Shown here: positions 1-56,864 of the stretch, one piece after another
How the letters are laid out: each line of letters opens with the position of its first letter
Position numbering within the stretch: the stretch's first letter is position 1
Source: Candidatus Omnitrophota bacterium
Lineage (GTDB): Bacteria; Omnitrophota; Gorgyraeia; Zapsychrales; Zapsychraceae
NCBI GenBank assembly: GCA_018062515.1
Contig: JAGOSC010000007.1
Span: 1 to 56,864 of the forward strand
Length of the DNA: 56,864 nt
Direction: 5' to 3'
Program-made: the position numbers and the translations under genes
Notes under the pieces: model-generated
What the model saw: the letters and a program-made list of their open reading frames with translations, nothing else
Database searches by the model: none
What the model was told of the DNA's origin: nothing

Positions 1-2
1 AA

Positions 3-629
3 AAAACATTCTCTTTACTGACCATGGTGGATAAAATAAAAGGTCAGGTAGTCGGTTATATTCATCTTTATGAAGTTGAAGAGGATGGTCAAAAGATATT
101 AACGGTTCCCGGTATAGAGCCGTCTGCAGAATTATTAGGAGAAGTTAAAGCCAGAGATTTATATCCGGATATGATTGCGGCGATTCAGGCGGTTGCAAAA
201 CAAGGCGGATATCAAGAAATTTATTTACCTGTCAGCGAAAATATTTTAAGTAATAGAAGTGATATACAAAAATTGGCAAAAAAAGCTGGTTATGAAAAGA
301 AAACTTTAGATGAAGCCATTAAATGGAATACTGTACCGGCAGCATATCCTTTTAAAGAAGTTTACGTGATTCCGATGGAATCGACTACAGATAACGCCAT
401 ATTTGGAGAATCATCTAAGGTCGGCGGTATTGATCTTAATCCAAATAAGCTGAAAATAGAAACACAAGGTGACGGAATTGACTTCAATACCCCTGTTGAT
501 CCGGCTACACTTCAATCCGTTGATGGATTCACACCGGTGATTATAAATATTGTTCCGACTAATTTGCCGCTTCTTTTGGGATTGGTGGATCAAGATGAAA
601 ATGCCGTCAGTATAAGTAAATTGAACTAG
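3..629 (+). CDS. Hypothetical protein, C-terminal part. The ORF is open to the left window edge.
   Basis: The frame is open from nt 3 with no stop before the ATG at 24. That ATG has no Shine-Dalgarno and is probably internal. No catalytic motif recognised. The C-terminal segment reads GGIDLNPNKL..GIDFN..PVIINIVPTNLPLLLGL. Stop TAG at 627-629. Confidence 0.5.
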   Translation, partial: KTFSLLTMVDKIKGQVVGYIHLYEVEEDGQKILTVPGIEPSAELLGEVKARDLYPDMIAAIQAVAKQGGYQEIYLPVSENILSNRSDIQKLAKKAGYEKKTLDEAIKWNTVPAAYPFKEVYVIPMESTTDNAIFGESSKVGGIDLNPNKLKIETQGDGIDFNTPVDPATLQSVDGFTPVIINIVPTNLPLLLGLVDQDENAVSISKLN

Positions 630-669
630 ACTAATCAGTTTCATAAACTTTTTGCGATCATAAAACTTG

Positions 670-678
670 TGTTATAAT
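670..678 (+). promoter_or_regulatory. Extended -10 promoter element TGTTATAAT
   Basis: TGn+TATAAT at 670-678. The ATG of the next ORF (687) lies only 8 nt after the -10 hexamer, and no SD lies between them. Confidence 0.45.
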
Positions 679-686
679 GCCGAATT

Positions 687-989
687 ATGGCTGAAAAATT
701 TATCCGCACGTATTCAAAGCTCGACCTAACCAAAATCAAATCGCAATTACTCATTTACGGCGACATATCTGGCGCCTGCGCTAACTGCAATAAAATCGAC
801 ATTAAAATCAATGAGCCTGTTTGTCCCGAATGCAAATCAGAATTTAAATATATATCTTTCCGTAATATCAAATCACATTTACCCAAACTTCAAATGTTAT
901 CCGCGCAGCGTCTCAGCGTGACAGTGATTGATTTTGATGACTATAAAAAAGAATTAGGAGCCTCGAAGGCTGAAGATTTTTTTAAATAA
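687..989 (+). CDS. Small zinc-ribbon protein (CxxC...CxxC), function unknown
   Basis: 100 aa. CANC(30-33) and CPEC(46-49) form a four-Cys knuckle pair. No other motif seen. Confidence 0.6.
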   Translation: MAEKFIRTYSKLDLTKIKSQLLIYGDISGACANCNKIDIKINEPVCPECKSEFKYISFRNIKSHLPKLQMLSAQRLSVTVIDFDDYKKELGASKAEDFFK

Positions 990-1015
990 TCAAATCATAT
1001 ATAAAGGAAATAAGA

Positions 1016-2161
1016 ATGATTAAGAAAGACCGTCTTGTTAAATTAACGCAAAATCTGATCCGCATTGACTCTTCTAATCCTCCAGGGCTGGAATTGGAAT
1101 GTTCGAAATTTATTGAAAAAGATATGAAGTCTTTAGGTCTCGAAGTTAAGACGGTCAGTTATGCCAAGGATCGCCCTAATGTTATTGCGACTTTAAAAGG
1201 AAGTTGGCCGCGAGCAAAGGCACAAAAAGAAGCCATTTTATTGACACCGCATTTTGATACGGTACCGACGGGAACGGGATGGAAATTTAAACCCTTCGGC
1301 GGACAGATTCATGATGGAAAGATTTATGGGCGCGGAGCCAGTGATGATAAAGGAAATACGGCGGCTTGTATGGAAGTGATTCGATCTCTCGTTGAGGATG
1401 GTGTGAAATTAAAAAAAGATGTCATTGTGGCCGCTACTGTCGACGAAGAATCCGGCTCACATATTGGGATTATTCCACTGCTTGATAAAAAAGTAGTAAA
1501 ACCAAGATTTGCCTTAGTCGTTGACTCGACGGAATATGATGCGATTATCGTCCAGAAGGGCGTTATTTTTTTAAGAGTGCAGATTTTCGGAAAGAAAGCG
1601 CATAGCGCTTATAATTGGCGCGGAGTCAGCGCCGTTGAGATTGCCGCGCGCTGCATTAACAATCTGACAAAGTTAAAATTTCCACACAAAAAACATAAAC
1701 TTCTTCATGCGCCAACCATTAATATGGGCGTTATTCACGGCGGTGATAAGGTCAATATGGTGGCGGATTTCTGTGAATTTACCGTCGATCATCGTTATTG
1801 TCCGGGAACAGATTATAAAGAACCGTTGAACATGATCAAAAAGGTGATTGCGAAAGAAGCCAAGGATTTTAAAATTCACATTGATGATTTACAAATGCCT
1901 TATGAAATAAAAGAAAATCATCCATTTCTCAAAAAATTTATGGAAATCAATAAGAAGGAAAAAACGCCGGCGAAGGTTAAGGGCAGTGAAGGGGCGACCG
2001 TCATTACTTTTTTTCAAAAACATGGTATACCGGCTTTCGCGACGGGTTGGGGAGCGCATGGAACGCTGCATGTGAATGATGAATATATCCGGATAAATGA
2101 CCTTTATAAAGGTACACAGGTCCTTGAAAAATATATTAAAGAATACGATAACTTAAATTAA
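1016..2161 (+). CDS. M20-family metallopeptidase/deacylase (ArgE/DapE-like)
   Basis: HFDTVP, GRGASDDKG and VDEESG metal-ligand motifs typical of the M20 family. 381 aa. SD AAAGGA upstream. Confidence 0.8.
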   Translation: MIKKDRLVKLTQNLIRIDSSNPPGLELECSKFIEKDMKSLGLEVKTVSYAKDRPNVIATLKGSWPRAKAQKEAILLTPHFDTVPTGTGWKFKPFGGQIHDGKIYGRGASDDKGNTAACMEVIRSLVEDGVKLKKDVIVAATVDEESGSHIGIIPLLDKKVVKPRFALVVDSTEYDAIIVQKGVIFLRVQIFGKKAHSAYNWRGVSAVEIAARCINNLTKLKFPHKKHKLLHAPTINMGVIHGGDKVNMVADFCEFTVDHRYCPGTDYKEPLNMIKKVIAKEAKDFKIHIDDLQMPYEIKENHPFLKKFMEINKKEKTPAKVKGSEGATVITFFQKHGIPAFATGWGAHGTLHVNDEYIRINDLYKGTQVLEKYIKEYDNLN

Positions 2162-2197
2162 GGTTTTAGTTTTTGGTTACTAAAAAAGGAAAACATC

Positions 2198-3121
2198 ATG
2201 AAACTTAAAGGCACGATTGTTTTTTCATCTGGAAAACATGGAGATTTTGATATATGGACCGTCAATCTCGAAGCCAACAATATAAAGCGGTTGACGACGG
2301 GGAATTATAATAATGATTGCCCGCGTTGGTCGCCCGATGGTTCTGAAATTGTATATTTGTCTACTCAGTCGCAGACACAGGAAATATGGCTTATGGACGC
2401 GGATGGAAAAAATCAAAGACAAATTACTAATGCGCAGAAACATCACAATACTCCGTCCTGGTCACCCGACGGCAAGAAGATTGTCTTTTGCGCGAATTAT
2501 GAAAATAATTTTGATATTTACACGATTAATAAGGACGGTTCCGGACTGGACAGAATAACTAATTATGAGGCGTCTGATTTTACGCCTGAATATTCACGGG
2601 ACGGCAAGAAAATTGTATTTACATCCAAAAAGTCCGGTAATGAAGATATTTGGATTTATGATGTCTTAAGCGGAAGAACCGAACAAATTACTAATTATAC
2701 GGGCCGTGATTACAGCCCGACATTTTCTCCTGACGGAAAAATTTTAGCTTATGTGTCCGGAGATTTAAATAAAGATGGCACGGAAAATCTGGAGATATTT
2801 ACTTTAGAATTGGAAACCAATAAGACTTATCAGATTACTAAAAATGGTCATGCAGATCGCTTTGTGCGATGGTCGCCCGATGGGAAATATTTAATTTATT
2901 GCGGCCAGCGTGGAGATGGATACGCTGAGCGATTGACCGTTTTGGAATATGCGTCTGGGAAATATCAAGAAGTACAGTTTAATCGAACTAAATTGGATGT
3001 CGAGATTGATTCCCATCCAATCGGATACGGCTTATTTGGGTTACTTCCGAAAGATATATTACGTCTGTTTCATCCCAATGATTTTTTTGGCACAGAACGT
3101 TTTCCAGATTGGAAATATTAG
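2198..3121 (+). CDS. PD40/TolB-like beta-propeller repeat protein (no signal peptide seen)
   Basis: Repeated (W)SPDGxxIV(F/Y) blades at least five times. SD AAAGGAAA upstream. Confidence 0.75.
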   Translation: MKLKGTIVFSSGKHGDFDIWTVNLEANNIKRLTTGNYNNDCPRWSPDGSEIVYLSTQSQTQEIWLMDADGKNQRQITNAQKHHNTPSWSPDGKKIVFCANYENNFDIYTINKDGSGLDRITNYEASDFTPEYSRDGKKIVFTSKKSGNEDIWIYDVLSGRTEQITNYTGRDYSPTFSPDGKILAYVSGDLNKDGTENLEIFTLELETNKTYQITKNGHADRFVRWSPDGKYLIYCGQRGDGYAERLTVLEYASGKYQEVQFNRTKLDVEIDSHPIGYGLFGLLPKDILRLFHPNDFFGTERFPDWKY

Positions 3122-3220
3122 CTGATTCATGGTCCGCGGTGAAAAATTTCAAACAACAAAACTACAAATTGATTTCTTGATTGGTTTATGCTTCAATAAT
3201 GGATTCATTTAGGAGAAATT

Positions 3221-4399
3221 ATGGCTTTACCAGATAAACATGGACATTTTGGAGAATTCGGCGGAAGATTTATGCCCGAAACTCTCATGGCTTTGCATGA
3301 AGAATTAACGGTCGTCTTTAATCAGATTAGAAAAGATCCCGCCTTCAAAAAGGAATTTCAAAATTATCTGACTGAATATGCCGGACGACCAACCAACCTC
3401 TATTACGCCGAACGTTTGAGCGAAAAGTTTAAAACATTAAAGATTTATCTCAAGAGAGAAGATCTTCTACATACCGGCGCGCATAAAATCAATAATACAT
3501 TAGGTCAAGTCTTAGTCGCCCGTAAAATGGGAAAGACAAGAATCATTGCTGAAACTGGCGCTGGACAACATGGAGTAGCCACAGCAACGGCCGCGGCTTT
3601 AATGGGTTTAAAGTGTGTGATTTACATGGGCGAAGAAGATACGCAGCGTCAATCCCTTAACGTTATCCGAATGAAATTGCTTGGTGCTGAGGTCATCCCC
3701 GTCACGAGTGGGTCAAAAACGCTTAAAGATGCAATGAACGAAGCTATTCGTGATTGGGTCACGAATGTGTCGAATACATTTTATATTATCGGTTCTGTCG
3801 CCGGGGCGCATCCTTATCCGCTCATGGTACGTGAATTTCAATCTGTTATTGGTAAAGAAGCTCGACGACAATTTTTAGCCAAAGAAAAAAAATTACCTGA
3901 TTATATTTTAGCTTGCGTGGGTGGCGGAAGTAATGCGATGGGATTGTTTCATGCCTTTTATGGTGATAAAAAAGTCAAAATGATTGGTGTTGAAGCAGCG
4001 GGTGAAGGCCTTCAAACCGCTCATCATTCAGCGCCGTTAAATATGGGTGATATTGGAGTCCTCCATGGAAGTAAAAGTAATTTGATGCAAACCGACGACG
4101 GACAAATCAAGGTTGCTCACTCCATCGCTGCTGGTCTCGATTATCCCGGCGTTGGTCCAGAACATGCTTATTATCAAAAGATCGGTCGAGCCGAATATGT
4201 CGCGATTGAAGATAAAGAAGCCATTGAAGGATTAAAATTATTATCACAAACGGAAGGCATTATTCCCGCGCTGGAATCATCGCATGCCATTGCTTATTTA
4301 TCCAAATTGGCTCAAAGAGTTAAAGGTAAACAAACAGTCATTGTCTGTCTTTCTGGCCGTGGAGATAAAGATGTGAATTTGATTAAGGAATTATTGTGA
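3221..4399 (+). CDS. trpB: Tryptophan synthase beta chain
   Basis: [12 protein letters not shown]-lysine motif and GGGSNAMG. 392 aa. SD AGGAG upstream. Confidence 0.97.
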
Positions 4400-5190
4400 A
4401 TAAAATTGAAGAAAAATTTTTGCTGTTAAAAAAGAGGAATAGGAAAGCTTTTATCGCTTTTTTAACAGCTGGTGATCCGGATTTAAAAACGACGGAAGAA
4501 TTGGTGCTCGGGTTTGAGAAAAGTGGTGTCGACATCGTCGAGATCGGGGTTCCATTTTCCGATCCATTAGCTGATGGAAAAACAATTCAGGCTGCGTCTC
4601 AACGCGCATTGGCTAAAGGTGTCACGACGGAGAAAGTATTTAAGCTGGTTCAAAGATTACGTTTAAAAACGCAAATTCCTATCGCTTTAATGATGTATTA
4701 TAATCCCATTTTTCATTATGGAGACGCTAAGTTTGTGGCTAAATGTAAAACCTGTGGTGTTGATGGGCTAATTATTCCTGATTTACCGCCGGAAGAAGCA
4801 AAAATTTTAAAGTCAGCGGCGGATGAACATGAAATAGCTACGGTATTTTTCATGGCCCCGACCACAACTCCGCAACGGATGAAGTTAATTTCTAATTACT
4901 CGACGGGATTTATTTATTTTGTTTCCTTAACGGGTGTTACCGGCGCGCGGACGGCCTTACCATCGTCGATCTCTAAACAAATTAAACAAGCCAAATCTAT
5001 CACCGATAAACCGATTTGCATTGGGTTCGGGATTTCGAATGCTACGCATGTCAAAGAAATGTCTAAGGTCGCCGACGGTGTTATCGTCGGAAGCGCTATT
5101 ATTAATGAAATCGTCGCTAATAAAGGAAAAAAAGATTTAGTTCATAATGTTTGTAAATTCGTAAAGCAATTAACTTCAGCAATTGAATAA
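4396..5190 (+). CDS. trpA: Tryptophan synthase alpha chain
   Basis: [13 protein letters not shown] signature. The GTG start overlaps the trpB stop (GTGA), which suggests translational coupling. Confidence 0.95.
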
Positions 5191-5194
5191 AAAT

Positions 5195-6463
5195 ATGTAT
5201 AAAACAGCCCAACTCAAAAATGGTTTAAGAATTATCACCCAGGAAATGAAAGACCGAGGAAGTGTGGCGATCGGTATCTGGGTCGGCGTCGGAGGGCGGT
5301 ATGAACAGGATCGTCTCAGGGGCGCTACTCATTTTGTCGAACATATTGTCTTTAAGGGAAGTCAAAAAAATAGCTGTGAGCAAATCAAAGAAAAGATCGA
5401 AGGTGTGGGCGGTTCATTAAATGCCTTTACGTCGGAAGAACAGACCTGTTTTTATGCCAAAATTCCTTCCCAGCATCTCACTCAAACGTTGGGTGTATTA
5501 ACCGATATGGTTTTTCATCCGAACATTAAAAAAACGGATGTCGTTAAGGAAAAAACGGTCATTATTGAAGAAATTAAGATGTATCATGACTTGCCGCAAT
5601 ATTTCGTTATGGAATTGCTGGATGGTTTACTTTGGCCGAATCACCCTTTGGGAAAACAATTAGCCGGCACCATGGAATCTGTGTCCGGCTTAACTGCTAA
5701 AGATCTGCAAAAATTTCATGAAACATATTATTTTCCGGGAAATGTGGTTATTTCAGCTTGCGGAAATCTTAATCATGAATCTTTTGTGAATCAAATCAAG
5801 AAAACATTGTCGTCGGTGAAGGGAAATGGCGAAATAACCTTTCAACCCTTTAATGAAGTTCAAAGCCAACCTAGAACACATTTTTTTAAGAAAGATATTG
5901 AGCAAATGCATTTGGCTCTTGGTCTGCCCGGATATCATGAAGATCATCCTGATAAATATGTTTTGACTCTACTGAGTATAATTTTGGGTGGAAATATGTC
6001 TTCCCGGTTGTTTGTTGAGGTCCGTGAAAAGAAAGGCCTGGCTTATTCCATCGGCAGCACACATAAATCGATGAGCGATACCGGTGTTTTTATGGTCCGC
6101 GCCGGAGTAGATAATGTGAAAATTGTCGACGCTGTGGATGTCATTTTAAAAGAATTTAAGAAGATTAAGTCCAAAGGTATCTTGCCTGGTGAATTCAAGC
6201 GGGCTAAAGATTATTTGATCGGACAAATTCAGCTTGGTTTGGAAGATACGATGGAGCATATGCTGTGGATTGGTGAATCTATGCTTTCGCGAAATAAAGG
6301 TAAAACGCTTGAACAGGTTATGTCTGAACTCAATAAGATAAAAATCAGCGACGTAGAACGCGTCGCCCAAGATATTTTGCAGGAATCCAGATATAATTTA
6401 GCTCTGGTCGGTCCCATTTCGCCAGAACAATCCAAAAAAATCGAAACTATTTTGAATATTTAG
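5195..6463 (+). CDS. M16-family (pitrilysin-like) zinc peptidase
   Basis: Inverted zinc motif HFVEH followed by a downstream E. The ATG at 5195 is preferred over the TTG at 5183, which overlaps trpA. Confidence 0.85.
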   Translation: MYKTAQLKNGLRIITQEMKDRGSVAIGIWVGVGGRYEQDRLRGATHFVEHIVFKGSQKNSCEQIKEKIEGVGGSLNAFTSEEQTCFYAKIPSQHLTQTLGVLTDMVFHPNIKKTDVVKEKTVIIEEIKMYHDLPQYFVMELLDGLLWPNHPLGKQLAGTMESVSGLTAKDLQKFHETYYFPGNVVISACGNLNHESFVNQIKKTLSSVKGNGEITFQPFNEVQSQPRTHFFKKDIEQMHLALGLPGYHEDHPDKYVLTLLSIILGGNMSSRLFVEVREKKGLAYSIGSTHKSMSDTGVFMVRAGVDNVKIVDAVDVILKEFKKIKSKGILPGEFKRAKDYLIGQIQLGLEDTMEHMLWIGESMLSRNKGKTLEQVMSELNKIKISDVERVAQDILQESRYNLALVGPISPEQSKKIETILNI

Positions 6464-6483
6464 CGGTAATCTAGAATTTTGAA

Positions 6484-6512
6484 TTGACAATGGAATATTT
6501 ATCCGCTAGACT
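6484..6512 (+). promoter_or_regulatory. Sigma70-type promoter candidate (TTGACA-17 nt-TAGACT)
   Basis: TTGACA at 6484-6489 and TAGACT at 6507-6512, about 40 nt upstream of the small ORF at 6552. Confidence 0.45.
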
Positions 6513-6551
6513 CTAGTTAACTTTAATTTTATAGAACCAAAAGGAGCAAAA

Positions 6552-6728
6552 ATGGCAGACGAATTATCGTTTTACGATGTAAAAACCAAGTCAAAATTCA
6601 ATACTTCTACTTATGAAGTCAGAGAAAAAAGCGGTCGATTTTTCGCTGTTTCAAAGTCTCCTAAAGGAACTCATGAATGCTGGAGAGTTCTTAGTAAAGA
6701 TCAAGCCACAAAAATGAAAAAGAAGTAA
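6552..6728 (+). CDS. 58-aa lysine-rich small protein, below the ORF-track cutoff; function unknown
   Basis: MADELSFYDVKTKSKFNTSTYEVREKSGRFFAVSKSPKGTHECWRVLSKDQATKMKKK. Strong SD AAGGAG at 6541-6546 with a 5-nt spacer. It has its own promoter candidate. Confidence 0.6.
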   Translation: MADELSFYDVKTKSKFNTSTYEVREKSGRFFAVSKSPKGTHECWRVLSKDQATKMKKK

Positions 6729-6905
6729 TATTCAATCTGAAGTGTCTAATTGACCTAAAGATTGTTCTAGTTATTTTTTCTAACATAATTATGTAATAGA
6801 AGGGCCTCTGCGATAAGAAAAGCTTCTTTATCTTCACGAATACTAGCTAAAAAATTTGCCGAAATTGCTGACGAGAAAAAAGCATCCGAGATTGTTATCC
6901 TCGAT

Positions 6906-7175
6906 ATGCGCAAGCTCGTCAATTTTTGTGATTTTTTTGTTCTTTGTTCCGGAAATACGGACCGTCAAGTCAAAGCTATCGCCGATTCAATGGATGATGG
7001 TCTTCATGAGATGGGAATTAAGCCGGCATCAAAAAATCCACGGGGAAATTCGCATTGGATTGTTTTCGACGCAGGGGATGTAGTTGTCCATATATTTGAG
7101 AAAAATATGCGTGAATTTTATAATCTTGAATATTTGTGGCAAGAAGCCAAAGTAGTGGATTGGAAGAATAAATAA
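6906..7175 (+). CDS. rsfS: Ribosome silencing factor RsfS. The coordinates give the ATG-delimited part; homology continues upstream.
   Basis: CDFFVLCSGNTDRQVKAIAD...HWIVFDAGDVVVHIF..R.FYNLEYLW matches the RsfS/YbeB family. The in-frame upstream stretch (..ILAKKFAEIADEKKASEIVILD) also looks like RsfS but holds no ATG/GTG/TTG. Confidence 0.85.
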   Translation: MRKLVNFCDFFVLCSGNTDRQVKAIADSMDDGLHEMGIKPASKNPRGNSHWIVFDAGDVVVHIFEKNMREFYNLEYLWQEAKVVDWKNK

Positions 7176-7193
7176 ATTTTGAGAAGCAAGGGA

Positions 7194-7263
7194 GTCACAA
7201 GGCACAACGTCACAGCCTTAAAAAAATTGAATACTCTGTGATTTGTGACTTGTGATTTTTTTT
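7194..7263 (+). terminator. Long imperfect hairpin plus T-run between rsfS and argS (terminator-like or regulatory)
   Basis: Left arm 7194-7215 (GTCACAAGGCACAACGTCACAG) pairs with right arm 7236-7256 (CTGTGATTTGTGACTTGTGAT). The loop is 20 nt. T8 at 7256-7263 abuts the argS ATG. Confidence 0.45.
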
Positions 7264-8937
7264 ATGTTAAATGTGATTAAAGAACAAATTGAAGAATTTT
7301 TTTTTGAAACTCTTTCATCCGCCTATCCCGATGTTAAAGATTGGCCGAAAATTGAGTTAGAAATCCCTGCCGATAAAAAACATGGCCATTTTTCCTGCAA
7401 TGTGGCTATGCGCATGGCCAAAGCATTTAAACAGCCGCCTCTGGCTACCGCCGAACGATTTAAAACAACGATTATTCAAACCTTAACCAAATCTAAGGTT
7501 AAAGATTATATTGATCAAGTGGAAGTTAAACATCCGGGATTTATTAATATCTTTCTCAAACCCCAGTCGATTGTCACTGTATTAAAAGAAATTTATGAGA
7601 ATGAGAAGACCTATGGATCTTTGACATTAGGACAAGGTCAAAAGGTTTGTATTGAATTTGTCAGCGCCAACCCGACGGGCCCGTTAAGTATAGCCCATGC
7701 CCGGCAAGCCGCTGTTGGTGATGCTTTGGGAAATGTTTTAAAGTACATCGGCTATGATGTGACCAAAGAATACTATGTGAATGATGGCGGGAATCAAATT
7801 AATATTTTGGGGCTTTCCATACAACTTAGATCCAAAGAAATACTCGGTGAGAAAATTGAATTCCCCGAAGATGGATATCAAGGCGAATATATCAAAGAGA
7901 TGGCACAACTATTTATGGATCAAAATCAAATTCGCACGATCAATGACTTAAATCAAGTTGAGGTCGGGAAATTCAAAAAGTTCGGCGTAGATTATTTGAT
8001 GGGCGTGATTGAAAAAGATTTAGAAGATTTTCACGTCCATTTTGATGTTTGGTCGAATGAATCTCAAATCGCGACGCGCGATAAAATTGAAGAAATGCTG
8101 GCATATCTCGGCGAAAAAGGTTTTCTATATGAAAAAGAAGGAGCGCTTTGGTTTCGATCGACAGATTTTGGTGACGACAAAGACCGCGTATTACAGAAAA
8201 GCGATGGTAGTTATACTTACATAACGCCAGACATTGTTTATCATAAAAATAAATTTGATCGTGGATTTAATAAAATCATCGACATCTTAGGCCCTGATCA
8301 TCATGGTTATATTTCGCGCCTGAAGGCCGCGGCCGAAGCCATGGGAAAGAATCGGGATGATTTGGAAGTGATGATTGTTCAGCTCGCTACTATTTTTCGT
8401 GACGGCCAAGCGATATCGATGTCGACTCGACGAGGACAATTTATAAGTTTGAGGGAAATTTTAGATGAAGTTGGAGCTGACGTGGCGCGTTATTTCTTCT
8501 TGATGCGGCATATCAAAGCTCATTTGGAATTTGATCTCGAATTAGCTAAAAAAGAATCGTCGGAAAATCCCGTGTATTATATTCAGTACGCATATGCGCG
8601 AATTAACAGTATTTATAAAAAAGCTAAGGAACAATCGATTTCCGCTGAGAAGAAAAATTTTGATTTATTAATTCTCGAGGAAGAACTTGAGTTGGTCCAA
8701 AATTTAGGACGATTCAGTGATTCTTTATTATTTTGTCATGATCAACTGGATCCTTATCCGCTTGGAAATTATTTATTTGAATTGGCTACCAGTTTTCACA
8801 AATTTTATGATCGTCATCGCGTGATTGAAGATAATAAGAAATTATCCGAACAACGGCTAGGTTTAGTTATGGCGACTCAAATCGTTCTGGCCAAAGGTAT
8901 GAGTCTTTTGGGAATTAGCCGTCCGGAAACAATGTAG
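7264..8937 (+). CDS. argS: Arginine--tRNA ligase
   Basis: SANPTGPLSIAH (HIGH region) and SMSTRRG (KMSKS-equivalent). About 557 aa. The ATG at 7264 is preferred over the GTG at 7252, which lies inside the hairpin/T-run. Confidence 0.95.
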   Translation: MLNVIKEQIEEFFFETLSSAYPDVKDWPKIELEIPADKKHGHFSCNVAMRMAKAFKQPPLATAERFKTTIIQTLTKSKVKDYIDQVEVKHPGFINIFLKPQSIVTVLKEIYENEKTYGSLTLGQGQKVCIEFVSANPTGPLSIAHARQAAVGDALGNVLKYIGYDVTKEYYVNDGGNQINILGLSIQLRSKEILGEKIEFPEDGYQGEYIKEMAQLFMDQNQIRTINDLNQVEVGKFKKFGVDYLMGVIEKDLEDFHVHFDVWSNESQIATRDKIEEMLAYLGEKGFLYEKEGALWFRSTDFGDDKDRVLQKSDGSYTYITPDIVYHKNKFDRGFNKIIDILGPDHHGYISRLKAAAEAMGKNRDDLEVMIVQLATIFRDGQAISMSTRRGQFISLREILDEVGADVARYFFLMRHIKAHLEFDLELAKKESSENPVYYIQYAYARINSIYKKAKEQSISAEKKNFDLLILEEELELVQNLGRFSDSLLFCHDQLDPYPLGNYLFELATSFHKFYDRHRVIEDNKKLSEQRLGLVMATQIVLAKGMSLLGISRPETM

Positions 8938-8956
8938 CCTTAAAGCAAAGCAATTT

Positions 8957-10648
8957 ATGTCCAAAATCTGGAATATCAAAGCATCCAGTCCAACACTCCG
9001 AGACAAGCTCAGTCAATCGCTCGGAATACATCCTATCATTTCTCAACTTCTCATTAACCGATCCATTGAAGATCCTGATGAGGCGCGTCAATTCTTAAAT
9101 GCTGATTTGAATTCCCTTCATGATCCTTTTTTAATGAAGGGTATGCACAAGGCCGTTGAACGGATTCATCTTGCTGTTCAAAACAAAGAACGCGTGCTTG
9201 TTTTCGGCGACTATGACGTGGATGGTGTAACGTCTTCGGTTATCCTGAATAAAGCCTTAACGAAATTAGGTCTTGATTTGGTTCACCATATTCCTCATCG
9301 GATGACGGATGGATACGGTTTAAATCATGAAATTGCTGAATCGGCGTTTCAGCAAAAAGTCAGTTTGCTCATTACGATTGATTGCGGAATTACGGCCTAC
9401 GATGAGGTGGAATCGATCCGGAAAAAAGGAATTGATGTCATTATCATTGACCATCATGAGCCTTCGGACGGCGATTTGCCCAATGCCGTCGCTATTATCA
9501 ATCCAAAACAAAAAGATTGTCCCTATCCGTTTAAAGATTTAGCTTCCGTCGGTCTAGCCTTGAAAATTTCCTCGGCATTAACGAATCAAGTCGATAAAGA
9601 TTTATTATGTTTTGCCGCCTTGGGAACGGTGGCCGACGTTGTTCCTCTAAAAGGCGAAAATCGAACACTAGTTTATTTTGGTCTTAAATCCATTCACGAG
9701 ACCAACAATATTGGTTTGCGTGCCTTAGTCAAATCAGCCAAAATAAAAAAAGGACCGATCACGCCGTTTCATATTGGTTTTATTTTAGGTCCGCGCATCA
9801 ATGCGGCCGGACGAATGGGCACAGCGGAAACGTCTTTAAATTTATTTTTAAGTGATGATGAGACCCGCGTGGAAAATTTAGCCAAGGAGCTGGAAGTTCA
9901 TAATTTGGAAAGACAGAAGATGCAAAATGATACCATTGCCGAAGCCATTGATATCGTTGAGGAGCAAATCAATTTTAAAGATCAGAAAGTTATTGTGTTA
10001 AATAAAGAAGGTTGGCATAAAGGCGTTTTAGGTATTGTAGCGTCGCGATTAACGGATAAATATTTCCGGCCATCGATTGTCATATCAACTAAAGAAGGAA
10101 TTGGAACAGCGTCGTGCCGGTCGATTGACGGATTTCATATTCAAAATGCTTTACAAGAATGCCGGGGCGTTTTGGAAAATTATGGCGGGCATGAAGGCGC
10201 GGCGGGATTGACGATTAAACAAGATCAGATTGATCCGTTTAGAGAAATGATTAATACCGTTGCTCAACGGATTTTAGAAATAAAGAAATTAATTCCGGCC
10301 ATCAGTATTGAAAGCGAGATTCCGTTAAATCAGGTTGATATCAAGTTAGCGGATACGATTGAATCCATGCAGCCGTTTGGCGAAGGTAATCCTCAGCCAA
10401 TATTTTGTTCCAAAGGAGTCACCGTCAAAAGTTATCCGCAAATTCTCGGAAAAGCTACACTTAAATTTTGGATTGAACAGGGTGGGGAAACAATTTCAGC
10501 GGTCGGTTTTGGTATGGAAAAGTTTGCGGGATTAATACGTCCGGGTGAAAAGATTGATTTGGCTTATGAAATTTCCATTGATGATTGGAATAAAGCACCA
10601 CAAGCGCAGTTACGATTGAAAGATATTAAATTGAGCGATGAGAACTGA
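8957..10648 (+). CDS. recJ: Single-stranded-DNA-specific exonuclease RecJ
   Basis: DHH-family motifs DYDVDGVTS, DCGI, IIDHHEP and GGHEGAAG. 563 aa. Confidence 0.93.
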   Translation: MSKIWNIKASSPTLRDKLSQSLGIHPIISQLLINRSIEDPDEARQFLNADLNSLHDPFLMKGMHKAVERIHLAVQNKERVLVFGDYDVDGVTSSVILNKALTKLGLDLVHHIPHRMTDGYGLNHEIAESAFQQKVSLLITIDCGITAYDEVESIRKKGIDVIIIDHHEPSDGDLPNAVAIINPKQKDCPYPFKDLASVGLALKISSALTNQVDKDLLCFAALGTVADVVPLKGENRTLVYFGLKSIHETNNIGLRALVKSAKIKKGPITPFHIGFILGPRINAAGRMGTAETSLNLFLSDDETRVENLAKELEVHNLERQKMQNDTIAEAIDIVEEQINFKDQKVIVLNKEGWHKGVLGIVASRLTDKYFRPSIVISTKEGIGTASCRSIDGFHIQNALQECRGVLENYGGHEGAAGLTIKQDQIDPFREMINTVAQRILEIKKLIPAISIESEIPLNQVDIKLADTIESMQPFGEGNPQPIFCSKGVTVKSYPQILGKATLKFWIEQGGETISAVGFGMEKFAGLIRPGEKIDLAYEISIDDWNKAPQAQLRLKDIKLSDEN

Positions 10649-10652
10649 TCAA

Positions 10653-10880
10653 CTAAGCTTTAATCGCTCGGCCTTTTTGAATACAGCATACGCAAACTAG
10701 AGCTCGTTTTACTGATCCATTCAGGATGATTTTGATGTGCTGAAGATTAGGATAAAATCGACGAAGTGTTTTTCCAAGAATTTTAGAACCAGCACCGCCT
10801 GTTCTTTTGATTTGACCACGTCGTTTATACTTGTTGCCCGGTTGGGCGCCTTTATCGCAGAGTATACAAATTCTAGCCAT
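10653..10880 (-). CDS. rpmB: 50S ribosomal protein L28
   Basis: MARICILCDKG..GN....S......R.F.PNLQ pattern typical of L28. 75 aa. This is the only convincing minus-strand gene in the window. Confidence 0.9.
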   Translation of the reverse strand: MARICILCDKGAQPGNKYKRRGQIKRTGGAGSKILGKTLRRFYPNLQHIKIILNGSVKRALVCVCCIQKGRAIKA

Positions 10881-11015
10881 ATTTCTATTCCTCGGTTTAA
10901 GTATTGAAAATAAAAGTATACTTAAATTAAAATTTTTGTCAAGATTATATTTTTATTAACATGAATTTTCATAAGTATTTGATATATAACAATTTATAAG
11001 AACGGAGAATTACCG

Positions 11016-12755
11016 ATGAACCCGTCTCAAACAGTATCTCTCGCATTTGATCAACTCACGCCATTTCAGCCAAGACAATTTATTCCTTCCAGAATCGACT
11101 TAACGGATATTGAAAATATCAAAACACTGTATCAAAAATTGATCGATCGAAAAATCAATAATGAAAAAGAATTTGAACAGTGGATTTTAGATCGCTCGGA
11201 ATTGAATGCGGGATTGGAACAAGCGGGCGCCATTCTCTATATACGTATGACTTGTCAAACAGATGATGAGTCCAGAGCTAAGGCATACACTCGTTTTATT
11301 GAAGAGGTTTCGCCGGCTGTGAAACCTTTGGATGACCAATTGAACAAGATGTTCTTAGAATTAAAAAATAAATATGCTTTGAATGAAGATCGCTACGCGA
11401 TTTATACGCGGGATATAAAAACACAAGTCGAACTTTTTACTCCGAAAAACATTGAATTACAAACGCAAGTGGAATTGCTCTCTCAGGAATATCAAAAAAT
11501 TTGCGGGGCAATGACGGTTCATTTTAACGGAAAAGATCACACCATGCCGGAAATGTCTAAGTATTTATTGGAACAAAATAGGGAGTTACGTGAAAAGGCC
11601 TGGCGCGCGACGAGCGAACGGCGTCTTCAAGATAAAGATAAGCTTGAAGATTTATTTGAAAAAATGTTAGGTATTCGTCATCAAATTGCTCTTAACGCCG
11701 GTTTTAAAAATTTTATGGAATATAAATTCCGCGCTTTGCATCGATTCGATTATACGCCGGAAGATTGTAAACAATATCATCGGACGATCGAGAAAACCGT
11801 GGTTCCATTGTGGTCGCAAATTTGCCAGAGAAGAAAGAATGAAATGAAGGTATCTAACCTTCGTCCATGGGATGGCGAAGTTGATCCGTTAGGGCGGGCA
11901 CCTTTAAAACCGTTTGAACAAGTCAATGACTTGATTGCCAAGTGCAAGAAAATATTTCATCTGGTCGATCCCGATTTTGGGAAATATTTTGATTCTATGG
12001 CGGAAAGCGGCATGCTGGATTTAGCGTCGAGAAAAGGAAAAGCCCCCGGCGGTTATCAGACCAGTTTGGATGAATCAAGGCGTCCATTTATTTTTATGAA
12101 TGCCGTCGGAATGGATGGCGATATTAATACTTTACTGCACGAAGGCGGGCATGCTTTTCATACATTAAGTTGCCGGCACGATCCTTTAGTTGATTACCGT
12201 CACGGGCCTATGGAGTTTAATGAGGTTGCTTCGATGGCCATGGAATTATTAGCGGGTGAATATCTGGATGAATTTTATTCCAAAGAAGAAAAACAGCGTT
12301 CCAGAGAAAATCATTTGGAAGATATCGTGTATGTGCTGGCTTGGGTGGCAACGATTGACAGTTTTCAGCATTGGATTTATGAAAACCCAACACATACCAG
12401 AGAACAGCGACGGGAAATGTGGGTGAACATCCGGCGCAGCTTTAGCGGCGGAGTATTTGATTGGGCTGGTTTAGAAGCGGCGGAGAATTATTTGTGGCAT
12501 CGGCAGCTGCATATTTTTGAAGTACCTTTTTATTATATTGAATATGGAATCGCGCAGCTGGGCGCTTTGCAAGTATGGCAAAATGCCAAGAAAAATTGGA
12601 AAAAAGCGGTACAGGATTATAAAAGCGGTTTAGAATTGGGAGGGGCAAAACCTCTTCCGGAGATATATGCAAAGGCAGGAATTAAGTTTGATTTCTCGGA
12701 ACGTATTATTAGCCCTCTTATGGAGGCGGTTAAGGCGGAATTAAAACTTAGCTAA
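11016..12755 (+). CDS. pepF: M3B-family oligoendopeptidase F
   Basis: HEGGHAFH zinc motif. 579 aa. SD GGAG upstream. Confidence 0.85.
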   Translation: MNPSQTVSLAFDQLTPFQPRQFIPSRIDLTDIENIKTLYQKLIDRKINNEKEFEQWILDRSELNAGLEQAGAILYIRMTCQTDDESRAKAYTRFIEEVSPAVKPLDDQLNKMFLELKNKYALNEDRYAIYTRDIKTQVELFTPKNIELQTQVELLSQEYQKICGAMTVHFNGKDHTMPEMSKYLLEQNRELREKAWRATSERRLQDKDKLEDLFEKMLGIRHQIALNAGFKNFMEYKFRALHRFDYTPEDCKQYHRTIEKTVVPLWSQICQRRKNEMKVSNLRPWDGEVDPLGRAPLKPFEQVNDLIAKCKKIFHLVDPDFGKYFDSMAESGMLDLASRKGKAPGGYQTSLDESRRPFIFMNAVGMDGDINTLLHEGGHAFHTLSCRHDPLVDYRHGPMEFNEVASMAMELLAGEYLDEFYSKEEKQRSRENHLEDIVYVLAWVATIDSFQHWIYENPTHTREQRREMWVNIRRSFSGGVFDWAGLEAAENYLWHRQLHIFEVPFYYIEYGIAQLGALQVWQNAKKNWKKAVQDYKSGLELGGAKPLPEIYAKAGIKFDFSERIISPLMEAVKAELKLS

Positions 12756-12850
12756 AATTCTGACTTTTTAGTTTCTAAAATTTTAATTATAGTATATGAT
12801 CTTAGGTATAATTATTTAATAGATTTTAAATAAGATGAGAGGTTGAACTT

Positions 12851-13507
12851 ATGAAAATAAGAATGTTTATTTTTTCCCTGATATCCCTTTTTTTGATCAC
12901 ACCATCCACGCAGGCCATCGAAGGTCTTTTGGCCACACCCGAAACAATTTTACAATTAAGAAAAGATTTACGTGATAATCACATCCGTGTCGGCTACACC
13001 CGACTTCATGAAATTATTGAGAATTACGGAAAGGCATTATCTATCACGGATGATGACCGAAGAGTCGTTTTTGAGTATGATGATATCCGTACGGAGTTTG
13101 TAAAAAATCGGCTTTGGCGCTCATGGACATATGATGGTTTTCGTAAGCCGGTTTATACTCAAGATGTGGATAAATTAAGATTCGATTTAGAAAGTGAAGA
13201 GTTGGTTGGAGATAATATTACGATTGCCAAAATAGTCAAAGATTATGGTGAACCTACCGAATCCGCTGTTTCCGAAGAAGATGGGCAAGAGACAGTATAT
13301 TATTATGGAGATATTAAGCTCGTTTTCGAAAATGTTTTTGTTTTACGCAGTTGGAAAGCCCAAAATTTAGCTGACAATGCTCCTGCCGAAGGTAATATAA
13401 GTACACCGGAAATAGTAGCTAACACAGTCGCACCGGAAGCAACAAAAAAAGTCACACCAGAACCAACGACTAAAACTACACCGGAAGTAGCCAATCAGGG
13501 AAAGTAA
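12851..13507 (+). CDS. Exported hypothetical protein with a Thr/Pro/Glu-rich C-terminal tail
   Basis: N-terminal signal peptide (MKIRMFIFSLISLFLITPSTQA). C-terminal PE(A/P)T(K)K(V)TPE repeats. Confidence 0.65.
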   Translation: MKIRMFIFSLISLFLITPSTQAIEGLLATPETILQLRKDLRDNHIRVGYTRLHEIIENYGKALSITDDDRRVVFEYDDIRTEFVKNRLWRSWTYDGFRKPVYTQDVDKLRFDLESEELVGDNITIAKIVKDYGEPTESAVSEEDGQETVYYYGDIKLVFENVFVLRSWKAQNLADNAPAEGNISTPEIVANTVAPEATKKVTPEPTTKTTPEVANQGK

Positions 13508-13530
13508 TAGGACGATTTAAAAATATTGAT

Positions 13531-13566
13531 AGCCCACCTATTGAATCTCTCTAGGTGGGCTTTTCA
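13531..13566 (+). terminator. Rho-independent terminator
   Basis: Perfect 10-bp stem AGCCCACCTA / TAGGTGGGCT with an 11-nt loop, followed by TTTTC. Confidence 0.75.
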
Positions 13567-13599
13567 TTCGAAATGTATAAATTTTCAAAGGAGAAGTTG

Positions 13600-14262
13600 A
13601 TGAAATTAGCAGATCATTTTTTATCTCGATTGGCATTGACGGCTTACTTTTTTTTGATTTGTTCAGGTGCTTATGCCCAGAATAATGTAGAAAATCGGGT
13701 TCAGGCGCTTGAAGAATATGTTGAGACATTTCAGCCCACCTTAGTCAAATTTTCAGAAGAACTTCAAAATAATATTCAGGATTACACAAAACAATTAGAA
13801 CAAAATTTGGAAAATTTTTCCGCTGGTCTTCAAACGCAAGTGAATACGCAGATAAAAGAATTAAAAAGAGGTGTCATCGTTTTAGATCCCAGTACGCCCG
13901 CGTTTCAAAGTGTAGATACAAACGGCGGCCAATTTTTAGTTTCGATTGACCGCGTCGAGCAAATGCCCAGCGGTTCATTCAGATTATACTTAAATATAGG
14001 AAATTTAAATAACGCGGATTATAAAGGTTTTAAGATTAATATCGTATGGGGAAAGAAATTTTATGCCGGATATACACAAAAGATAGAGGAATGGCGCGAT
14101 ACGTTAAAAGGCGCGGAGTACACGTTTGACGGCACCTTGACGCGCGGCGCTTGGAATCAAGCCCAATTAGATATCCAAGTTCCTGATTCCAGTGATTTAG
14201 GATATATTGAATTTGAAATGGTCGTTTTGTCCGTCGAGCTTCAATCAGCTGTCACCCAATAA
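13600..14262 (+). CDS. Exported hypothetical protein (coiled-coil N-terminal half)
   Basis: The ATG at 13600 follows SD AAGGAG. Signal peptide ..FFLICSGAYAQ. The ORF-track start at 13555 lies inside the upstream terminator. Confidence 0.65.
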   Translation: MKLADHFLSRLALTAYFFLICSGAYAQNNVENRVQALEEYVETFQPTLVKFSEELQNNIQDYTKQLEQNLENFSAGLQTQVNTQIKELKRGVIVLDPSTPAFQSVDTNGGQFLVSIDRVEQMPSGSFRLYLNIGNLNNADYKGFKINIVWGKKFYAGYTQKIEEWRDTLKGAEYTFDGTLTRGAWNQAQLDIQVPDSSDLGYIEFEMVVLSVELQSAVTQ

Positions 14263-14263
14263 T

Positions 14264-14590
14264 ATGATATTCCGTAAAGAAATCAGCTTTCTTATTTTAT
14301 TGTTAAGCCTCGGCGTCAGTCAACCGTCTTTGGCTCAAGATTTCAAGCGGTTTGATGAAAAACGCGGATATGATATTTATTTTCGTAGCGGTGAGAATCA
14401 TATGTCGGTCGTGGAAGATGTAAGTATTTTGGGTTTTCAGCAAATCGCAGAAAAAGAATTTTTGATTGTTAAATCAAAAGGCTTTAAGTTATCGGATGAC
14501 GCCGGATATATTTTATTCGATTCGATTATTGCCATCCTCCCGGAAAATGATTTTAGAATCCGAAAAAGTGATTCTATTCAAGTCAGATAG
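14264..14590 (+). CDS. Exported hypothetical protein
   Basis: MIFRKEISFLILLLSLGVSQPSLAQ signal peptide. The ATG lies 1 nt after the previous stop. The track start at 14207 overlaps the previous gene. Confidence 0.55.
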   Translation: MIFRKEISFLILLLSLGVSQPSLAQDFKRFDEKRGYDIYFRSGENHMSVVEDVSILGFQQIAEKEFLIVKSKGFKLSDDAGYILFDSIIAILPENDFRIRKSDSIQVR

Positions 14591-14598
14591 AGTTTTTA

Positions 14599-15159
14599 AT
14601 GAGTAAACGCAAGAGTAAGGCCAACAAAAAAATTCTCGTCGAAGGCCGATTTTTGCGTTTTGTAAAAACAGCTGATTGGGAATACGTCGAACGGATTAAT
14701 TGCAGCGATATTGTGATCATTGTGGCTATGACCGAAGATGAGAAGGTTATTTTGGTTGAACAATATCGCCCCCCGGTTAAGAAATTTGTAATTGAATTTC
14801 CCGCCGGGTTGATTAATGATCAGCCATCCAGAAAGCATGAATCCATAATGGCTGGTGCCAAACGGGAGTTATTGGAAGAAACGGGTTATCGCGCTAAAAA
14901 AATGGTTAAAATCACCGATGGTCCAACGTCGGGCGGTTCGAGCGCGGATATTGTCACGATATTCAGGGCTTATGGTTTAGAAAAAGTAGGGCAAGGTGGT
15001 GGTGATGAAACGGAAGCGATCAAGATCCATGAAGTTCCAATAAGAAATATTGATCGGTGGTTGCAGAACCAGGGTAAGAAAGGCCGCTTAATTGAACCTA
15101 AAATTTACACTGGACTTTATTTCTTAAAGAATTATAATAAATTTTCTCGCAAAAAATAA
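14599..15159 (+). CDS. NUDIX hydrolase (ADP-ribose pyrophosphatase-like)
   Basis: Nudix box G.KRELLEETGY. Confidence 0.85.
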   Translation: MSKRKSKANKKILVEGRFLRFVKTADWEYVERINCSDIVIIVAMTEDEKVILVEQYRPPVKKFVIEFPAGLINDQPSRKHESIMAGAKRELLEETGYRAKKMVKITDGPTSGGSSADIVTIFRAYGLEKVGQGGGDETEAIKIHEVPIRNIDRWLQNQGKKGRLIEPKIYTGLYFLKNYNKFSRKK

Positions 15160-15231
15160 TTCTGATTTTCAAAAATCATGATATAGTTCAAGCGTTTCTT
15201 AATTGTAATCGGTAAAAAGGAGTGTTTTTAA

Positions 15232-16281
15232 ATGAGTAATATTGCTGAATTGTTAGGCGATCAAGCCAAAAATTTATTGGATCATCAATGTAAAACCATT
15301 TCCAAAGAATCACTTACGCTTCCCAGTCCTGATTTTGTCGACGACATATTTATAAATTCAGATCGTTCGAACACCGTTTTAAGAAATTTACAATCTCTAT
15401 ATGATCATGGACGCTTAGGCGGAACTGGTTATTTATCAATTTTGCCCGTCGATCAGGGAATTGAACACACCGCTGGCGCTTCATTCGCGCCGAATCCAAT
15501 GTATTTTGATCCGGAAAATATTATCAAATTAGCCTATGAAGGCGGATGTAATGCGGTTGCATCTACCCTGGGTGTTCTGGGTTTATATTCACGCAAATAT
15601 GCGCATCGCATTCCATTTGTTTTAAAAATTAATCATAATGAACTTTTAACATATCCGAATAAGCATGATCAACGTTTATTTGCGGATGTTGAACAAGCCT
15701 ATGATATGGGAGCTGTCGGTATCGGGGCGACGATTTATTTCGGTTCTCAAGAATCCTCAAGACAAATCGAAGAAATTTCTGCTCAATTTAAAAGAGCCCA
15801 TGAACTTGGATTGTTCACTATATTATGGTGCTACACGCGAAATAATGCGTTTACAACACCGGAAAAAGATTATCATGTGTCAGCAGATATTACAGGTCAA
15901 GCGAATCATCTTGGCGTAACCATTGGCGCGGATATCATTAAACAAAAACTTCCGGAAAATAATGGCGGATTTAATGCGATTAAATTCGCAAAAACGCATA
16001 AACTCGTTTACAGCCAGCTTTCCAGTGATCATCCGATCGATTTATGCCGTTATCAAGTCGCTAATTGCTACATGGGAAAAATTGGTTTGATTAATTCCGG
16101 CGGTGCGTCGGGAAGTAATGATTTTCAAGAAGCAGCCATTACAGCGGTTATTAATAAAAGAGCTGGCGGCATGGGATTAATTTCCGGTCGAAAAGCATTT
16201 CAACGGCCTATGGCCGAAGGTGTAAAGCTGCTTAATTTGATTCAAGATGTTTATTTATCAAAAGAAATTACTGTAGCTTAA
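15232..16281 (+). CDS. fbaB: Class I fructose-bisphosphate aldolase (FbaB/DhnA type)
   Basis: Colinear with my recollection of E. coli FbaB: [32 protein letters not shown] and [19 protein letters not shown]. 349 aa. Confidence 0.9.
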
Positions 16282-16298
16282 GTATTTATTGGTATTTG

Positions 16299-16347
16299 AA
16301 AAGGAGTTATTATCATTTCGAAAATGGTCATAACTCCTTTTTCTTTC
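16299..16347 (+). terminator. Rho-independent terminator
   Basis: 12-nt arms AAAAGGAGTTAT / ATAACTCCTTTT with a 19-nt loop and a T-rich tail. Confidence 0.6.
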
Positions 16348-16403
16348 TATGATATAATCCCACCAGATTATTAACTTCGACACACCGATGATAAGGTTTT
16401 AAA

Positions 16404-17009
16404 ATGGATATATTTGAAGCCATAAGGCAAAGACGTTCCGTGAAACATTATGACTCCGGCCACGCAATGTCGGCTGGAGAAATTGATCAGTTGATGTCTG
16501 CTGTCATTTTGTCTCCGACGTCATTTAACATGCAGAATTGGCGGTTCGTCTTGGTTCAGGATAAACAATTAAGAGAAGAAATTAGAAAAGCTTCCTGGAA
16601 TCAAGCGCAAGTCACTGATGCTTCTTTATTAATCATTTTGTGTGCGGATAAAAACGCTTGGAAAGATTCACACCGCTACTGGTCATCAGCGCCGGAACAC
16701 GTGCGTGATTATTTGGTCAGAGAAACAGAAAAGTTTTATCAAAGTGATTTACAGATGCAGCATGATGAGACCATGCGATCCTGCGGCATCGCGGCCCAAA
16801 CCTTAATGCTTGCGGCTAAATCCATGGGTTATGATTCTTGTCCGATGGTCGGTTTTGATTTTAAGAAAGTAGCGGAATTGATTCATTTACCTAAAGATTA
16901 CGTGATTACGATGTTTGTCGTCGTCGGAAAAGGAATAAAGCTTGCCCACGAACGCGGCAGACAATTATCCATGAAAGAGGTAATAATTTATGACCATTTT
17001 AAAAAATAA
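16404..17009 (+). CDS. Nitroreductase-family oxidoreductase
   Basis: N-terminal RRSVKHY motif and about 200 aa length, typical of the NfsB/FRase family. Confidence 0.8.
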   Translation: MDIFEAIRQRRSVKHYDSGHAMSAGEIDQLMSAVILSPTSFNMQNWRFVLVQDKQLREEIRKASWNQAQVTDASLLIILCADKNAWKDSHRYWSSAPEHVRDYLVRETEKFYQSDLQMQHDETMRSCGIAAQTLMLAAKSMGYDSCPMVGFDFKKVAELIHLPKDYVITMFVVVGKGIKLAHERGRQLSMKEVIIYDHFKK

Positions 17010-17583
17010 TATTTCAAAGTTATTAATGTCCATTGGCTTAATGCTCAGTCTTACGAGTGAGTGTTATGCTCTGCAAATTAGTCAGGAAAAATTTAAAGAT
17101 GTGTATAAGTACGAAGAACAAAAAATTGAGCTTGTCATCCTGGGCGTGGCTTTAAAAAGATTCTCGGTGCTGAAAGAAGTGGCCGTTGGTTTTTACTCCG
17201 TCAAAGAGACGACGGAGGAGCAAATTTTGACTAATGTTCCGAAAAGAATTGAGGTCGCCAGCATACAAAAAATATCGAAAGAGGAATTTACCAAAGAAAC
17301 ACTCAAAGGAATGGCGGAGAATTTAGAGCCGGATACATACAAAGCCCTACAAGAAAAAATCCAACAGTTAACAAATTGGTATATAGATTTAGAACCCGGC
17401 GATCGGTACGCGTTTACTTATTTGCCCGGCATTGGGACTCAAATTGATCTTAATGGTGTTAAACAGGGAATTATCGAGGGAGAAGACTTTGCATATGGAT
17501 TATTCTCCATTTACATCGGTGCCAAGCCGAGTGATATTCGGGCCAAGCAAAAACTGATAGGCCGGCTGAATATGTATCAATGA
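16990..17583 (+). CDS. Exported chalcone-isomerase-like family protein
   Basis: Signal peptide (..LSLTSECYA). The C-terminal ..DFAYGLFSIYIGAKPSD.. resembles bacterial CHI-like domain proteins. Family call is tentative. Confidence 0.5.
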   Translation: MTILKNNISKLLMSIGLMLSLTSECYALQISQEKFKDVYKYEEQKIELVILGVALKRFSVLKEVAVGFYSVKETTEEQILTNVPKRIEVASIQKISKEEFTKETLKGMAENLEPDTYKALQEKIQQLTNWYIDLEPGDRYAFTYLPGIGTQIDLNGVKQGIIEGEDFAYGLFSIYIGAKPSDIRAKQKLIGRLNMYQ

Positions 17584-17651
17584 TAAAATTCTTGTTTAAA
17601 CATAAAAAGCGCGTGCTAGAATAGGTTAAAATTAAATATGAAAGTTATCTT

Positions 17652-18416
17652 ATGAATTTAAAAATGATCATCACGATCATGATTTTTTTGTCCGTCTTCA
17701 CACCATATTCATTGGTGAGTGCTGAACAGATTTTAGGCAGCACCTCCAAATTTAAAAAAGAAAATCCGGATGGACGTAAATATGAATTTACCCGCGATTA
17801 TCTCACCAGCCTCGAGTATTTAAAGAAAAATTCAGAACAATATGAACTCACCCGAAAAGCCTCTGCGGAATATAAAGAAGAGCAGCGAATATCAGCTTTA
17901 AAAACGGAATTGATTCAAAATAATGTCAATCTCCGTGTTGCCCGGAACTATTTAAAAAAGTATCACACTCAAACGAATAATGGTTTGATGCTCAATGTGT
18001 CGGATATTTTTACCAAAGTTTGTGATCAGTTGATCGAACTGAATAATCAGGAAAAAATATTGCTCGATAAAATGCTGGCATTTCATAAGGGATCGGCGGA
18101 GAAGGTCAATATGAGTACCGTTGAGGCTGATCGAGTAAAGATTTATCAATCCCGTAAAGATTCGTTAAAGGATTTACTAAAAGCTTCGATTCTGGTGACA
18201 AAAGTACTGGTGAGTAATCAAGAAAATCAGAACGGGACATTTAATCGTCTGGGAATCACGCAGGAACAAAGATATAAACTTCTGGAAAAGCTGAACCATT
18301 TTAGCGAAGAGACTTATAGAGGGGAGCTCCGCAGCGGACAAACATTTCTGGAAGGCAGCGTCGTCACCATTCGTGAAATTTTGGAAGATTATAATTACCA
18401 ATCAAATGATGGTTAG
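17652..18416 (+). CDS. Exported hypothetical protein
   Basis: Signal peptide MNLKMIITIMIFLSVFTPYSLVSA. No motif recognised. Confidence 0.6.
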   Translation: MNLKMIITIMIFLSVFTPYSLVSAEQILGSTSKFKKENPDGRKYEFTRDYLTSLEYLKKNSEQYELTRKASAEYKEEQRISALKTELIQNNVNLRVARNYLKKYHTQTNNGLMLNVSDIFTKVCDQLIELNNQEKILLDKMLAFHKGSAEKVNMSTVEADRVKIYQSRKDSLKDLLKASILVTKVLVSNQENQNGTFNRLGITQEQRYKLLEKLNHFSEETYRGELRSGQTFLEGSVVTIREILEDYNYQSNDG

Positions 18417-18473
18417 AACAGGCTAGTTTTTTGTACAGCTTACTTTAAATCAAAGAAAGTAAGGAGCTGGGAC

Positions 18474-18674
18474 ATGAATAAAGACGAATACAATAAACTT
18501 ATAAAAAATAAGCAGGTTATAGAAGAAATAAACCGTCATTTATGGATTGAAAGTGAGAAGGCTGGGTATGATATCGGCTTTGAAAAAGCCGCCGCTGATT
18601 GGATGGAACGTTTTTCAAAGGCTTGGATGAATTATCATATGCCTAAAAAGAAATCTCCGAAAACAAAGACGTAG
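18474..18674 (+). CDS. Small hypothetical protein (66 aa)
   Basis: SD AAGGAG 7 nt upstream. HLWIESEKAGYDIG..AA.DW motif of unknown function. Confidence 0.55.
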   Translation: MNKDEYNKLIKNKQVIEEINRHLWIESEKAGYDIGFEKAAADWMERFSKAWMNYHMPKKKSPKTKT

Positions 18675-18769
18675 AAAAAGTGCCGCTAATATTTCTTTCG
18701 AAAATATATCTTATCTAAATTCCCAAATAATACAAATCATCAAGCCTAAACTTGAGGAGGTTTTAGTTC

Positions 18770-19519
18770 ATGTCAGAATATAAAGTAGTTTTATTAAGAC
18801 ACGGCGAAAGTACTTGGAATAAGGAAAATAAATTTACCGGATGGAAAGATGTTGATCTCTCCGATAAAGGAAAGAGTGAAGCCGCTCAAGCTGGCCGCTT
18901 GCTTAAAGCGGAAGGTTATACATTTGATATAGCCTTTACATCGCTTTTAAAAAGAGCGATTAGAACGCAGTCTTTATGTTTAGATGAAATGGATTTGTTG
19001 TGGATTCCGGTCATAAAAGATTGGAAATTGAATGAACGTCATTATGGCGACTTGCAAGGCTTAAATAAAGCCGAAACCGCCAAGAAATTTGGTGAGGAAC
19101 AAGTATTGGTATGGAGAAGAAGTTACGATATTCCTCCACCAGCTTTATCAAAAGATGATGAACGTTACCCTGGTAAGGATCCTCGGTACAAAGGACTATC
19201 GGCTAAAGAAATTCCGCTCACTGAGAGTCTGAAGACTACGGTGGCTCGTGTGATCCCGTACTGGAAAAATGTCATTGCTCCGGAAGTTAAGAAGGGTAAG
19301 AATGTGTTGATTACCGCCCATGGCAATAGCTTGCGCGCTCTCGTCAAACATTTGGATAATATGACGGAAGATGAAATTTTAAATCTTAATATCCCGACGG
19401 GAATACCATTGGTTTATGAGTTGGATAAAAATTTAAAGCCGATCAAACATTATTATCTAGGCGATCAGGACGCTATCGCTCAAGCTGCTAAAGCAGTCGC
19501 TAATCAGGGAAAAGGATAA
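18770..19519 (+). CDS. gpmA: 2,3-bisphosphoglycerate-dependent phosphoglycerate mutase
   Basis: [10 protein letters not shown] catalytic-His motif, ERHYG and [17 protein letters not shown] upstream. Confidence 0.95.
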
Positions 19520-19568
19520 TCTTTTCCTATTATTGACGTTGTAATCCATTTTAAATAGACGCTGTTAA

Positions 19569-20606
19569 ATGCCTAAGAAATTCAAAATAAACATGCCCAC
19601 GCCAAAATCCAAAAAGTATTCCGCTCAACTTAACGACCAAACCGATGGTTATAAAACAATTTTTCAGAATCTTCCCGTCGGAATTGTTGAAACAGATTTT
19701 TCTTCGTTGAAAAAATTAAAGTTGATCATCGAAAAAAATAAAGTTAAGAATATTCGAGCTTATTTTTTAAAGAATCGGCGATTATTAAGTGAAGTCATTC
19801 GTTCTATAAAAATAAACCATGCCAATTCTGCTGCTTTGAGTCTCTTCGGCGCTGCAACCAAAAAAGAACTCGCCGATAACCTTGAAAAAATAATTCATCG
19901 GGATTCTCTTAAGCTGATTATCGGGATTTATACTTCACTTTTATCAGAGCAATCTTATTTTGAAACGCAGCTTAAACTAAGAAGTATACAAGGTAAAATG
20001 ATCGACGTCACATTGCATGTGAATGTTCTTGAATCTCACAAGCGTGTTCTTTTGACAATGGAAAATATTACCGTTCACAAAAATGCAGAACGGAAATTAA
20101 CCAAAAGGTGTCAGACCGATGGTTTGACTGAGGCTCTTAATCATAAAGAAATTTTAAAGAGATTAGATCAAGAATTTAAACGGGCCGTTCGTTATAAAAA
20201 ACATTTCTCGTGTTTAATGATTGATCTTGATCATTTTAAGAAGATTAATGATTTATACGGACATCAAAAAGGCGATAAGATTCTTAAACAGACGAGCCAA
20301 AAGATTAAGCGATGTATTCGAGAAGTGGATATTATCGGCCGTTACGGCGGCGATGAATTCTTAATTCTGCTGCCGGAAACATCCGTGGATAACGCTTCGA
20401 TCGTCGCTGATCGACTTACCAAATTGTTTGCCGAATTGTCCCAAGGTGCGAATAAAAATGACGTATTCTGCTCTCTTAGTATTGGAATCAGCGGGGTTCC
20501 TCAAGAAAATATTGATTCAGCTAAAAAATTATTGGCCGAAGTAGACAAGGCTATGTACCAAGTAAAAAAGGCGGGTCGAAATACATCGTCCGCTATAAAA
20601 TTATAG
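19569..20606 (+). CDS. PAS-like sensor / GGDEF diguanylate cyclase
   Basis: RYGGDEFLILL active site. REVD (RxxD I-site) lies 5 residues upstream, as in PleD. Confidence 0.88.
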   Translation: MPKKFKINMPTPKSKKYSAQLNDQTDGYKTIFQNLPVGIVETDFSSLKKLKLIIEKNKVKNIRAYFLKNRRLLSEVIRSIKINHANSAALSLFGAATKKELADNLEKIIHRDSLKLIIGIYTSLLSEQSYFETQLKLRSIQGKMIDVTLHVNVLESHKRVLLTMENITVHKNAERKLTKRCQTDGLTEALNHKEILKRLDQEFKRAVRYKKHFSCLMIDLDHFKKINDLYGHQKGDKILKQTSQKIKRCIREVDIIGRYGGDEFLILLPETSVDNASIVADRLTKLFAELSQGANKNDVFCSLSIGISGVPQENIDSAKKLLAEVDKAMYQVKKAGRNTSSAIKL

Positions 20607-20620
20607 TATAGGAGAACAGA

Positions 20621-21619
20621 ATGGATTTTAAGATACCGGATACCCCGGAAGAACTTTTCCGTCAAGGATCGCGAAATTTATCGCGGCTTAGCGCGTGGAT
20701 GCCATTAGTGTTTATTGCGTTTGTCATCTTGTTTTTCACCATGACCAGTTTTTATTCCGTTGAACAGGATGAAGTAGGTGTCATCCGGCGGTTTGGAAAA
20801 TATGTCCGCACGACGGAGCCTGGCCTGCATTGGAAGCTTCCCTTTAATATTGAACAATTAGACAAGGTTAAATCAAAAAGAATTTTTAAAGAAGAATTTG
20901 GTTTTAGAACATCCAATCTTGAATCCAAAACTGAATATTCAACCACTTCTTTCGACGATGAGGCCTTAATGCTGACGGGAGATTTGAATGTCCTTGACGT
21001 TTCATGGATTGTTCAGTTTAAAGTCATGGACCCGGTTCAGCTTTTATTCAGCGTGAAGAATCCCGTCGTCACCGTGAGAGACTTATCCGAAGCGGTCATG
21101 CGTCAGATCATCGGAGATTATTCTGTGTCGGAAGTGCTATCCACGAGGAAGAATGAAATTATCGACCAAGTGCGCATAAAACTTCAAGAAGCTTTAGACA
21201 GTTATAAAAGCGGTATTCAAATCACCAAGTTGGAATTGCAGGAAGTATTACCGCCTGCCCCGGTCAATAAATCATTCAATGAAGTCAATCAAGCTGAACA
21301 GGAACGTGAAAAAGTGATTAATCAATCCTGGGAAGCATACAACAAGGCTGTTCCTCAAGCACGTGGTCAGGCAGAGAAAACCATCCGCGAAGCGGAAGGC
21401 TACGCCTTATCACGAATTAATATTGCTAAAGGGGACGCAGAGAAATTTATAGAGACATGGAATGCCTACAAAGATGCGAAGGATGTTACCCGTCGACGAA
21501 TGTACCTGGAAACCTTCGAGGACATTCTCCCTAAGGCAGGTAAGATTTTTGTGTTTGAACCCAAAGCAAATAATGTCTTTCCTTTGCTTAACCTGAATGA
21601 AGGAGGGATAAAGAAATGA
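20621..21619 (+). CDS. hflK: SPFH/band-7 protein HflK
   Basis: N-terminal TM plus an SPFH domain. Paired with hflC through an ATGA overlap. Confidence 0.8.
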   Translation: MDFKIPDTPEELFRQGSRNLSRLSAWMPLVFIAFVILFFTMTSFYSVEQDEVGVIRRFGKYVRTTEPGLHWKLPFNIEQLDKVKSKRIFKEEFGFRTSNLESKTEYSTTSFDDEALMLTGDLNVLDVSWIVQFKVMDPVQLLFSVKNPVVTVRDLSEAVMRQIIGDYSVSEVLSTRKNEIIDQVRIKLQEALDSYKSGIQITKLELQEVLPPAPVNKSFNEVNQAEQEREKVINQSWEAYNKAVPQARGQAEKTIREAEGYALSRINIAKGDAEKFIETWNAYKDAKDVTRRRMYLETFEDILPKAGKIFVFEPKANNVFPLLNLNEGGIKK

Positions 21620-22584
21620 GAAATACATTAAATATTTATGTAGGATTGATTTTAATCGCCTTTTTATTTTTAGGAACCGGCTTAATGTACACCATCGATG
21701 AAACACAGCAAGTGGTCCTCACTCAATTCGGAGAATTGGTTGGAAAACCGAAATCCCAGGCTGGTTTATATTTTAAATTACCTTGGCAACAAGCCAATTA
21801 TTTTGAAAAAAGGATTTTGTCCTGGGGTGGTGACGCGAATCAAATTCCGACGAGAGATAAGCGGTTCATATGGGTTGATACTTTTGCCCGATGGCGGATT
21901 AATGATCCTTTAAAATTCATGCAGTCTGTACGGACGGAAGAAAGCGCCCAGAGCCGGTTGGATGACATTATTGATTCCTCGACGAGGGATGTTATATCGC
22001 GTCATAAATTAATTGAGGCGATTCGAAGTACAAATCGTATCATTGCCGAAAGAAATTCCGTGGAAGATCAAGAAACATCCAGCGGAGCATTGTCTTATAC
22101 CGAATTGGAAAACGTTGAAATCGGCCGTGAAGAATTAGCTAAGCAAATATTAATTCGTGCGCAAGCCACTACTCCTCAATATGGCATTGAATTGATCGAT
22201 GTCCGGATCAAAAGAATTAATTATGTTTCTGAGGTGCGGGATAAAGTTTATGACCGTATGATTTCGGAAAGAAAAAGGGCAGCTGAACAGTTCCGTTCCG
22301 AAGGGCAAGGAAAAAAAGCCGAGATAGAAGGTCAAATCACAAAAGAACTGCAGGAGATTAATTCCGAAGCTTATAAGAAAGCGATGATCCTCAAGGGAAA
22401 GGCCGACGCCGAAGCCATTAAAATTTACGCGGATGCCTTTAACAAAGACCCGGATTTTTATTCGTTTCTAAAGACATTGGAAACTTATAAGAAAACGATG
22501 AATGAGGGTACAACATTGATTTTGTCGACGGAAAATGATTTTTTCCAACAGCTTAATGGTCAATGGGATTTTTCCAAAGAATAA
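21616..22584 (+). CDS. hflC: SPFH/band-7 protein HflC
   Basis: N-terminal TM plus an SPFH domain. IELIDVRIKRINY motif typical of HflC. Confidence 0.8.
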   Translation: MRNTLNIYVGLILIAFLFLGTGLMYTIDETQQVVLTQFGELVGKPKSQAGLYFKLPWQQANYFEKRILSWGGDANQIPTRDKRFIWVDTFARWRINDPLKFMQSVRTEESAQSRLDDIIDSSTRDVISRHKLIEAIRSTNRIIAERNSVEDQETSSGALSYTELENVEIGREELAKQILIRAQATTPQYGIELIDVRIKRINYVSEVRDKVYDRMISERKRAAEQFRSEGQGKKAEIEGQITKELQEINSEAYKKAMILKGKADAEAIKIYADAFNKDPDFYSFLKTLETYKKTMNEGTTLILSTENDFFQQLNGQWDFSKE

Positions 22585-22605
22585 ATTAGATTAACCTAAG
22601 ATCAT

Positions 22606-22640
22606 AAAAACCGTTGGCATCTATCCAACGGTTTTTATAT
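22606..22640 (+). terminator. Rho-independent terminator after hflC
   Basis: AAAAACCGTTGG / CCAACGGTTTTT perfect 12-nt arms with a 7-nt loop and a T-run. Confidence 0.8.
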
Positions 22641-22646
22641 TATAAA

Positions 22647-23516
22647 ATGAATAAACACGTTGAAACATTCGAACTGACTTTAATTCCTAAAAACAACCGG
22701 CCCGGACAATTAGAAATACTTAGGCAAATGGTCGTTGGGTTAGGAGTAAAAGAAGATCAAATTATTGAATTTCAGAAAGACGGTGAATCCAGATTGATTA
22801 TTTATCTGGAAACGTCGGCTAAAGCCTTAAGTTTGAAAAATAATTTAAAGAAGATGGATTTAAAAGATGTAAGCATCGCCTCTAAATCGCTTAAAGGGAA
22901 AGATTGGCAGAATATTTGGAAAAAGGATTTTAAGCCGTTTCAATTGACCAAAAGATTCGATATTGTTCCTTATAGCTACCGTGGAAAATATAAAGCTAAG
23001 AATCGAGAGTTTATAAATATAGATACAAGTTTCGCCTTCGGAACGGGGCTGCATGCCACCACTCGTTTTATGGCGCAATTTATCGAAGAATACGAAGGGA
23101 AGTATTCAAGCTTTATTGATATTGGTACAGGGACGGGAATTTTATCGATCATTGCTTTAAAGTGCGGGGCTAAAAAAGTAACGGCGATTGATTTAACCAA
23201 AGGTATTATTGATGTTGCGAATATGAATTTTCGCGAGAATGGACACAGCCGTCAACGAGGGCAGGCCATTAATTTCGAGAAATTTAAGACCAATAAAAAA
23301 TATGATTATGTTGCCGCTAATTTAATCACGATCGACTTAATTCATTTTCGAAAAAAACTTGTTTCACTGGTTAATCGGGAAAAATATTTAGCGGTTTCAG
23401 GAATATCGGTGAAAAATTATCCTTTATTCCATAAAAAATTTGCTTCTTTACCGCTTAAATGTATTAAGCTAGAGAAAGCCGATGGTTGGTGCGCGCTTTT
23501 ATATAAAAAAATTTAA
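22647..23516 (+). CDS. prmA: Ribosomal protein L11 methyltransferase
   Basis: FGTGLHATT and DIGTGTGILSI (SAM-binding) motifs. The ATG at 22647 is used because the track start at 22614 lies inside the terminator. Confidence 0.85.
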   Translation: MNKHVETFELTLIPKNNRPGQLEILRQMVVGLGVKEDQIIEFQKDGESRLIIYLETSAKALSLKNNLKKMDLKDVSIASKSLKGKDWQNIWKKDFKPFQLTKRFDIVPYSYRGKYKAKNREFINIDTSFAFGTGLHATTRFMAQFIEEYEGKYSSFIDIGTGTGILSIIALKCGAKKVTAIDLTKGIIDVANMNFRENGHSRQRGQAINFEKFKTNKKYDYVAANLITIDLIHFRKKLVSLVNREKYLAVSGISVKNYPLFHKKFASLPLKCIKLEKADGWCALLYKKI

Positions 23517-23531
23517 TCAGAACTAAAGCCC

Positions 23532-23906
23532 ATGCCTAAACCGATTCATGAAAAAGATATTGTTGAAAAGTTTGTATTGGCTTCCGGTCCCGGCGGGCAG
23601 AATGTTAATAAAGTATCAACGTGTGTCGTTTTAAAACATTTACCGACGGGAATTCAGGTTAAATGTCAGATAGGGCGGACACAGAAACAAAATCGCGTAC
23701 TAGCCAGAACATTGTTGCAGCAGAAAATCGAAGATAAATTAAAACAGCAGAAATTAAGAGAACGTCAGGCAAAAGAAAAATTAAAAAGACAAACCCGTAA
23801 ACGTCCTAAAAACGTTAAAGAGAATATATTAGAGTTTAAGCATAAAACATCCGAGAAAAAACAAAATCGCCGGAAACTTCATTTGAACAAAATACAAGAT
23901 TTTTGA
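23532..23906 (+). CDS. arfB: Alternative ribosome-rescue factor ArfB-like peptidyl-tRNA hydrolase (RF-1 domain)
   Basis: GPGGQNVNKVST GGQ motif plus a long Lys/Arg-rich C-terminal tail. 124 aa. Confidence 0.8.
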   Translation: MPKPIHEKDIVEKFVLASGPGGQNVNKVSTCVVLKHLPTGIQVKCQIGRTQKQNRVLARTLLQQKIEDKLKQQKLRERQAKEKLKRQTRKRPKNVKENILEFKHKTSEKKQNRRKLHLNKIQDF

Positions 23907-23924
23907 TTTTTAGAGGAATTATAC

Positions 23925-24386
23925 ATGGCCAAGGTGAAGAAGAAAAATCAAGGTATGATTGATGTCTCGGATAAAGAAATTACGAAACGGACGGCGATTG
24001 CTCGAGCAACTATTAAATTGGGTGAAAAGGCATTCAAAGCCTTAATTCGAGGCGAATGTCCTAAAGGGAATGTGTTAGAAACATCTAAAGTAGCTGGGAT
24101 TATGGCGGCCAAATCCGTGCCGAACATTATTCCTTTATGTCATCCGCTGGAATTAAAGAAAATATCGATTGATCATAAACTGGATAAGAAAAAAAAGTCG
24201 GTCGACATTATCGCCGAAGTTTCTTACGAAGGCAAAACGGGCGTTGAAATGGAAGCATTGACGGCGGTCAGCATTGCCGCATTGACGATTTATGACATGA
24301 TGAAATGGGCGGATAAGGGAATGGTCATTAGTGATACAAAATTATTGCACAAGAGCGGTGGGCGAAGCGGCGTCTACAACCGATAA
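23925..24386 (+). CDS. moaC: Cyclic pyranopterin monophosphate synthase MoaC
   Basis: MIDVS.K..T.R.A.A and IPLCHPL motifs. 153 aa. Confidence 0.88.
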   Translation: MAKVKKKNQGMIDVSDKEITKRTAIARATIKLGEKAFKALIRGECPKGNVLETSKVAGIMAAKSVPNIIPLCHPLELKKISIDHKLDKKKKSVDIIAEVSYEGKTGVEMEALTAVSIAALTIYDMMKWADKGMVISDTKLLHKSGGRSGVYNR

Positions 24387-24404
24387 CAAAATCCGGCGCA
24401 ACGA

Positions 24405-26039
24405 GTGAATACTCTATCTAAACCTTATAAAATTTTCTTCTTGATCTCCTCGATCATTATCCTTTCTTTAGGCATCTATTTTCGATTCCACCATATAACC
24501 CAAAATCAATTTATTTATTATGATGAAGGAATGTGGTTACTTCAAAATCAGGAATTTGTCCAATTCATTGAAAAGGCTCATCATCAAGGCTTGAATGTTC
24601 AAGCCAAACTCGTCAATATTGCGTTTCATTTGTCCTTGAAAACCGCAAAGGCTTTGTGGGCTTTTATTAGCATATCCAGAGGTTTTTTGGTGGGAGCGGA
24701 TGATTATTTTTTCAACCGTGTCGTCTCAGCGATTTTTGGGACATTAACCATCATTGTCTGCGGTTTATTGGCCAGGCGGCTTTATCAATCAGCCTTCGTC
24801 GGAATATTGACGGCGGTTTTATTGTCTATTATGCCGAGCCATGTGTATTATTCGCGCATAGCTTTACAGGAAGCATTTTCGGCATTTTTCTTTCTCGTCG
24901 GACTTTATTGTTATCTATTTTCCTCGAAAATATCTTTTCGTACATTTCTGGCGAGTATTTTTTTTGCATGTGTTTATTTCGTCAATTACCGGATGATTTT
25001 AATTCCGATATTCATTCTATTTTGTGAATTTTATTTAAGTTGCGCTGAAGGCCAAAAGATCAACTTAAAGAAATGGCTTTATCACAGCCTTGTTTTTTTC
25101 GCGATTGTTTTTGGGCTCGGCGCATTGGATCATGGAGCAAATACCTACGTGACGTTCGGATGGATATTTCATCAATCGCATTTAGCTCACGGTACTTTTG
25201 ATGTGTTCAATTTTCTTTCCTATCCGTATTACGTGTTTAAATTTGAAGGGATTTTATTTGGACTGATGTTTTTTGGAAATATATACTTTGTCGTCAAGAA
25301 AAAGTGGAAAGAGGCTTTTCCATTTATGTTCGTATTATTTTTTATGGTTCTTTTTTCATTCCCGCAGGAAAAAGGTGTTCGATATTTAACATCCGCTATG
25401 CCATTTATGGTGATGGCAGTAGCCGGCCTAATCAGCTATTTATATTCGAATAAAATTCTCCGTCGTGGAACGGTCATGATAGTCATTTTGACTTTCTTAT
25501 TAGTTGTCAGTCAAACGCTGGAAAGTTTTTATATTTCCCGGTTTAAGAATGATTATCAGACGTCCATTGCAGAAATAAAGAAAATCGATCGAGAAGCTAA
25601 GTTTATTTCCTCCCAAAGTCTGATACAAAAAATGTTTGTCGACGATCAGAAGGATGTGCTTGAATTTAAATACGGATTAGCTTATTTGGCGAAATTATAT
25701 TCAAGCGGTTATCGATACCTGATCATTGACCCGCAGGCTTATATTTCTTTTACCGACGATCAACGCCGATTTTCTTTGACATTGATGGGTTATTTAGAGT
25801 TTTTTAGAAAGAATATTTCACCGATTAAAAGTTATGAACATTTTAATGATCGGATGCTGGCGCGTTTTGTTTTGGAGCATAATGAAAATTTAAGGCAATC
25901 GTTGCTCTTTCTAGAGAAAAACAAAGCTGAACATTATCACAAACTAAATGTGTATGATTTACGAGTTTGTATGGCCGCCATCAAAAAAGTGATGGATATG
26001 AATCATTTAAATAGCACGAAAGAATCCATCGGGTTTTGA
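24405..26039 (+). CDS. Polytopic membrane glycosyltransferase, GT39/ArnT-PMT-like
   Basis: At least 10 predicted TM segments. An early Y.DEG loop after TM1 and a soluble C-terminal domain. GTG start. Family call is tentative. Confidence 0.55.
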   Translation: MNTLSKPYKIFFLISSIIILSLGIYFRFHHITQNQFIYYDEGMWLLQNQEFVQFIEKAHHQGLNVQAKLVNIAFHLSLKTAKALWAFISISRGFLVGADDYFFNRVVSAIFGTLTIIVCGLLARRLYQSAFVGILTAVLLSIMPSHVYYSRIALQEAFSAFFFLVGLYCYLFSSKISFRTFLASIFFACVYFVNYRMILIPIFILFCEFYLSCAEGQKINLKKWLYHSLVFFAIVFGLGALDHGANTYVTFGWIFHQSHLAHGTFDVFNFLSYPYYVFKFEGILFGLMFFGNIYFVVKKKWKEAFPFMFVLFFMVLFSFPQEKGVRYLTSAMPFMVMAVAGLISYLYSNKILRRGTVMIVILTFLLVVSQTLESFYISRFKNDYQTSIAEIKKIDREAKFISSQSLIQKMFVDDQKDVLEFKYGLAYLAKLYSSGYRYLIIDPQAYISFTDDQRRFSLTLMGYLEFFRKNISPIKSYEHFNDRMLARFVLEHNENLRQSLLFLEKNKAEHYHKLNVYDLRVCMAAIKKVMDMNHLNSTKESIGF

Positions 26040-26115
26040 AAATAAAAAATGTTTAAAAGATTTTTTTTATTGTTTATAATACGCGAAAGATTAATTCTTA
26101 CTTAAAGGAGTTCAC

Positions 26116-26931
26116 GTGAAACAATACCTCGACTTAGTCAGCGATATACTCAAACATGGTGAAACCAAAACCGATCGGACCGGAACAGGAACGATTTCTA
26201 TATTTGGTTATCAGACAAAATATGATTTGCGTGAAGGTTTTCCTTTATTAACCACCAAGAAAGTATTATTCTCCGCCGTTGTGCATGAATTGTTATGGTT
26301 TCTTAACGGTTCAACGAATATCAATGAAAATCTTAAACAACACACTCCGATTTGGAATGCCTGGGCGGATCCGTCGGGCGAATTAGGGCCGATATACGGT
26401 TATCAATGGCGAAAGTGGGAAAAGTATGTTTATAACGAGGATCATCATCGTTATGAAAAAAATCATATTGATCAAATCTCTCAAGCCATTGATCTGATCA
26501 AAAATAATCCTGATTCCCGGCGAATTATTGTTAGCGCGTGGAATGTGGCGGATATAGACCGAATGGCCTTGCCGCCTTGTCACGCTTTCTTTCAATTTTA
26601 CGTGGTTAATGGCCGGCTTGATTGTCAATTGTATCAACGCTCCGCCGATGTTGCTTTGGGAGTTCCTTTTAATATTGCCAGTTATGCATTATTGTTGTCA
26701 CTGATTGCCTCGGAATGTAATTTAATTCCCGGTATTTTTGTCCATACATTGGGGGATGCGCATATCTATTTAAATCATGTAGAAGGCCTGAAGGAACAGC
26801 TGAAACGAACGCCAAAACAATTACCGCAATTAAAATTAGCTCGTAAACCGGTATTGCAAATGACCTTTGATGACATTGAAATTGTCAATTATCAGCATGA
26901 TACTTTTATTAAATTTCCAATCGCTGTTTAA
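26116..26931 (+). CDS. thyA: Thymidylate synthase
   Basis: [13 protein letters not shown] (catalytic Cys) and YQRSAD motifs. GTG start with SD AAAGGAG. Confidence 0.97.
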
Positions 26932-26952
26932 CTTCCTTAATTAATTTTAAAT

Positions 26953-27486
26953 ATGTTTGATTTTAATATTGTCGTCGCTATCGATTCAAAAAATGGTATT
27001 GGTAAAAATGGCCAACTTCCTTGGAGGCTTCCTTCGGACTTGAAACGTTTTAAGGAAATCACGACCCAAACCAAATCTCCTCAAAAGAAGAATGTGGTGA
27101 TCATGGGGCGTGTAACATGGGACTCGCTTCCAGCATCGTTTAGGCCTTTACCAAATCGAACCAACATAGTCTTAACCAGAAATTCTGCCTTACAGTTGCC
27201 AGGTAATGTTATAAGAGTCGATTCTTTTAACCAAGTTCAAGATGTGTTAGGCAAAATGGCATATGACGTCGAAACGGTATTTGTCATTGGCGGCCAACAA
27301 ATATTCCAAGAATCATTAAAATCCAGTTATTGCAAAAAACTATATATCACTCACATTGTCGGCGATTATCACTGCGACACCTTTTTCCCCGCCTTTAACG
27401 ATCAATTTGTTAAAATTTCCTCGGAGCCACCCAAAATCGAACAAGATATAAAATATTTCTTTGCTGAATATCAGCGGAAGACGTAA
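26953..27486 (+). CDS. folA: Dihydrofolate reductase
   Basis: GKNGQLPW and VIMGRVTWDS motifs. Classic thyA-folA pairing. Confidence 0.9.
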   Translation: MFDFNIVVAIDSKNGIGKNGQLPWRLPSDLKRFKEITTQTKSPQKKNVVIMGRVTWDSLPASFRPLPNRTNIVLTRNSALQLPGNVIRVDSFNQVQDVLGKMAYDVETVFVIGGQQIFQESLKSSYCKKLYITHIVGDYHCDTFFPAFNDQFVKISSEPPKIEQDIKYFFAEYQRKT

Positions 27487-27762
27487 TTTTATTCCCTTTT
27501 TTGACAATCTTTTACCGAATTAAAGTATTTTTGGTCAACTAAAAAGGAAGCGATTCCTATTTTTTAAAGTAATTTACATAAGTTATTCTGTAACAGTAAG
27601 TTAAAGAAATAACTTTAGAATCGCTATTTAAAATAGGTGGAAAATATTTTTTGTTTTTATTTGTTATAGAGAATATACTTTAGATAAGCACCAACAATAG
27701 ATTTCAGGTTTTGATGGGATCGGATTTTTGAAAAATGATTCAACCTTTAAGTAAGGCGGCTT

Positions 27763-28944
27763 ATGTCAAAAAGCAATGGTAAAAAGAAGCAGATTTTACT
27801 CGTTGACGATGACCGATCTGTCAGTCAAATGTTAACGATGCTTCTCGAAACCCGCGGATACAATGTACACACTGCCTTTAGTGGAACCGAAGCCTTACAA
27901 AAAGCCTCTGAAACAACTGATTTAATCCTGCTGGATTTAATCCTACCCGACGAAGAAGGATTTGAAACTTGCCGTAAATTAAAGGAACAGGCGCGTACCG
28001 CGAATGTTCCTATTATTATTTTAAGCGCCCGTGTTCTCTCCGGAGATATCGTTGAAGGCTTATATTTGGGAGCCGATGATTATCTCACTAAACCATTTGA
28101 ATATGAAGAATTGGTCGCTCGCATGGAAGCCATTATGCGTCGTGGGGCTTTCTTCGAAGGAGGACCCGCCAATATTAACAAAAAAGATGATGAGCTAGTC
28201 CGAGAACTAAGACGAATCGTCACTGAGGGGAGGATCGTTCCATACTATCAACCCATTTATTTGTTAAAACCATTTAAGCTTTTTGGCCTCGAAGCGCTTT
28301 GCCGGCCCCAGACGGATACTGTTTTAGCCAATCCTGAGTTATTATTTAAGTTGGCTATAAAGTATGGATGTTATCAGGATCTGGAAATGCTTTCATGGAA
28401 AAAGGCGGTGGATTACGCGGCTGATTTTATAACGACTGAATATTTGTTTCTGAACTGCAATCCCTACCTCGTGGAAGGCCCAAAATTCTTAACCATCACA
28501 TCATTGTTCGAAAATAGTAAATTAAATACCGCCAATGTCATTTTGGAAATAACGGAGCGATCCGAAGTCGCTAATTTTAAGGAGTTTTATAGTCAGCTTG
28601 GGAAATTTCGGGAATTTGGTTTTAAGTTTGCGGTTGACGACGTCGGCGGAGGATACGCGAGTTTAGAATCCATCGTTGAAACCAAGCCGGAAGTCGTAAA
28701 GATTGACCGTAATATTATTCAAAATCTAGAAAATGATCCTTATAAACGAAGCATTGTTAAATTTGTTGTAGCTTTTTGCCGGGAAAATAATATTTTTTCC
28801 GTTGCTGAAGGCATTGAAACGAAGGAAAGCCTGCATAATATTATGGAGCTTGGCATTGATGCCGCTCAGGGATATTATCTCTCTAAACCTAAACCGGAAA
28901 TCGATATCAAGGAATTTAACAATAAGATTCACTCCATGGTTTAA
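27763..28944 (+). CDS. Response-regulator receiver + EAL c-di-GMP phosphodiesterase
   Basis: REC domain with LILLDLILPD. EAL domain with LEALCR, DDVGGGYASL, KIDRNII and AEGIET motifs, all intact. Confidence 0.9.
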   Translation: MSKSNGKKKQILLVDDDRSVSQMLTMLLETRGYNVHTAFSGTEALQKASETTDLILLDLILPDEEGFETCRKLKEQARTANVPIIILSARVLSGDIVEGLYLGADDYLTKPFEYEELVARMEAIMRRGAFFEGGPANINKKDDELVRELRRIVTEGRIVPYYQPIYLLKPFKLFGLEALCRPQTDTVLANPELLFKLAIKYGCYQDLEMLSWKKAVDYAADFITTEYLFLNCNPYLVEGPKFLTITSLFENSKLNTANVILEITERSEVANFKEFYSQLGKFREFGFKFAVDDVGGGYASLESIVETKPEVVKIDRNIIQNLENDPYKRSIVKFVVAFCRENNIFSVAEGIETKESLHNIMELGIDAAQGYYLSKPKPEIDIKEFNNKIHSMV

Positions 28945-29119
28945 ACACCCCCACTTTATCTACTCAAATGATGTTTCACGCCGATAATATTAAATAAAAA
29001 TGTCCTTTCTTAACTGGAACCTGCTATCCTGATTGATAGATTCATGATGGAAATCGTAAAAATAATTTGTTAGAATACGAAAATTATTTAGTTAATAAAG
29101 ATAACGTTGAACACACACG

Positions 29120-30550
29120 ATGAATAAAAATATCTGTATCCACGGCCATTTCTATCAGCCTCCGCGCGAAGATGCTTGGACCGGCGTCATTGAAGAACAG
29201 AAAAGTGCTGCGCCATTTCATGATTGGAATGAGCGTATCACCGCCGAGTGTTATCGTCCCAACACCGAGTCGCCTATTCATGGCGAGAACAATAATCCGA
29301 TCAAAACCGTCAATAATTATGAATGGATCAGTTTCAATATTGGCCCAACTCTATTTAGTTGGCTGGAACAAAATGATCCGGCAACTTATCAAAAGATTAT
29401 CAAAGCGGATCATAATAGCTTGGCGCATTTTAAAGGTTACGGAAGTGCCATTGCGCAGGCCTATAACCATATCATTATGCCATTGGCCAATGACCGCGAT
29501 AAACAAACTCAGGTCATCTGGGGTATTAAGGACTTTGAGTACCGTTTCCGACGAAAACCGCTCGGGATGTGGTTACCGGAAACAGCGGTGGATTTAAAAA
29601 CCCTTGAAGTGTTGGCTGAAAATCACATTTTGTTTACCATTCTTGCCCCTAAACAGGCGAAGAGTATTAAACTTATCAATGATCAAAATTGGACTTCCGT
29701 CAATGAATCGACTCTGAATACAAAAGTGGCTTACTTATGCCGTTTACCGTCGGGAAAGACCATTCATTTATTTTTCTACGACGGATTTATTTCCAGTGAA
29801 TTGGCTTTCGGAAAAATTATTCAGAGCGGTGTTGAAATCGCCAATCACATGTTAGGGAAATTTGACCACAAGAACACAGCGGAATTAGTTCACGTCGCCA
29901 CTGACGGAGAAACGTACGGGCATCATCGTCAGTTTGGAAATATGGCTTTATCCTATTTGATTGAACATATTCAGAAAAATAATTTAGCCAAAATAACGAA
30001 CTACGCTCTGTTTCTGAAAGAACATAAAACCGAATATGAAGTGGAAATCCATGAAAATACCGCGTGGAGCAGTTCCGTCGGTGTGGAGCGTTGGTGCGCG
30101 GCAGGGGGCGGATGCATCAATTATAAAAAGAGCTGGACGCAAAAATGGCGCGCGCCTTTACGCGAAGCGATGGATTGGTTAAGAGATGAATTGATTCCGC
30201 TTTACGAAAAAGGGATGAAAGGAAAAGGCGACCCCTGGGTCAAGAGAGATCATTTTATCGACGACATTTTACATAAACGAAAACGGCCTCCATTGTTGGA
30301 AATGCAGCATATGGCCATGCTCATGTATACCTCCTGTGGATGGTTTTTCGACGACATTTCCGGAATTGAGACGGTACAAATTTTGCAGTACGCCGCGCGA
30401 GCCATGGAAATAGCCAAAGAAGAATGCGGTGTTAATCTTGAACAGAAATTTTTAAAAATTTTATCCCGGGCCCGAAGCAATTATCGTCGAAAAGGGACAG
30501 GGGAAGACATTTATGTGAATGAAGTCAAAAAACGGGCGCTTCATGTATAG
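29120..30550 (+). CDS. Glycoside hydrolase family 57 protein (alpha-glucan-active)
   Basis: HGHFYQPPRE N-terminus and TDGETYGHH motif typical of GH57. Confidence 0.85.
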   Translation: MNKNICIHGHFYQPPREDAWTGVIEEQKSAAPFHDWNERITAECYRPNTESPIHGENNNPIKTVNNYEWISFNIGPTLFSWLEQNDPATYQKIIKADHNSLAHFKGYGSAIAQAYNHIIMPLANDRDKQTQVIWGIKDFEYRFRRKPLGMWLPETAVDLKTLEVLAENHILFTILAPKQAKSIKLINDQNWTSVNESTLNTKVAYLCRLPSGKTIHLFFYDGFISSELAFGKIIQSGVEIANHMLGKFDHKNTAELVHVATDGETYGHHRQFGNMALSYLIEHIQKNNLAKITNYALFLKEHKTEYEVEIHENTAWSSSVGVERWCAAGGGCINYKKSWTQKWRAPLREAMDWLRDELIPLYEKGMKGKGDPWVKRDHFIDDILHKRKRPPLLEMQHMAMLMYTSCGWFFDDISGIETVQILQYAARAMEIAKEECGVNLEQKFLKILSRARSNYRRKGTGEDIYVNEVKKRALHV

Positions 30551-32057
30551 ACGGCAAAGCGGTATTTTGCTCCATATTTCTTCTTTGCCGTCGCCGTTCG
30601 GCATAGGTGATTTCGGGCCAAAGGCCTACGAATTCATCGATTTTTTAAATCAGTCAAAACAATCATTGTGGCAAATTTTACCGCTCACACCCACCAATCC
30701 ATTTTGGGGAAGCTCACCTTACAGCAGTCATTCCGCCTTTGCGGGTAACTCTCTTTTTATTAGTCCTGAAATTTTATGCGAAGAAGGGTTGTTAACCGGG
30801 AAAGATATAAGGATCGAACCGTCTTTAGATCCCCATCGCGTCGACTATCACCAAGTCACTGCCCTTAAAAAAGAATTTCTAAACAAAGCCTATCAAAAAT
30901 TCTGTAAGAGTGACAATCTTCTAAAAGATTTTTCCATTTTTGAAGAACAGCACAAAGATTGGCTGGAAGATTATGCCGTTTTTTGTTTGATTAAAAATCA
31001 TTTTCACGGGCAATCTTGGACCGAGTGGCCTAAAGAATTTAAAAATAGAGACAAAACGGCCATTCAAGCGTTGATCAAAAAAAAGCAGAATGAATTTCAA
31101 AAGTACAAATTTACTCAGTTTATCTTTTTTCGGCAATGGGAAAAATTAAAACATTATGCTCATTCCAAGAACGTTGAGATTGTCGGAGATTTGCCGATTT
31201 ATGTCAGTTATGACAGTGTTGATGTTTGGAAAGAACCGCAATGGTTTAAATTGGATGAATTGGGCGATTTAAACGTTGTCGCGGGTGTTCCGCCGGACTA
31301 TTTCAGCATAACCGGTCAACGTTGGGGAAATCCCGTCTATAATTGGGATCGCTTAAAAGCCGAACATTTTGAATGGTGGATGAGAAGAATTAAACAAAAT
31401 TTATTATTATATGATGTTGTCCGTGTAGATCATTTCCGGGCATTTGTAAATTATTGGGAAATTCCTTCGTCGGAGGAAAGCGCGATTAATGGATATTGGG
31501 TCACGGCACCGACGGAAGAATTTTTTAATACATTGAAAGAAAGATTCACGGAACTTCCATTGATTGCCGAAGATTTAGGACTCATTGATGATGAAAGCAG
31601 GGAAAAAATTGAAGCCTTGGGATTTCCGGGAATGAAAATACTATTATTTGCTTTCAACGGAGATATGAAAAAACATATTTATCTACCGCATAATTACACG
31701 ACCAATTGTGCTGTTTATACCGGTACGCATGATAATAATACGGTGGCGGGCTGGTATGAACAAGAAGCAACCGAGCAGGAAAAGAAAAATCTCGCTGAAT
31801 ACTATCAGGAATTCACGACAGCTGCTCATCCTGATCATTCTGTTCACTGGAATTTAATTGAGTTGGCTCTGTTTTCCAAGGCCCGTATGGCCATATTTCC
31901 AATGCAGGACATTCTCGGATTAGATCAGTCTTGCCGAATGAATGTCCCGGGCACCGTCACTGGTAATTGGGAATGGAGAATGAGTTCAGCTCAAATGGAT
32001 ACGACGGTAGGCGGACGATTGGCGCAGATGACATCTGAAGCAAACCGTTCCATTTAG
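30543..32057 (+). CDS. malQ: 4-alpha-glucanotransferase (GH77)
   Basis: SGILLHISSLPSPFGIGDFG, VRVDHFRAF and YTGTHDNNT motifs. The ATG at 30543 overlaps the GH57 stop by 8 nt. Confidence 0.93.
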   Translation: MYRRQSGILLHISSLPSPFGIGDFGPKAYEFIDFLNQSKQSLWQILPLTPTNPFWGSSPYSSHSAFAGNSLFISPEILCEEGLLTGKDIRIEPSLDPHRVDYHQVTALKKEFLNKAYQKFCKSDNLLKDFSIFEEQHKDWLEDYAVFCLIKNHFHGQSWTEWPKEFKNRDKTAIQALIKKKQNEFQKYKFTQFIFFRQWEKLKHYAHSKNVEIVGDLPIYVSYDSVDVWKEPQWFKLDELGDLNVVAGVPPDYFSITGQRWGNPVYNWDRLKAEHFEWWMRRIKQNLLLYDVVRVDHFRAFVNYWEIPSSEESAINGYWVTAPTEEFFNTLKERFTELPLIAEDLGLIDDESREKIEALGFPGMKILLFAFNGDMKKHIYLPHNYTTNCAVYTGTHDNNTVAGWYEQEATEQEKKNLAEYYQEFTTAAHPDHSVHWNLIELALFSKARMAIFPMQDILGLDQSCRMNVPGTVTGNWEWRMSSAQMDTTVGGRLAQMTSEANRSI

Positions 32058-32126
32058 AATTTGACAAGAATTTACCAGTGAATCAACTTGTCCAGCAGAA
32101 GAGTCTATGATAAAATCTTCCACAAT

Positions 32127-32738
32127 ATGACAATAAGACATGTATCAGTATTTTTTATTTTGATCCTTTATTTGGCTGGATGCAGTTGGATCAAGACGCC
32201 TTCTTGGGTGCCTTTTACTCATAAAAAGAATCAGGAAATTCTTCAGGCGCCGGATACAACGGTTGCTGTAAAAGCCATTCCCGTCGATGAAGGGCAAATG
32301 TTGGCTCCTGAGAAGCTACAAAAGGGTGGGAAAATCCTTCTTGTTCCTTTTCAAGCCGGAGGAAACGTTGCCGCAACCGATGAACTTGATAAAATCTCTT
32401 TTAGAGTTATGCAAGGGATATCTCGTTCCTTCGAATATAGCAGTAAACCCAATTTTAAAATTTTAATTAATCTTGAACAGTCCGAGCCTGATTTTATCAT
32501 TGATGGTTACTTCACGGTCAAAAAAGAAAGTTCGGATTTTTTGAGCAAATGGTTTTTTAAGAAAAAGAAATATGTAATCGGTGTAGAAGGGAAACTGATG
32601 GACGCTAATTCGAAGGAAGTTTTAGCTGTATTCAGTGACACGGTCGTCTCCAGTTCTCCACAAGAAGATTTCATCAATTTAGGCTTTAAGGTTGGACAAA
32701 ATATCGGGGATTTCATCCGAGTGAGTTTAACCCAGTAA
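32127..32738 (+). CDS. Lipoprotein, function unknown
   Basis: Lipobox LAGC after a hydrophobic h-region. The ATG at 32127 is preferred over the TTG at 32088. Confidence 0.6.
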   Translation: MTIRHVSVFFILILYLAGCSWIKTPSWVPFTHKKNQEILQAPDTTVAVKAIPVDEGQMLAPEKLQKGGKILLVPFQAGGNVAATDELDKISFRVMQGISRSFEYSSKPNFKILINLEQSEPDFIIDGYFTVKKESSDFLSKWFFKKKKYVIGVEGKLMDANSKEVLAVFSDTVVSSSPQEDFINLGFKVGQNIGDFIRVSLTQ

Positions 32739-32747
32739 AGGTCGATC

Positions 32748-33713
32748 ATGATTATTGTTACAGGAGCTGCCGGTTTTATTGGTAGCTGTATCGTTGCTCG
32801 TTTAAATGAAGAAGGATATACAGATCTGATCCTGGTCGATCACATGCCTGATAATTCCAAACAAGGGAATTTGGATCAGAAGAAGTATGTCAAATATTAT
32901 GATAAAATCGAGTTTATTGATTTAATCAGAAAATCAAATTTCAAAGATAAAGTCAGCGCCGTGATTCACATGGGCGCCTGCAGTTCAACCACTCTTCAAG
33001 ATAAAAAATATTTTACGGAAAATAATCTCGAATATACCAAAACCCTGGCTTTATGGGCCATCAATAAGAATATTCGCTTTATTTATGCGAGTTCCGCCGC
33101 GACGTACGGCGATGGCAGTGTAGGGTATAAAGATAATGACGAGACAGTTCGCCTCTGTAAACCGTTGAACTTATATGGAGAATCCAAGCAAGATTTTGAT
33201 TTGTGGGCGCTGGACAAGGGTTTATTAGACCGAATCGTAGGTTTAAAATTTTTTAATGTCTTTGGACCGAATGAGTACCATAAGGGCGGTATGCGTAGCG
33301 TCGTCGCTAAATCCTACCAAAACGTGGCTGATCAGGGAAAGATACAGTTGTTTAAATCCTACAAAAAGGATTTCTCCGACGGTGAGCAAAAGCGTGATTT
33401 TATTTATGTTAAAGATGCCGCCGATATTGTGATGTATTTTTTAAAAAATCCGGATAAAAATGGTTTATTTAATGTCGGAACGGGAAAGGCAAGAACGTGG
33501 AATGATTTGGCCAATGCTTTATTTAGTGCGGTCGGCAAAAAACCTAACATTACTTATGTCGATATGCCGGACATTCTAAGAGAACAGTATCAATATTTTA
33601 CGGAAGCGGACATGAAAAAGCTCAGAAATGCCGGATATAAGAAAAACATGACAACTCTTGAAGAAGCGGTCAAAGATTATGTACAATACTTAAAAGTAAG
33701 TAAACACTGGTAA
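32748..33713 (+). CDS. hldD: ADP-L-glycero-D-manno-heptose 6-epimerase
   Basis: MIIVTGAAGFIGS, ASSAATYG, YGESK and FFNVFGPNE..KG.M.S motifs, colinear with E. coli HldD/RfaD. Confidence 0.9.
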   Translation: MIIVTGAAGFIGSCIVARLNEEGYTDLILVDHMPDNSKQGNLDQKKYVKYYDKIEFIDLIRKSNFKDKVSAVIHMGACSSTTLQDKKYFTENNLEYTKTLALWAINKNIRFIYASSAATYGDGSVGYKDNDETVRLCKPLNLYGESKQDFDLWALDKGLLDRIVGLKFFNVFGPNEYHKGGMRSVVAKSYQNVADQGKIQLFKSYKKDFSDGEQKRDFIYVKDAADIVMYFLKNPDKNGLFNVGTGKARTWNDLANALFSAVGKKPNITYVDMPDILREQYQYFTEADMKKLRNAGYKKNMTTLEEAVKDYVQYLKVSKHW

Positions 33714-33725
33714 CAAAAAAATAAT

Positions 33726-35435
33726 ATGATCATTGTTTGGCTCACAATCACGGCTCTGGTTTTCTTTTGTACAGGTGCGTTCTTAGTTTTTAAAGGCTAC
33801 TGGCAAGCAGCGGGTATCCTGAATAAAAATGCGGACCAAGAGGTTGTGCCGATATTTGATCCCATGGAACTTGATAGTTTAAAGCAAAGTTTTACGCCAA
33901 AGCCAATCCTCGAAACTGAGGCTCCAAAAATTATTCCAGCCGAAAATACTCTCGCTCAGAAAATGGAAACAACCATCTCGGAAAGTGCATCAGTCATAAA
34001 TGCTCCCAGGCCAGTACTGGCATTACTGCAGGAAGAGTCGACTCAGACAGAAACAAAACTTTTGCAAAAAATAGAAGAATTAACCGTTTTATTACATAAA
34101 CAAGAAGAAGAATCGAAGAAGAAAATATTAGAATTAAGAGATGATAAAAAGATATTTGAAGACGCGTTGATGAGAGAACTAAGCAGTAAAGAGCCTTCGA
34201 ATGCAATGAGCCAATCCACGGAATTAAAAGATCTGAAAGAACAATTAATTCAGTCCGAGCATGTGGTTAAAAATTTGACGGAAGAAAATCAGACCTTTCG
34301 CCAACAAATTCAGGAACAGTCGGATCGAATAAATATGTTAAAGAACAGAATTTCAACTATCCCGCCCGTCGAGCAAAGGTCGGCTGCTGATACGCAAATG
34401 TTCAAGGAAACGGAGGAGAAATTAGCGACGGCACAGCTAAAGATTAGTCTTTTAACGGAAGAAAATCAACATCTGAATGTTCAGCTTCAATCGCAAATTG
34501 ACCAAGTAAAAGGACAATTAATTCATTCCGACCATGTGATTAAAAATTTGACGGAAGAAAATAAGACTTACCGGGAACAGATTCAAGAACAGTCGGATCG
34601 AATCAACATGCTAAAGAACAGAATTTCAAGTATTCCACCCGTTGAGCAAAGATCTGCGGTGGATGTGCAAATTTTCAAAGAAACTGAGGAGAAATTGGTG
34701 ACAACACAGCAAACCATTACTCTTTTAACGGAAGAAAATCAGCGGATTAATATGCAACTTCAATTGCAAATTGATCAAGTAAACGAATTAAATACTGAAG
34801 CGTTTGTGTTACGCAGTCGATGTCAGGAATTAGAATCTAAAGAAATAATTAAGTTAGAGGCTTTGCAGCAGGAAATTGACTTTCAAAAACGCTTCATGTT
34901 TGAAGACCGTCAAAGTGATTTGGCAAATATTAATAAATTAAAAATTGAGAAAAGAACTTTGATTGAGCAGTATACAAACCAAATACGTTCATTAGAAGCG
35001 AATATGCGGGATTTATACAGTAAATATCTGCAGGAATTGTCGAAACAGAAATTGGGAGGTTCATCTCAATCCGCTGCTGAGACAGAAGAATTAAGAATTA
35101 AACTCGGTGAAGCTCAACAAACTTTAGCGGATTTAAAAGAACAAAAACTAAAGACTGAAAATAAAAATAATGAATTGAGTGTCGAATTAAATTCCTTAAA
35201 AGATTCTTTAGCTATAAAGCAAAGAAGTGAAATCAGCAACGAGGAAAAGCAAAAATTATTGCACAATATTAATGAATTAAGTGGCCGATGTGAAAAATTT
35301 CAGACGGAAAATACACTTTTATTGGAAAAGAAAAAATTGCTGGTTTATGAGTTATCAAAGAGCCGGGCGCAAGCGCTCGGATTGGAACGGATTTGTAAAG
35401 ATTTAAAAAATCAAATGGATCAAGTAACGGTATAA
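33726..35435 (+). CDS. Membrane-anchored long coiled-coil protein with an internal tandem duplication
   Basis: One N-terminal TM (IIVWLTITALVFFCTGAFLVF), then about 500 aa of Q/E/K/L-rich heptad-like sequence. Confidence 0.7.
   Translation: MIIVWLTITALVFFCTGAFLVFKGYWQAAGILNKNADQEVVPIFDPMELDSLKQSFTPKPILETEAPKIIPAENTLAQKMETTISESASVINAPRPVLALLQEESTQTETKLLQKIEELTVLLHKQEEESKKKILELRDDKKIFEDALMRELSSKEPSNAMSQSTELKDLKEQLIQSEHVVKNLTEENQTFRQQIQEQSDRINMLKNRISTIPPVEQRSAADTQMFKETEEKLATAQLKISLLTEENQHLNVQLQSQIDQVKGQLIHSDHVIKNLTEENKTYREQIQEQSDRINMLKNRISSIPPVEQRSAVDVQIFKETEEKLVTTQQTITLLTEENQRINMQLQLQIDQVNELNTEAFVLRSRCQELESKEIIKLEALQQEIDFQKRFMFEDRQSDLANINKLKIEKRTLIEQYTNQIRSLEANMRDLYSKYLQELSKQKLGGSSQSAAETEELRIKLGEAQQTLADLKEQKLKTENKNNELSVELNSLKDSLAIKQRSEISNEEKQKLLHNINELSGRCEKFQTENTLLLEKKKLLVYELSKSRAQALGLERICKDLKNQMDQVTV
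34242..34787 (+). repeat. Direct tandem repeat, 2 x 273 bp (91 codons), inside the coiled-coil gene
   Basis: Copy 1 (34242-34514) and copy 2 (34515-34787) align without gaps. QLI(Q/H)S(E/D)HV(V/I)KNLTEEN(Q/K)T(F/Y)R(Q/E)QIQEQSDRINMLKNRIS.IPPVEQRSA... By eye, roughly 80% nt identity. Confidence 0.9.
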
Positions 35436-35469
35436 AGATTTTTATTTTGTTCGCGGAAGGCGCCATGCC

Positions 35470-35928
35470 ATGGCTAATCAAAATATTTATACAAAACCTA
35501 TGGAAATAACAGCTGAACAGATTATGACGGAAGGTGTCGAGACCATTAAGCCCGACATGTTAGTCGGAGACCTGGCGCATGTCATGTTGCGCAAAGGATT
35601 TAATGGTTTTCCTGTCGTCGAGAATGATCAATTGCTGGGCATTGTCACGTTCACGGATCTATTTCATTTATTGGATAAAGTGGAATATGAAGATATCAAT
35701 AACGATGCCAATGCGCTTCATCATAAAATCACACAGTTGAAAAAATGGCCGGTCTCAAAAATTATGACGACCAATGTCAAAACCATTTCACCGTCGACAA
35801 CATTAAGTGAAATCATTAAATATGTTGTTCTTCAAAAAATTCACACCTTTCCGGTCATTTCAAACGGTAAGCTCGTCGGTATTCTCGGCCGCGAAGATGT
35901 TCTTAACGCAACCTTCTCCTATGGATAA
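35470..35928 (+). CDS. CBS-domain pair protein
   Basis: Two CBS repeats (..GFPVVENDQLLGIVT..DL.. and ..HTFPVISNGKLVGILGREDVL). Confidence 0.85.
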   Translation: MANQNIYTKPMEITAEQIMTEGVETIKPDMLVGDLAHVMLRKGFNGFPVVENDQLLGIVTFTDLFHLLDKVEYEDINNDANALHHKITQLKKWPVSKIMTTNVKTISPSTTLSEIIKYVVLQKIHTFPVISNGKLVGILGREDVLNATFSYG

Positions 35929-36349
35929 TCTGAGTACTCAGCTTTGGTCTAAACGTAAATCCGCTTTGCAATCTGGTCATATTGTGATTCTTGATCAACT
36001 CAGTCGTTGTAAAATGGGCCGACGTACGCCCGCCGCACTGGAGCAATATCAAGCGTTGGAACAAGTGATCATTTCCCATTTATCCGTGCAATCACCTGAT
36101 TTTTACCGGGCGCTTTTTAACCATTTGAAAACGGAGCGGTTACAAATAAAAGTTTTGGAATATCTTGAATTTGATTTAAAAGCTCTTAGAATAAGGTTAC
36201 TTGAATTCATGGAAATGCCCGTAAAGACATTCGCCGAACTGAGTAATGATATTGTCATCAGAATTAAAATTGAAAAAGAATATTTACTTCCTTTGCTTGA
36301 AATATTAATCAATCAAACCGCGCTTAAACAAACTACCTATGAAAACTAA
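35921..36349 (+). CDS. Hypothetical protein (142 aa)
   Basis: The ATG at 35921 overlaps the CBS stop (ATGGATAA). The track start at 35807 would overlap the CBS gene by 120 nt. Confidence 0.5.
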   Translation: MDNLSTQLWSKRKSALQSGHIVILDQLSRCKMGRRTPAALEQYQALEQVIISHLSVQSPDFYRALFNHLKTERLQIKVLEYLEFDLKALRIRLLEFMEMPVKTFAELSNDIVIRIKIEKEYLLPLLEILINQTALKQTTYEN

Positions 36350-36779
36350 TTTTTACTTTTTGATGGTCATCGGTTTGGTTTTATTCCTTTCCGGCTGCGA
36401 AACATTTAAAATTTTTTTGGGAACGTCGACGAAGCATTTAGAAAAAGCTAGAGTCGATGCTTTAAGCATGACGTTTGATTGTAAACTCGAAGAGTGTTTT
36501 GATTCGGTTTTAAGCCTGGCAAAGAATGAAGATATGGGAAAAACCAAAATCAATCAAAAACCCTTTGAAATATTCAGAAAAGACCGTATTAAAAGTTACA
36601 TTGTTGTAATGGGAATGGACGGAAATATTGATACGACGGAAGCCGGAATATTTTTCACTCCGCTGGAAAAGGGGGGAACAAAAATTGAAGTCTCGTCGCT
36701 GAGTGTAACCGCTAAGGAAAAAGTAGCAAAGGCCGTCTTTCAAGAATTAAACTTAAGATATAACCACACAGGTAACTAA
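36339..36779 (+). CDS. Lipoprotein, function unknown
   Basis: Lipobox LSGC after MKTNFYFLMVIGLVLF. Confidence 0.6.
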   Translation: MKTNFYFLMVIGLVLFLSGCETFKIFLGTSTKHLEKARVDALSMTFDCKLEECFDSVLSLAKNEDMGKTKINQKPFEIFRKDRIKSYIVVMGMDGNIDTTEAGIFFTPLEKGGTKIEVSSLSVTAKEKVAKAVFQELNLRYNHTGN

Positions 36780-36780
36780 T

Positions 36781-37824
36781 ATGACTATAGACATGAAAGC
36801 TTCAGATCGTTACACAAAAATTATTTGCACACTTGGGCCCGCGAGTTCAGAAGAAGCTATGATTGTTAAAATGGCCCGACGGGGAATGAATGTGGCCCGC
36901 ATCAATTGTTCTCACGGAAGCCATGCGCAGTATCAGAAAATGATCGATTTAATCCGAAGCGTTAATAAAAAACATGGATTTGATATTGGTATATTGTGTG
37001 ATTTAGAAGGTTATCGGATCCGCATCGGTAAATTAAAAAAGAATATTACCTTGGACGCTAATGAAATTGTTTATATGGCGGAAATCAAGGACAATGTTCC
37101 CGACGCTATTCCGATCGATTTTACCGAAGACCTGAAAAGGATCGAAGACGGATTGAATGTTTTTATGGATGATGGAACGCTTCAATTAAAAGTCATTGGC
37201 CGCACAGGTAAAAAACTGAAATTAAAAGTCATGCAAGGCGGTATTCTCAAGGAACGAAAAGGGGTCAATATTCCCGGATTAAAACTTCAATCGAATATCA
37301 TGACGGAAAAAGATGCTGAGGATATAAAGTTTGCCTTGCATAATAAAGCCGATATGATTTCTCAATCTTTTGTCCGGAATAACCTCGATATACAGCGCGT
37401 GTGTGAGCTTGTTAAGCCCAAACATCCAACCTGCAAAGTAATCTCCAAAATTGAAAGTGAAGAAGGGTTAATTAACGTCGAGAGTATATTGGATGAATGT
37501 GACGGTATCATGGTGGCTCGAGGAGATCTGGGCGTTTCGGTTCCTATCTATAAACTTCCCATGATGCAGAAATACTTGCTGCATTATTGTAATCGTAAAA
37601 AGAAAATGTCCATTACAGCCACCCAAATGCTCGACAGCATGATTGAGCGCGGATCTCCGACGAGAGCAGAGGTTTCCGACGTGGCCAACGCTATCCTCGA
37701 CGGCACTGATTATGTTATGCTTTCCGGGGAAACAGCGGTTGGAAAATATCCGTCGCGCACGGTTAAAATGATGAGCCAGATTGTTGTGTATACGGAAAAG
37801 CTGGCCAGAATCCGTCCTAAATAA
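36781..37824 (+). CDS. pyk: Pyruvate kinase, short form (A+B domains only)
   Basis: TKIICTLGPAS and MVARGDLGV motifs. Only 347 aa, where typical PKs are about 470 aa. The next gene starts 15 nt after the stop. Confidence 0.8.
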   Translation: MTIDMKASDRYTKIICTLGPASSEEAMIVKMARRGMNVARINCSHGSHAQYQKMIDLIRSVNKKHGFDIGILCDLEGYRIRIGKLKKNITLDANEIVYMAEIKDNVPDAIPIDFTEDLKRIEDGLNVFMDDGTLQLKVIGRTGKKLKLKVMQGGILKERKGVNIPGLKLQSNIMTEKDAEDIKFALHNKADMISQSFVRNNLDIQRVCELVKPKHPTCKVISKIESEEGLINVESILDECDGIMVARGDLGVSVPIYKLPMMQKYLLHYCNRKKKMSITATQMLDSMIERGSPTRAEVSDVANAILDGTDYVMLSGETAVGKYPSRTVKMMSQIVVYTEKLARIRPK

Positions 37825-37839
37825 TTTAAAAAAATCGAT

Positions 37840-38355
37840 ATGATTGAACACGAATTACTATTTTTGGGGCTCCTCAAAGACGGCCCGAAACATGGTTATG
37901 AAATCAAACGCCTGATTGAAGATGAGCTTTCGCGTTTTGTGGGCTTAAAAATCAAATCCATTTATTATCCTCTCCGGAAAATGGAAAAATTAGGATTGAT
38001 CACTAAAGACATCGACCGCGAAGGAAATTGGCCGGAAAAGTTCGTATATACCCTGACCAAAAAAGGCGAAAGTATCTTTGAACACATGATCAATGAGAGC
38101 TTTTTAAGTATTGAAAGGCCATACTTTGACATTGATTTATCCCTGTATTTCCTTCAATATGTCGATAAAAAAATCGCTAAACGTCAGCTGAGAGGGCGCA
38201 TCTTGTTTCTCCGTCGGATTAAACGCGACCTCAATAACATTAAAAAGACAACAAAATCAGAACAAAAACATCTCATCATCATCCTCGAACACGACCTCGA
38301 TTTGGTCGAAGCTGAAATCAAATCCATCACCAAATTGATGGGAACCCTAGTCTAA
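37840..38355 (+). CDS. PadR-family transcriptional regulator
   Basis: N-terminal winged-helix LLGLLKDGPKHGYEI...YYPLRKMEKLGLI. 171 aa. Confidence 0.85.
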   Translation: MIEHELLFLGLLKDGPKHGYEIKRLIEDELSRFVGLKIKSIYYPLRKMEKLGLITKDIDREGNWPEKFVYTLTKKGESIFEHMINESFLSIERPYFDIDLSLYFLQYVDKKIAKRQLRGRILFLRRIKRDLNNIKKTTKSEQKHLIIILEHDLDLVEAEIKSITKLMGTLV

Positions 38356-38396
38356 AATCCTTCCTTTAAAATAAAATCTATACATATTAATTATAC

Positions 38397-38424
38397 TTGA
38401 CAAAAAAGCAGGATTTATTAAAAT
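38397..38424 (+). promoter_or_regulatory. Sigma70-type promoter (TTGACA-16 nt-TAAAAT)
   Basis: Consensus -35 at 38397-38402 and -10 at 38419-38424. It lies in the 134-nt gap between padR and the acyl-CoA ligase gene. Confidence 0.55.
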
Positions 38425-38429
38425 CTAAC

Positions 38430-38445
38430 TAGTAAAATTTTACTA
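38430..38445. promoter_or_regulatory. Perfect 16-bp palindrome TAGTAAAATTTTACTA (candidate operator)
   Basis: Exactly self-complementary. It starts 6 nt after the -10 hexamer, so it would cover the transcription start region. Confidence 0.5.
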
Positions 38446-38489
38446 TATAGGCGTTTATTGGTCTAACTTCAATCAAATCATACGTTTAA

Positions 38490-40004
38490 ATGGGTGTTCT
38501 AATGCGAATTAATGATGTTCTGAAGCAAGTTGCCGGGAAATATCCTCAAAAACCCGCTTTAATTTTTAACGATCAAACCGTCACTTTTAAAGAGCTTAAA
38601 GATCTGGTTTATAAAACTGCCAATGTTTTACGCTCTTATGGCATCGTAAAAGGCGATAAGGTTGGAATATATTTGCCAAATGGCTTGGAATACGTTTATA
38701 GCTATTTGGCTTGTTTTTGTTTAGGGGCTGTGGCCGTGCCGCTCGATTTTATGCTGAAAGATGAAGAATTGATATCCTGCCTCGATCACTCCGAAACAAA
38801 ACTTCTCATAGCTCAAGAAAGAAAAAGCGTCGATTTACCCAATATCAAACAACAAGTTTCTAGTTTAAAAACGATTCTGATTGCTGACCAATTTTCCGAA
38901 AAGTTGAATCAAGCCAATTCAGATTTTGAAGCGGTAAATATTGCCGATCATGATCCGGCGCTGATTATGTACACGTCGGGAACAACCGGCCGTCCAAAAG
39001 GGATTTTACTCAATGCCCGTCATTTAGACGGTTCTCCGCAAGCGATGGAATATTTTGTCGACCTTTCCGATAAGGATATCAAGTTAGCCGCCATTCCGTT
39101 TAGCCACATCGGCGGATTTATTTACATTCAAAATTGCATTACGTTTGGAATCACATTGGTCATTATGGAACGGTTTAACCCGTTTGAATTTTTAGAAAAA
39201 ATCAATCGATACAAAGTCACCTGTTTTCATATTGTCCCGCCGATGTATACGGCAATTTTAACTCTTAAAGAAATTGAACGATTCGATTTGTCGTCGTTAA
39301 GATGGGTGGTTGTCTTTGGTGCGCCGAGCTCGCCTGAAATCTTGCAACGTTTTAATCAATATTGTCCCAATGCCAGGCTTCTCAATGGCTGGGGCATGAC
39401 CGAAACAACACCTCCAAATACAGTCACACCCATGAATAGTAAAAATATTGAAAGTGTTGGAAAGCCAGCACCGAATTGCAAAATCAAAATTATTGATGAT
39501 AACGATCAAGAAGTTAAAACCGGCGAAATAGGTGAGATTGTCATCAGCGGTTGGGTGGTGATGGATGAATATTATAAAGATCCTGAAGAAACAGCGCGTG
39601 TTAAACGTAATGGATGGCTGCATACCGGCGACTTAGGACGAATTGATCAAGATGGTTTTCTCTATATCGTCGGACGGAAAAAAGAAATGATTAAAGTAGC
39701 TGGTCAAATTGTTTATGCACCGGAAGTTGAAGCGACTTTTTATAAACATCCGGATATTAGCGAAGTTGCGGTTATTGGAATTAGTGATTCATTAAAGGGC
39801 GAAGCGGTTAAAGCTTTTGTCGTATTAAAGAAAGAAAGTAATGTAACAGCTGAAGATTTGCGTTATTTTGCTCGTCAACATTTAGCCAATTTTAAAGTCC
39901 CACAAAGTATTGAATTACGAAGTGAATTACCAAAAAATCGCACCGGTAAAATCGATAAAGCTTTACTGAAAGAAGAAAATTTACTCGTCGATGGAAAAAG
40001 ATGA
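38490..40004 (+). CDS. AMP-dependent acyl-CoA synthetase/ligase (ANL superfamily)
   Basis: YTSGTTGRPKG (A3), GWLHTGDLG (A8) and PKNRTGKI (A10) motifs. 504 aa. Confidence 0.9.
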   Translation: MGVLMRINDVLKQVAGKYPQKPALIFNDQTVTFKELKDLVYKTANVLRSYGIVKGDKVGIYLPNGLEYVYSYLACFCLGAVAVPLDFMLKDEELISCLDHSETKLLIAQERKSVDLPNIKQQVSSLKTILIADQFSEKLNQANSDFEAVNIADHDPALIMYTSGTTGRPKGILLNARHLDGSPQAMEYFVDLSDKDIKLAAIPFSHIGGFIYIQNCITFGITLVIMERFNPFEFLEKINRYKVTCFHIVPPMYTAILTLKEIERFDLSSLRWVVVFGAPSSPEILQRFNQYCPNARLLNGWGMTETTPPNTVTPMNSKNIESVGKPAPNCKIKIIDDNDQEVKTGEIGEIVISGWVVMDEYYKDPEETARVKRNGWLHTGDLGRIDQDGFLYIVGRKKEMIKVAGQIVYAPEVEATFYKHPDISEVAVIGISDSLKGEAVKAFVVLKKESNVTAEDLRYFARQHLANFKVPQSIELRSELPKNRTGKIDKALLKEENLLVDGKR

Positions 40005-40369
40005 TAAGAGTGAAACTGGAAAGAAAGGATACAAAGAACATATTAGGCTTCTTTACGTGTTTAAATATCATCATAATTCCTGGTTTAATAAATGCGGTTG
40101 GAATGATTCCTAATAGAATAGATGTTCTGGGTTTCTGTTTTTACATTTTTCCCTTGGTTGCCGGTTGGCTTTTTTACAACAAGGGAAAAGATATGATGGC
40201 TAAAATTATGGTATTATGCATAACTTTATCATTGATACTATTGGCGTTATGGATGTATATGCCGTTTCTCGGCAATTTTCTTATCATACCTAACATTTTT
40301 GCTTTTTTTTCGTTATTTTATTGGCTAGTGACAAATAGGAAAGGAATTGAATATGAAAGAAATGGTTAA
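40001..40369 (+). CDS. Small polytopic membrane protein (about 4 TM), unknown
   Basis: ATGA overlap with the ligase stop. Hydrophobic throughout. Confidence 0.5.
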   Translation: MIRVKLERKDTKNILGFFTCLNIIIIPGLINAVGMIPNRIDVLGFCFYIFPLVAGWLFYNKGKDMMAKIMVLCITLSLILLALWMYMPFLGNFLIIPNIFAFFSLFYWLVTNRKGIEYERNG

Positions 40370-41126
40370 AGAAGCACACATGACAGGAAAAGATTTAATG
40401 GGAATGGTTCAATTAACACCCGAGGCTGTGGGGAAATATGCGATTGTTCCTGGTCCTCGAGAACGCGCGGATGCGATTGTTAAAAGAATTACCAATCCAG
40501 TTAAGAATTTTAGTTTTATGGAATATACCATGCATACCGGTGATTATAAAGGCATCAAATTGACGACGATTAATGGGGGACGTTTTGCTCCGGATACGTC
40601 GATTACGACGGAAATTTTATGTAATGCGCAGATTAAAGGTTTAATCCGCGTTGGCAGTTGCGGGGCCATGCGTGCTGATATGAAGGTCGGAGATATTATT
40701 GTCGTTGACACGGCGATTAAAGGTGACGGAGTTACCAAATATTATGTGAATGATGATTTTGTACCAAAAGCTGATCCGCATTTATCAAAAATTTTGACAA
40801 ACATCGCTAAAAATTCACTTCAGGCTAACGGTCTCGTCGGAAATACAGTCCACGTCGGTCCTTGCTGGACGACGGATGCGATATTAAGAGAAACACGGGA
40901 ACATGTCTCTAAGGCGGTTAGTCAAGGCGCTATCGCGGTCGATATGGTGACCTCCGCGTTATTAACTATTTGTAATCTTTATAAAATTCCAGCGGCCGTT
41001 ATTTTGGCAGTCAGCGACAATGTCATCACCGGTGAAATGGGATTTATGAATCCGGATTATTATATGGCAGAAGGTGCAATTATCAATATCGCCCTCGATG
41101 CGATTATGGAATTAGAAAAGAAATAA
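40353..41126 (+). CDS. NP-I (PNP/UDP) family nucleoside phosphorylase-like protein, paralogue 1
   Basis: VPGPRERA..., IRVGSCGA and MKVGDIIV pattern resembling Udp/DeoD-type phosphorylases. The ATG at 40353 follows AAGGA. Substrate cannot be assigned. Confidence 0.7.
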   Translation: MKEMVKEAHMTGKDLMGMVQLTPEAVGKYAIVPGPRERADAIVKRITNPVKNFSFMEYTMHTGDYKGIKLTTINGGRFAPDTSITTEILCNAQIKGLIRVGSCGAMRADMKVGDIIVVDTAIKGDGVTKYYVNDDFVPKADPHLSKILTNIAKNSLQANGLVGNTVHVGPCWTTDAILRETREHVSKAVSQGAIAVDMVTSALLTICNLYKIPAAVILAVSDNVITGEMGFMNPDYYMAEGAIINIALDAIMELEKK

Positions 41127-41136
41127 GGATAAATTT

Positions 41137-41892
41137 ATGACAGGCATGACCAAAGATATTTATCTTTCCGGTAAAGAATTAACGCAAATGGTTCAGTTGT
41201 TGCCAAAGGACGTAGGGCGATATGCAGTTGTTCCGGGTCCGCGTGATCGGTTGAAAGGAATTTTAGCGGAAGTAGAGAAGCCGGTCAAAAATTTCAGTTT
41301 TATGGAATACGAAATGCATACCGGTCATATCGACGGGGTCAAAGCCACTTTTATGAATGGCGGACGATACTCGGCAGACACAGCGATTACGACGGAATTA
41401 TTATGTGCCGTCGAGATTCCGATTATTTTCCGTTTGGGAACGTGTGGCGCTTTGCGTGAAGACATGAAAATTGGTGATGTGGTCGTTGTTGAAAATGCAT
41501 TATCCAATGACGGTGTGACGCCATTCTATATCAATGATAAAAATTTTGAACCAAAATCCGATATGAAGTTGGTGAATGAAGTCGTCAAAGCGGTCGAATC
41601 CGTCGGATTAAAAGTCCATCGGGGTAAAGTGTGGTCACATGACGCATTGTTAAGACAGACACGTGAGAGCGTCAACCAAGCGATTGACCAGGGGTGTCTC
41701 GCTTCGGATATGGTGTCCTCAACATTTTTAAGTATTTGTCATTTGAATAAAACATCAGGTGTATCGATTCTTGCCGTCGGGGACAATGTCGTCAAAGGCG
41801 AATTTGGTTATTTAGATACCAATTTTTATATGACGGAATATATGTTAACCGGAGCCTGTTTTAAAGTCATTAAAAATTTAGGGATAAAATAA
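41137..41892 (+). CDS. NP-I (PNP/UDP) family nucleoside phosphorylase-like protein, paralogue 2
   Basis: Colinear with paralogue 1 (VPGPRDR, KNFSFMEYEMHTG, FRLGTCGA, MKIGDVVVV). By eye, roughly half the residues are identical. Confidence 0.7.
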   Translation: MTGMTKDIYLSGKELTQMVQLLPKDVGRYAVVPGPRDRLKGILAEVEKPVKNFSFMEYEMHTGHIDGVKATFMNGGRYSADTAITTELLCAVEIPIIFRLGTCGALREDMKIGDVVVVENALSNDGVTPFYINDKNFEPKSDMKLVNEVVKAVESVGLKVHRGKVWSHDALLRQTRESVNQAIDQGCLASDMVSSTFLSICHLNKTSGVSILAVGDNVVKGEFGYLDTNFYMTEYMLTGACFKVIKNLGIK

Positions 41893-41895
41893 AAT

Positions 41896-42885
41896 ATGAA
41901 TAAACCAGCTCACAAATTAAAAGAATCACCGTTATTTTGGCCGGCCAAATTAAAGGGCGCAACATTAAAAGTTTTGGATGAAACTCAAATTCCGAACAAA
42001 GTTGAATATATTGACGTTAAGTCGACGGGGGACGCGGTTAGAGTCATAAGACAAATGAAAACGAGAGCGTTCGGTCAATTTTTAGTTGTTTTAAATACTT
42101 TTCTTTTGGAATTAAGAGCCAATCCGTCTGTGTCCGATAAAATGCTGTTATTAAAATTGAAGAAAACGGCTGAACGATTAAATAACAGCCGGCCGACATT
42201 TCCTTTTTCGGAAGTCACGTCGATTGTGATTCACTGGGCGAATGATGCTTATGAAAAGAAATTAAATTTACGGGAAATCGTCGCTGTGAATGTTGAAGGC
42301 TATTTAAAAGGCATTCGTTATCGACGATTAGATCGTGTGAATCGTATTGCCAATTTACTTCAAGATGGTGATCGAATTTTGACGCATTGTAATGTTAGCG
42401 GCGAGTTAGCGATGGCATCTAATATTGCCGTTAATCAGAATAAAAAAATTCACTATTTCGCGACGGAAACGCGTCCGTATATGCAAGGCTCTAAGTTGAC
42501 TTGTTGGGAACTTAAACGAATGGGCGCCGATGTAACTCTCATCGCTGATAATGCCATCGGTTCGGTCATGAGTGATGGATTGGTCAATAAAGTCATCGTC
42601 GGATCTGATCGTTCTTGTGCTAATGGTGATTTTGCGAATAAAATCGGCACATATCAAATTGCTGTTTTGGCGAAAGAATTTAATTTGCCATTTTATGTTA
42701 TGACTCAACCGTCGAATAAAGTGAAAACCGGCGAAGACATTCCCATCGAAATCAGAAATGCCAATGAGCTTTTAACGTTTTATAAAAAGAAAATTGTGTC
42801 CGGTGTGATCAATGGTTTCTATCCGGGTTTTGATGTTGTTCCCAATGAATTGATTACCGAATCAATACCGATCAACGTAAATTAG
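41896..42885 (+). CDS. eIF-2B alpha/beta/delta-family sugar-phosphate isomerase (MtnA / 5-deoxyribose-1-P isomerase-like)
   Basis: LTHCNVSGELA (catalytic Cys loop), TETRPYMQG and VGSDRSCANGDFANKIGTYQ (catalytic Asp) motifs. 329 aa. Confidence 0.8.
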   Translation: MNKPAHKLKESPLFWPAKLKGATLKVLDETQIPNKVEYIDVKSTGDAVRVIRQMKTRAFGQFLVVLNTFLLELRANPSVSDKMLLLKLKKTAERLNNSRPTFPFSEVTSIVIHWANDAYEKKLNLREIVAVNVEGYLKGIRYRRLDRVNRIANLLQDGDRILTHCNVSGELAMASNIAVNQNKKIHYFATETRPYMQGSKLTCWELKRMGADVTLIADNAIGSVMSDGLVNKVIVGSDRSCANGDFANKIGTYQIAVLAKEFNLPFYVMTQPSNKVKTGEDIPIEIRNANELLTFYKKKIVSGVINGFYPGFDVVPNELITESIPINVN

Positions 42886-42893
42886 GATGAATC

Positions 42894-43409
42894 ATGAAGG
42901 CTGAACAAGAAAAGCAACAAGATGTATTAAGTGAATTTAAAGAATCGGTCGTATTGATGCAGGGCGTATTTGACCCGATATATTTTGATTTAGTCAAAAA
43001 AAATAATTTCAAAGACGTGTTTGTCCTCGAGGGACGCCCATCATTAGAATCCGCGCAATTTTCGTGTAATGAATTGATTAAACGAAAAATCAAACCGACT
43101 TTAATTGCCGATAGTATGGCGGGTTTTTTGTTTTATAAGAATTTAGTCAAGGAAGTATGGTTATCCTATCAGCAGGTCGACGAAAAAGGTGCTCTATGCC
43201 AAATTGGTGCTTTGATTTTGGGTGTACTCGGGAAAAAACACAATGTGCCGGTTAAAGTTTTTCCTAATCCTTATAAAGTAAATCTCGTCGGCCATCAGAG
43301 AGAAATCTTTTATTTCAATGGCGTGAAGGTTGCTCCCAGCAATATTAAGGGATATGTGCCGTTGGCGGAATGGGTGCCGAGGAAATATATAACGGAGATT
43401 AATTCGTAA
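42894..43409 (+). CDS. Truncated, degenerate eIF-2B-family paralogue (C-terminal Rossmann half only)
   Basis: 171 aa. VLEGRPSLES..ELIKRKIKPTLIADSMAGFLF aligns with TETRPYMQG..TLIADNAIGSVM of the upstream gene. The GSDR catalytic segment reads LSYQ, and the N-terminal domain with the Cys loop is absent. Confidence 0.55.
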   Translation: MKAEQEKQQDVLSEFKESVVLMQGVFDPIYFDLVKKNNFKDVFVLEGRPSLESAQFSCNELIKRKIKPTLIADSMAGFLFYKNLVKEVWLSYQQVDEKGALCQIGALILGVLGKKHNVPVKVFPNPYKVNLVGHQREIFYFNGVKVAPSNIKGYVPLAEWVPRKYITEINS

Positions 43410-44422
43410 TGGCTGATCATATTCAACAATTAAAAGATCATATCATCACCATTGGCCGCCTATTGTGGGAAAAAGATTTAGTCAGCGGTCTTAACGGTAA
43501 CATCAGCGCACGCGTGGATGAAGAAAGAATTTTGTTGACAGCGACGGGATCTTGTTTAGGTATGCTGCAGGAAGAAGATATTCTCCTCATGCGTTTATCT
43601 GGGGAAATGATTGATGAAGGAAAAGTATCGACGGAAAAACTTCTTCATACCGAAATTTATAAAAATTTCAAAGAAACGGCGGCCGTCATACACACGCATT
43701 TAACGTATACCAATGCATACTTTCTAGAGAATGCTGTTTTAAAGCCGAGAATTTTTGAGACACGTATTTATTTAGGCGAAGTTACCGGTGTTCCGCAGAA
43801 TACACCAGCGGTGACCGACGCTGCACCCGTCATCGATTCTTTGAAAAGAAACAATATTGTTGCGCTACGTAATCATGGTGTTGTCGCCATGGGATTAGAA
43901 CACTTTGATTGTTTTTTATTGATTCAAGCGCTTGAAGAAGCAGCCAAGATTGATGCGATTAGTCGGTTATATACAAAGAAGGATCAAGGTTCAACTCATG
44001 ATCAAAAAACGGAAATACAAAATCAGCCGCAGCCTTCAAGTGGAAAAAAATATGCATTATTCTCGTCGGAACAAATCGCGGACATTGTTAAATATGTGAA
44101 TGAAGATCCTCAAATGGCTGAATTAGGTCAAAAGACAAACATGACGATGGATTTAGCGGTTAAGCTGGACGAGACTGGTAAAACATACAGCTTTAGATTC
44201 AAACAAGGCAGAATATCGGAAGTCGGAAATGATGAAAATGCGGAATTTTTAATTAATGCGCCCGAAAAAATTTGGCGAGCGGTTTTTAACCGAGAAATTG
44301 ATCCGTTCGTCGCTACGACGCAAAAGAAAATGCATTTGCGTGGAGATTTCGCGAAGATCTCTAAATGGTATGCGCCTTGTTCACGCGTATTTGAATTGTG
44401 GTCACGGGTACCGGTAGAATAA
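43409..44422 (+). CDS. Class II aldolase/adducin-domain protein fused to a C-terminal SCP2-like domain
   Basis: N-terminal half: LNGNISAR, HTEIY, AVIHTH and RNHGVVAMG (class II aldolase/MtnB/FucA-like metal ligands). Low-complexity linker KKDQGSTHDQKTEIQNQPQPSSGKK. The C-terminal ~120 aa are SCP2-like (..FLINAPEKIWRAVFNREIDPFVATTQKKMHLRGDFAK). TAATG overlap with the previous gene. Confidence 0.72.
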   Translation: MADHIQQLKDHIITIGRLLWEKDLVSGLNGNISARVDEERILLTATGSCLGMLQEEDILLMRLSGEMIDEGKVSTEKLLHTEIYKNFKETAAVIHTHLTYTNAYFLENAVLKPRIFETRIYLGEVTGVPQNTPAVTDAAPVIDSLKRNNIVALRNHGVVAMGLEHFDCFLLIQALEEAAKIDAISRLYTKKDQGSTHDQKTEIQNQPQPSSGKKYALFSSEQIADIVKYVNEDPQMAELGQKTNMTMDLAVKLDETGKTYSFRFKQGRISEVGNDENAEFLINAPEKIWRAVFNREIDPFVATTQKKMHLRGDFAKISKWYAPCSRVFELWSRVPVE

Positions 44423-45909
44423 TGAAAGCAATTGAATTGAGACAATATGAGCTTTTTATCGACGGAAAGTTAGTGTCCGCTCAAAAGTATTTTGATGCCA
44501 TCAATCCTTCGAACGGAGAAGTTTTTGCCAAGATCGCTGATGCTTCCGTTGAAGATATGCATAAAGCCATAGCTGCTGCTCGTCGTGCATTTGATCATGG
44601 GCCTTGGAAAGATTTCAGTTTTGCTCAACGCGGAATTTATCTGAAGAAGATGGCGAAGAAGATCCGAGACCATGCCAAGGAATTAGCTGAATTAGAAACA
44701 TTGAGTGTAGGAAAAACGAGTAAACATGCGAATTTTATTGATGTTCCAACAGCCATTGAAACATTTGAGTATTTTAGTGATGTTAATTTAGAAGGTTTAA
44801 CGCGGATTAATCCCGTCGACGCACCTGTAAAAAGTTTAACCAAGAAAGAACCGCTCGGCGTCATTGGAAGTTTATTTGCTTACAATTATCCGATTATTTA
44901 TTCAGCCTGGAAATTAGCCCCGGCTTTGATGACGGGAAATTGCGTGATTCTAAAACCATCGCCTAAGGCCTGCGCTTCGGTCATGCGTTTAGCGCAATTG
45001 TTGGCTGATTGTGATTTACCTAACGGAGTGATTAATATCGTTTCGACACAAGATAATAAAACCGCTATGGCTTTAGTCAGTCATCCCGACGTCAATATGA
45101 TCAGTTTTACCGGCGGAAATAAAACCGGACAGCTCATTATGCAAGAAGCAGCGAAGACGACTAAAAAGATTTCATTAGAGCTTGGTGGTAAATCACCGAA
45201 TATTGTTTTTGCGGATTGTGAAATGGAAGCGGCTTTAGGAGGAACATTGTCGTCGATATTTATTAATCAAGGACAAATGTGTACGGCCGGATCACGATTA
45301 TTCGTCGAGGAATCAATTTATGAACCGTTTGTTAAGAGATTAGTTGAACGTGCGCGATCGCTTAAAATAGGGGACGCGTCGGATTACACGACGGAATTCG
45401 GACCAATGACTTCAAAAGAACAGAGAGATGCTGTTTTAACTCATATTAATGAAGCGGTGAAGGACGGAGCAAAAATAGCGTGCGGCGGAAAAATACCGAC
45501 GGAAGTTTCTTCAAAAGGATATTATATTGAGCCGACCATTTTAACAAATGTAAACAATAGTATGGCGATTGTCCGCGATGAGGTGTTTGGGCCGGTCTTA
45601 TGTATTTTTAAATTCATCGACGAGAAAAATGTTATTCAAATGGCTAATGATTCCATATTTGGTTTAGCTGCGAGTGTATGGACCAAAGATCCGGCTAAAG
45701 CTGAGCGCGTGACGAATCAATTACAAGTCGGAACGGTTTGGATCAATACGTATGGCGGATTTTATAATCAAGCTCCTTTTGGAGGATATAAGCAGAGTGG
45801 ATTTGGACGCGAGTTAGGCCCAGAAGGAATGCTGGAATATATGCAGACAAAACATGTTTGTATCGACCAGACACCCGGGGGTATGCCTTTAGCCGCGTCG
45901 TGGTTCTGA
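44422..45909 (+). CDS. NAD(P)-dependent aldehyde dehydrogenase
   Basis: ELGGKSP and QGQMCTAGSR (catalytic Cys) motifs. The ATG at 44422 overlaps the aldolase stop (TAATG). Confidence 0.92.
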   Translation: MKAIELRQYELFIDGKLVSAQKYFDAINPSNGEVFAKIADASVEDMHKAIAAARRAFDHGPWKDFSFAQRGIYLKKMAKKIRDHAKELAELETLSVGKTSKHANFIDVPTAIETFEYFSDVNLEGLTRINPVDAPVKSLTKKEPLGVIGSLFAYNYPIIYSAWKLAPALMTGNCVILKPSPKACASVMRLAQLLADCDLPNGVINIVSTQDNKTAMALVSHPDVNMISFTGGNKTGQLIMQEAAKTTKKISLELGGKSPNIVFADCEMEAALGGTLSSIFINQGQMCTAGSRLFVEESIYEPFVKRLVERARSLKIGDASDYTTEFGPMTSKEQRDAVLTHINEAVKDGAKIACGGKIPTEVSSKGYYIEPTILTNVNNSMAIVRDEVFGPVLCIFKFIDEKNVIQMANDSIFGLAASVWTKDPAKAERVTNQLQVGTVWINTYGGFYNQAPFGGYKQSGFGRELGPEGMLEYMQTKHVCIDQTPGGMPLAASWF

Positions 45910-45995
45910 CTGAACACATTTCAAAAGGCAATGTTGTTTATCATGGTTAATTTTATTTCAAAAATTAAAAAATAAAACGAATCATGGGAATTTAA

Positions 45996-46352
45996 ATGAA
46001 TAATTTGAAAAATATAATGTCTACAGTATCGATCTTATTAATCATTTCAGTCATATACTCGATTATGGTTATTGGATTGTCCTTGTCTATGGAATTAAAT
46101 TACACAGCTTCTTTAATGGGGCGTTTATGGTATCCGTATGTTTTCTTTATTGTTTTGACCGGTCCTTTAGCGCTGTTAATCTCTCCATCTCTTGGTATCT
46201 TTTTTAAAATATTTTATTTTCTATTGTTTACATCAATTTTTGTGTTGTGTTGCAGTTATTTACGATATAAATCGAAAATTTTGTCAATTATAGTGATAAG
46301 TCTTTGGTGTGTATTAGGATTTTTTTTGGCTCTTGATGTACCCATGCTTTAA
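45996..46352 (+). CDS. Small polytopic membrane protein (about 4 TM), unknown
   Basis: 118 aa, almost entirely hydrophobic. Confidence 0.5.
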   Translation: MNNLKNIMSTVSILLIISVIYSIMVIGLSLSMELNYTASLMGRLWYPYVFFIVLTGPLALLISPSLGIFFKIFYFLLFTSIFVLCCSYLRYKSKILSIIVISLWCVLGFFLALDVPML

Positions 46353-46390
46353 TTAAAATATGATGAAATTAATAACATAGGAGAAAAATT

Positions 46391-47860
46391 ATGAAAGTTT
46401 TATTTTTAACGCCGCCTTTGAAAGCTTGGGATTCACATGGATATCATCGGGCCGCTAATCAAATGCATGCCCAAGCCGCCGCTTATGTACGAAAAAATAA
46501 TACCGCTGACGTTGTGGCATTAGATTGCCGTGCGATGGATTATGATTGGACTGAAATGTTAAATCAGGTGGGAAAAATTAATCCTGATATGGTTTTTTTC
46601 GGAGATCAATTATTTTCGACGTGCGGCGCCGCCGTTATTTGGTATTTTAATGAAGCCATGCGGCTCATCAAAAATAAATTTCCAAACATGATTATGGTTG
46701 GAAGCGGTTTATGGTATTCGGCTGATCCTGATCGTCAAATGCGTTTAAATCCGCAAATTGATTATATTCTGATCGGTGAGGCTGAACTGACATTGAATGA
46801 ATTGCTTCAAAACTTAAAATCTAAAAAACAAGATGAACGGGATATCCCCGGGCTTGTTTCTCGACGAGATAAAAAAACAATCGTCATTGGTCCACATCGA
46901 GGATTGATTCCAGATTTAAATGTGCTTCCAATGCCAGCGTACGATTTATTTCCTATGGATAAATATGTCGGGCATACATATTGGAAACCATTCGCTGAAT
47001 TGATGACATCCCGAGGCTGTCCTGGCAAATGCCATTTTTGTTATGAATGGGCATTATATGACAGTCGTTCAGCGGCGAAAGATTTCACTTCATGGCGAGG
47101 TACGTCGGGTAAGAGAATTGTCGACGAGCTTGATGTTTTGGAAAAACAATATGGAGTAACAACCGTCGTTATGCAGGATGATGCGTTTAACAGTGATACA
47201 AAAGCCATGATCGAATTCTGTGAAGAAAAAATAAAACGCGGAAATAAAATCGGCTGGGTTTGTTTGGGACGAGCTGATCAGTGGATATCACAGCACAGCA
47301 TTTTGCCGCTTATGCGCGAAGCCGGATTGTTTATGGCTTTAACTGGCGTCGAGGTTGAATCCGATGCTCAATTAACAAAGACAGGTAAAGGCGTCACCTT
47401 AGGACAAATCAAACAAACGATTAATATTTTACGTGAGCAAAATATCGGAACGGTTGGAACAGTTTTAATCGGATTGCGCGACGATGATGAAGCAAAGATT
47501 AAAGAACGTTTACGCGTCGCTGATGAAATTGATCCCGACGTATTTGCTTTGGATTATTTGACACCTGTGCCTAATTCTCCGGATTGGCGTTATGGTATTC
47601 AGCAAAAATGGTTTGATCCCGAAACGATTGATTTAAAAACGTGGGATTTTCAACATCCGGTTATCCCGACGGATCATTTGTCCGCCGAGGAAGTCGGCCG
47701 ATTAGGCGCGTGGTGTATGCGTGAATATTATTCCAAACCGGAAAGAATTCATCGAATTATGCAAGCTCCTTACGATATGCGCGTTAAATTATGCGTTAAG
47801 GATTTTATGAGTAATATAGCCAAATGGGAAGCCAATTCCCGGGTGCAGACAAATGCTTAA
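46391..47860 (+). CDS. B12-binding-domain radical SAM enzyme
   Basis: CPGKCHFC (CX3CX2C, nt 47018-47041) preceded by an N-terminal Rossmann-like B12-binding-type domain. 489 aa. SD AGGAGAAA upstream. Confidence 0.88.
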   Translation: MKVLFLTPPLKAWDSHGYHRAANQMHAQAAAYVRKNNTADVVALDCRAMDYDWTEMLNQVGKINPDMVFFGDQLFSTCGAAVIWYFNEAMRLIKNKFPNMIMVGSGLWYSADPDRQMRLNPQIDYILIGEAELTLNELLQNLKSKKQDERDIPGLVSRRDKKTIVIGPHRGLIPDLNVLPMPAYDLFPMDKYVGHTYWKPFAELMTSRGCPGKCHFCYEWALYDSRSAAKDFTSWRGTSGKRIVDELDVLEKQYGVTTVVMQDDAFNSDTKAMIEFCEEKIKRGNKIGWVCLGRADQWISQHSILPLMREAGLFMALTGVEVESDAQLTKTGKGVTLGQIKQTINILREQNIGTVGTVLIGLRDDDEAKIKERLRVADEIDPDVFALDYLTPVPNSPDWRYGIQQKWFDPETIDLKTWDFQHPVIPTDHLSAEEVGRLGAWCMREYYSKPERIHRIMQAPYDMRVKLCVKDFMSNIAKWEANSRVQTNA

Positions 47861-47944
47861 GGCCGCCTCTAAAGTTGATAATTTTTGGGCGAGCCTCGTT
47901 CATTTCCTTTAGGTGGAAATGACGAAAAATGAACGGGAGTTATT

Positions 47945-48223
47945 ATGAGTGAAGCGCAAACAGTACAGATTCCATGGGAAACAAAGGCGAGTGAGAAATA
48001 TATGTTAATGATTTCCAAAATTCCTTTGTTTCACCGTGATATTGCTAAACAAGTTGTTGATAAACAGGCGGTCATTAACGCTCAACAGCGAGGATCAACA
48101 CAGGTCGAAGAGGGGGATATCATTTTGGCATTTTTTTCCGAAGTGCCGATGACATTTTACAGTTTGATGATCCGCTTGTTTCAGAATGTTGGTTTTGATT
48201 ACAAAAAATATGAACCTAAATAA
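47945..48223 (+). CDS. Small PCP_red-like (protochlorophyllide reductase C-terminal-like) domain protein
   Basis: IPWETKASEKYMLMISKIPLFHRDIAKQVVDKQA resembles the W..eA...L..iP.f.R pattern of PF08369. Family call is tentative. Confidence 0.5.
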   Translation: MSEAQTVQIPWETKASEKYMLMISKIPLFHRDIAKQVVDKQAVINAQQRGSTQVEEGDIILAFFSEVPMTFYSLMIRLFQNVGFDYKKYEPK

Positions 48224-48238
48224 TCAAGTGATGTCCGT

Positions 48239-49258
48239 ATGAAAATTGCCATTATCGGGGCTGGTGCCATAGGATCAACCTTGGCGGCTTACTTACATAA
48301 AGCCGGAAAAGAAGTGGTCTTAATTGGACAAGAAGGACAGGTCAAAGTTATTAATTCAAAAGGCCTAATGATCCGTCGAGCGGGAAACGATGAAGTTTTT
48401 AAAATTAAAACTTTATCAAAACTCGATCGGGAATATGACTTAGTCATTTTTGCGACGAAGACACAAGATCTTGAGGCGGCTTATTATCAAAACTCTGATT
48501 ATTTGGAAAATTGTTTTGTGTTAACGACTCAGAATGGCGTCCAGGGGGATAATATTTTGAGTAGTCATTTTGACAGAAAAAATCAGATGAGCAGTATTGT
48601 CATGTTTGGTGCTACGTATATAAATCCTGGTGAAATCATCTTTAATTTTCCTGGTGATTGGATTGTCGGTAAACCATTTACCGACAATGACCCGACATTT
48701 CATGGAATATTATCCGAGCTTAAGATGCCCGAAATTCCGATTGTTGTATCCAACGATATTTATGGAATGAAATATTTAAAATTATTTATTAATTTTAATA
48801 ATTGTATTCCGGCGGTGATTGGAAAATCCATGCAGGAAACATTTTCAGATTTGGATCTTTGTCGTTTGAGTATTCGCTTATTGAAAGAAGGATTAGATAT
48901 TCTTAAGACAGTTAATATTGAAATCGTTTCATTGCCTACATTTCCTAAGGAAAGAATTATTGGATTGACCCAAATGCCTGAAGATCAGGCGGCGGGGATT
49001 GTGCAGCAGACATTAATGAAATTAAGCAAAGAACCTTTATACGGTTCAATTTTGCAAAGTATTATGCGCGGTAAACCGTCGGAGATTGAATTTATCAACG
49101 GTGAAGTAGTGGCCTTAGCCAAAGCCATACAGCTTGAAGCTCCTTTGAATCAACAAATTGTTGATCTTGTTCACGTGGTGGAACAAAAGCATAAATATTT
49201 TACCGTCGAGGAAATTAAAGAGAAATTTAAATTAACAGAATCAGTTTTAAAGAAATAA
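48239..49258 (+). CDS. Ketopantoate-reductase (PanE/ApbA) family oxidoreductase
   Basis: MKIAIIGAGAIGS Rossmann N-terminus. Length is 339 aa and the layout is typical of the family. Substrate unknown. Confidence 0.7.
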   Translation: MKIAIIGAGAIGSTLAAYLHKAGKEVVLIGQEGQVKVINSKGLMIRRAGNDEVFKIKTLSKLDREYDLVIFATKTQDLEAAYYQNSDYLENCFVLTTQNGVQGDNILSSHFDRKNQMSSIVMFGATYINPGEIIFNFPGDWIVGKPFTDNDPTFHGILSELKMPEIPIVVSNDIYGMKYLKLFINFNNCIPAVIGKSMQETFSDLDLCRLSIRLLKEGLDILKTVNIEIVSLPTFPKERIIGLTQMPEDQAAGIVQQTLMKLSKEPLYGSILQSIMRGKPSEIEFINGEVVALAKAIQLEAPLNQQIVDLVHVVEQKHKYFTVEEIKEKFKLTESVLKK

Positions 49259-49269
49259 TAGGATAAATC

Positions 49270-50535
49270 ATGAAAAAAAGAAGAGTGGTCGTGACGGGGA
49301 TTGGTGTCATCTCTCCGAATGGAATAGGAAAAGAAGCTTGTTGGGACGGAATGATTAATGGCCGATCAGCTATTAAAAGAGTGACTGAATTTGATGTCTC
49401 CATGTTTAATACAAAAATCGCTGCCCAGGTGCATGATTTTGATCCGATTAAATTGGGATTAACGCGAGACGAAGCGATTCGTACCGATCGTTATGTTCAG
49501 TTTGCCATGGTCGCTGCGCGCATGGCTTTGGAAGATTCTGGAATCAATTTGGAAAAGATTGATCGAACCCGCATGGGTGTTTCATTGGCTAATGCGATTT
49601 GCGGAACAAAATATATGGAAGAAGAATTCGCGCTCGTCACCGACAGCGGAAAAAATCCAATCGATCCGACGATCGTTCGGCCAGATCTTTACGATGCATC
49701 GATGTTTAATACACCGTCGAGTGAAATTTCAGCTAAGTATGGATTAAAAGGTGTTTGCAACACAATCTCGACGGGATGTACCGCCGGAACAGATTCGGTT
49801 GGATTTTCTTTTGAAGCGATTCAAGACGGGGATGTTGACATTATGGTTACCGGAGCGTCGGAAGCGCCGATCACACCCATTACCTTTGGTGCTTTTGATA
49901 CAGTGAATGTTTTATCGGTTCATAATGAACATCCCGAAAAAGCTTCACGGCCATTTGATTCCAAACGTAATGGATTTGTTATTTCTGAAGGCGCCGGTTT
50001 ATTGGTCGTCGAGGAATTGGAGCATGCCAAAGCCCGAGGCGCCAGAATTTATTGTGAAATCGTTGGATTCGGTACTACGTGCAATGCATTTCACATGACC
50101 GATTTACCGCCGGAAGGTGACGCGAAAGCGGCATGCATCAATATGGCCCTCGAAGATGCCCAAGTTAAACCGACGGATATTGACTATATTAATGCTCATG
50201 GATCATCCACGCGGCAGAATGATGTCTTCGAAACAAATGCTTATAAAATGGTTTTTGGCGATTATGCATATAAAGTGCCGATCAGTTCGCTTAAGTCGAT
50301 GATCGGCCATCCGCTCGCCGGTGCTAATGGCATTGAATTAGCAGTGGGCGCATTAATTTTTGAACGCGACATGCTTCCTCCGACGATTAATCAAGAGTTT
50401 CCTGATCCACAGTGTGACCTTGATTACGTTCCCAATAAAGCGAGAAAGCTACGCGTCAACTGTATGTTAAAAACATCCAGCGGATTTTCAGGAATACATT
50501 CGGCGATGGTTTTACGTCGATATAATAAAAATTAG
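49270..50535 (+). CDS. Beta-ketoacyl synthase, type II PKS KS-alpha-like
   Basis: ISTGCTAGTD (Cys170, nt 49777-49779), NAFHMTD, INAHGSST, SLKSMIGHPLGA and DPQCDLDYVP motifs. 421 aa. Confidence 0.9.
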   Translation: MKKRRVVVTGIGVISPNGIGKEACWDGMINGRSAIKRVTEFDVSMFNTKIAAQVHDFDPIKLGLTRDEAIRTDRYVQFAMVAARMALEDSGINLEKIDRTRMGVSLANAICGTKYMEEEFALVTDSGKNPIDPTIVRPDLYDASMFNTPSSEISAKYGLKGVCNTISTGCTAGTDSVGFSFEAIQDGDVDIMVTGASEAPITPITFGAFDTVNVLSVHNEHPEKASRPFDSKRNGFVISEGAGLLVVEELEHAKARGARIYCEIVGFGTTCNAFHMTDLPPEGDAKAACINMALEDAQVKPTDIDYINAHGSSTRQNDVFETNAYKMVFGDYAYKVPISSLKSMIGHPLAGANGIELAVGALIFERDMLPPTINQEFPDPQCDLDYVPNKARKLRVNCMLKTSSGFSGIHSAMVLRRYNKN

Positions 50536-50543
50536 GAGTTTAA

Positions 50544-51776
50544 ATGAATAAAATAGCCATCACTGGTTTTGGTGTTGTCTCGCCCAGCGGGATTGATGCT
50601 AGAAAATTTTGGGCCAACGTTAAAGCTGGTCATTCTGCCGTCGAATCCATTACGCGATTTGATGCTTCAAAATATACATCACGCATTGCGGGCCATGTCC
50701 ATGAACTCGACGTTTACAGTAGTGTGTCGTCGAGATTATTGAAGAAAATTGATGTTTTTTCTCATATGGCGCTGGTAGCGTCGGAGATGGCTATTACCGA
50801 TGCGAAATTGGATTTAGAAAAAGAAAATCTCAATCGTGCCGGAATTTTTATGGGCAATGCAATTGGCGGTTGGCTGTACGGTGAAACGGAATTACGCGAT
50901 TTATATATTGAAGGGCGTGAAGGCGTCAGTCCTTTTATGGCGTCCGCGTGGTTTCCCGCGGCCCCTCAGGGACAAGTTTCGATTCGCTACGGAATGAAAG
51001 GTTATAGTAAAACGGTCGTCGCTGATCGAGCCAGTTCATTAATGGCTATCGCTTATGGCGCGCGAACGTTAAATCGAGGTAAAAATGATTTTATTCTCGC
51101 TGGTGGAATGGAAGCGCCGGTAACTCCTTATGCTTTATTATGCTGCCAAACATCGGGTGTTTTAACACAACAAAATGAAAATCCCTCGACGGCGTATAAA
51201 CCTTTTGACCGAAACCGCGACGGGTTCGCGATTGCCGAAGGTGCGGGTGTTGTTACTTTAGAATCTTTCGAGAGGGCTCAAAAACGCGGAGCACATGTTT
51301 ACGCCAACATTGTCGGCTTCGGAACGACGACGGATGGCGTTGACCGAATTGATCCATCTGATGATGGAATAGAGTTAGCGCGAGCGATAAAGTTAGCTCT
51401 CGACGACGCAAAGTTGAAACCAAGTGATATTGATTATATTTGTCTCGATGGAGCCGCAACAATACTCGGCGATATTGGCGAAACAAAAGCCATTAAACAA
51501 GTTTTTAATGGTCATTCTAAGAAGTTACTTTGTTCAGCGCCGAAAGCTACTTATGGAAATATGTTGGGCGCGACAGGTGCCGTCGATGTCATCACCACTA
51601 TTTTGGCGATGAAACATAATATTGTTCCACCGACGACTAATTCGAATGATCCAGATCCGCAATGTGATTTAAATATATGCAGAAATACCGCTCAAGAACG
51701 TCAAATTAATAATGCATTGATTATTAATCGCGGACGCGGCGGTATCAACTGTGCTTTAATTTTACAAAAACCGTAA
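50544..51776 (+). CDS. Ketosynthase-fold partner lacking the active-site Cys (chain-length-factor / KS-beta-like)
   Basis: KS fold throughout. The active-site segment reads VVADRASSLMA, with Arg162 (nt 51027-51029) where KS has Cys and CLF has Gln. DPDPQCDLN near the C-terminus. Starts 8 nt after the KS stop. Confidence 0.8.
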   Translation: MNKIAITGFGVVSPSGIDARKFWANVKAGHSAVESITRFDASKYTSRIAGHVHELDVYSSVSSRLLKKIDVFSHMALVASEMAITDAKLDLEKENLNRAGIFMGNAIGGWLYGETELRDLYIEGREGVSPFMASAWFPAAPQGQVSIRYGMKGYSKTVVADRASSLMAIAYGARTLNRGKNDFILAGGMEAPVTPYALLCCQTSGVLTQQNENPSTAYKPFDRNRDGFAIAEGAGVVTLESFERAQKRGAHVYANIVGFGTTTDGVDRIDPSDDGIELARAIKLALDDAKLKPSDIDYICLDGAATILGDIGETKAIKQVFNGHSKKLLCSAPKATYGNMLGATGAVDVITTILAMKHNIVPPTTNSNDPDPQCDLNICRNTAQERQINNALIINRGRGGINCALILQKP

Positions 51777-51800
51777 ATATTTGTTACAAAGGAGAGAGTC

Positions 51801-52037
51801 GTGGCTGTCGAAACAACACTTAATCGTATTTTTAATAAAGTATTAGACCTTAGTCCTGAAGATATTGTTAAGGATGAGCCTCTGGATCAAGCGCATGAAG
51901 TCGACTCAACCGAAATGGTGGAGATTTCCGTCGGGCTTAAGAAAGAATTAAAGATTGATATCGGTGATAATGAATTAAAGAAAACACATTCTTATAAAGA
52001 TATCGTCGGTATTTTAAAGGCTAAAGGAATTGCGTAA
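51801..52037 (+). CDS. Acyl carrier protein
   Basis: 78 aa. EVDSTEMVEI matches the (L/V)DS(L/T)..VE phosphopantetheine-Ser motif. GTG start with SD AAGGAGAG. Confidence 0.8.
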   Translation: MAVETTLNRIFNKVLDLSPEDIVKDEPLDQAHEVDSTEMVEISVGLKKELKIDIGDNELKKTHSYKDIVGILKAKGIA

Positions 52038-52139
52038 ATGTTGCAGACCAGTAAACAAAAGATCATAGCCGGATTTATATTGATTGGTTTGGCGGCTATT
52101 ATTTCTTTATATATTTTTTATTCTATTTTCGACGCGTAA
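52038..52139 (+). CDS. Candidate 33-aa single-TM micro-protein
   Basis: MLQTSKQKIIAGFILIGLAAIISLYIFYSIFDA. The ATG immediately abuts the ACP stop (TAAATG). Below the ORF-track cutoff. Confidence 0.35.
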   Translation: MLQTSKQKIIAGFILIGLAAIISLYIFYSIFDA

Positions 52140-52177
52140 AAGAAATTTAGTCACTAAACATCAAGTAAAGGATTTGA

Positions 52178-52978
52178 ATGAAGATTATTGATTTAAGTTT
52201 GCCCATTGACGATACCTTAATAGAAACACATGACGCCAAGATTGACCGCATCACGCATGCCGCTGGAGTTGAGCATTTTAATTGGGTGGTTATGAATAAA
52301 CGGCCAGGCGGGCAAGAGGCGTTTGATCGTGGAGAAAGGGTAGCGACCAAAGAAGAAATTCCAGATGGTGAAATGTTATCATTGGAAATTGTTCATTCAT
52401 CCGTTCATATGGGAACTCACGTGGATGCTCCGTTTCACTATGGCAGTACCTGTGAAGGGAAGCCAGCCAAACAAATTGAAGATGTTCCTTTGGAATGGTG
52501 TTTTGGTCCGGGGGTTGTTCTTGATTTTACACACATGCATTATCCGCAGAATATTACTAAAAAAGAAATTATCGAAGCGTTGGACAAAATCAATTATCAC
52601 CTCAAACCTTTGGATATTGTTCTTATTTATACCGGAGGCGATAAACTTCTCGGAACGCCTGACTATGTGAATAAATATGTCGGTATGATGCCCGACGCTG
52701 TTGAATATTTGTTGGACCAGGGAATTAAGATGATGGGCGTTGATACCATCGGTTTAGATCGTCCGTGTTTTGAAATGTTCAAAGAATTTTTAGAAACGAA
52801 AGATAAATCAAAGATTTGGCCGTCCCATTTTCTTGGGCGCCGGCGTGAATATTGTCATATGGAACGGTTGGGTAATTTGGGTGCGATCCCTAAACCATAT
52901 GGATTTACTGTGTCTTGTTTGCCAGTGAAGGTAAAGAATGCTGGAGCTGGATGGAGTAGGGTTGTCGCTATTGTTTAA
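52178..52978 (+). CDS. Cyclase-family protein (kynurenine-formamidase fold, PF04199-like)
   Basis: HSSVHMGTHVDAPFH metal-binding signature. 266 aa. Confidence 0.75.
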   Translation: MKIIDLSLPIDDTLIETHDAKIDRITHAAGVEHFNWVVMNKRPGGQEAFDRGERVATKEEIPDGEMLSLEIVHSSVHMGTHVDAPFHYGSTCEGKPAKQIEDVPLEWCFGPGVVLDFTHMHYPQNITKKEIIEALDKINYHLKPLDIVLIYTGGDKLLGTPDYVNKYVGMMPDAVEYLLDQGIKMMGVDTIGLDRPCFEMFKEFLETKDKSKIWPSHFLGRRREYCHMERLGNLGAIPKPYGFTVSCLPVKVKNAGAGWSRVVAIV

Positions 52979-52992
52979 AAAAGGATTTGAAT

Positions 52993-53106
52993 ATGACCGA
53001 TGATAAGAATTCAAACCAGCCTTCAAAGTACAAATTTACCCGCGATGACTTTATTTTGTTATTAGTCATTATTTGGGCCATCTGTATGATCGTTTTTCGA
53101 TATTAA
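52993..53106 (+). CDS. Candidate 37-aa single-TM micro-protein
   Basis: MTDDKNSNQPSKYKFTRDDFILLLVIIWAICMIVFRY. AAGGA lies 8 nt upstream. Below the ORF-track cutoff. Confidence 0.35.
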   Translation: MTDDKNSNQPSKYKFTRDDFILLLVIIWAICMIVFRY

Positions 53107-53151
53107 TTAGCTCTTCATACTGAATTCTTATATATTTACTCTAATATATAG

Positions 53152-53188
53152 GCAAGAAAGGGTTTTATATCTTTTCTTGCTTTTTTAT
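53152..53188 (+). terminator. Rho-independent terminator inside the accessory block
   Basis: GCAAGAAAGGG / CTTTTCTTGC stem of about 11 bp (with G-U pairs), a 7-nt loop, then TTTTTTATT. Confidence 0.65.
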
Positions 53189-53266
53189 TAAGTTTTTCAT
53201 ACTATATATATTAATTATAATTTATATAAGAAGTCTTATACGTAATAATCGTTAAGGAGGATTTTC

Positions 53267-53722
53267 ATGGCTCATACAGTCAATTCCATATTTATTCAAG
53301 CACCCTTTGAGATCACCTTTAAGATTTCCAATCATATTGAGCGCTGGACAGAGTTGTTTGGCGATGAATACGTTAGCGCGGATGTGCTGGAGCGTAAAGG
53401 TAATGAAATTACTTTTCGATTAACGGACGAAGATGGTAAATCATGGGTGTCTAAACGTTGGCTGCATCCAGAACAAAAATATGCTTATGCTTCCCGGCAT
53501 GATCCGATGTTTCCTTTTAAATATATGAAAATTGTTTGGTTTTATCATGAGCAGGATGGCGGCACGCTCATGACATGGGTACAGGATTTTGAAATGGATC
53601 CTGGATTTAAAAAATTTACGGAAGAACAGATTGCCGGATTTATTAACGAACATTCGCAGCATAATTTAAAAATTTTTAAAAACGTGATTGAGAAAGAAGC
53701 GGCGCAAACCGCCCATAAATAA
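53267..53722 (+). CDS. SRPBCC-superfamily protein (polyketide cyclase/dehydrase-like)
   Basis: 151 aa. The N-terminal ..SIFIQAPFEITFKISNHIERW.ELF.. matches the usual start of Polyketide_cyc2/TcmN-ARO-like domains. SD AAGGAGG upstream. Confidence 0.68.
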   Translation: MAHTVNSIFIQAPFEITFKISNHIERWTELFGDEYVSADVLERKGNEITFRLTDEDGKSWVSKRWLHPEQKYAYASRHDPMFPFKYMKIVWFYHEQDGGTLMTWVQDFEMDPGFKKFTEEQIAGFINEHSQHNLKIFKNVIEKEAAQTAHK

Positions 53723-53759
53723 AATTTGAGATCATCAATAAATACGAAAGTGAGTCATT

Positions 53760-54533
53760 ATGAAATTAACAGGCAAAAACGCAATTATTACTGGAGCATC
53801 AAAAGGAATTGGAAACGCGATAGCGACACGTTTGGCTATAGAAGGCGCTAATGTTGTCCTAGCGGCAAGAACCAAATCAACCCTGGATGAAGCGGTCAAT
53901 GAAATTAAAAAACAATCCAATGCGGGTGTTTTAGGTGTTGTGTGTGATGTGGCTAATTTTGAAGATTTACAAAATTTAGTCGATACGGCCCGCAAGAATT
54001 TTGGTCCGATTGATATTCTCATTAATAATGCCGGCGTGTCCAGCCAATATCCTTTCGAAAAACAACCGTTTGAAGATTTCGAAAAACTGGTCCAAACAAA
54101 CTACCTCGGATATGTCCGCCTCATTCGTCTGGTCATCAATGAAATGATTGAACGCAAACAAGGATCGATTATCAATACCGTTTCTGGTTCGACGCTGGTT
54201 GATCCAATTCCGCGCGGATTTCTAACTTACAGTTCTCTTAAGGTTGGACTGAAAGCATTCTTAAAAGGATTATTTTGGGAAATGCGTGATCATGGAATTA
54301 AAGTGACCTCAATTCTTCCTGGCGTTGTTGATTCAGACTTAACGGATAAACTTCAACATATTACGCGCGAACAAAAAGATCGTTTGATGAGTACACAGAC
54401 CGTCGTCGATATGGTCATGTTTGCATTATCTCTTCCAGCGAATGTTTGTCCTCTGGAATTAGCTGTAATTAATCAGCAAACACCATGGACGCAACCGATC
54501 ATTGATTACAAACAGCAACAGGCAAAAGCTTAA
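53760..54533 (+). CDS. Short-chain dehydrogenase/reductase (ketoreductase-type)
   Basis: TGASKGIG cofactor motif, NNAG, and a YSSLK catalytic Tyr-x3-Lys. 257 aa. Confidence 0.9.
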   Translation: MKLTGKNAIITGASKGIGNAIATRLAIEGANVVLAARTKSTLDEAVNEIKKQSNAGVLGVVCDVANFEDLQNLVDTARKNFGPIDILINNAGVSSQYPFEKQPFEDFEKLVQTNYLGYVRLIRLVINEMIERKQGSIINTVSGSTLVDPIPRGFLTYSSLKVGLKAFLKGLFWEMRDHGIKVTSILPGVVDSDLTDKLQHITREQKDRLMSTQTVVDMVMFALSLPANVCPLELAVINQQTPWTQPIIDYKQQQAKA

Positions 54534-54573
54534 AAATATTTTAAACCAAAAAAATTAAAAGGAGGTGATTAGA

Positions 54574-54807
54574 ATGGATAAAACGATAGCGACATTTTCA
54601 AAAAACAAGTTCCAGGAAATTCGCGTAGGCATCCGTGAGTTCAAAGGTAATGACCTGATTGATATCAGAACATGGACCATGACTCAAGGAACGGAAGAAA
54701 TGGTTCCTACCGCCAAAGGTGTTTCCATCAATATTCATTTATTGGCCGATTTAAAAAAATGTCTGGATGACGTGGAAAGAATTTTAAAAGAAAATAAAAT
54801 GCTTTAA
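54574..54807 (+). CDS. PC4/YdbC-like small ssDNA-binding-fold protein
   Basis: F.KN.FQEIRVGIREFKGNDLIDIRTW....G.E.MVPTAKGVSI resembles the PC4 family. The ATG at 54574 follows SD AAAGGAGG. Family call is tentative. Confidence 0.5.
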   Translation: MDKTIATFSKNKFQEIRVGIREFKGNDLIDIRTWTMTQGTEEMVPTAKGVSINIHLLADLKKCLDDVERILKENKML

Positions 54808-54820
54808 TTGACGGTTTTTC

Positions 54821-55732
54821 ATGAATCAAATCATTGATGCACATAGTCATTACATGCCGCCTGAGGTGGCACAGAATACAGCTTTTTTTAAACAAGGTTG
54901 GTCTGATGTCGGTAAGCAGCTTGAAATCATGGATCAGCATGGCATCGAAAAATCCCTCTTGTTATATCCCACCAGTGATGCTCATCTTAATATCGGCGGA
55001 TGGAATAAATTAGCCGAAATCTATAATCATAAAATCAGTGAAATTATTGCTAAATATCCGGATCGTTTTATCGGCGCTTGTGTCATTCCATTTAACGATC
55101 CTATGGGAAGAGATAGTATTTTAAAATCATTTCAGAATAATAATTTTAAAGTTCTTAGTTTGTCATCGAGTTGTGAAGGCGTTTATCTCGACGATGATTT
55201 CTTTAAACCCGTGTTTGAATATGCTCAAGCTAAGCATATTCCCATCCATGTTCACGCGCAAATTATGAATCCCATCGGGAGTGAGCGCGTCAATGACCCG
55301 TTATTGTCACCGGTATTAGAGTATGTTTTTGACGTTTCGATGTGTATCGGAAAGATGATGATGTCAGGGGTTTTTTTACAGTTTCCCGACGTGAAATTTA
55401 TCTTCCCGCATTACGGAGGAGTATTGCCGATTGTTAAAGAACGTTTTGATTCGACGTACGGGATGCTTAGAAAAAGAAACTTTGTTAAGGATCTCTCCAA
55501 ATCTCCGAGTGAATATTTTAAAAATTTGTATTTCGATACGAGCGGATCAAAATCCGTCGCCTCATTATTATGTGCATTAGAAGTTACGGATCCGTCTCAT
55601 CTTTTATTCGGCAGTGATTTTCCCGCCAATCAGAATATTTCCTCGTCGATAGATGTATTACAGCAGTCCAACCTCTCCAAGGATGATATTCACAAAATAC
55701 GTTACAGTAATATTTTAAGCCTACTGAATTAA
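54821..55732 (+). CDS. Amidohydrolase_2 (ACMSD-type metal-dependent hydrolase/decarboxylase) family protein
   Basis: IIDAHSHYMPPE N-terminal His-x-His, internal HVH, and C-terminal LFGSDFP (Asp ligand). 303 aa. Confidence 0.75.
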   Translation: MNQIIDAHSHYMPPEVAQNTAFFKQGWSDVGKQLEIMDQHGIEKSLLLYPTSDAHLNIGGWNKLAEIYNHKISEIIAKYPDRFIGACVIPFNDPMGRDSILKSFQNNNFKVLSLSSSCEGVYLDDDFFKPVFEYAQAKHIPIHVHAQIMNPIGSERVNDPLLSPVLEYVFDVSMCIGKMMMSGVFLQFPDVKFIFPHYGGVLPIVKERFDSTYGMLRKRNFVKDLSKSPSEYFKNLYFDTSGSKSVASLLCALEVTDPSHLLFGSDFPANQNISSSIDVLQQSNLSKDDIHKIRYSNILSLLN

Positions 55733-55885
55733 ATCATTTGCTTTTTTAAATGTTATCTGATATCTTAGGGCTCCTGTTTAGATATCCAATAAGGTTTTTT
55801 TGAGAAGTTTGTAAGTCGTTATTTCTGCCCAACTTTTGAGGTTTGTGAAAAATAAAAAAATTCATAAATTTCCTGAAAAAAGGGC

Positions 55886-55914
55886 TTGACAAAGAACATC
55901 TTCTCTTGTATATT
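55886..55914 (+). promoter_or_regulatory. rRNA operon promoter candidate (TTGACA-17 nt-TATATT) with an A-rich upstream region
   Basis: Consensus -35 at 55886-55891 and -10 at 55909-55914. The A-tract-rich sequence at 55850-55882 looks like an UP element. It lies about 115 nt upstream of the 16S 5' end. Confidence 0.55.
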
Positions 55915-56028
55915 TCTTTAACATTTCGAAACACATTGCACAGCATATAACTGTGTTTTTACCGATCTTTGATAATTTATTATCTCGTTAATACTTGAAA
56001 TTAATACCAAGACAAAAAAAGCCAAGTT

Positions 56029-56864
<836 letters not shown>

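Follow-up and report, generated by a model that had tools for sequence, protein, structure and literature searches.

A tightly packed block of 20 ORFs, all on the + strand (38490-55732), emerged from an ORF and family search of the window, a 56,864-nucleotide stretch of a Candidatus Omnitrophota genome. Judged from its sequence, the block is a single vertically inherited biosynthetic operon system. It is predicted to combine an aromatic (type II) polyketide synthase (PKS), a radical SAM enzyme and a six-gene branch leading from a SAM-derived nucleoside to an activated C2 acid, under the control of a candidate repressor. No description of such a combination was found in the searchable literature. 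The same families remain linked at over 100 related loci and in no fewer than four gene orders, and the linkage preserved through rearrangement argues that the PKS, radical SAM and salvage-like modules are one functional unit, as a preliminary description of this DNA had supposed.

Gene content and junctions

The block and its flanks contain the following elements.

37840..38355, +, PadR-family repressor gene, closing the upstream operon (PF03551, E = 4e-12)
38397-38424, +, promoter-like site TTGACA-16-TAAAAT
38430-38445, perfect 16-bp palindrome TAGTAAAATTTTACTA, after the promoter-like site
38490..40004, +, AMP-forming acyl ligase, ANL family (PF00501 + PF13193)
40001..40369, +, 122-aa hydrophobic membrane ORF, lineage-specific
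40353..41126, +, nucleoside phosphorylase (PNP) copy a, DeoD/Udp type (PF01048, E = 5e-35)
41137..41892, +, phosphorylase copy b, recent duplicate (PF01048)
41896..42885, +, MtnA-type 5-substituted ribose-1-phosphate isomerase (IF-2B family)
42894..43409, +, stand-alone C-terminal half of the IF-2B/MtnA fold (PF01008 profile positions 126-271 only)
43409..44422, +, class II (metal-dependent) aldolase with a fused SCP2 lipid-binding domain (PF00596 + PF02036)
44422..45909, +, NAD(P)-dependent aldehyde dehydrogenase (ALDH; PF00171, E = 2e-166)
45996..46352, +, 118-aa hydrophobic membrane ORF, sequence not conserved
46391..47860, +, B12-binding radical SAM enzyme (rSAM), distantly BchE/HpnJ-like (PF04055 + PF02310)
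47945..48223, +, 92-aa helical protein (p92), DUF2621/PCP_red type by family matches of its homologues
48239..49258, +, ketopantoate-reductase-like (ApbA) NAD(P)H oxidoreductase (KPR; PF02558 + PF08546)
49270..50535, +, KS-alpha, catalytic ketosynthase; closest solved relatives are type II KS
50544..51776, +, KS-beta, chain-length-factor-like inactive partner
51801..52037, +, ACP (PF00550; DS(T) serine motif in the translation)
52038 (start), +, hydrophobic micro-ORF of 33 codons, directly after the ACP stop codon
52178..52978, +, PF04199 'putative cyclase' (Cyc; kynurenine formamidase/isatin hydrolase fold)
52993-53106, second micro-ORF, 37 codons
53150..53190, +, terminator-like hairpin (53150-53182) and T run
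53267..53722, +, SRPBCC aromatase/cyclase (ARO), TcmN/WhiE type
53760..54533, +, SDR (PF00106, PF08659)
54565..54807, +, PC4-like single-stranded-DNA-binding-fold protein (PF02229, E = 4e-13)
54821..55732, +, Amidohydro_2 protein (PF04909)
55886-55914, rRNA promoter-like site, right of the block; the 16S rRNA gene starts downstream, at 56029

The co-directional genes, the two micro-ORFs, the single internal terminator and the bracketing elements had all been described earlier and were found again, as were the tight junctions, confirmed from ORF coordinates. The ligase and the 122-aa ORF overlap by 4 nt (40004/40001), the end of the latter (40369) overlaps the ATG of phosphorylase copy a at 40353, one base is common to neighbouring genes at 43409 and at 44422, and short gaps occur at 41892->41896, 49258->49270 and 50535->50544. 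The shared direction does not set the block apart, since all ORFs of at least 110 aa but one in the first 38 kb also reside on the + strand. The 122-aa ORF belongs to no Pfam or NCBIfam family, and none of the related loci contains a detectable homologue; the 118-aa ORF has no family either, and related loci give chance-level matches only, with no detectable homologue. The hairpin likely splits the cluster into two transcription units, and the Cyc/ARO gap is the commonest insertion site of toxin-antitoxin-type genes in other loci.

Gene orders, control and descent

In architecture A, that of the window, the order is ligase-PNP-MtnA-half-aldolase-ALDH-rSAM-p92-KPR-KS-KS-ACP-Cyc, then ARO-SDR-PC4-decarboxylase. 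Architecture D follows the same order except that rSAM lies between KS-beta and ACP. Ligase-PNP stand at the head of architecture C, and rSAM-decarboxylase-MtnA-aldolase-ALDH at its tail; in architecture B p92 comes first and PNP-MtnA-aldolase-ALDH-ligase last, in the order of the pathway proposed below. The modules were not found at unlinked loci in relatives, and shunt genes, those of the nucleoside branch, are present in 23/23 loci having at least 9 kb on either side of KS-alpha. The PC4-like gene is limited to architecture A, and other small proteins replace it in B and D. An MFS transporter, an export-type accessory, is found in 40 loci, and cupin and NTF2-like proteins also reside in the cluster in other loci.

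The promoter and its palindromic operator are conserved phylum-wide, in agreement with the one regulated promoter postulated earlier, and always lie ahead of the first cluster gene, whatever gene that is. The CTTGAC-N17-TAAAAT...ACTAGTAAAATTTTACTAGT layout recurs in 9 related loci, and 89 of the 102 stretches matching the pattern in GTDB genomes directly adjoin cluster genes. The palindrome TAGTAAAATTTTACTA is a candidate PadR operator, and the PadR protein a candidate regulator of the cluster; padR is upstream of the conserved promoter/operator in most loci extending that far, and overlaps accA in architecture B.

PKS, radical SAM and salvage genes might be independent, and found together because of the general synteny of the region in the phylum. 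In nearly all architecture-A loci that extend far enough the cluster is followed by the 16S rRNA gene, which is unrelated to it, some upstream genes are syntenic too, and the entire window is co-directional. Since the surrounding synteny is partly conserved, gene order alone is weaker evidence than the rearrangements. Yet the gene set persists through four internal orders, which already largely refutes the idea, and is kept where the rRNA neighbour is gone, and in D, where padR is missing upstream. Upstream genes are unlike, pyruvate kinase in A and accA in B, junctions overlap or span few bases, and the conserved promoter/operator moves with the head of the cluster. Mere neighbourhood by descent is thus very improbable.

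The content had been described as accessory-type, and a test for horizontal acquisition proposed. Such an origin is not supported, as the composition of the block is that of the genome: GC does not differ between the block and the rest of the window, nor does GC3 (0.379 vs 0.366), and the difference in codon usage is marginal (permutation fraction ~0.03). KS-alpha identity, 76-95% over 80 species-level genomes, follows 16S identity (Spearman 0.72, n = 17), and is 83-95% where the adjoining pyruvate kinase is 53-80% identical; the median identity of the PF04199 cyclase across Omnitrophota is 83%. The cluster has been inherited vertically across much of Omnitrophota, under strong constraint.

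The polyketide core and its tailoring genes

KS-alpha scores 394 bits against the actinorhodin KS, 391 against AntD and 372 against FabF, and has the catalytic Cys (STGCTAG) and the two His (FHMTD, NAHGSS). KS-beta has Arg in place of the active-site Cys (ADRASS) and has lost both His; the DR/DK replacement recurs in architectures B and C as well as in Ktedonobacter. The SRPBCC protein matches the 'polyketide cyclase' structures 3tl1, 3tvr and 2kf2 and the TcmN aromatase/cyclase (E = 1e-23 to 1e-25). The SDR, whose best NCBIfam model is 3-ketoacyl-ACP reductase, is a candidate polyketide ketoreductase, and the Amidohydro_2 protein, nearest to the structures of 5-carboxyvanillate decarboxylase (LigW) and gamma-resorcylate decarboxylase (E = 5e-24 to 1e-16), a candidate non-oxidative aromatic-acid decarboxylase. 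By its predicted components (KS-alpha, KS-beta, ACP, two cyclases, SDR and LigW-like decarboxylase) the core is a genuine aromatic type II PKS. In the model proposed KS-alpha, the inactive KS-beta and the ACP would form a poly-beta-keto chain, to be folded by the TcmN/WhiE-type aromatase/cyclase and the PF04199 cyclase, reduced by the SDR and decarboxylated by the LigW-like enzyme.

The closest outside relatives are clusters of Ktedonobacteria, but the common part includes only cyclase, KS-alpha, KS-beta, ACP and ARO; the PF04199 cyclase is 45% identical to that beside the Ktedonobacter KS genes. There, the tailoring genes beside the core encode a flavin monooxygenase and an O-methyltransferase, whereas the tailoring module of Omnitrophota would consist of the B12-radical SAM enzyme, KPR and the PCP_red/DUF2621 protein, and is not obviously oxygen-dependent. 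The top NCBIfam model of the radical SAM enzyme is BchE (175 bits vs a cut-off of 481), and among the other architectures its gene is found at three different positions within the cluster. Homologues of p92 match DUF2621 in 20/20 and PCP_red in 17/20 cases; p92 is found in all architectures, and always heads the p92-KPR-KS block. KPR scores above the TIGR00745 subfamily cut-off.

The preliminary description had considered a lipid-type alternative of the ladderane kind. In a ladderane-like or fatty-acid pathway, two KS, ACP and radical SAM enzyme would make an unusual membrane lipid. 'Ladderane' clusters have been reported in Omnitrophota MAGs by antiSMASH-type surveys (PMC9902471), both KS proteins score high against FabF models, and an SCP2 domain resides in the cluster. 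However, TIGR04072, the ladderane-type model, has a cut-off of 360 bits and gives the radical SAM enzyme a score of 74, and TcmN/WhiE-type aromatase/cyclase genes are present; on these grounds the ladderane pathway is not supported. The second cyclase, the aromatic-acid-decarboxylase-like enzyme and, in other loci, the cupin and NTF2-like proteins speak against a lipid product as well, and a family search of the cluster ORFs found no dehydratase or enoyl reductase genes. A lipid-type pathway is hardly credible.

The nucleoside branch and its possible roles

The branch is made of the AMP-ligase, the phosphorylase, the MtnA-type isomerase and its half-domain partner, the aldolase-SCP2 fusion and the ALDH. 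Phosphorylase copy a, kept in all architectures, is nearest to adenosine/purine nucleoside phosphorylases and the Sulfolobus MTA phosphorylase; the second copy is resolved only in loci L001, L016, L203 and L222. The isomerase passes the TIGR00524 cut-off (189.8 vs 185.85), scores 157 bits against solved MTR-1-P isomerases vs 85 against ribose-1,5-bisphosphate isomerase, and its THCN and GSDR..NGD motifs line up with the MTR-1-P isomerase sequence. The half-protein, found in A, D and some C loci and missing from B, is probably non-catalytic. The top NCBIfam model of the aldolase is a fuculose-phosphate-type aldolase; the SCP2 fusion is retained in B and D, and the ALDH follows the aldolase in every architecture, with DeoC and a Zn alcohol dehydrogenase inserted between the two in one architecture-B lineage. 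The ligase always travels with phosphorylase, isomerase, aldolase-SCP2 and ALDH.

Phosphorylase, isomerase and class II aldolase make up an established 5-deoxyribose/DHAP salvage route, and radical SAM enzymes are inhibited by 5'-deoxyadenosine (PMC6079011). The branch is consistent with a DHAP-shunt or fluoroacetate-type route by which a nucleoside of the 5'-deoxyadenosine type would yield an acyl thioester. A SAM-derived nucleoside (either methylthioadenosine or the 5'-deoxyadenosine released in the radical SAM reaction) would undergo phosphorolysis, the sugar-1-phosphate would be isomerised and cleaved to DHAP and a C2 aldehyde, and the aldehyde would be oxidised to an acid, in turn adenylated.

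Such a route might serve by-product clearance only, the shunt removing the 5'-deoxyadenosine that the B12-radical SAM enzyme of the cluster makes, and ALDH and ligase sending the C2 unit to central metabolism, none to the PKS. This accords with the known salvage trio, with a radical SAM gene inside the cluster in most architectures, and with DeoC and Zn alcohol dehydrogenase, typical aldehyde-disposal enzymes. Yet the branch is retained in six architecture-A loci that have no radical SAM gene, a FadD/MenE-like ligase is an odd terminus for acetaldehyde salvage, the SCP2 fusion is left without explanation, and confinement to the cluster, under a specialised promoter controlled by a repressor, is unexpected for cell-wide detoxification. 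We regard clearance alone as rather unlikely.

Alternatively, the ligase could be an AntG-type acyl-ACP synthetase loading the PKS carrier, unrelated to the shunt, whose genes would be passengers. Omission of AntG, the proposed ACP loader of the Photorhabdus anthraquinone cluster, lowers the octaketide yield 13-fold (PMC6638757), and KS-alpha scores are nearly equal for AntD and the actinorhodin KS. This role is improbable, as the ligase adjoins KS or ACP in none of the architectures examined, but the phosphorylase in A, C and D and the ALDH in B (directly, or with one DUF3108 gene between), and no ligase gene lies near the PKS of the closest outside relatives. As KS-beta of Ktedonobacter, in a cluster with no ligase close by, is also without the CLF glutamine, the missing glutamine is no argument for ligase-dependent priming.

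The chemical chain from nucleoside to KS priming, put forward in the preliminary description, is plausible in that the ligase always lies beside a shunt gene and architecture B has the pathway order. On the other side, the solved structures closest to the ligase are FadD5, MenE, FadD13 and 4CL, with acetyl-CoA synthetase far off, so acetate is no obvious substrate; the DeoC and Zn alcohol dehydrogenase insertion looks like ordinary aldehyde disposal; a small-sugar substrate does not explain the SCP2 fusion; and the six loci without radical SAM gene weaken a strict by-product link. We still give a little better than even chances to an operon system of PKS, tailoring and branch in which the latter would have a double role, removing an inhibitory nucleoside and feeding the resulting acyl unit back into the pathway in thioester form, either as primer or as acetyl/malonyl supply.

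Linkage and control of the cluster

Twenty ORFs follow each other on the + strand between 38490 and 55732, and both the ORFs and the overlapping or very short junctions reported in the preliminary description were recovered by an ORF scan and by Pfam and NCBIfam searches. The promoter with its palindrome, the internal terminator and the rRNA promoter described there were also found, as sequences resembling such signals.

Signals in and around the cluster (forward-strand coordinates)
38397-38424: promoter-like site (consensus scan)
38430-38445: perfect 16-bp palindrome
53150-53182: strong terminator-like hairpin with a T run (consensus scan)
55886-55914: rRNA promoter-like site (consensus scan)
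56029: start of the 16S rRNA gene

Co-directionality is not specific to the block, since all but one of the ORFs of at least 110 aa in the first 38 kb are also on the + strand. GC skew is positive across the whole window (1-56864), as expected of a long leading-strand stretch entering an rRNA operon. Genes at 27763-32057 encode, among others, an EAL-domain response regulator and a GH57/GH77 (4-alpha-glucanotransferase) pair of glycogen-type metabolism; the 569-aa ORF at 33726-35435 gave no convincing family.

A scan of species-representative genomes with KS-alpha retrieved 376 relatives. The best 80 of the 376, 76-95% identical, all belong to Candidatus Omnitrophota MAGs, or to 'uncultured Planctomycetales' MAGs featuring the same locus. 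Many MAGs deposited as 'uncultured Planctomycetales/Planctomycetia bacterium' (L010, L014, L015, L017-L020 and many others) carry the Omnitrophota cluster, its operator and the 16S neighbour, and have probably been mislabelled at deposition. When the window proteins were compared by tblastn with the loci from the KS-alpha scan, one common order emerged in every sufficiently long locus. Distant relatives, which came to light by means of the operator pattern, by scanning metagenomes and by looking up contigs, are organized differently.

Gene orders of the cluster (KS-alpha identities are to the window; p92 is the 92-aa protein encoded at 47945-48223, half-isomerase the half-domain partner of the isomerase)
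Architecture A (window; common order): ligase, phosphorylase, isomerase, half-isomerase, aldolase-SCP2, ALDH, radical SAM, p92, reductase, KS-alpha, KS-beta, ACP, cyclase, aromatase/cyclase, SDR, PC4, decarboxylase-like
Architecture B (KS-alpha 71-74%): p92 first; radical SAM between KS-beta and ACP; phosphorylase-isomerase-aldolase-ALDH-ligase at the end; followed by genes other than 16S
Architecture C (KS-alpha 61-65%): head ligase-phosphorylase; tail SDR-radical SAM-decarboxylase-isomerase-aldolase-ALDH; no 16S match in the locus
Architecture D: window-like, with radical SAM after KS-beta; padR not seen upstream; followed by genes other than 16S

In nearly all of the about 30 architecture A loci with room for it, a co-directional 16S rRNA gene lies 130-570 nt after the cluster, though the 16S 5' halves of these loci are just 71-98% identical. 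Gene order alone is no proof of function, because the 16S gene and some upstream genes are syntenic as well. Yet, the set persists while internal order and outer neighbours change, which argues that the cluster genes have been selected to stay together. The notion that the modules form one system is supported by the linkage retained in the rearranged architectures B, C and D, and by the presence of the shunt genes (phosphorylase, MtnA-type isomerase, aldolase-SCP2 and ALDH) in 23/23 loci having at least 9 kb on either side of KS-alpha.

In the nearest relative, L001 (KS-alpha 95% identical), the aromatase/cyclase and SDR genes are separated by genes for an MFS transporter and for a class I SAM methyltransferase (L001 14837-16883); both have been lost from the genome of the window, as only 37 nt are left there (53722-53760), and an MFS gene occupies this position in 40 loci. 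In many genomes (L001-L080), small mobile-looking genes, including nucleotidyltransferase/AbiEii-like and HEPN-like pairs, a HATPase protein and a Y1 transposase, have been inserted in the gaps between cyclase and SRPBCC, KS-alpha and KS-beta, ALDH and radical SAM, and p92 and the ketopantoate-reductase-like gene, leaving gene order undisturbed. In L005, 22 codons from the 3' end of KS-alpha are duplicated next to one such insertion. Two small hydrophobic ORFs of the window, 40001-40369 (122 aa) and 45996-46352 (118 aa), were rejected as conserved parts of the cluster, since homologues could not be detected for either of them, the nearest relative included. The ALDH/radical SAM position holds unrelated small ORFs in other genomes. 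The two ORFs of the window, as well as two hydrophobic micro-ORFs (52038-52139 and 52993-53106, 33 and 37 codons), may encode membrane peptides that evolve fast, or may not be genes.

The sequence CTTGAC-N17-TAAAAT, followed by ACTAGTAAAATTTTACTAGT, is conserved in nine loci that include the padR-ligase spacer. A pattern derived from promoter and palindrome matched 102 stretches in 185,579 species genomes. In 89 of these stretches it immediately precedes whichever cluster gene comes first; a few matches in unrelated taxa seem fortuitous. The regulated promoter postulated ahead of the block thus finds support. The padR gene usually lies just upstream, and is co-conserved with promoter and palindrome; we infer a PadR-type repressor acting on this candidate palindromic operator. 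A second operator, for either the second transcription unit or padR, was rejected, as the window contains no other copy. Upstream of padR genomes differ. In architecture B (L323, L324, L327) there is an overlap of 4-7 nt between padR and the end of accA, encoding the alpha subunit of acetyl-CoA carboxylase carboxyltransferase, of the enzyme family making malonyl-CoA; in the window padR is preceded by a short (347 aa) pyruvate kinase gene (36781-37824). This kinase is so divergent that a genome scan with six of its 8-residue words found zero Omnitrophota relatives, only Bacillales-type enzymes about 43% identical; the control for upstream synteny was drawn from the operator-pattern scan, and tblastn on the related loci detected kinase copies 52-80% identical.

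Polyketide core and tailoring genes

The best solved relative of KS-alpha is the actinorhodin KS (394 bits), and Photorhabdus AntD also ranks above FabF. KS-alpha retains the catalytic Cys (STGCTAG) and two His (FHMTD, NAHGSS). In the adjoining KS-beta all three catalytic residues are gone, Cys being replaced by Arg and both His lost, a pattern shared by architectures A, B and C. A discrete ACP (PF00550) displays the DS(T) motif with the phosphopantetheine-attachment serine, and the SRPBCC protein matches solved 'polyketide cyclases' (3tl1, 3tvr, 2kf2) and the TcmN aromatase/cyclase with E = 1e-23 to 1e-25. The product of the last gene matches non-oxidative aromatic-acid decarboxylases; additional genes in other loci encode an MFS exporter, cupin and NTF2-like proteins, and a second SRPBCC-like protein. 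A housekeeping FabF reading was rejected on account of the inactive KS-beta and the polyketide-type cyclases.

A ladderane-type lipid pathway, raised in the preliminary description as an alternative, was rejected as well. The B12-binding radical SAM enzyme, distantly BchE/HpnJ-like by NCBIfam, scores 74 bits against the ladderane-associated model TIGR04072, whose cut-off is 360, less than against the BchE and HpnJ models, and the cluster carries aromatase/cyclase genes.

KS-beta queries were saturated by Omnitrophota sequences at least 75% identical, yielding no outgroup; relatives from Ktedonobacter were found by searching a 50%-representative library, followed by a locus scan. The best-scoring single-domain KS-alpha proteins in this library, among which those of Ktedonobacter, Ktedonospora and Phytohabitans, are about 51-52% identical to that of the window. 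Ktedonobacter loci share, in the same local order, cyclase, KS-alpha (52%), KS-beta (38%), ACP and aromatase/cyclase (35%). The KS with active Cys and two His, the inactive KS-beta, the discrete ACP, the TcmN/WhiE-type aromatase/cyclase, the PF04199 cyclase and a candidate SDR ketoreductase are shared with the actinorhodin (act), anthraquinone (ant) and uncharacterised Ktedonobacter clusters, and, as in the Photorhabdus ant cluster, there is an AMP-ligase. By sequence, the core appears to be that of an ordinary aromatic type II PKS, and the part specific to Omnitrophota its surroundings. A different, single-KS arrangement may be present in L114 and L119 (Marinifilum sp. and a MAG), where a PF04199-type cyclase and an SRPBCC-like ORF accompany a KS that shares 46% identity with KS-alpha of the window, with KS-beta not detected.

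Chain-length factors of Actinobacteria carry a glutamine at the former Cys position. Omnitrophota KS-beta proteins have Asp-Arg or Asp-Lys there, and so does the KS-beta of Ktedonobacter; the missing glutamine is, as judged from these sequences, a trait of a wider clade and not of the Omnitrophota cluster alone. The argument that the ligase must prime the synthase since KS-beta lacks this residue was dropped, because the Ktedonobacter KS-beta shows this replacement too, with no ligase nearby.

Besides the core, the Ktedonobacter, Ktedonospora and Phytohabitans loci encode a PPTase, an ABC exporter and, for tailoring, a flavin monooxygenase and an O-methyltransferase; ligase, shunt and reductase genes were not found in them, and a radical SAM match, distant at 23%, turned up in a single locus. 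In contrast to the type II PKS clusters compared here, the window has no PPTase, oxygenase or O-methyltransferase, and tailoring genes in Omnitrophota encode the B12-radical SAM enzyme, a ketopantoate-reductase-like protein and p92, of the DUF2621/PCP_red family, always directly ahead of the reductase. As the Ktedonobacter cluster differs in this respect, and many Omnitrophota have been described as living anaerobically (PMC10066038), these three proteins plausibly stand in for oxygen-dependent tailoring.

The putative nucleoside-cleaving branch

Unlike type II PKS clusters elsewhere, that of Omnitrophota always has a putative nucleoside-cleaving branch, made of six genes encoding the AMP-ligase, phosphorylase, isomerase, half-isomerase, aldolase-SCP2 and ALDH. 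The isomerase is MtnA-type: it scores above the TIGR00524 cut-off, its best solved relatives are MTR-1-P isomerases, and the THCN and GSDR..NGD motifs align. The phosphorylase (PF01048) is closest to DeoD/adenosine phosphorylases and to the Sulfolobus MTA phosphorylase. Its gene is tandem-duplicated in the window (40353-41892), a second copy being resolved in just four relatives (L001, L016, L203, L222), against a single copy in other genomes. The aldolase, of class II (PF00596) and fused to SCP2, is best matched by a fuculose-phosphate-aldolase-type model. Against the characterised 5-deoxyribulose-1-P aldolase 6btd, which we take to be DrdA of the 5-deoxyribose/DHAP-shunt work, it scores 37 bits only, in a family which also comprises dehydratases, epimerases and decarboxylases. 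ALDH is generic, and the ligase is FadD/MenE/4CL-like and non-ACS-like.

In all architectures the ligase adjoins a shunt gene, never KS or ACP, and in architecture B phosphorylase, isomerase, aldolase, ALDH and ligase genes are arranged in reaction order. Ligase and shunt are for this reason read as one route, and their arrangement favours a single path that starts with a nucleoside of the 5'-deoxyadenosine type and ends in an acyl adenylate or thioester. Phosphorylase, isomerase and aldolase would convert a SAM-derived nucleoside (5'-deoxyadenosine or MTA) into DHAP and a C2 aldehyde, which ALDH and then the ligase would turn into the acid and the activated acid. The chain of reactions first imagined for these genes is plausible, given gene adjacency and the order in B; the priming of KS, its supposed end, is one of two possible uses.

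Phosphorylase, isomerase and class II aldolase make up the published 5-deoxyribose/DHAP route (PMC6079011), in which DHAP and a C2 aldehyde are likewise predicted from 5'-deoxyadenosine or MTA. Some features differ. The cluster phosphorylase is DeoD/Udp-like, the aldolase is fused to SCP2, and there is an additional IF-2B half-domain protein; ALDH and a FadD/MenE-like AMP-ligase are added, plausibly leading to an activated acid, and the Omnitrophota set sits inside a polyketide cluster.

Six loci without the radical SAM gene still keep the branch, which is probably under dedicated regulation and never found outside the cluster. These features support the return of an acyl unit to the PKS, and weigh against the main rival explanation, according to which the branch merely clears the 5'-deoxyadenosine made in the radical SAM step. 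Clearance agrees, in turn, with the known toxicity of 5'-deoxyadenosine, and with the addition of DeoC and an alcohol dehydrogenase to the branch in one lineage. It is suggested, with moderate confidence, that the branch does both, clearing the nucleoside and feeding the acyl unit back. Neither clearance nor feed-back, in its simple form, accounts well for the SCP2 domain and the non-ACS-like ligase.

The branch resembles in logic the fluoroacetate-type pathway, in which a SAM-derived 5'-substituted 5'-deoxyadenosine is processed by phosphorylase, isomerase, aldolase and aldehyde dehydrogenase to X-CH2-CHO and X-CH2-COOH. In a second case of this kind the unit serves as polyketide building block. 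No fluorinase, chlorinase or other SAM-cleaving enzyme is found among the Pfam families of the 20 cluster ORFs; the cluster may work similarly, but is not a member of this pathway. A bolder and rather doubtful reading is that the branch is biosynthetic and not salvage, and that a SAM-derived 5'-substituted 5'-deoxyadenosine is turned, throughout the phylum and with no halogenase, into an X-CH2-CO-thioester priming the type II PKS, the product being an aromatic metabolite that belongs to the core of the phylum and is inherited vertically. Hydrogen and methylthio are candidates for X; at its boldest, the reading would make X a hydrophobic group, added by radical adenosylation and held by the SCP2 domain of the aldolase. 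Radical adenosylation by the radical SAM enzyme was rejected on its own, as no HpnH- or MqnE-like families occur among the NCBIfam matches of the enzyme, and is kept as a low-probability part of this primer route.

Inheritance and significance

Horizontal acquisition of the block, to be checked by composition according to the preliminary description, was rejected. The block does not stand out from the rest of the window in GC or GC3, and does so only marginally in codon usage; KS-alpha identity follows 16S 5'-half identity (Spearman 0.72, p = 0.001, n = 17). Median identities to the window in the first 80 loci are 83% for cyclase, 82% for KS-alpha, 76% for radical SAM, 74% for KS-beta, 57-66% for shunt enzymes and 54% for ACP. 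On the same contigs, KS-alpha identities of 83-95% go with 53-80% for the neighbouring pyruvate kinase. The Omnitrophota cluster is hence vertically inherited, with 16S-like conservation, and not patchy.

A census of KS-CLF pairs lists Candidatus Omnitrophica among 14 phyla with matches, within a clade that is largely non-actinobacterial and scores low against the CLF model (PMC10132072). It reports occurrence alone, and nothing on gene set, conservation, operator or link to a shunt. 'Ladderane'-type antiSMASH calls have been reported in Omnitrophota MAGs (PMC9902471). In the searchable literature only the census and such calls were found for Omnitrophota, a large genomics paper on the phylum does not mention polyketides, and the coupling of polyketide chemistry to a SAM-by-product pathway is unreported for type II systems. 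Type II PKS and DHAP shunt are each known separately, and their combination is rated as new. The locus offers about 16 conserved genes for heterologous expression, a defined 16-20 bp candidate operator for work on the regulator, and a phylum-specific marker beside the rRNA operon.

Type II PKSs are known mainly from Actinobacteria, in clusters usually patchy and horizontally mobile. Here such a system has been passed on by vertical descent in much of a phylum that is uncultured and mostly ultra-small. Should the C2 unit be fed back, this would represent a new way to prime a type II synthase. Conservation of KS-alpha roughly equals that of 16S rRNA and exceeds that of a glycolytic enzyme encoded nearby, which suggests a central physiological role rather than that of an occasional antibiotic; if the primer route were true, the product might act as redox carrier or attack molecule, for instance, and would not be a sporadic antibiotic.

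Follow-up and report, generated by a model that had tools for sequence, protein, structure and literature searches.

The window, a stretch of 56,864 nucleotides of Omnitrophota DNA, carries a DHAP-shunt-like gene set at positions 40347-45909, in which neighbouring genes abut or overlap. It lies on the + strand, as do all features given below. Judging from the genes, we see an even chance that this module serves a type II polyketide synthase (PKS) cluster as a biosynthetic cassette that makes the starter acid, and is not a housekeeping salvage operon. Although it resembles a gene set for recycling SAM waste nucleosides, it is integral to an aromatic polyketide cluster, where it most likely produces the chain-starting acid. 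Observed are the gene content, the intact catalytic residues and the co-inheritance of module, ligase and PKS despite shuffling of gene order; we infer which way flux runs, that the acid serves as starter, and what its substituent X is. No description of this pathway variant was found in the searchable literature.

The module gene set occurs together with type II PKS genes (KSα, KSβ, ACP, cyclases, KR and decarboxylase), in varying order, in about 140 independent genome loci, so the arrangement is far beyond chance. Most of these loci are from uncultivated Omnitrophota (well over a hundred genomes) and a few from Desulfobacterota, Desulfofervidaceae and Victivallales MAGs; these taxa are MAG labels, and errors in them or in the binning are possible. 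Twenty close loci share the order PadR, ligase, PNP, long isomerase gene, short isomerase gene, aldolase, ALDH, radical SAM, orf92, ApbA, KSα, KSβ, ACP and cyclases. In a different Omnitrophota lineage, about 50 loci have ligase, PNP, orf92 and ApbA upstream of KSα/KSβ, and isomerase, aldolase and ALDH downstream of KR, radical SAM and decarboxylase. Further gene orders are found in loci labelled Deltaproteobacteria, Victivallales and Desulfofervidaceae. Since module, ligase and type II PKS are kept together through this shuffling, with the module genes of one lineage split to both sides of the PKS genes, we regard the module as part of the PKS cluster. This backs the supply of a small acid to the PKS, which the sequence-only reading had offered as its alternative. 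Among 37 loci that are anchored on the aldolase and extend 9 kb or more to each side, IF-2B genes are present in all 37, ALDH in 34, PNP in 29, the ligase in 27 and KS in 26, and every one carries either PKS genes or an MMPL export set.

The module comprises two DeoD/Udp-like phosphorylases, an MtnA-like isomerase, a class II aldolase and a non-acylating ALDH, and each gene named in the sequence-only reading was found where it had been placed. That inventory had missed a half-size IF-2B paralogue, an SCP2 domain on the aldolase and an AMP-forming ligase directly upstream. Its statement that a full methionine salvage pathway is lacking holds: Pfam searches of nearly all window ORFs of at least 100 aa not inside a larger gene found no enolase-phosphatase, dioxygenase or MtnE-type aminotransferase. 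The module enzymes score far under the curated cut-offs for MtnP, MtnA, DrdA and FucA and form clades of their own. Because all module proteins fall well under the curated family cut-offs, they may act on substrates other than those of the paradigm. Udp/DeoD are the nearest families for the phosphorylases and FucA for the aldolase, each with a score of about one third to less than half of the family cut-off and thus without firm clustering. Firm placement with Udp/purine phosphorylases and FucA/RhaD had been named as an argument against a DHAP-shunt role, and the result decides neither way.

Phosphorylase 1 (40347..41126, alternative ATG 40353; PF01048, PNP_UDP_1, E 4.9e-35) belongs to a divergent clade of hexameric, DeoD/Udp-like NP-I enzymes, with 94.5 bits to the Udp model (cut-off 280), 90 to the DeoD model (cut-off 230) and, among NCBIfam-type curated models, no match to MtnP. 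It retains Gly20, Arg24, Arg87, Ser90 and Ser203-Asp204 (E. coli DeoD numbering); the phosphate site Arg24/Arg87/Ser90 is thus intact and Ser203-Asp204 is of the purine type. Unlike E. coli DeoD, it lacks the neighbour-subunit Arg43, which is replaced by Glu, and Glu179-Met-Glu181 reads Asp-Met-Val in all orthologues, so that Val replaces the ribose-binding Glu181. Its paralogue, phosphorylase 2 (41137..41892; PNP_UDP_1, E 1.3e-26), shares 48% identity with it; this second copy is confined to the window and its closest relative (L017).

The long, catalytic subunit of the MtnA-like aldose-1-phosphate to ketose-1-phosphate isomerase (41896..42885; PF01008, IF-2B, E 1.3e-51) exceeds the subfamily cut-off of TIGR00524 (189.8 versus 185.85) but stays below both MtnA equivalog models (207 versus 279 and 227 versus 271) and the R15P isomerase model (127 versus 314). 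Both catalytic residues, the Cys in LTHCNVSG and the Asp in VGSDRSCANGD, do not vary among 18 orthologues and align with those of B. subtilis MtnA (2yrf/2yvk). Between isomerase and aldolase, a sixth ORF of 171 aa (42894..43409; PF01008, E 1.3e-13, profile positions 126-271 only) corresponds to just the C-terminal half of an IF-2B fold, with 28% identity to that half of the long subunit. It is non-catalytic: SYQQ stands at the position of the catalytic GADR and the catalytic Asp is absent. Its EGRP, DNMAG and VPL.EW motifs are conserved and nearly all loci encode it along with the long subunit; it is probably a partner subunit of the isomerase.

The class II (metal-dependent, DHAP-type) aldolase (43409..44422; PF00596, Aldolase_II, E 4.3e-34) carries a C-terminal SCP2 lipid-binding domain (PF02036, E 3.3e-05, 24.6 bits with a cut-off of 21.3). 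Its active site is intact, with the Asn/Ser phosphate site, the Glu base and three His: the equivalents of FucA Asn29, Ser71, Glu73, His92, His94 and His155 are invariant in 24 fusion proteins of 26-47% identity. Relatives form 660 clusters, of which the best 120 are all full length. The AlphaFold (AF2) model (pLDDT 85.9) shows two domains with a disordered linker between them (residues 191-211), and in Foldseek the fold resembles T. thermophilus FucA (TM 0.85) and DrdA (TM 0.78-0.80). The NAD(P)-dependent, non-acylating ALDH (44398..45909; PF00171, Aldedh, E 1.9e-166) shows the catalytic motifs ELGGKSP (Glu) and QMCTAGSR (Cys) and is nearest to BADH, retinal dehydrogenase and phenylacetaldehyde dehydrogenase, each under cut-off. 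As far as catalytic residues, phosphate-binding residues and adjacency can tell, the proposed DHAP-shunt-type series of phosphorylase, isomerase, aldolase and ALDH thus stands.

The AMP-forming acyl ligase (38490..40004; AMP-binding, E 3.7e-89, and AMP-binding_C) lies directly upstream of phosphorylase 1, adjoins the phosphorylase gene in most loci and is proposed to activate the acid made by the module. Among NCBIfam models it comes closest to long-chain-fatty-acid-CoA ligase (454 bits, cut-off 476), the acetate-CoA ligase model reaches only 274 bits, and FadD5, MenE and FadD13 are its nearest PDB entries. Of 50 A5 motif instances from 51 orthologues, 46 read LNGWGMTET, and the Gly of GWGMTE sits where acetyl-CoA synthetase (Acs) carries the Trp of its acetate pocket. 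Both the predicted open acyl pocket and the SCP2 domain point to an acid that exceeds acetate in size or hydrophobicity.

In the proposed route, the DeoD-like phosphorylase(s) would convert a purine (adenine-type) 5'-substituted nucleoside to 5-X-ribose-1-phosphate, which the two-subunit isomerase would turn into 5-X-ribulose-1-phosphate. The aldolase would cleave this to DHAP and X-CH2-CHO, the ALDH would oxidise the aldehyde to X-CH2-COOH, and the ligase would activate the acid and pass it to the ACP (or CoA) as primer for KSα/KSβ. This series of four steps is known to operate in the DHAP shunt and in the conversion of 5'-fluorodeoxyadenosine to fluoroacetaldehyde (PMC6079011). The module shows the DHAP-shunt enzyme series joined to a PKS. 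Fluoroacetaldehyde, once formed, is oxidised to fluoroacetate. Our working candidates are 5'-methylthioadenosine, which would yield 2-(methylthio)acetate, and 5'-deoxyadenosine, which would yield acetate; such SAM-derived nucleosides are possibly modified beforehand by the B12-radical SAM enzyme.

This cobalamin-binding (class B) enzyme (46391..47860; PF04055 and PF02310, cluster motif CPGKCHFC) starts 482 nt past the ALDH stop, in line with the distance of about 500 nt noted earlier. It scores 175 against BchE (cut-off 481) and 118 against HpnJ, with weak PDB matches to TokK, AprD4 and CysS. The sequence-only reading had preferred to see the module as dedicated disposal of the 5'-deoxyadenosine by-product of this enzyme. 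The radical SAM gene is present in 33 of the 37 well-flanked loci, at times embedded among module genes. In six loci, which come from about five genomes (L007, L013/L086, L014, L055, L077), the cluster lacks it but retains the entire module along with the PKS; disposal has no need of an ALDH, an acyl-activating ligase or an SCP2 domain, and the phosphorylase is not MtnP-like. We therefore consider disposal the weaker reading.

The starter-acid route also has evidence against it. Acetate from a nucleoside would be a wasteful primer when acetyl-CoA is available, there is little reason for an SCP2 domain if the aldehyde is acetaldehyde or methylthioacetaldehyde, and the phosphorylase lacks Arg43 and has Val for the ribose-binding Glu181. 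Eight loci combine module, ligase, radical SAM and MMPL/LolA-like/DUF1302 genes with no PKS gene within 10 kb. In single genomes, L136 has the PKS core but no module close by, and L096 lacks the upstream ligase and PNP.

The remainder of the cluster is headed by a PadR-family regulator (37840..38355; PF03551, E 4e-12), found 5' of the ligase in 30 loci. The radical SAM gene is followed by orf92 (47945..48223), a conserved 92-aa protein with only a weak DUF2621 match that always adjoins the ApbA-like or radical SAM gene in 37 loci, and by an ApbA/PanE-family (ketopantoate-reductase-like) oxidoreductase (48239..49258; PF02558 and PF08546; TIGR00745 subfamily, 159.5 versus 141). KSα (49270..50535) has Cys170, His310 and His347 intact. 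In the chain-length-factor-like KSβ (50544..51776; aligned to FabF structures, with act CLF 1tqy_B among the matches listed), Arg replaces the active-site Cys, and Asp and Asn the two His. The Cys/Gln position holds Arg in 37 of 39 orthologues and Lys in two; absence of the Gln linked to decarboxylative self-priming would fit a requirement for a primer provided from outside. The ACP (51801..52037; PF00550, E 1.2e-05, DSTE motif) and a PF04199 'putative cyclase' (52178..52978) follow. By consensus match, the best sigma-70-like promoter of the region (11/12) lies between PadR and ligase (38397..38424) and its strongest terminator-like hairpin, the only one with a 14-bp stem and set before a T run, after the cyclase (53150..53182), with only short (5-8 bp) terminator-like matches between them; ligase through cyclase possibly form one operon. 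Beyond the hairpin lie an SRPBCC polyketide cyclase/aromatase-like protein (53267..53722; PF10604), an SDR ketoreductase (53760..54533; PF00106, E 2.1e-52, and KR domain) and an Amidohydrolase_2 protein (54821..55732; PF04909, E 2.5e-22), from the family of aromatic-acid decarboxylases, whose gene co-occurs with the cluster in divergent lineages.

All genes named in the sequence-only reading were recovered with Pfam on the forward strand. These are two PNP_UDP_1 phosphorylases (PNP1 and PNP2; 40347-41126 and 41137-41892), a 329-aa protein of the IF-2B family (IF-2B L; 41896-42885), a class II aldolase (43409-44422) and an aldehyde dehydrogenase (ALDH; 44398-45909), and the next gene after this module encodes a B12-binding radical SAM enzyme (rSAM; 46391-47860). 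Three items had been missed: a short IF-2B ORF of 171 aa (IF-2B S; 42894-43409), which matches the C-terminal half of the IF-2B profile only, a C-terminal SCP2 domain of the aldolase that scores above the Pfam gathering score, and an AMP-binding ligase directly 5′ of the module (38490-40004), both ORFs also on the forward strand. The earlier statement that a full methionine salvage pathway is absent agrees with our scan, as the Pfam families of the MtnB dehydratase, the enolase-phosphatase, the acireductone dioxygenase and the transaminase were not found among the window ORFs scanned. The GC content of the window is 38-40% and nearly all genes lie on the forward strand. Upstream of about 35 kb the region carries housekeeping genes (trpA/B, argS, recJ, thyA, folA, moaC and glycogen enzymes). 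Two hydrophobic, small membrane-like ORFs occupy the gaps between ligase and phosphorylase (40001-40369, 122 aa) and between ALDH and rSAM (45996-46352, 118 aa). Neither is matched in any related locus; they probably do not belong to the system and are probably not genes or are strain-specific.

The two phosphorylases are closest to DeoD-type purine nucleoside phosphorylases and to Udp, with 87 bits to the PNP of B. cereus and 94.5 bits with the Udp model (cut-off 280). With NCBIfam models, scores of 90 versus a cut-off of 230 for DeoD and of 56 versus 169 for MTAN were obtained, and no signal for MtnP was observed. Neither of the two entries to the DHAP shunt, an MtnP-type phosphorylase or a nucleosidase with an MtnK or DrdK kinase, was found, and the cluster contains no kinase. 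Weak matches to HpnG (42 bits) and to futalosine hydrolase (26 bits) were also seen. Residues are numbered according to an E. coli DeoD reference sequence. On this numbering, both proteins keep Gly20, Arg24, Arg87, Ser90 and the purine-type Ser203-Asp204, and in all orthologues Glu replaces Arg43 and Asp-Met-Val replaces Glu179-Met-Glu181. The conservation of Arg24, Arg87 and Ser90 supports phosphorylase function as such. PNP1 and PNP2 resemble phosphorylases of the purine type whose sugar pocket is unusual.

In a full-length alignment with the MtnA structures 1t9k and 2yrf, IF-2B L keeps the catalytic Cys and Asp, and it has 146 bits to MtnA of B. subtilis. Both catalytic residues are invariant in 18 orthologues, as expected for a putative 1-phosphate aldose-ketose isomerase of the MtnA/DrdI type. 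The protein passes the NCBIfam subfamily model TIGR00524 but stays below the cut-offs of the MtnA equivalogs (207 versus 279 and 227 versus 271) and of the ribose-1,5-bisphosphate isomerase model (127 versus 314). IF-2B S is 28% identical to the C-terminal half of IF-2B L and is kept beside the full-length isomerase in nearly all loci. It carries SYQQ instead of the catalytic GADR, lacks the catalytic Asp and has invariant motifs of its own, and it reads as a non-catalytic partner subunit. Together, the two proteins suggest a heteromeric MtnA-like isomerase, of which we know of no description.

In the aldolase-SCP2 protein, the Asn and Ser of the FucA-type phosphate site, the Glu base and three His residues are invariant across fusions at 26-47% identity. 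These are the features of the class II aldolase of the DHAP shunt (three His, Glu base and DHAP phosphate site), and the same activity is predicted here. An AlphaFold model (pLDDT 85.9) has two domains with a disordered linker at residues 191-211 and superposes on FucA (TM 0.85) and on DrdA, the 5-deoxyribulose-1-phosphate aldolase (TM 0.78-0.80). The best 50 Foldseek matches are all aldolase-domain proteins, and the SCP2 assignment rests on Pfam and on the two-domain AlphaFold2 model. Scores against every named family are low. The protein reaches 110 versus 250 for FucA_Meth, 37 bits for DrdA and 55 versus 300 for the ribulose-1-phosphate aldolase model RU1PAldHalo (NCBIfam), and MtnB models cover just the N-terminal 100 residues with 61-67 bits versus cut-offs of 137-226. 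Relatives form 660 clusters at 90% identity, and the best 120 of these 660 are all full length and belong to Omnitrophota where named. Representatives at 50% identity add about 25 further clusters of full-length fusions, 28-47% identical to the query. Every family member, down to 26% identity, has the aldolase-SCP2 fusion. The current name of these proteins, 'L-fuculose-phosphate aldolase', is probably wrong.

Family comparison places the ALDH among standard non-acylating enzymes, an activity that is predicted here as well. The ligase is nearest to long-chain, FadD and MenE enzymes. Its motif GWGMTE was found in 46 of 50 motif instances, with Gly at the position of the acetate-pocket Trp of acetyl-CoA synthetase.

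The DHAP shunt is a three-step series (PMC6079011). The module shares the logic of this shunt (MtnP or MtnN with MtnK, followed by MtnA and Ald2, or DrdK-DrdI-DrdA), in which a 1-phosphate derived from a 5′-deoxynucleoside is converted by a Cys/Asp MtnA-like isomerase plus a class II aldolase to DHAP and an aldehyde. However, the phosphorylase of the module is of the hexameric DeoD/Udp type rather than MtnP, the isomerase has an extra half-size, non-catalytic paralogue, and the aldolase is fused to SCP2 and scores poorly against DrdA despite sharing its fold. The module also adds an ALDH and an AMP ligase. Whereas DHAP-shunt salvage operons stand alone, the module is embedded in a type II PKS cluster and in one lineage is split around it. 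The closest enzyme series is the fluoroacetate pathway of Streptomyces cattleya, which consists of fluorinase, FlB phosphorylase, isomerase, fuculose-type aldolase and fluoroacetaldehyde dehydrogenase; the last enzyme oxidizes fluoroacetaldehyde to fluoroacetate. In both systems a phosphorylase, an MtnA-like isomerase, a class II aldolase and an aldehyde dehydrogenase act, or are predicted to act, in series and would lead to an acid X-CH2-COOH destined for secondary metabolism, where X is the 5′-substituent of the adenosine-type substrate. The type of phosphorylase differs, and in the module a ligase apparently activates the acid for coupling to a PKS. A fluorinase or chlorinase (SAM_HAT/DUF62) was absent from the window ORFs scanned with Pfam and from the conserved cluster families scanned in other loci. 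Judged from these features, the enzymes probably run a DHAP-shunt-type reaction series, and we classify the system as DHAP-shunt/fluoroacetate-type chemistry recruited into a type II PKS cluster. The conversion of 5′-fluorodeoxyadenosine to fluoroacetaldehyde was cited by Beaudoin et al. as an analogue of 5-deoxyribose salvage (PMC6079011).

The PKS genes follow on the forward strand with KSα (49270-50535), KSβ (50544-51776) and a discrete ACP, a PP-binding protein (51801-52037). Together with a PF04199 cyclase, an SRPBCC cyclase, an SDR ketoreductase and an Amidohydrolase_2 protein they form a type II PKS set. KSα has an intact Cys170, His310 and His347, and KSβ carries Arg, Asp and Asn at these positions. 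The Cys/Gln position of KSβ is occupied by Arg in 37 and by Lys in 2 of 39 orthologues, and not by the active-site Gln of a CLF, a residue linked to decarboxylative priming. The same neighbourhood holds an ApbA/PanE-like reductase (48239-49258) and a conserved ORF of 92 aa (orf92; 47945-48223). The latter has only a weak match to DUF2621, always adjoins the ApbA-like reductase and occurs in a second copy after the B12-radical SAM gene in some loci. The rSAM protein gave weak and mixed PDB and NCBIfam matches (BchE, HpnJ with 118 bits, TokK, AprD4 and CysS), and a firm assignment of its chemistry from these matches was dropped. Class B (cobalamin) radical SAM enzymes are known mainly for methylation.

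The conservation of the cluster was assessed in related genome loci (numbered with the prefix L), which were viewed as genome pieces of about 20 kb. All genomes are MAGs, and some of their taxonomic labels are doubtful. Among the carriers of the cluster are the complete Omnitrophota chromosomes CP070684, CP070797, CP070837 and OY759724. Further divergent loci were recovered with the fusion sub-alignment A2, and a separate scan was anchored on KSβ. In 20 Omnitrophota MAG loci the genes are in the order of the window, that is PadR, ligase, module and PKS genes. Divergent Omnitrophota loci and a few loci labelled Deltaproteobacteria, Syntrophobacter, Victivallales, Deferribacterales and Desulfofervidaceae have the same gene set in other orders. 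The KSβ-anchored scan revealed a large Omnitrophota lineage in which the module is split around the PKS genes. The genes follow each other as (PadR), ligase, PNP, orf92, ApbA, KSα, KSβ, ACP, cyclases, MFS, KR, rSAM, Amidohydrolase_2, (class IV aminotransferase), IF-2B L, IF-2B S, aldolase-SCP2 and ALDH, so that ligase and phosphorylase precede the PKS genes and isomerase, aldolase and ALDH come after them. Genes were counted in 37 aldolase-anchored loci with flanks of 9 kb or more on either side. IF-2B genes are present in all 37 and ALDH in 34, followed by radical SAM (33), PNP (29), ligase (27) and KS (26), and every one of these loci has either PKS genes or an MMPL exporter set. In these well-flanked loci the aldolase-SCP2 family was found in this cluster context only. 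As the gene set is kept together despite scrambled order over phylum-level distances, it makes up one functional system, and we hold with high confidence that the module belongs to the PKS cluster as an integral component.

Several loci depart from this picture. Eight carry the exporter along with ligase, rSAM and module and lack PKS genes within 10 kb, and L096 misses the ligase and PNP upstream. In 15-17 loci (L021-L046, L058, L064 and L083; for example L022 12424-17086, L058 4121-6427 and 10953-13263) the module is accompanied by genes for an MMPL transporter, a LolA-like/DUF1329 protein and an outer-membrane protein of the DUF1302 family, which hints at an exported, lipid-like product. Lineage-specific additions were also observed: 10 loci carry a class IV aminotransferase, and 8 loci carry both a DeoC/LacD-type class I aldolase and a Zn-dependent alcohol dehydrogenase (examples at L024 7760-8578, L026 11061-11858 and L053 956-1987). 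The aminotransferase was considered as a substitute for PNP in loci lacking it and was rejected, since in that lineage PNP sits 5′ of the PKS beside the ligase. The complete Omnitrophota chromosome L136 (CP070807.1; 2144-9989) has a KSα/KSβ/cyclase core without ligase, module or radical SAM gene nearby. Genes for an Asn-synthase-like amidotransferase and a methyltransferase and a truncated ApbA gene come before this core, and its neighbours resemble a polysaccharide locus. L129 (JAIWAR010000044.1), binned as 'Methanosarcinales archaeon', carries a bacterial ligase-PNP-orf92-ApbA-KS cluster with a KSβ identity of 79%, and its archaeal label is probably a binning error.

The genomic context within a PKS cluster argues for a biosynthetic role of the module over one in detoxification or salvage. 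We favour the supply of a small acid to the PKS, which the sequence-only reading had offered as its second choice. The aldehyde released by the aldolase would be oxidized to the acid by the ALDH, and the acid would be adenylated and transferred by the ligase. This order of events would account for the ALDH and the ligase and fits the adjacency of ligase and phosphorylase, the Arg/Lys of KSβ and the placement of the transcription signals. In consensus scans, a promoter-like site was found 5′ of the ligase and the sole 14-bp terminator-like hairpin 3′ of the cyclase, with shorter matches of 5-8 bp between them. That the resulting acid primes the PKS we hold to be an evenly balanced proposition. 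Enterocin (EncN, a benzoate:ACP ligase) and aurachin (AuaE/AuaEII) are made from non-acetate starters that enter via a dedicated ligase. Their clusters likewise combine KSα, KSβ and ACP with cyclases, a KR and an AMP-forming ligase. In contrast to these, the starter proposed here would be derived from the sugar of a nucleoside, the Cys/Gln position of KSβ is taken by Arg or Lys, and the host phylum is uncultivated and mostly anaerobic. Precedented substrates of such a series are the small SAM by-products 5′-deoxyadenosine and MTA. The Gly in the ligase pocket with the FadD/MenE kinship, the SCP2 fusion and the MMPL/LolA-like/DUF1302 set point to an X larger or more hydrophobic than acetaldehyde or acetate would need. 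These same features of ligase, aldolase and export genes are the reason why a reading with an adenosylated intermediate is kept open.

The preferred claim of the sequence-only reading was that the module clears the inhibitory 5′-deoxyadenosine formed by the rSAM of the cluster, with the products entering central metabolism. This claim survives in part, and as an explanation of the whole module we regard it as rather unlikely, including a possible hybrid in which the by-product is recycled into the primer. The co-occurrence on which it builds is usual (radical SAM in 33 of the 37 loci), and in several lineages rSAM is even embedded in the module: in L027 and L043 it separates the two IF-2B genes, and in L058 and L064 it separates IF-2B S from PNP. 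Also, the DHAP shunt is an established route for 5′-deoxyadenosine (PMC6079011; also PMC10986504). However, the clusters of L007, L013/L086, L014, L055 and L077 lack a radical SAM gene and retain ligase, module and PKS. For disposal, the ALDH, the ligase, the fusion to SCP2 and the non-catalytic isomerase subunit would be superfluous, and yet they are conserved, and the phosphorylase resembles neither MtnP nor MTAN. Cells have many radical SAM enzymes, so a disposal route that is tied to one cluster and split around a PKS is hard to rationalize. Ordinary nucleoside or pentose catabolism, in which ribose-1-phosphate would pass via ribulose-1-phosphate to DHAP and glycolaldehyde and then to glycolate, seems improbable to us, whether the module is a mere neighbour of the PKS or supplies it with glycolyl units. 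The phosphorylases are indeed nearest to the nucleoside-catabolic enzymes Udp and DeoD, and a haloarchaeal ribulose-1-phosphate aldolase route is known, to whose aldolase model our protein has its match of 55 bits. This match and that to the ribose-1,5-bisphosphate isomerase are far below the cut-offs, and no R1P kinase, RuBP phosphatase or other kinase or phosphatase of the non-carboxylating pentose bisphosphate pathway of haloarchaea is present in the cluster. Co-inheritance with the PKS through reshuffling speaks against mere neighbourhood, as does the restriction of the family to this cluster context.

A further explanation follows the logic of futalosine (MqnE, MqnB) and hopanoid (HpnH, HpnG, HpnN, HpnJ/HpnR) biosynthesis. 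The module would trim a C-adenosylated lipid or aromatic precursor, with net extension by a two-carbon carboxymethyl unit. Adenine would be removed and three sugar carbons would leave as DHAP while SCP2 holds the tail, and the resulting R-CH2-CHO would be oxidized to R-CH2-COOH, which the ligase would re-activate for PKS or lipid assembly and MMPL/LolA-type export. HpnG and MqnB are NP-I family enzymes that process adenosylated lipids and aromatics, and both pathways likewise use such a base-removing enzyme on an adenosine-derived intermediate. The weak HpnG and futalosine-hydrolase matches, the altered sugar-binding region of the phosphorylase, the universal SCP2 fusion, the open pocket of the ligase and the lipid-export genes are in line with this proposal. 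In the hopanoid pathway, too, B12-radical SAM enzymes and a nearby MMPL exporter occur, comparable to the HpnJ match of rSAM and the MMPL genes found here. On the other hand, no adenosylating radical SAM enzyme of the HpnH or MqnE type was found in the cluster, and the rSAM present is of class B and itself missing from some clusters. An RlmN-like radical SAM enzyme of some loci was considered for this role and rejected, as it is always at the cluster edge and was judged a flanking housekeeping gene. Moreover, the sugar would be degraded by isomerase and aldolase and not retained or cyclized, and an MtnA-type isomerase would have to accept bulky 5-substituents. We give such trimming a small chance, and a marginally smaller one to its specific form, in which a hydrophobic intermediate bears a C5′-attached 5′-deoxyadenosyl group and SAM is the donor of the carboxymethyl unit. 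It is very improbable that the likeness to the DHAP shunt is misleading and that the aldolase-like and IF-2B-like proteins were recruited for other chemistry on the polyketide itself, of the decarboxylase or oxygenase type known from OtnC, PhtC, NovR and TqaM. Decarboxylases and non-haem-iron enzymes do share the class II aldolase fold (the Foldseek/PDB matches include YgbL, HMPDdc, TqaM and pyruvic oxime dioxygenase), and in L015 neither PNP nor isomerase lies between ligase, aldolase-SCP2, SRPBCC and an ApbA-like gene. But L015 is only a contig of 2.9 kb, the sugar-phosphate-binding Asn/Ser, the Glu base and the isomerase Cys and Asp are invariant, and IF-2B genes flank the aldolase in all well-flanked loci and ALDH in nearly all.

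If the module feeds the PKS, as we prefer, this would be the first case known to us of a polyketide primer carved from a nucleoside sugar, a kind of starter that is to our knowledge unprecedented. It would also connect the metabolism of SAM by-products directly with secondary or lipid metabolism, with fluoroacetate formation as the only established parallel. The trimming of an adenosylated precursor, if true, would add a third use of adenosylation for carbon building to those in the futalosine and hopanoid pathways, and the first that ends in a DHAP-shunt-type cleavage. In the literature searched, no description of the nucleoside-processing module, the SCP2-fused aldolase or the two-gene isomerase was found; the sole trace is a catalogue that already lists KS-CLF pairs in Candidatus Omnitrophica (PMC10132072). 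The cluster is among the most conserved biosynthetic loci of Omnitrophota, and none of the genomes found is from a cultured representative. Given the wide distribution of the cluster, its product is probably important to the biology of these small-celled bacteria and could, in some lineages, be an exported phenolic lipid or pigment of the outer membrane. The SCP2-fused DHAP aldolase, the two-gene MtnA-like isomerase and the DeoD-like phosphorylase with an altered ribose site are candidate enzyme variants for biocatalysis and annotation.

Other genes of the window were also noted. Just 5′ of PadR lies a barrel-only pyruvate-kinase protein of 347 aa without the C-terminal domain (36781-37824). 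It and the conserved unknown ORFs at 35807-36349 and 36339-36779 are found in only about 8 related loci. The housekeeping region contains a nitroreductase, a chalcone-isomerase-like PF16036 protein and a DeoC/LacD-family aldolase of 349 aa (16404-17583 and 15232-16281). Upstream of the cluster, a GGDEF diguanylate cyclase and a response-regulator-EAL phosphodiesterase (19569-20606 and 27763-28944) represent c-di-GMP genes. At the window end, about 300 nt past the last cluster gene, the 5′ 827 nt of a bacterial 16S rRNA gene were found (56029-56864; Rfam 785 bits), which could be used to place the organism.

Follow-up and report, generated by a model that had tools for sequence, protein, structure and literature searches.

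A probable aromatic type II polyketide synthase at the core of a larger conserved gene cluster in Omnitrophota

The producers of clostrubin typify an early-branching, non-actinobacterial kind of aromatic type II polyketide synthase (PKS). Pairs of a ketosynthase (KS) and a chain length factor (CLF) from Candidatus Omnitrophica are listed in a 2023 catalogue (PMC10132072), so the presence of KS-CLF pairs in the Omnitrophota is not new, and heterodimers of KS/CLF-like type occur in another PVC phylum as well, within ladderane clusters of fatty-acid-like character (bioRxiv 10.64898/2026.05.19.726425). The locus described here lies in a window of 56,864 nucleotides (the whole stretch of DNA that was analysed, with a GC content of 36-43%) from an Omnitrophota MAG. 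The host thus belongs to the PVC group, as guessed in a previous sequence-only reading, which called the genome AT-rich and PVC-like. That reading also expected possible undescribed chemistry, which holds for product and function and not for the catalogued occurrence of KS-CLF pairs, and it had cautioned that the gene order might be that of a widespread, already characterised lipid locus: the order is indeed widespread, yet no paper characterising it was found in the literature.

The open reading frames that had been claimed between 49270 and 55732 are all in place, each scoring above the Pfam threshold of the family assigned to it, and a PC4-like frame absent from the earlier gene list lies among them (Table 1). 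The conserved cluster extends over about 38.4-55.7 kb, roughly 17 kb, setting in some 11 kb upstream of the 49270 start first noted, and adds to those genes an acyl-CoA ligase, nucleoside phosphorylases, MtnA-like isomerases, a class II aldolase-SCP2 fusion, an aldehyde dehydrogenase, a BchE-like B12 radical-SAM enzyme and a PanE-like reductase. Gene spacing is tight from 38490 to 52978. Pattern scans place one promoter-like site at 38397-38424, after the PadR gene, and another at 53194-53221, after a terminator-like hairpin that likely divides the cluster into two transcription units. The best explanation of the whole is that an aromatic type II PKS of the kind typified by the clostrubin producers probably constitutes the core of this larger conserved pathway.

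Table 1. Features of the conserved cluster and its upstream edge (window coordinates)
Feature	Position	Strand	Basis
PadR-family regulator, upstream edge; cluster membership tentative	37840..38355	+	PF03551; PadR gene at equivalent position in L001
AMP-forming acyl-CoA/ACP ligase, medium/long-chain or aryl-acid type	38490..40004	+	PF00501 + PF13193
Nucleoside phosphorylase or nucleosidase (PNP_UDP_1), copy 1	40347..41126	+	PF01048
Nucleoside phosphorylase paralog, copy 2	41137..41892	+	PF01048; 48% identity to copy 1
MtnA-like sugar-1-phosphate isomerase, IF-2B family	41896..42885	+	PF01008
Short IF-2B paralog, C-terminal half of fold only	42894..43409	+	PF01008, profile positions 126-271 of 280
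Class II aldolase fused to SCP2 lipid-binding domain	43409..44422	+	PF00596 + PF02036
NAD(P)-dependent aldehyde dehydrogenase	44398..45909	+	PF00171, 555 bits
B12-binding radical-SAM enzyme, BchE/HpnJ-like	46391..47860	+	PF04055, 45.5 bits, passes
Small conserved DUF2621-like protein, 3' of radical-SAM gene	47945..48223	+	weak PF11084 match
PanE/ApbA-family NAD(P)H reductase, upstream of KS	48239..49258	+	PF02558 + PF08546; TIGR00745 159.5 vs cut-off 141
KS-alpha, catalytic ketosynthase	49270..50535	+	PF00109 + PF02801; Cys170/His/His/Lys
CLF-like inactive KS partner, 'DRAS' type	50544..51776	+	Arg/Asp/Asp at triad positions; start 8 nt past KS-alpha
Acyl carrier protein (ACP)	51801..52037	+	PF00550, 25.9 bits; GTG start; 24 nt past CLF-like partner; DST serine motif
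PF04199 metal-dependent cyclase, OxyN-type	52178..52978	+	PF04199, 109 bits; HMGTHVDAPFH motif
Terminator-like hairpin, 14-bp stem + T-run	53150..53182	+	pattern scan only
Monodomain TcmN/WhiE-type aromatase/cyclase, 151 aa, SRPBCC	53267..53722	+	PF10604, 28.9 bits vs cut-off 27.4
SDR; candidate ketoreductase	53760..54533	+	PF00106, 178 bits
PC4/p15-like small protein, 80 aa	54565..54807	+	PF02229, 49 bits; between SDR and amidohydrolase
Amidohydrolase_2 enzyme resembling non-oxidative aromatic-acid decarboxylases	54821..55732	+	PF04909

That this core is an aromatic type II PKS appears highly probable. The KS carries all of the motifs that had been read as marks of an aromatic KS-alpha (STGCTAG with Cys170, HMTD, NAHGSST and DPQCDLDYVP); in alignments the first three agree with Act KS-alpha and AntD (STGCTSG, HMT, HGS) and differ from FabF (TACATG, HIT, HGT), whereas the fourth, as DPxCDLDYVP, is shared by FabF and does not discriminate. 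Its top PDB matches are Act KS-alpha (1TQY_A, 394 bits) and AntD (6SMO_B, 391 bits), followed by the best FabF at 372 bits and the ishigamide KS at 229, and in the loop at residues 130-160 of the window KS, FabF is 5 residues shorter than the window KS, Act KS and AntD. A neighbour-joining tree with limited references, which contains no Act CLF, AntE, aryl-polyene or highly reducing type II sequences, groups the protein not with FabF but with the KS of the Clostridium locus, AntD and Act KS-alpha (bootstrap 93.5). Against the FabF equivalog model it scores 472, just below the cut-off of 494, and it passes the broad KASII subfamily model.

The neighbouring KS-fold protein, correctly described as lacking the Cys, carries in the alignment an Arg in place of the catalytic Cys and an Asp in place of each His, and retains the Lys. 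Its DRAS motif is common to homologs from Clostridium beijerinckii/puniceum, Ktedonobacter and Archangium; among named relatives the C. beijerinckii/puniceum partner KS is the closest (44% identity), and a homolog bearing a Deltaproteobacteria MAG name is 57% identical. Taken as a whole, the protein resembles FabF (308 bits) more than it does Act CLF (231 bits). The ACP presents its serine within EVDSTEM. Both putative cyclases score against cyclase families, as the earlier reading would have it: the PF04199 protein does so in Pfam (Table 1), and the sole PDB matches of the SRPBCC protein, which retains the ELF-EY and WVSxR segments, are WhiE ARO/CYC (E 2.6e-25) and TcmN (4.5e-23). When nearly all ORFs of 110 aa or longer, together with the small cluster ORFs, were scanned with Pfam, neither FabZ/FabA nor an enoyl reductase, MCAT or PPTase turned up in the window, in agreement with that reading, and its type II aromatic interpretation is supported by the KS clade, the triad-less partner, the cyclase matches and the lack of dehydratase and enoyl reductase. 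The classic first-ring combination of ketoreductase and aromatase/cyclase that it invoked fits poorly. Monodomain TcmN-type cyclases are the type that serves unreduced chains, and the SDR is generic and FabG-like by its PDB matches, of which the 30 best include none named as an actinorhodin-type ketoreductase; it is missing from relatives of the L003 and L096 type. The amidohydrolase has homologs in the Clostridium locus, L003 and L089, and its best PDB matches are LigW, a 5-carboxyvanillate decarboxylase (5e-24), and a gamma-resorcylate decarboxylase (2e-19). The PC4-like protein is 77-78% identical in close Omnitrophota relatives and missing from more distant ones.

Upstream of the PKS, the ligase has a long-chain-fatty-acid-CoA ligase subfamily as its top NCBIfam match (454 bits, against just 274 for acetate-CoA ligase) and stays with the cluster in L001, L099, L140, L133 and L112. 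The first phosphorylase copy matches the Udp/DeoD, MTA nucleosidase and HpnG models weakly, in each case under the cut-off, and is present in 38 of 80 Omnitrophota loci, namely those whose contig extends that far; L001 and L003 have one called phosphorylase gene apiece. The large isomerase passes the TIGR00524 subfamily cut-off (189.8 vs 185.85) and falls under that of the MtnA equivalog; its short paralog is 28% identical to it, and the pair recurs in L003, L096, L140 and L149. The aldolase-SCP2 fusion occurs in 53 Omnitrophota loci and is missed in none that extends to it; in L088 an SCP2 domain is joined to a B12 radical-SAM protein. An aldehyde:ferredoxin oxidoreductase stands in for the aldehyde dehydrogenase in L003, L096, L112, L116 and L090. 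The radical-SAM enzyme scores below cut-off on PF02310 (29.4 vs 32.1 bits), the BchE model (175 vs 481) and the ladderane radical-SAM model (74 vs 360), and its gene is found in all relatives whose CLF is 55% or more identical and whose contig extends to it. The DUF2621-like protein is seen in 65 Omnitrophota loci, again missed in none that extends to it, with a homolog in L090 (39% identity), and the PanE-like gene lies upstream of the KS in all arrangements seen, either directly or with one or two small ORFs between.

Phosphorylase, MtnA and class II aldolase together constitute the known 'DHAP shunt' for 5'-deoxyadenosine/MTA. It is conceivable, if not favoured, that the PKS is real and that these genes and the aldehyde dehydrogenase provide only housekeeping salvage, adjoining it by inherited synteny for general clean-up: the enzyme families fit the shunt chemistry step by step, gene order is generally conservative over the 80 Omnitrophota loci, and the identities of these genes (50-64%) fall far short of those of the PKS and radical-SAM genes (73-84%). 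Among more distant loci (CLF identity 55-73%, including one lineage with Deltaproteobacteria MAG protein names), however, the gene set accompanies the PKS despite rearrangement into at least five different orders, with phosphorylase on one side and isomerases and aldolase on the other in L140, and all of them downstream rather than upstream in L003, L096 and L149; alongside KS pairs of less than 40% identity the set is absent. The aldolase-SCP2 fusion is retained in L003 too, the dehydrogenase is replaced rather than lost, and the ligase scores better on long-chain and aryl-acid ligase models than on the acetate-CoA one. On balance, the radical-SAM and nucleoside module seems functionally coupled to the PKS.

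The gene set is found in at least 80 Omnitrophota species genomes, and the full block in essentially all of the 80 loci that extend far enough. Median identities are 83.5% for the PF04199 cyclase (the most conserved protein of the locus), 81% for the KS, 77% for the radical-SAM enzyme and 74% for the CLF-like partner (range 71-89%), against 56% for the aldehyde dehydrogenase and 59% for the ApbA-type reductase. Such lineage-wide conservation suggests a physiologically important product, a molecule on which Omnitrophota depend, rather than a sporadic antibiotic. An ordinary secondary-metabolite cluster, yielding a clostrubin- or anthraquinone-like antibiotic or pigment that serves the predatory or host-dependent way of life suggested for Omnitrophota and playing no core physiological role, would accord with the homology to the clostrubin-producing clostridia locus and other non-actinobacterial aromatic PKSs and with the MFS and MMPL exporters inserted in some relatives; it seems unlikely, as antibiotic clusters are not usually so widespread or under such purifying selection (neighbouring metabolic genes stand at 50-60% identity), and the window holds no resistance gene or dedicated PPTase and the PadR gene as sole candidate regulator. 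Quite improbable is the reading of the KS pair as a dedicated elongation system of the fatty-acid type, in the manner of aryl-polyene systems or of the FabF2/FabFmut heterodimer of anammox ladderanes, that makes an unusual membrane lipid later modified by the B12 radical-SAM enzyme, with the 'cyclases' as lipid-binding or hydrolase proteins: the near-FabF score of the KS, the FabF-like character of its partner, the FabG-like SDR, an adjacent B12 radical-SAM gene as in ladderane clusters, the SCP2 domain, the MMPL exporter and DUF1329 lipoprotein-sorting-type protein of L003 and L096, the antiSMASH 'ladderane' clusters reported from Omnitrophota and Desulfobacterota MAGs (PMC9902471) and the PVC precedent all speak for it, but dehydratase and enoyl reductase were not found in the Pfam scans of the window, the SRPBCC protein has WhiE and TcmN aromatase/cyclases as its only PDB matches and keeps their conserved segments, an aromatic-acid decarboxylase homolog is conserved, the KS groups with KS-alphas, the ladderane radical-SAM score is far below cut-off and the core genes are homologous to the clostrubin-producer locus.

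For the aromatic type II PKS, then, a pathway can be drafted, although the specific order of its steps is doubtful. Drawing on the housekeeping MCAT and PPTase, the KS/CLF would add malonyl units to a starter carried on the ACP, giving a poly-beta-ketone with little or no reduction; the TcmN-type cyclase would close and aromatise the first ring and the PF04199 cyclase a further one; the PanE-like reductase and/or the SDR might reduce a carbonyl, and the amidohydrolase would remove a terminal aryl carboxylate. The B12 radical-SAM enzyme may then act on this hydrophobic product by oxygen-independent C-methylation, oxidation or C-C bond formation, leaving a 5'-deoxyadenosine-type nucleoside (plain 5'-deoxyadenosine or, less conventionally, a 5'-C-adduct) that phosphorylase, isomerase and aldolase would turn into DHAP and an aldehyde. 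Oxidation would turn this aldehyde into an acid and the ligase would activate it, likely for priming a KS/CLF in which the CLF is without the self-priming Gln of canonical systems. The idea of a respiratory quinone as product is weakened by a recent complete-genome survey of Omnitrophota, according to which their electron transport chain is incomplete and their carbon metabolism fermentative.

Where canonical CLFs have this Gln, the CLF-like partner in the window has an Arg. Judged by homology, the core genes share ancestry with the locus of the clostrubin-producing clostridia, at identities to the window proteins of 47% for the KS, 44% for the CLF, 48% for the PF04199 cyclase, 43% for the SRPBCC protein and 31% for the Amidohydro_2 enzyme.

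[quoted passage not shown] The ketosynthase (KS) contains the catalytic Cys170/His/His/Lys set, and its best matches in the PDB, at 45% identity, are Act KS-alpha (1TQY_A, 394 bits) and Photorhabdus AntD (6SMO_B, 391 bits), as against at most 372 bits for FabFs and 229 bits for the ishigamide KS. In alignments, STGC, HMT and HGS are common to KS and the KS-alphas where FabF has TACA, HIT and HGT, and a 5-residue gap in a FabF loop is absent from KS, Act KS and AntD. A neighbor-joining tree (200 bootstraps), computed from numpy distances on a limited set of references that includes neither Act CLF nor AntE, places KS in a clade with Act KS-alpha, AntD and the KS of the C. beijerinckii locus (support 93.5), apart from the FabFs of Bacillus, Listeria and Pseudomonas. 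Catalytic residues, PDB ranking, motifs and tree thus agree in favoring a KS-alpha over a FabF, as had been read from the sequence. A primary-metabolism FabF was considered and rejected: KS (471.9 bits) and its partner (396.2 bits) both score below the cut-off of the FabF equivalog TIGR03150 (493.75 bits), the partner lacks the triad, and KS falls in the KS-alpha clade.

That partner, the second KS, begins 8 nt after KS and was correctly described as lacking the active-site Cys. Arg occupies the Cys position, where the Gln of canonical chain-length factors (CLFs), associated with decarboxylative priming, is not present; Asp stands at both His positions, and the motif VVADRASS is shared with homologs from Clostridium, Ktedonobacter and Archangium. 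As a match to this protein, Act CLF scores 231 bits versus 308 bits for FabF, and FabFs also rank first when the Archangium CLF-like protein is the PDB query. In the tree, the second KS groups with the partner KSs of C. beijerinckii and C. puniceum and with other CLF-like proteins. Its nearest relatives outside the Omnitrophota clade, in a search of 1.84 billion representatives that was dominated by the summed scores of giant type I PKSs and yielded 22 usable proteins of 380-480 aa, lie at 57% and then at no more than 45% identity; their source names are Deltaproteobacteria MAGs (57%), C. beijerinckii and C. puniceum (44%), Archangium (41%) and Ktedonobacter (39%).

The remaining core genes point in the same direction. 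The ACP scores 25.9 bits on PF00550 (cut-off 20.8) and has its serine in an EVDSTEM motif. Among all PDB sequences, the 151-aa SRPBCC protein matches only the aromatase/cyclases WhiE (E 2.6e-25) and TcmN (4.5e-23), and it keeps the ELF-EY and WVSxR segments, which we take to contain Tyr35 and Arg69 of TcmN. The PF04199 protein reaches 109 bits on its family; its PDB relatives are weak (kynurenine formamidase, isatin hydrolase), whereas the cyclase at the Clostridium locus shares 48% identity with it. The amidohydrolase is closest, in the PDB, to the 5-carboxyvanillate decarboxylase LigW and to gamma-resorcylate decarboxylase. Both cyclase assignments made from the sequence are thus upheld, and dedicated TcmN- and OxyN-family cyclases are present. 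Also as claimed, Pfam scans of nearly all ORFs of at least 110 aa and of the small cluster ORFs called no FabZ, FabA, enoyl reductase, MCAT or PPTase, and a DH/ER reductive loop was not found in the window. The combination of KS, CLF and ACP with a monomeric TcmN-type and an OxyN-type cyclase is the architecture considered ancestral in PMC7693217, following Hillenmeyer et al. The window has this architecture, and the interpretation as a type II aromatic PKS is therefore accepted: at the level of sequence, a bacterial aromatic type II PKS is the supported assignment for the locus. The ketoreductase of the proposed first-ring toolkit fits less well: an ActKR-type C9 ketoreductase is not supported for the SDR, which matches generic FabG-like proteins only and whose gene is missing from relatives of the type of L003 and L096. 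A conserved 80-aa PC4-like ORF between the SDR and the amidohydrolase had been overlooked.

Coordinates of the features discussed, in the window and in related loci (L003, L087, L088), with median identity across 80 Omnitrophota loci; a pairwise comparison gives the same uneven pattern of identities
Feature	Sequence	Coordinates	Median identity
DeoC/LacD-family aldolase (349 aa)	window	15232-16281	
Chalcone-isomerase-like protein (PF16036) and nitroreductase	window	16404-17583	
GH57/DUF3536 protein and 4-alpha-glucanotransferase (GH77)	window	29120-32057	
ORF, 122 aa	window	40001-40369	
Two tandem PNP_UDP_1 paralogs	window	40347-41892	
IF-2B pair, large / small	window	41896-43409	63 / 50%
Aldehyde dehydrogenase (ALDH)	window		56%
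ORF, 118 aa, hydrophobic	window	45996-46352	
B12 radical-SAM (rSAM)	window	46391-47860	77%
ApbA (PanE-like reductase)	window		59%
KS	window	49270-50535	81%
Second KS (CLF)	window	50544-51776	74%
ACP	window	51801-52037	
PF04199 cyclase	window	52178-52978	83.5%
14-bp terminator-like hairpin	window	53150-53182	
SRPBCC cyclase	window	53267-53722	73%
SDR	window	53760-54533	73%
PC4-like	window	54565-54807	78%
Amidohydro_2	window	54821-55732	
Promoter-like site before 16S rRNA gene	window	55886-55914	
16S rRNA gene, 5' part	window	56029-56864	
TIGR04076-family protein	L003	8029-8619	
IF-2B pair	L003	19198-20689	
PF16036-family protein	L087	4544-5134	
B12-binding/radical-SAM/SCP2 fusion	L088	14895-15621	

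Several features of the window lie outside the conserved genes. It makes up one complete contig of 56,864 bp. Its GC content is 36-43%, all but one of its 57 ORFs of at least 110 aa are on the + strand and GC skew is positive in every 2-kb bin, so that the whole contig looks like a single co-directional leading-strand stretch. Directly downstream of the cluster, and preceded by a promoter-like site, the contig ends within a bacterial 16S rRNA gene, of which it contains the 5' 827 positions. Assemblies typically break in this way at rRNA operons, and the fragment could be used to place the organism. The chalcone-isomerase-like protein lies beside a nitroreductase 30 kb upstream of the PKS, and a protein of its family also lies beside a different KS/CLF cluster (L087). 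The DeoC/LacD-family aldolase follows a NUDIX protein; its family presumably includes ADH synthase, an archaeal enzyme of the DKFP route, by which aromatic amino acids are made and which has been linked to 5'-deoxyadenosine salvage. The side-by-side GH57/DUF3536 and GH77 genes suggest glycogen or alpha-glucan metabolism. Inside the conserved block, the ORFs of 122 and 118 aa match nothing in Pfam and lack counterparts in all related loci; they may be specific to the lineage, or may not be genes.

The best 120 database relatives are 81-100% (KS) and 75-100% (second KS) identical to the window proteins and, wherever named, come from Omnitrophica/Omnitrophota MAGs, a PVC-group phylum in line with the PVC-like lineage recognized earlier. 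When GTDB species were scanned with one genome each, 465 genomes proved to contain a relative of the second KS; these need not all be Omnitrophota, since the search patterns are also found in other DRAS-type CLFs; the best 80 of these 465 (71-89% identity) are titled Omnitrophota, Omnitrophica, 'uncultured Planctomycetales', 'bacterium' or 'uncultured bacterium'. The title 'uncultured Planctomycetales bacterium' is borne by the MAGs of L013, L014, L024, L027 and about 30 further loci (71-79% CLF identity); found among Omnitrophota-titled MAGs, it probably reflects coarse taxonomic labelling. The cluster itself is larger than had been thought, for conserved genes run on upstream of KS. In L001, a related locus with 81% KS identity, the order is PadR, AMP-ligase, PNP_UDP_1, two IF-2B, class II aldolase, ALDH, B12 radical-SAM, DUF2621, ApbA and PKS, and the window has the same upstream genes. 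Across the 80 Omnitrophota loci, almost every gene from phosphorylase to SRPBCC cyclase is found where the contig reaches (ApbA in 68/68, cyclase 74/74, aldolase 53/53, rSAM 55/60), and the last three genes are missed slightly more often (SDR found in 55/57, PC4 in 45/51, amidohydrolase in 44/52). As read from these sequences, the window-type PKS is kept under strong purifying selection across the Omnitrophota.

More distant relatives bear on which of these genes belong together. L003, with 57% CLF identity and a CLF named as a Deltaproteobacteria MAG protein, begins with MMPL, DUF1329, rSAM, aldehyde:ferredoxin oxidoreductase (AFOR), ApbA and a TIGR04076 protein, continues with KS, CLF, ACP, cyclase, SRPBCC, MFS, AFOR, Amidohydro_2 and an amine-oxidase-like flavoprotein, and ends with PNP, IF-2B, a short IF-2B and an aldolase-SCP2 fusion. 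A metagenome scan seeded with its CLF returned loci at 33-94% identity to that protein. Those with 55-73% CLF identity to the window all keep rSAM, ApbA, KS, CLF, both cyclases and Amidohydro_2 where the contig reaches, with ACP and SDR detected in most; flanks permitting, phosphorylase, isomerases, aldolase and ALDH or AFOR are kept too, and the ligase in several. Loci below 40% CLF identity have none of the phosphorylase, isomerase, aldolase, ALDH/AFOR and ligase genes. At least five gene orders occur among the relatives; in one locus (L140), the phosphorylase lies on one side of the PKS and the isomerase and aldolase genes on the other. This retention with the PKS across divergence and gene orders is an argument for counting the radical-SAM enzyme and the nucleoside-processing genes as part of the PKS pathway. 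Two further features of the relatives concern other proteins. In L003 and most scanned loci, a double-domain, cysteine-rich TIGR04076-family protein lies between ApbA and KS. Neither the window nor L102 and L105, the two metagenome loci closest to it, have this protein, and L001 has an unrelated 154-aa ORF between DUF2621 and ApbA. L088 ends a different KS/CLF-cyclase cluster (CLF 42-43% identical to that of the window) with an 800-aa protein, its gene running off the locus, that combines B12-binding, radical-SAM and SCP2 domains.

The best model for rSAM is BchE (TIGR02026, 174.6 bits against a cut-off of 481.35), and the model of lipid-biosynthesis B12 radical-SAM enzymes (TIGR04072) gives 74.3 bits against 360. 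The phosphorylase, isomerase and aldolase Pfam families are all present; the isomerase clears the cut-off of the broad TIGR00524 subfamily and of no narrower model, and no curated equivalog is reached by the phosphorylases or the aldolase, so that a role in dihydroxyacetone-phosphate (DHAP)-shunt chemistry is a putative one. The window has two tandem phosphorylase paralogs, 48% identical, where L001 and L003 have one called PNP gene each. In the window as in L003, a full-length MtnA-like IF-2B is followed by a half-length paralog that comprises the C-terminal part only, and the conservation of this pair in all lineages with the cluster suggests a heteromeric isomerase.

On these grounds a pathway can be proposed. 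KS, CLF and ACP would build a poly-beta-ketone, which the TcmN-type and PF04199 cyclases would fold and aromatize; the PanE-like reductase and/or the SDR would reduce a carbonyl, the LigW-like enzyme would decarboxylate an aryl acid, and the BchE-like enzyme would carry out an oxygen-independent modification. Phosphorylase, MtnA-like isomerase and class II aldolase would convert a 5'-deoxyadenosine-type nucleoside into DHAP and an aldehyde, which ALDH or AFOR and the ligase would turn into an acyl thioester. The acid so activated may be larger than acetate and may prime the PKS, as suggested by a CLF without the priming Gln, by a ligase that scores higher on long-chain and aryl-acid models than on acetate-CoA ligase, and by the lipid-binding SCP2 domain of the aldolase. 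Pattern matches to operon signals (promoter-like sites before the ligase and before the SRPBCC gene, close spacing of the genes up to the cyclase, and the terminator-like hairpin) are consistent with this model. Alternatively, and more conservatively, the nucleoside genes, whose families are those of the DHAP shunt, may perform plain salvage of the radical-SAM by-product. A ladderane cluster was rejected on the low score of the rSAM model and on the presence of aromatic cyclases. BchE proper was likewise dismissed, with rSAM well below cut-off and no family of bacteriochlorophyll or tetrapyrrole genes among those called in the ORFs scanned across the window.

Taken furthest, the proposed pathway leads to a reading that we regard as unlikely: that the set of about 15 genes forms a lineage-wide, primary-metabolism-like pathway of the Omnitrophota and of some relatives with Deltaproteobacteria MAG names, in which a PKS-derived aromatic ring is joined to radical-SAM 5'-deoxyadenosyl chemistry in an oxygen-independent route to a conserved redox cofactor, a quinone-like head group or a membrane lipid. 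A 5'-C-adenosylated hydrophobic intermediate (cf. aminofutalosine and adenosylhopane) would then be phosphorolysed, isomerized and cut by the SCP2-bearing aldolase, and the two-carbon extension left would be oxidized, CoA-activated and fed to the PKS. In many Omnitrophota a 4-hydroxybenzoate prenyltransferase is present without a chorismate lyase, and an alternate aromatic source has been inferred for them (Seymour et al., PMC10066038). Hence, a head-group role is conceivable, and such a route could be that 'alternate source'. Against this role counts a complete-genome survey (preprint), which reports that in the Omnitrophota the electron transport chain is incomplete and carbon metabolism is fermentative. 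This uncultivated phylum is described as mostly ultra-small cells with streamlined genomes (PMC10066038).

The earlier expectation that a type II system would mean undescribed chemistry in such a lineage holds in part. Candidatus Omnitrophica is already among 14 phyla with catalogued KS-CLF pairs (PMC10132072), and this phylum listing is the only mention of an Omnitrophota type II PKS that we found in the literature; a 2026 preprint on KS evolution and the Omnitrophota complete-genome preprint do not mention one. Calls of 'ladderane' by antiSMASH in Omnitrophota MAGs (PMC9902471) may represent the window locus type. In the literature searched, we found neither the extended gene set nor its conservation across the lineage nor its product described, and the radical-SAM and nucleoside module matched no PKS cluster reported there. 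What is new is thus the lineage-wide conservation and this unusual module.

The usual view of aromatic type II PKSs is that they make secondary metabolites, occur sporadically and are found mainly in actinomycetes. If the product proved to be a cofactor, a redox lipid or an envelope component, the accepted role of these enzymes would widen, and oxygen-independent tailoring chemistry would be exposed as well. Work on Omnitrophota physiology could use the pathway as a marker, both chemical and genetic, and, even conservatively, the loci make up a large, coherent, uncharacterized family of anaerobe-type aromatic PKS clusters, whose compact set of about 17 kb is suited to heterologous expression.

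Among known systems, the locus of the clostrubin producers C. beijerinckii and C. puniceum is the closest, followed by the Act and Ant minimal PKSs. ClrB is described as a CLF of an ancestral C20 clade (PMC7693217). The Clostridium locus resembles the window cluster in KS, DRAS-type CLF, PF04199 cyclase, monodomain SRPBCC cyclase, Amidohydro_2 and ACP (identities of 47, 44, 48, 43 and 31% for KS, CLF, PF04199, SRPBCC and Amidohydro_2), in a strictly anaerobic host, and in that no oxygenase family is among the Pfam calls at either locus. In contrast to the window, it encodes PPTases of its own and a KSIII priming enzyme, together with CMD, DUF362 and DUF169 proteins and hydrolases, and it is without B12 radical-SAM, PanE-like reductase, phosphorylase, isomerases, aldolase-SCP2, ALDH and ligase, so that solely the PKS, cyclase and amidohydrolase core is shared. 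Clostrubin-type clusters are known from a few strains and are not known to be lineage-wide. The Act (1TQY) and AntD/E (6SMO) systems differ in their tailoring genes, no ActKR-type reductase being evident in the window, and Arg in the window CLF contrasts with the active-site Gln of canonical CLFs. As for the SRPBCC cyclase, its monodomain matches TcmN and WhiE both act in actinomycete C20-C24 systems, and TcmN differs from it in being fused to an O-methyltransferase.

For the nucleoside module, the nearest parallel is the DHAP shunt (MtnP or MtnN/K, MtnA, Ald2), with phosphorylase, IF-2B isomerase and class II aldolase in the same logical order. The radical-SAM adenosylation and nucleoside-cleavage steps of the futalosine (MqnE/MqnB) and hopanoid (HpnH/HpnG) pathways offer a further analogy, and a radical-SAM enzyme likewise adjoins the window module. 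The window differs in phosphorylases that score below every curated MtnP, MtnN and HpnG cut-off, in the half-length isomerase paralog and in the SCP2 domain on the aldolase; unlike the shunt, its module is part of a PKS cluster that also has an acyl-CoA ligase and ALDH or AFOR. Neither MqnE nor HpnH is known to be a B12-domain enzyme. Finally, the anammox amxFabF2/amxFabFmut pair provides a heterodimer of a KS and a triad-less KS in a PVC bacterium, with radical-SAM genes adjoining (bioRxiv 10.64898/2026.05.19.726425). The window rSAM does not match the ladderane rSAM model, and where the anammox cluster is fatty-acid-like, the window instead combines its KS pair with TcmN- and OxyN-type cyclases and an aryl-acid decarboxylase homolog.
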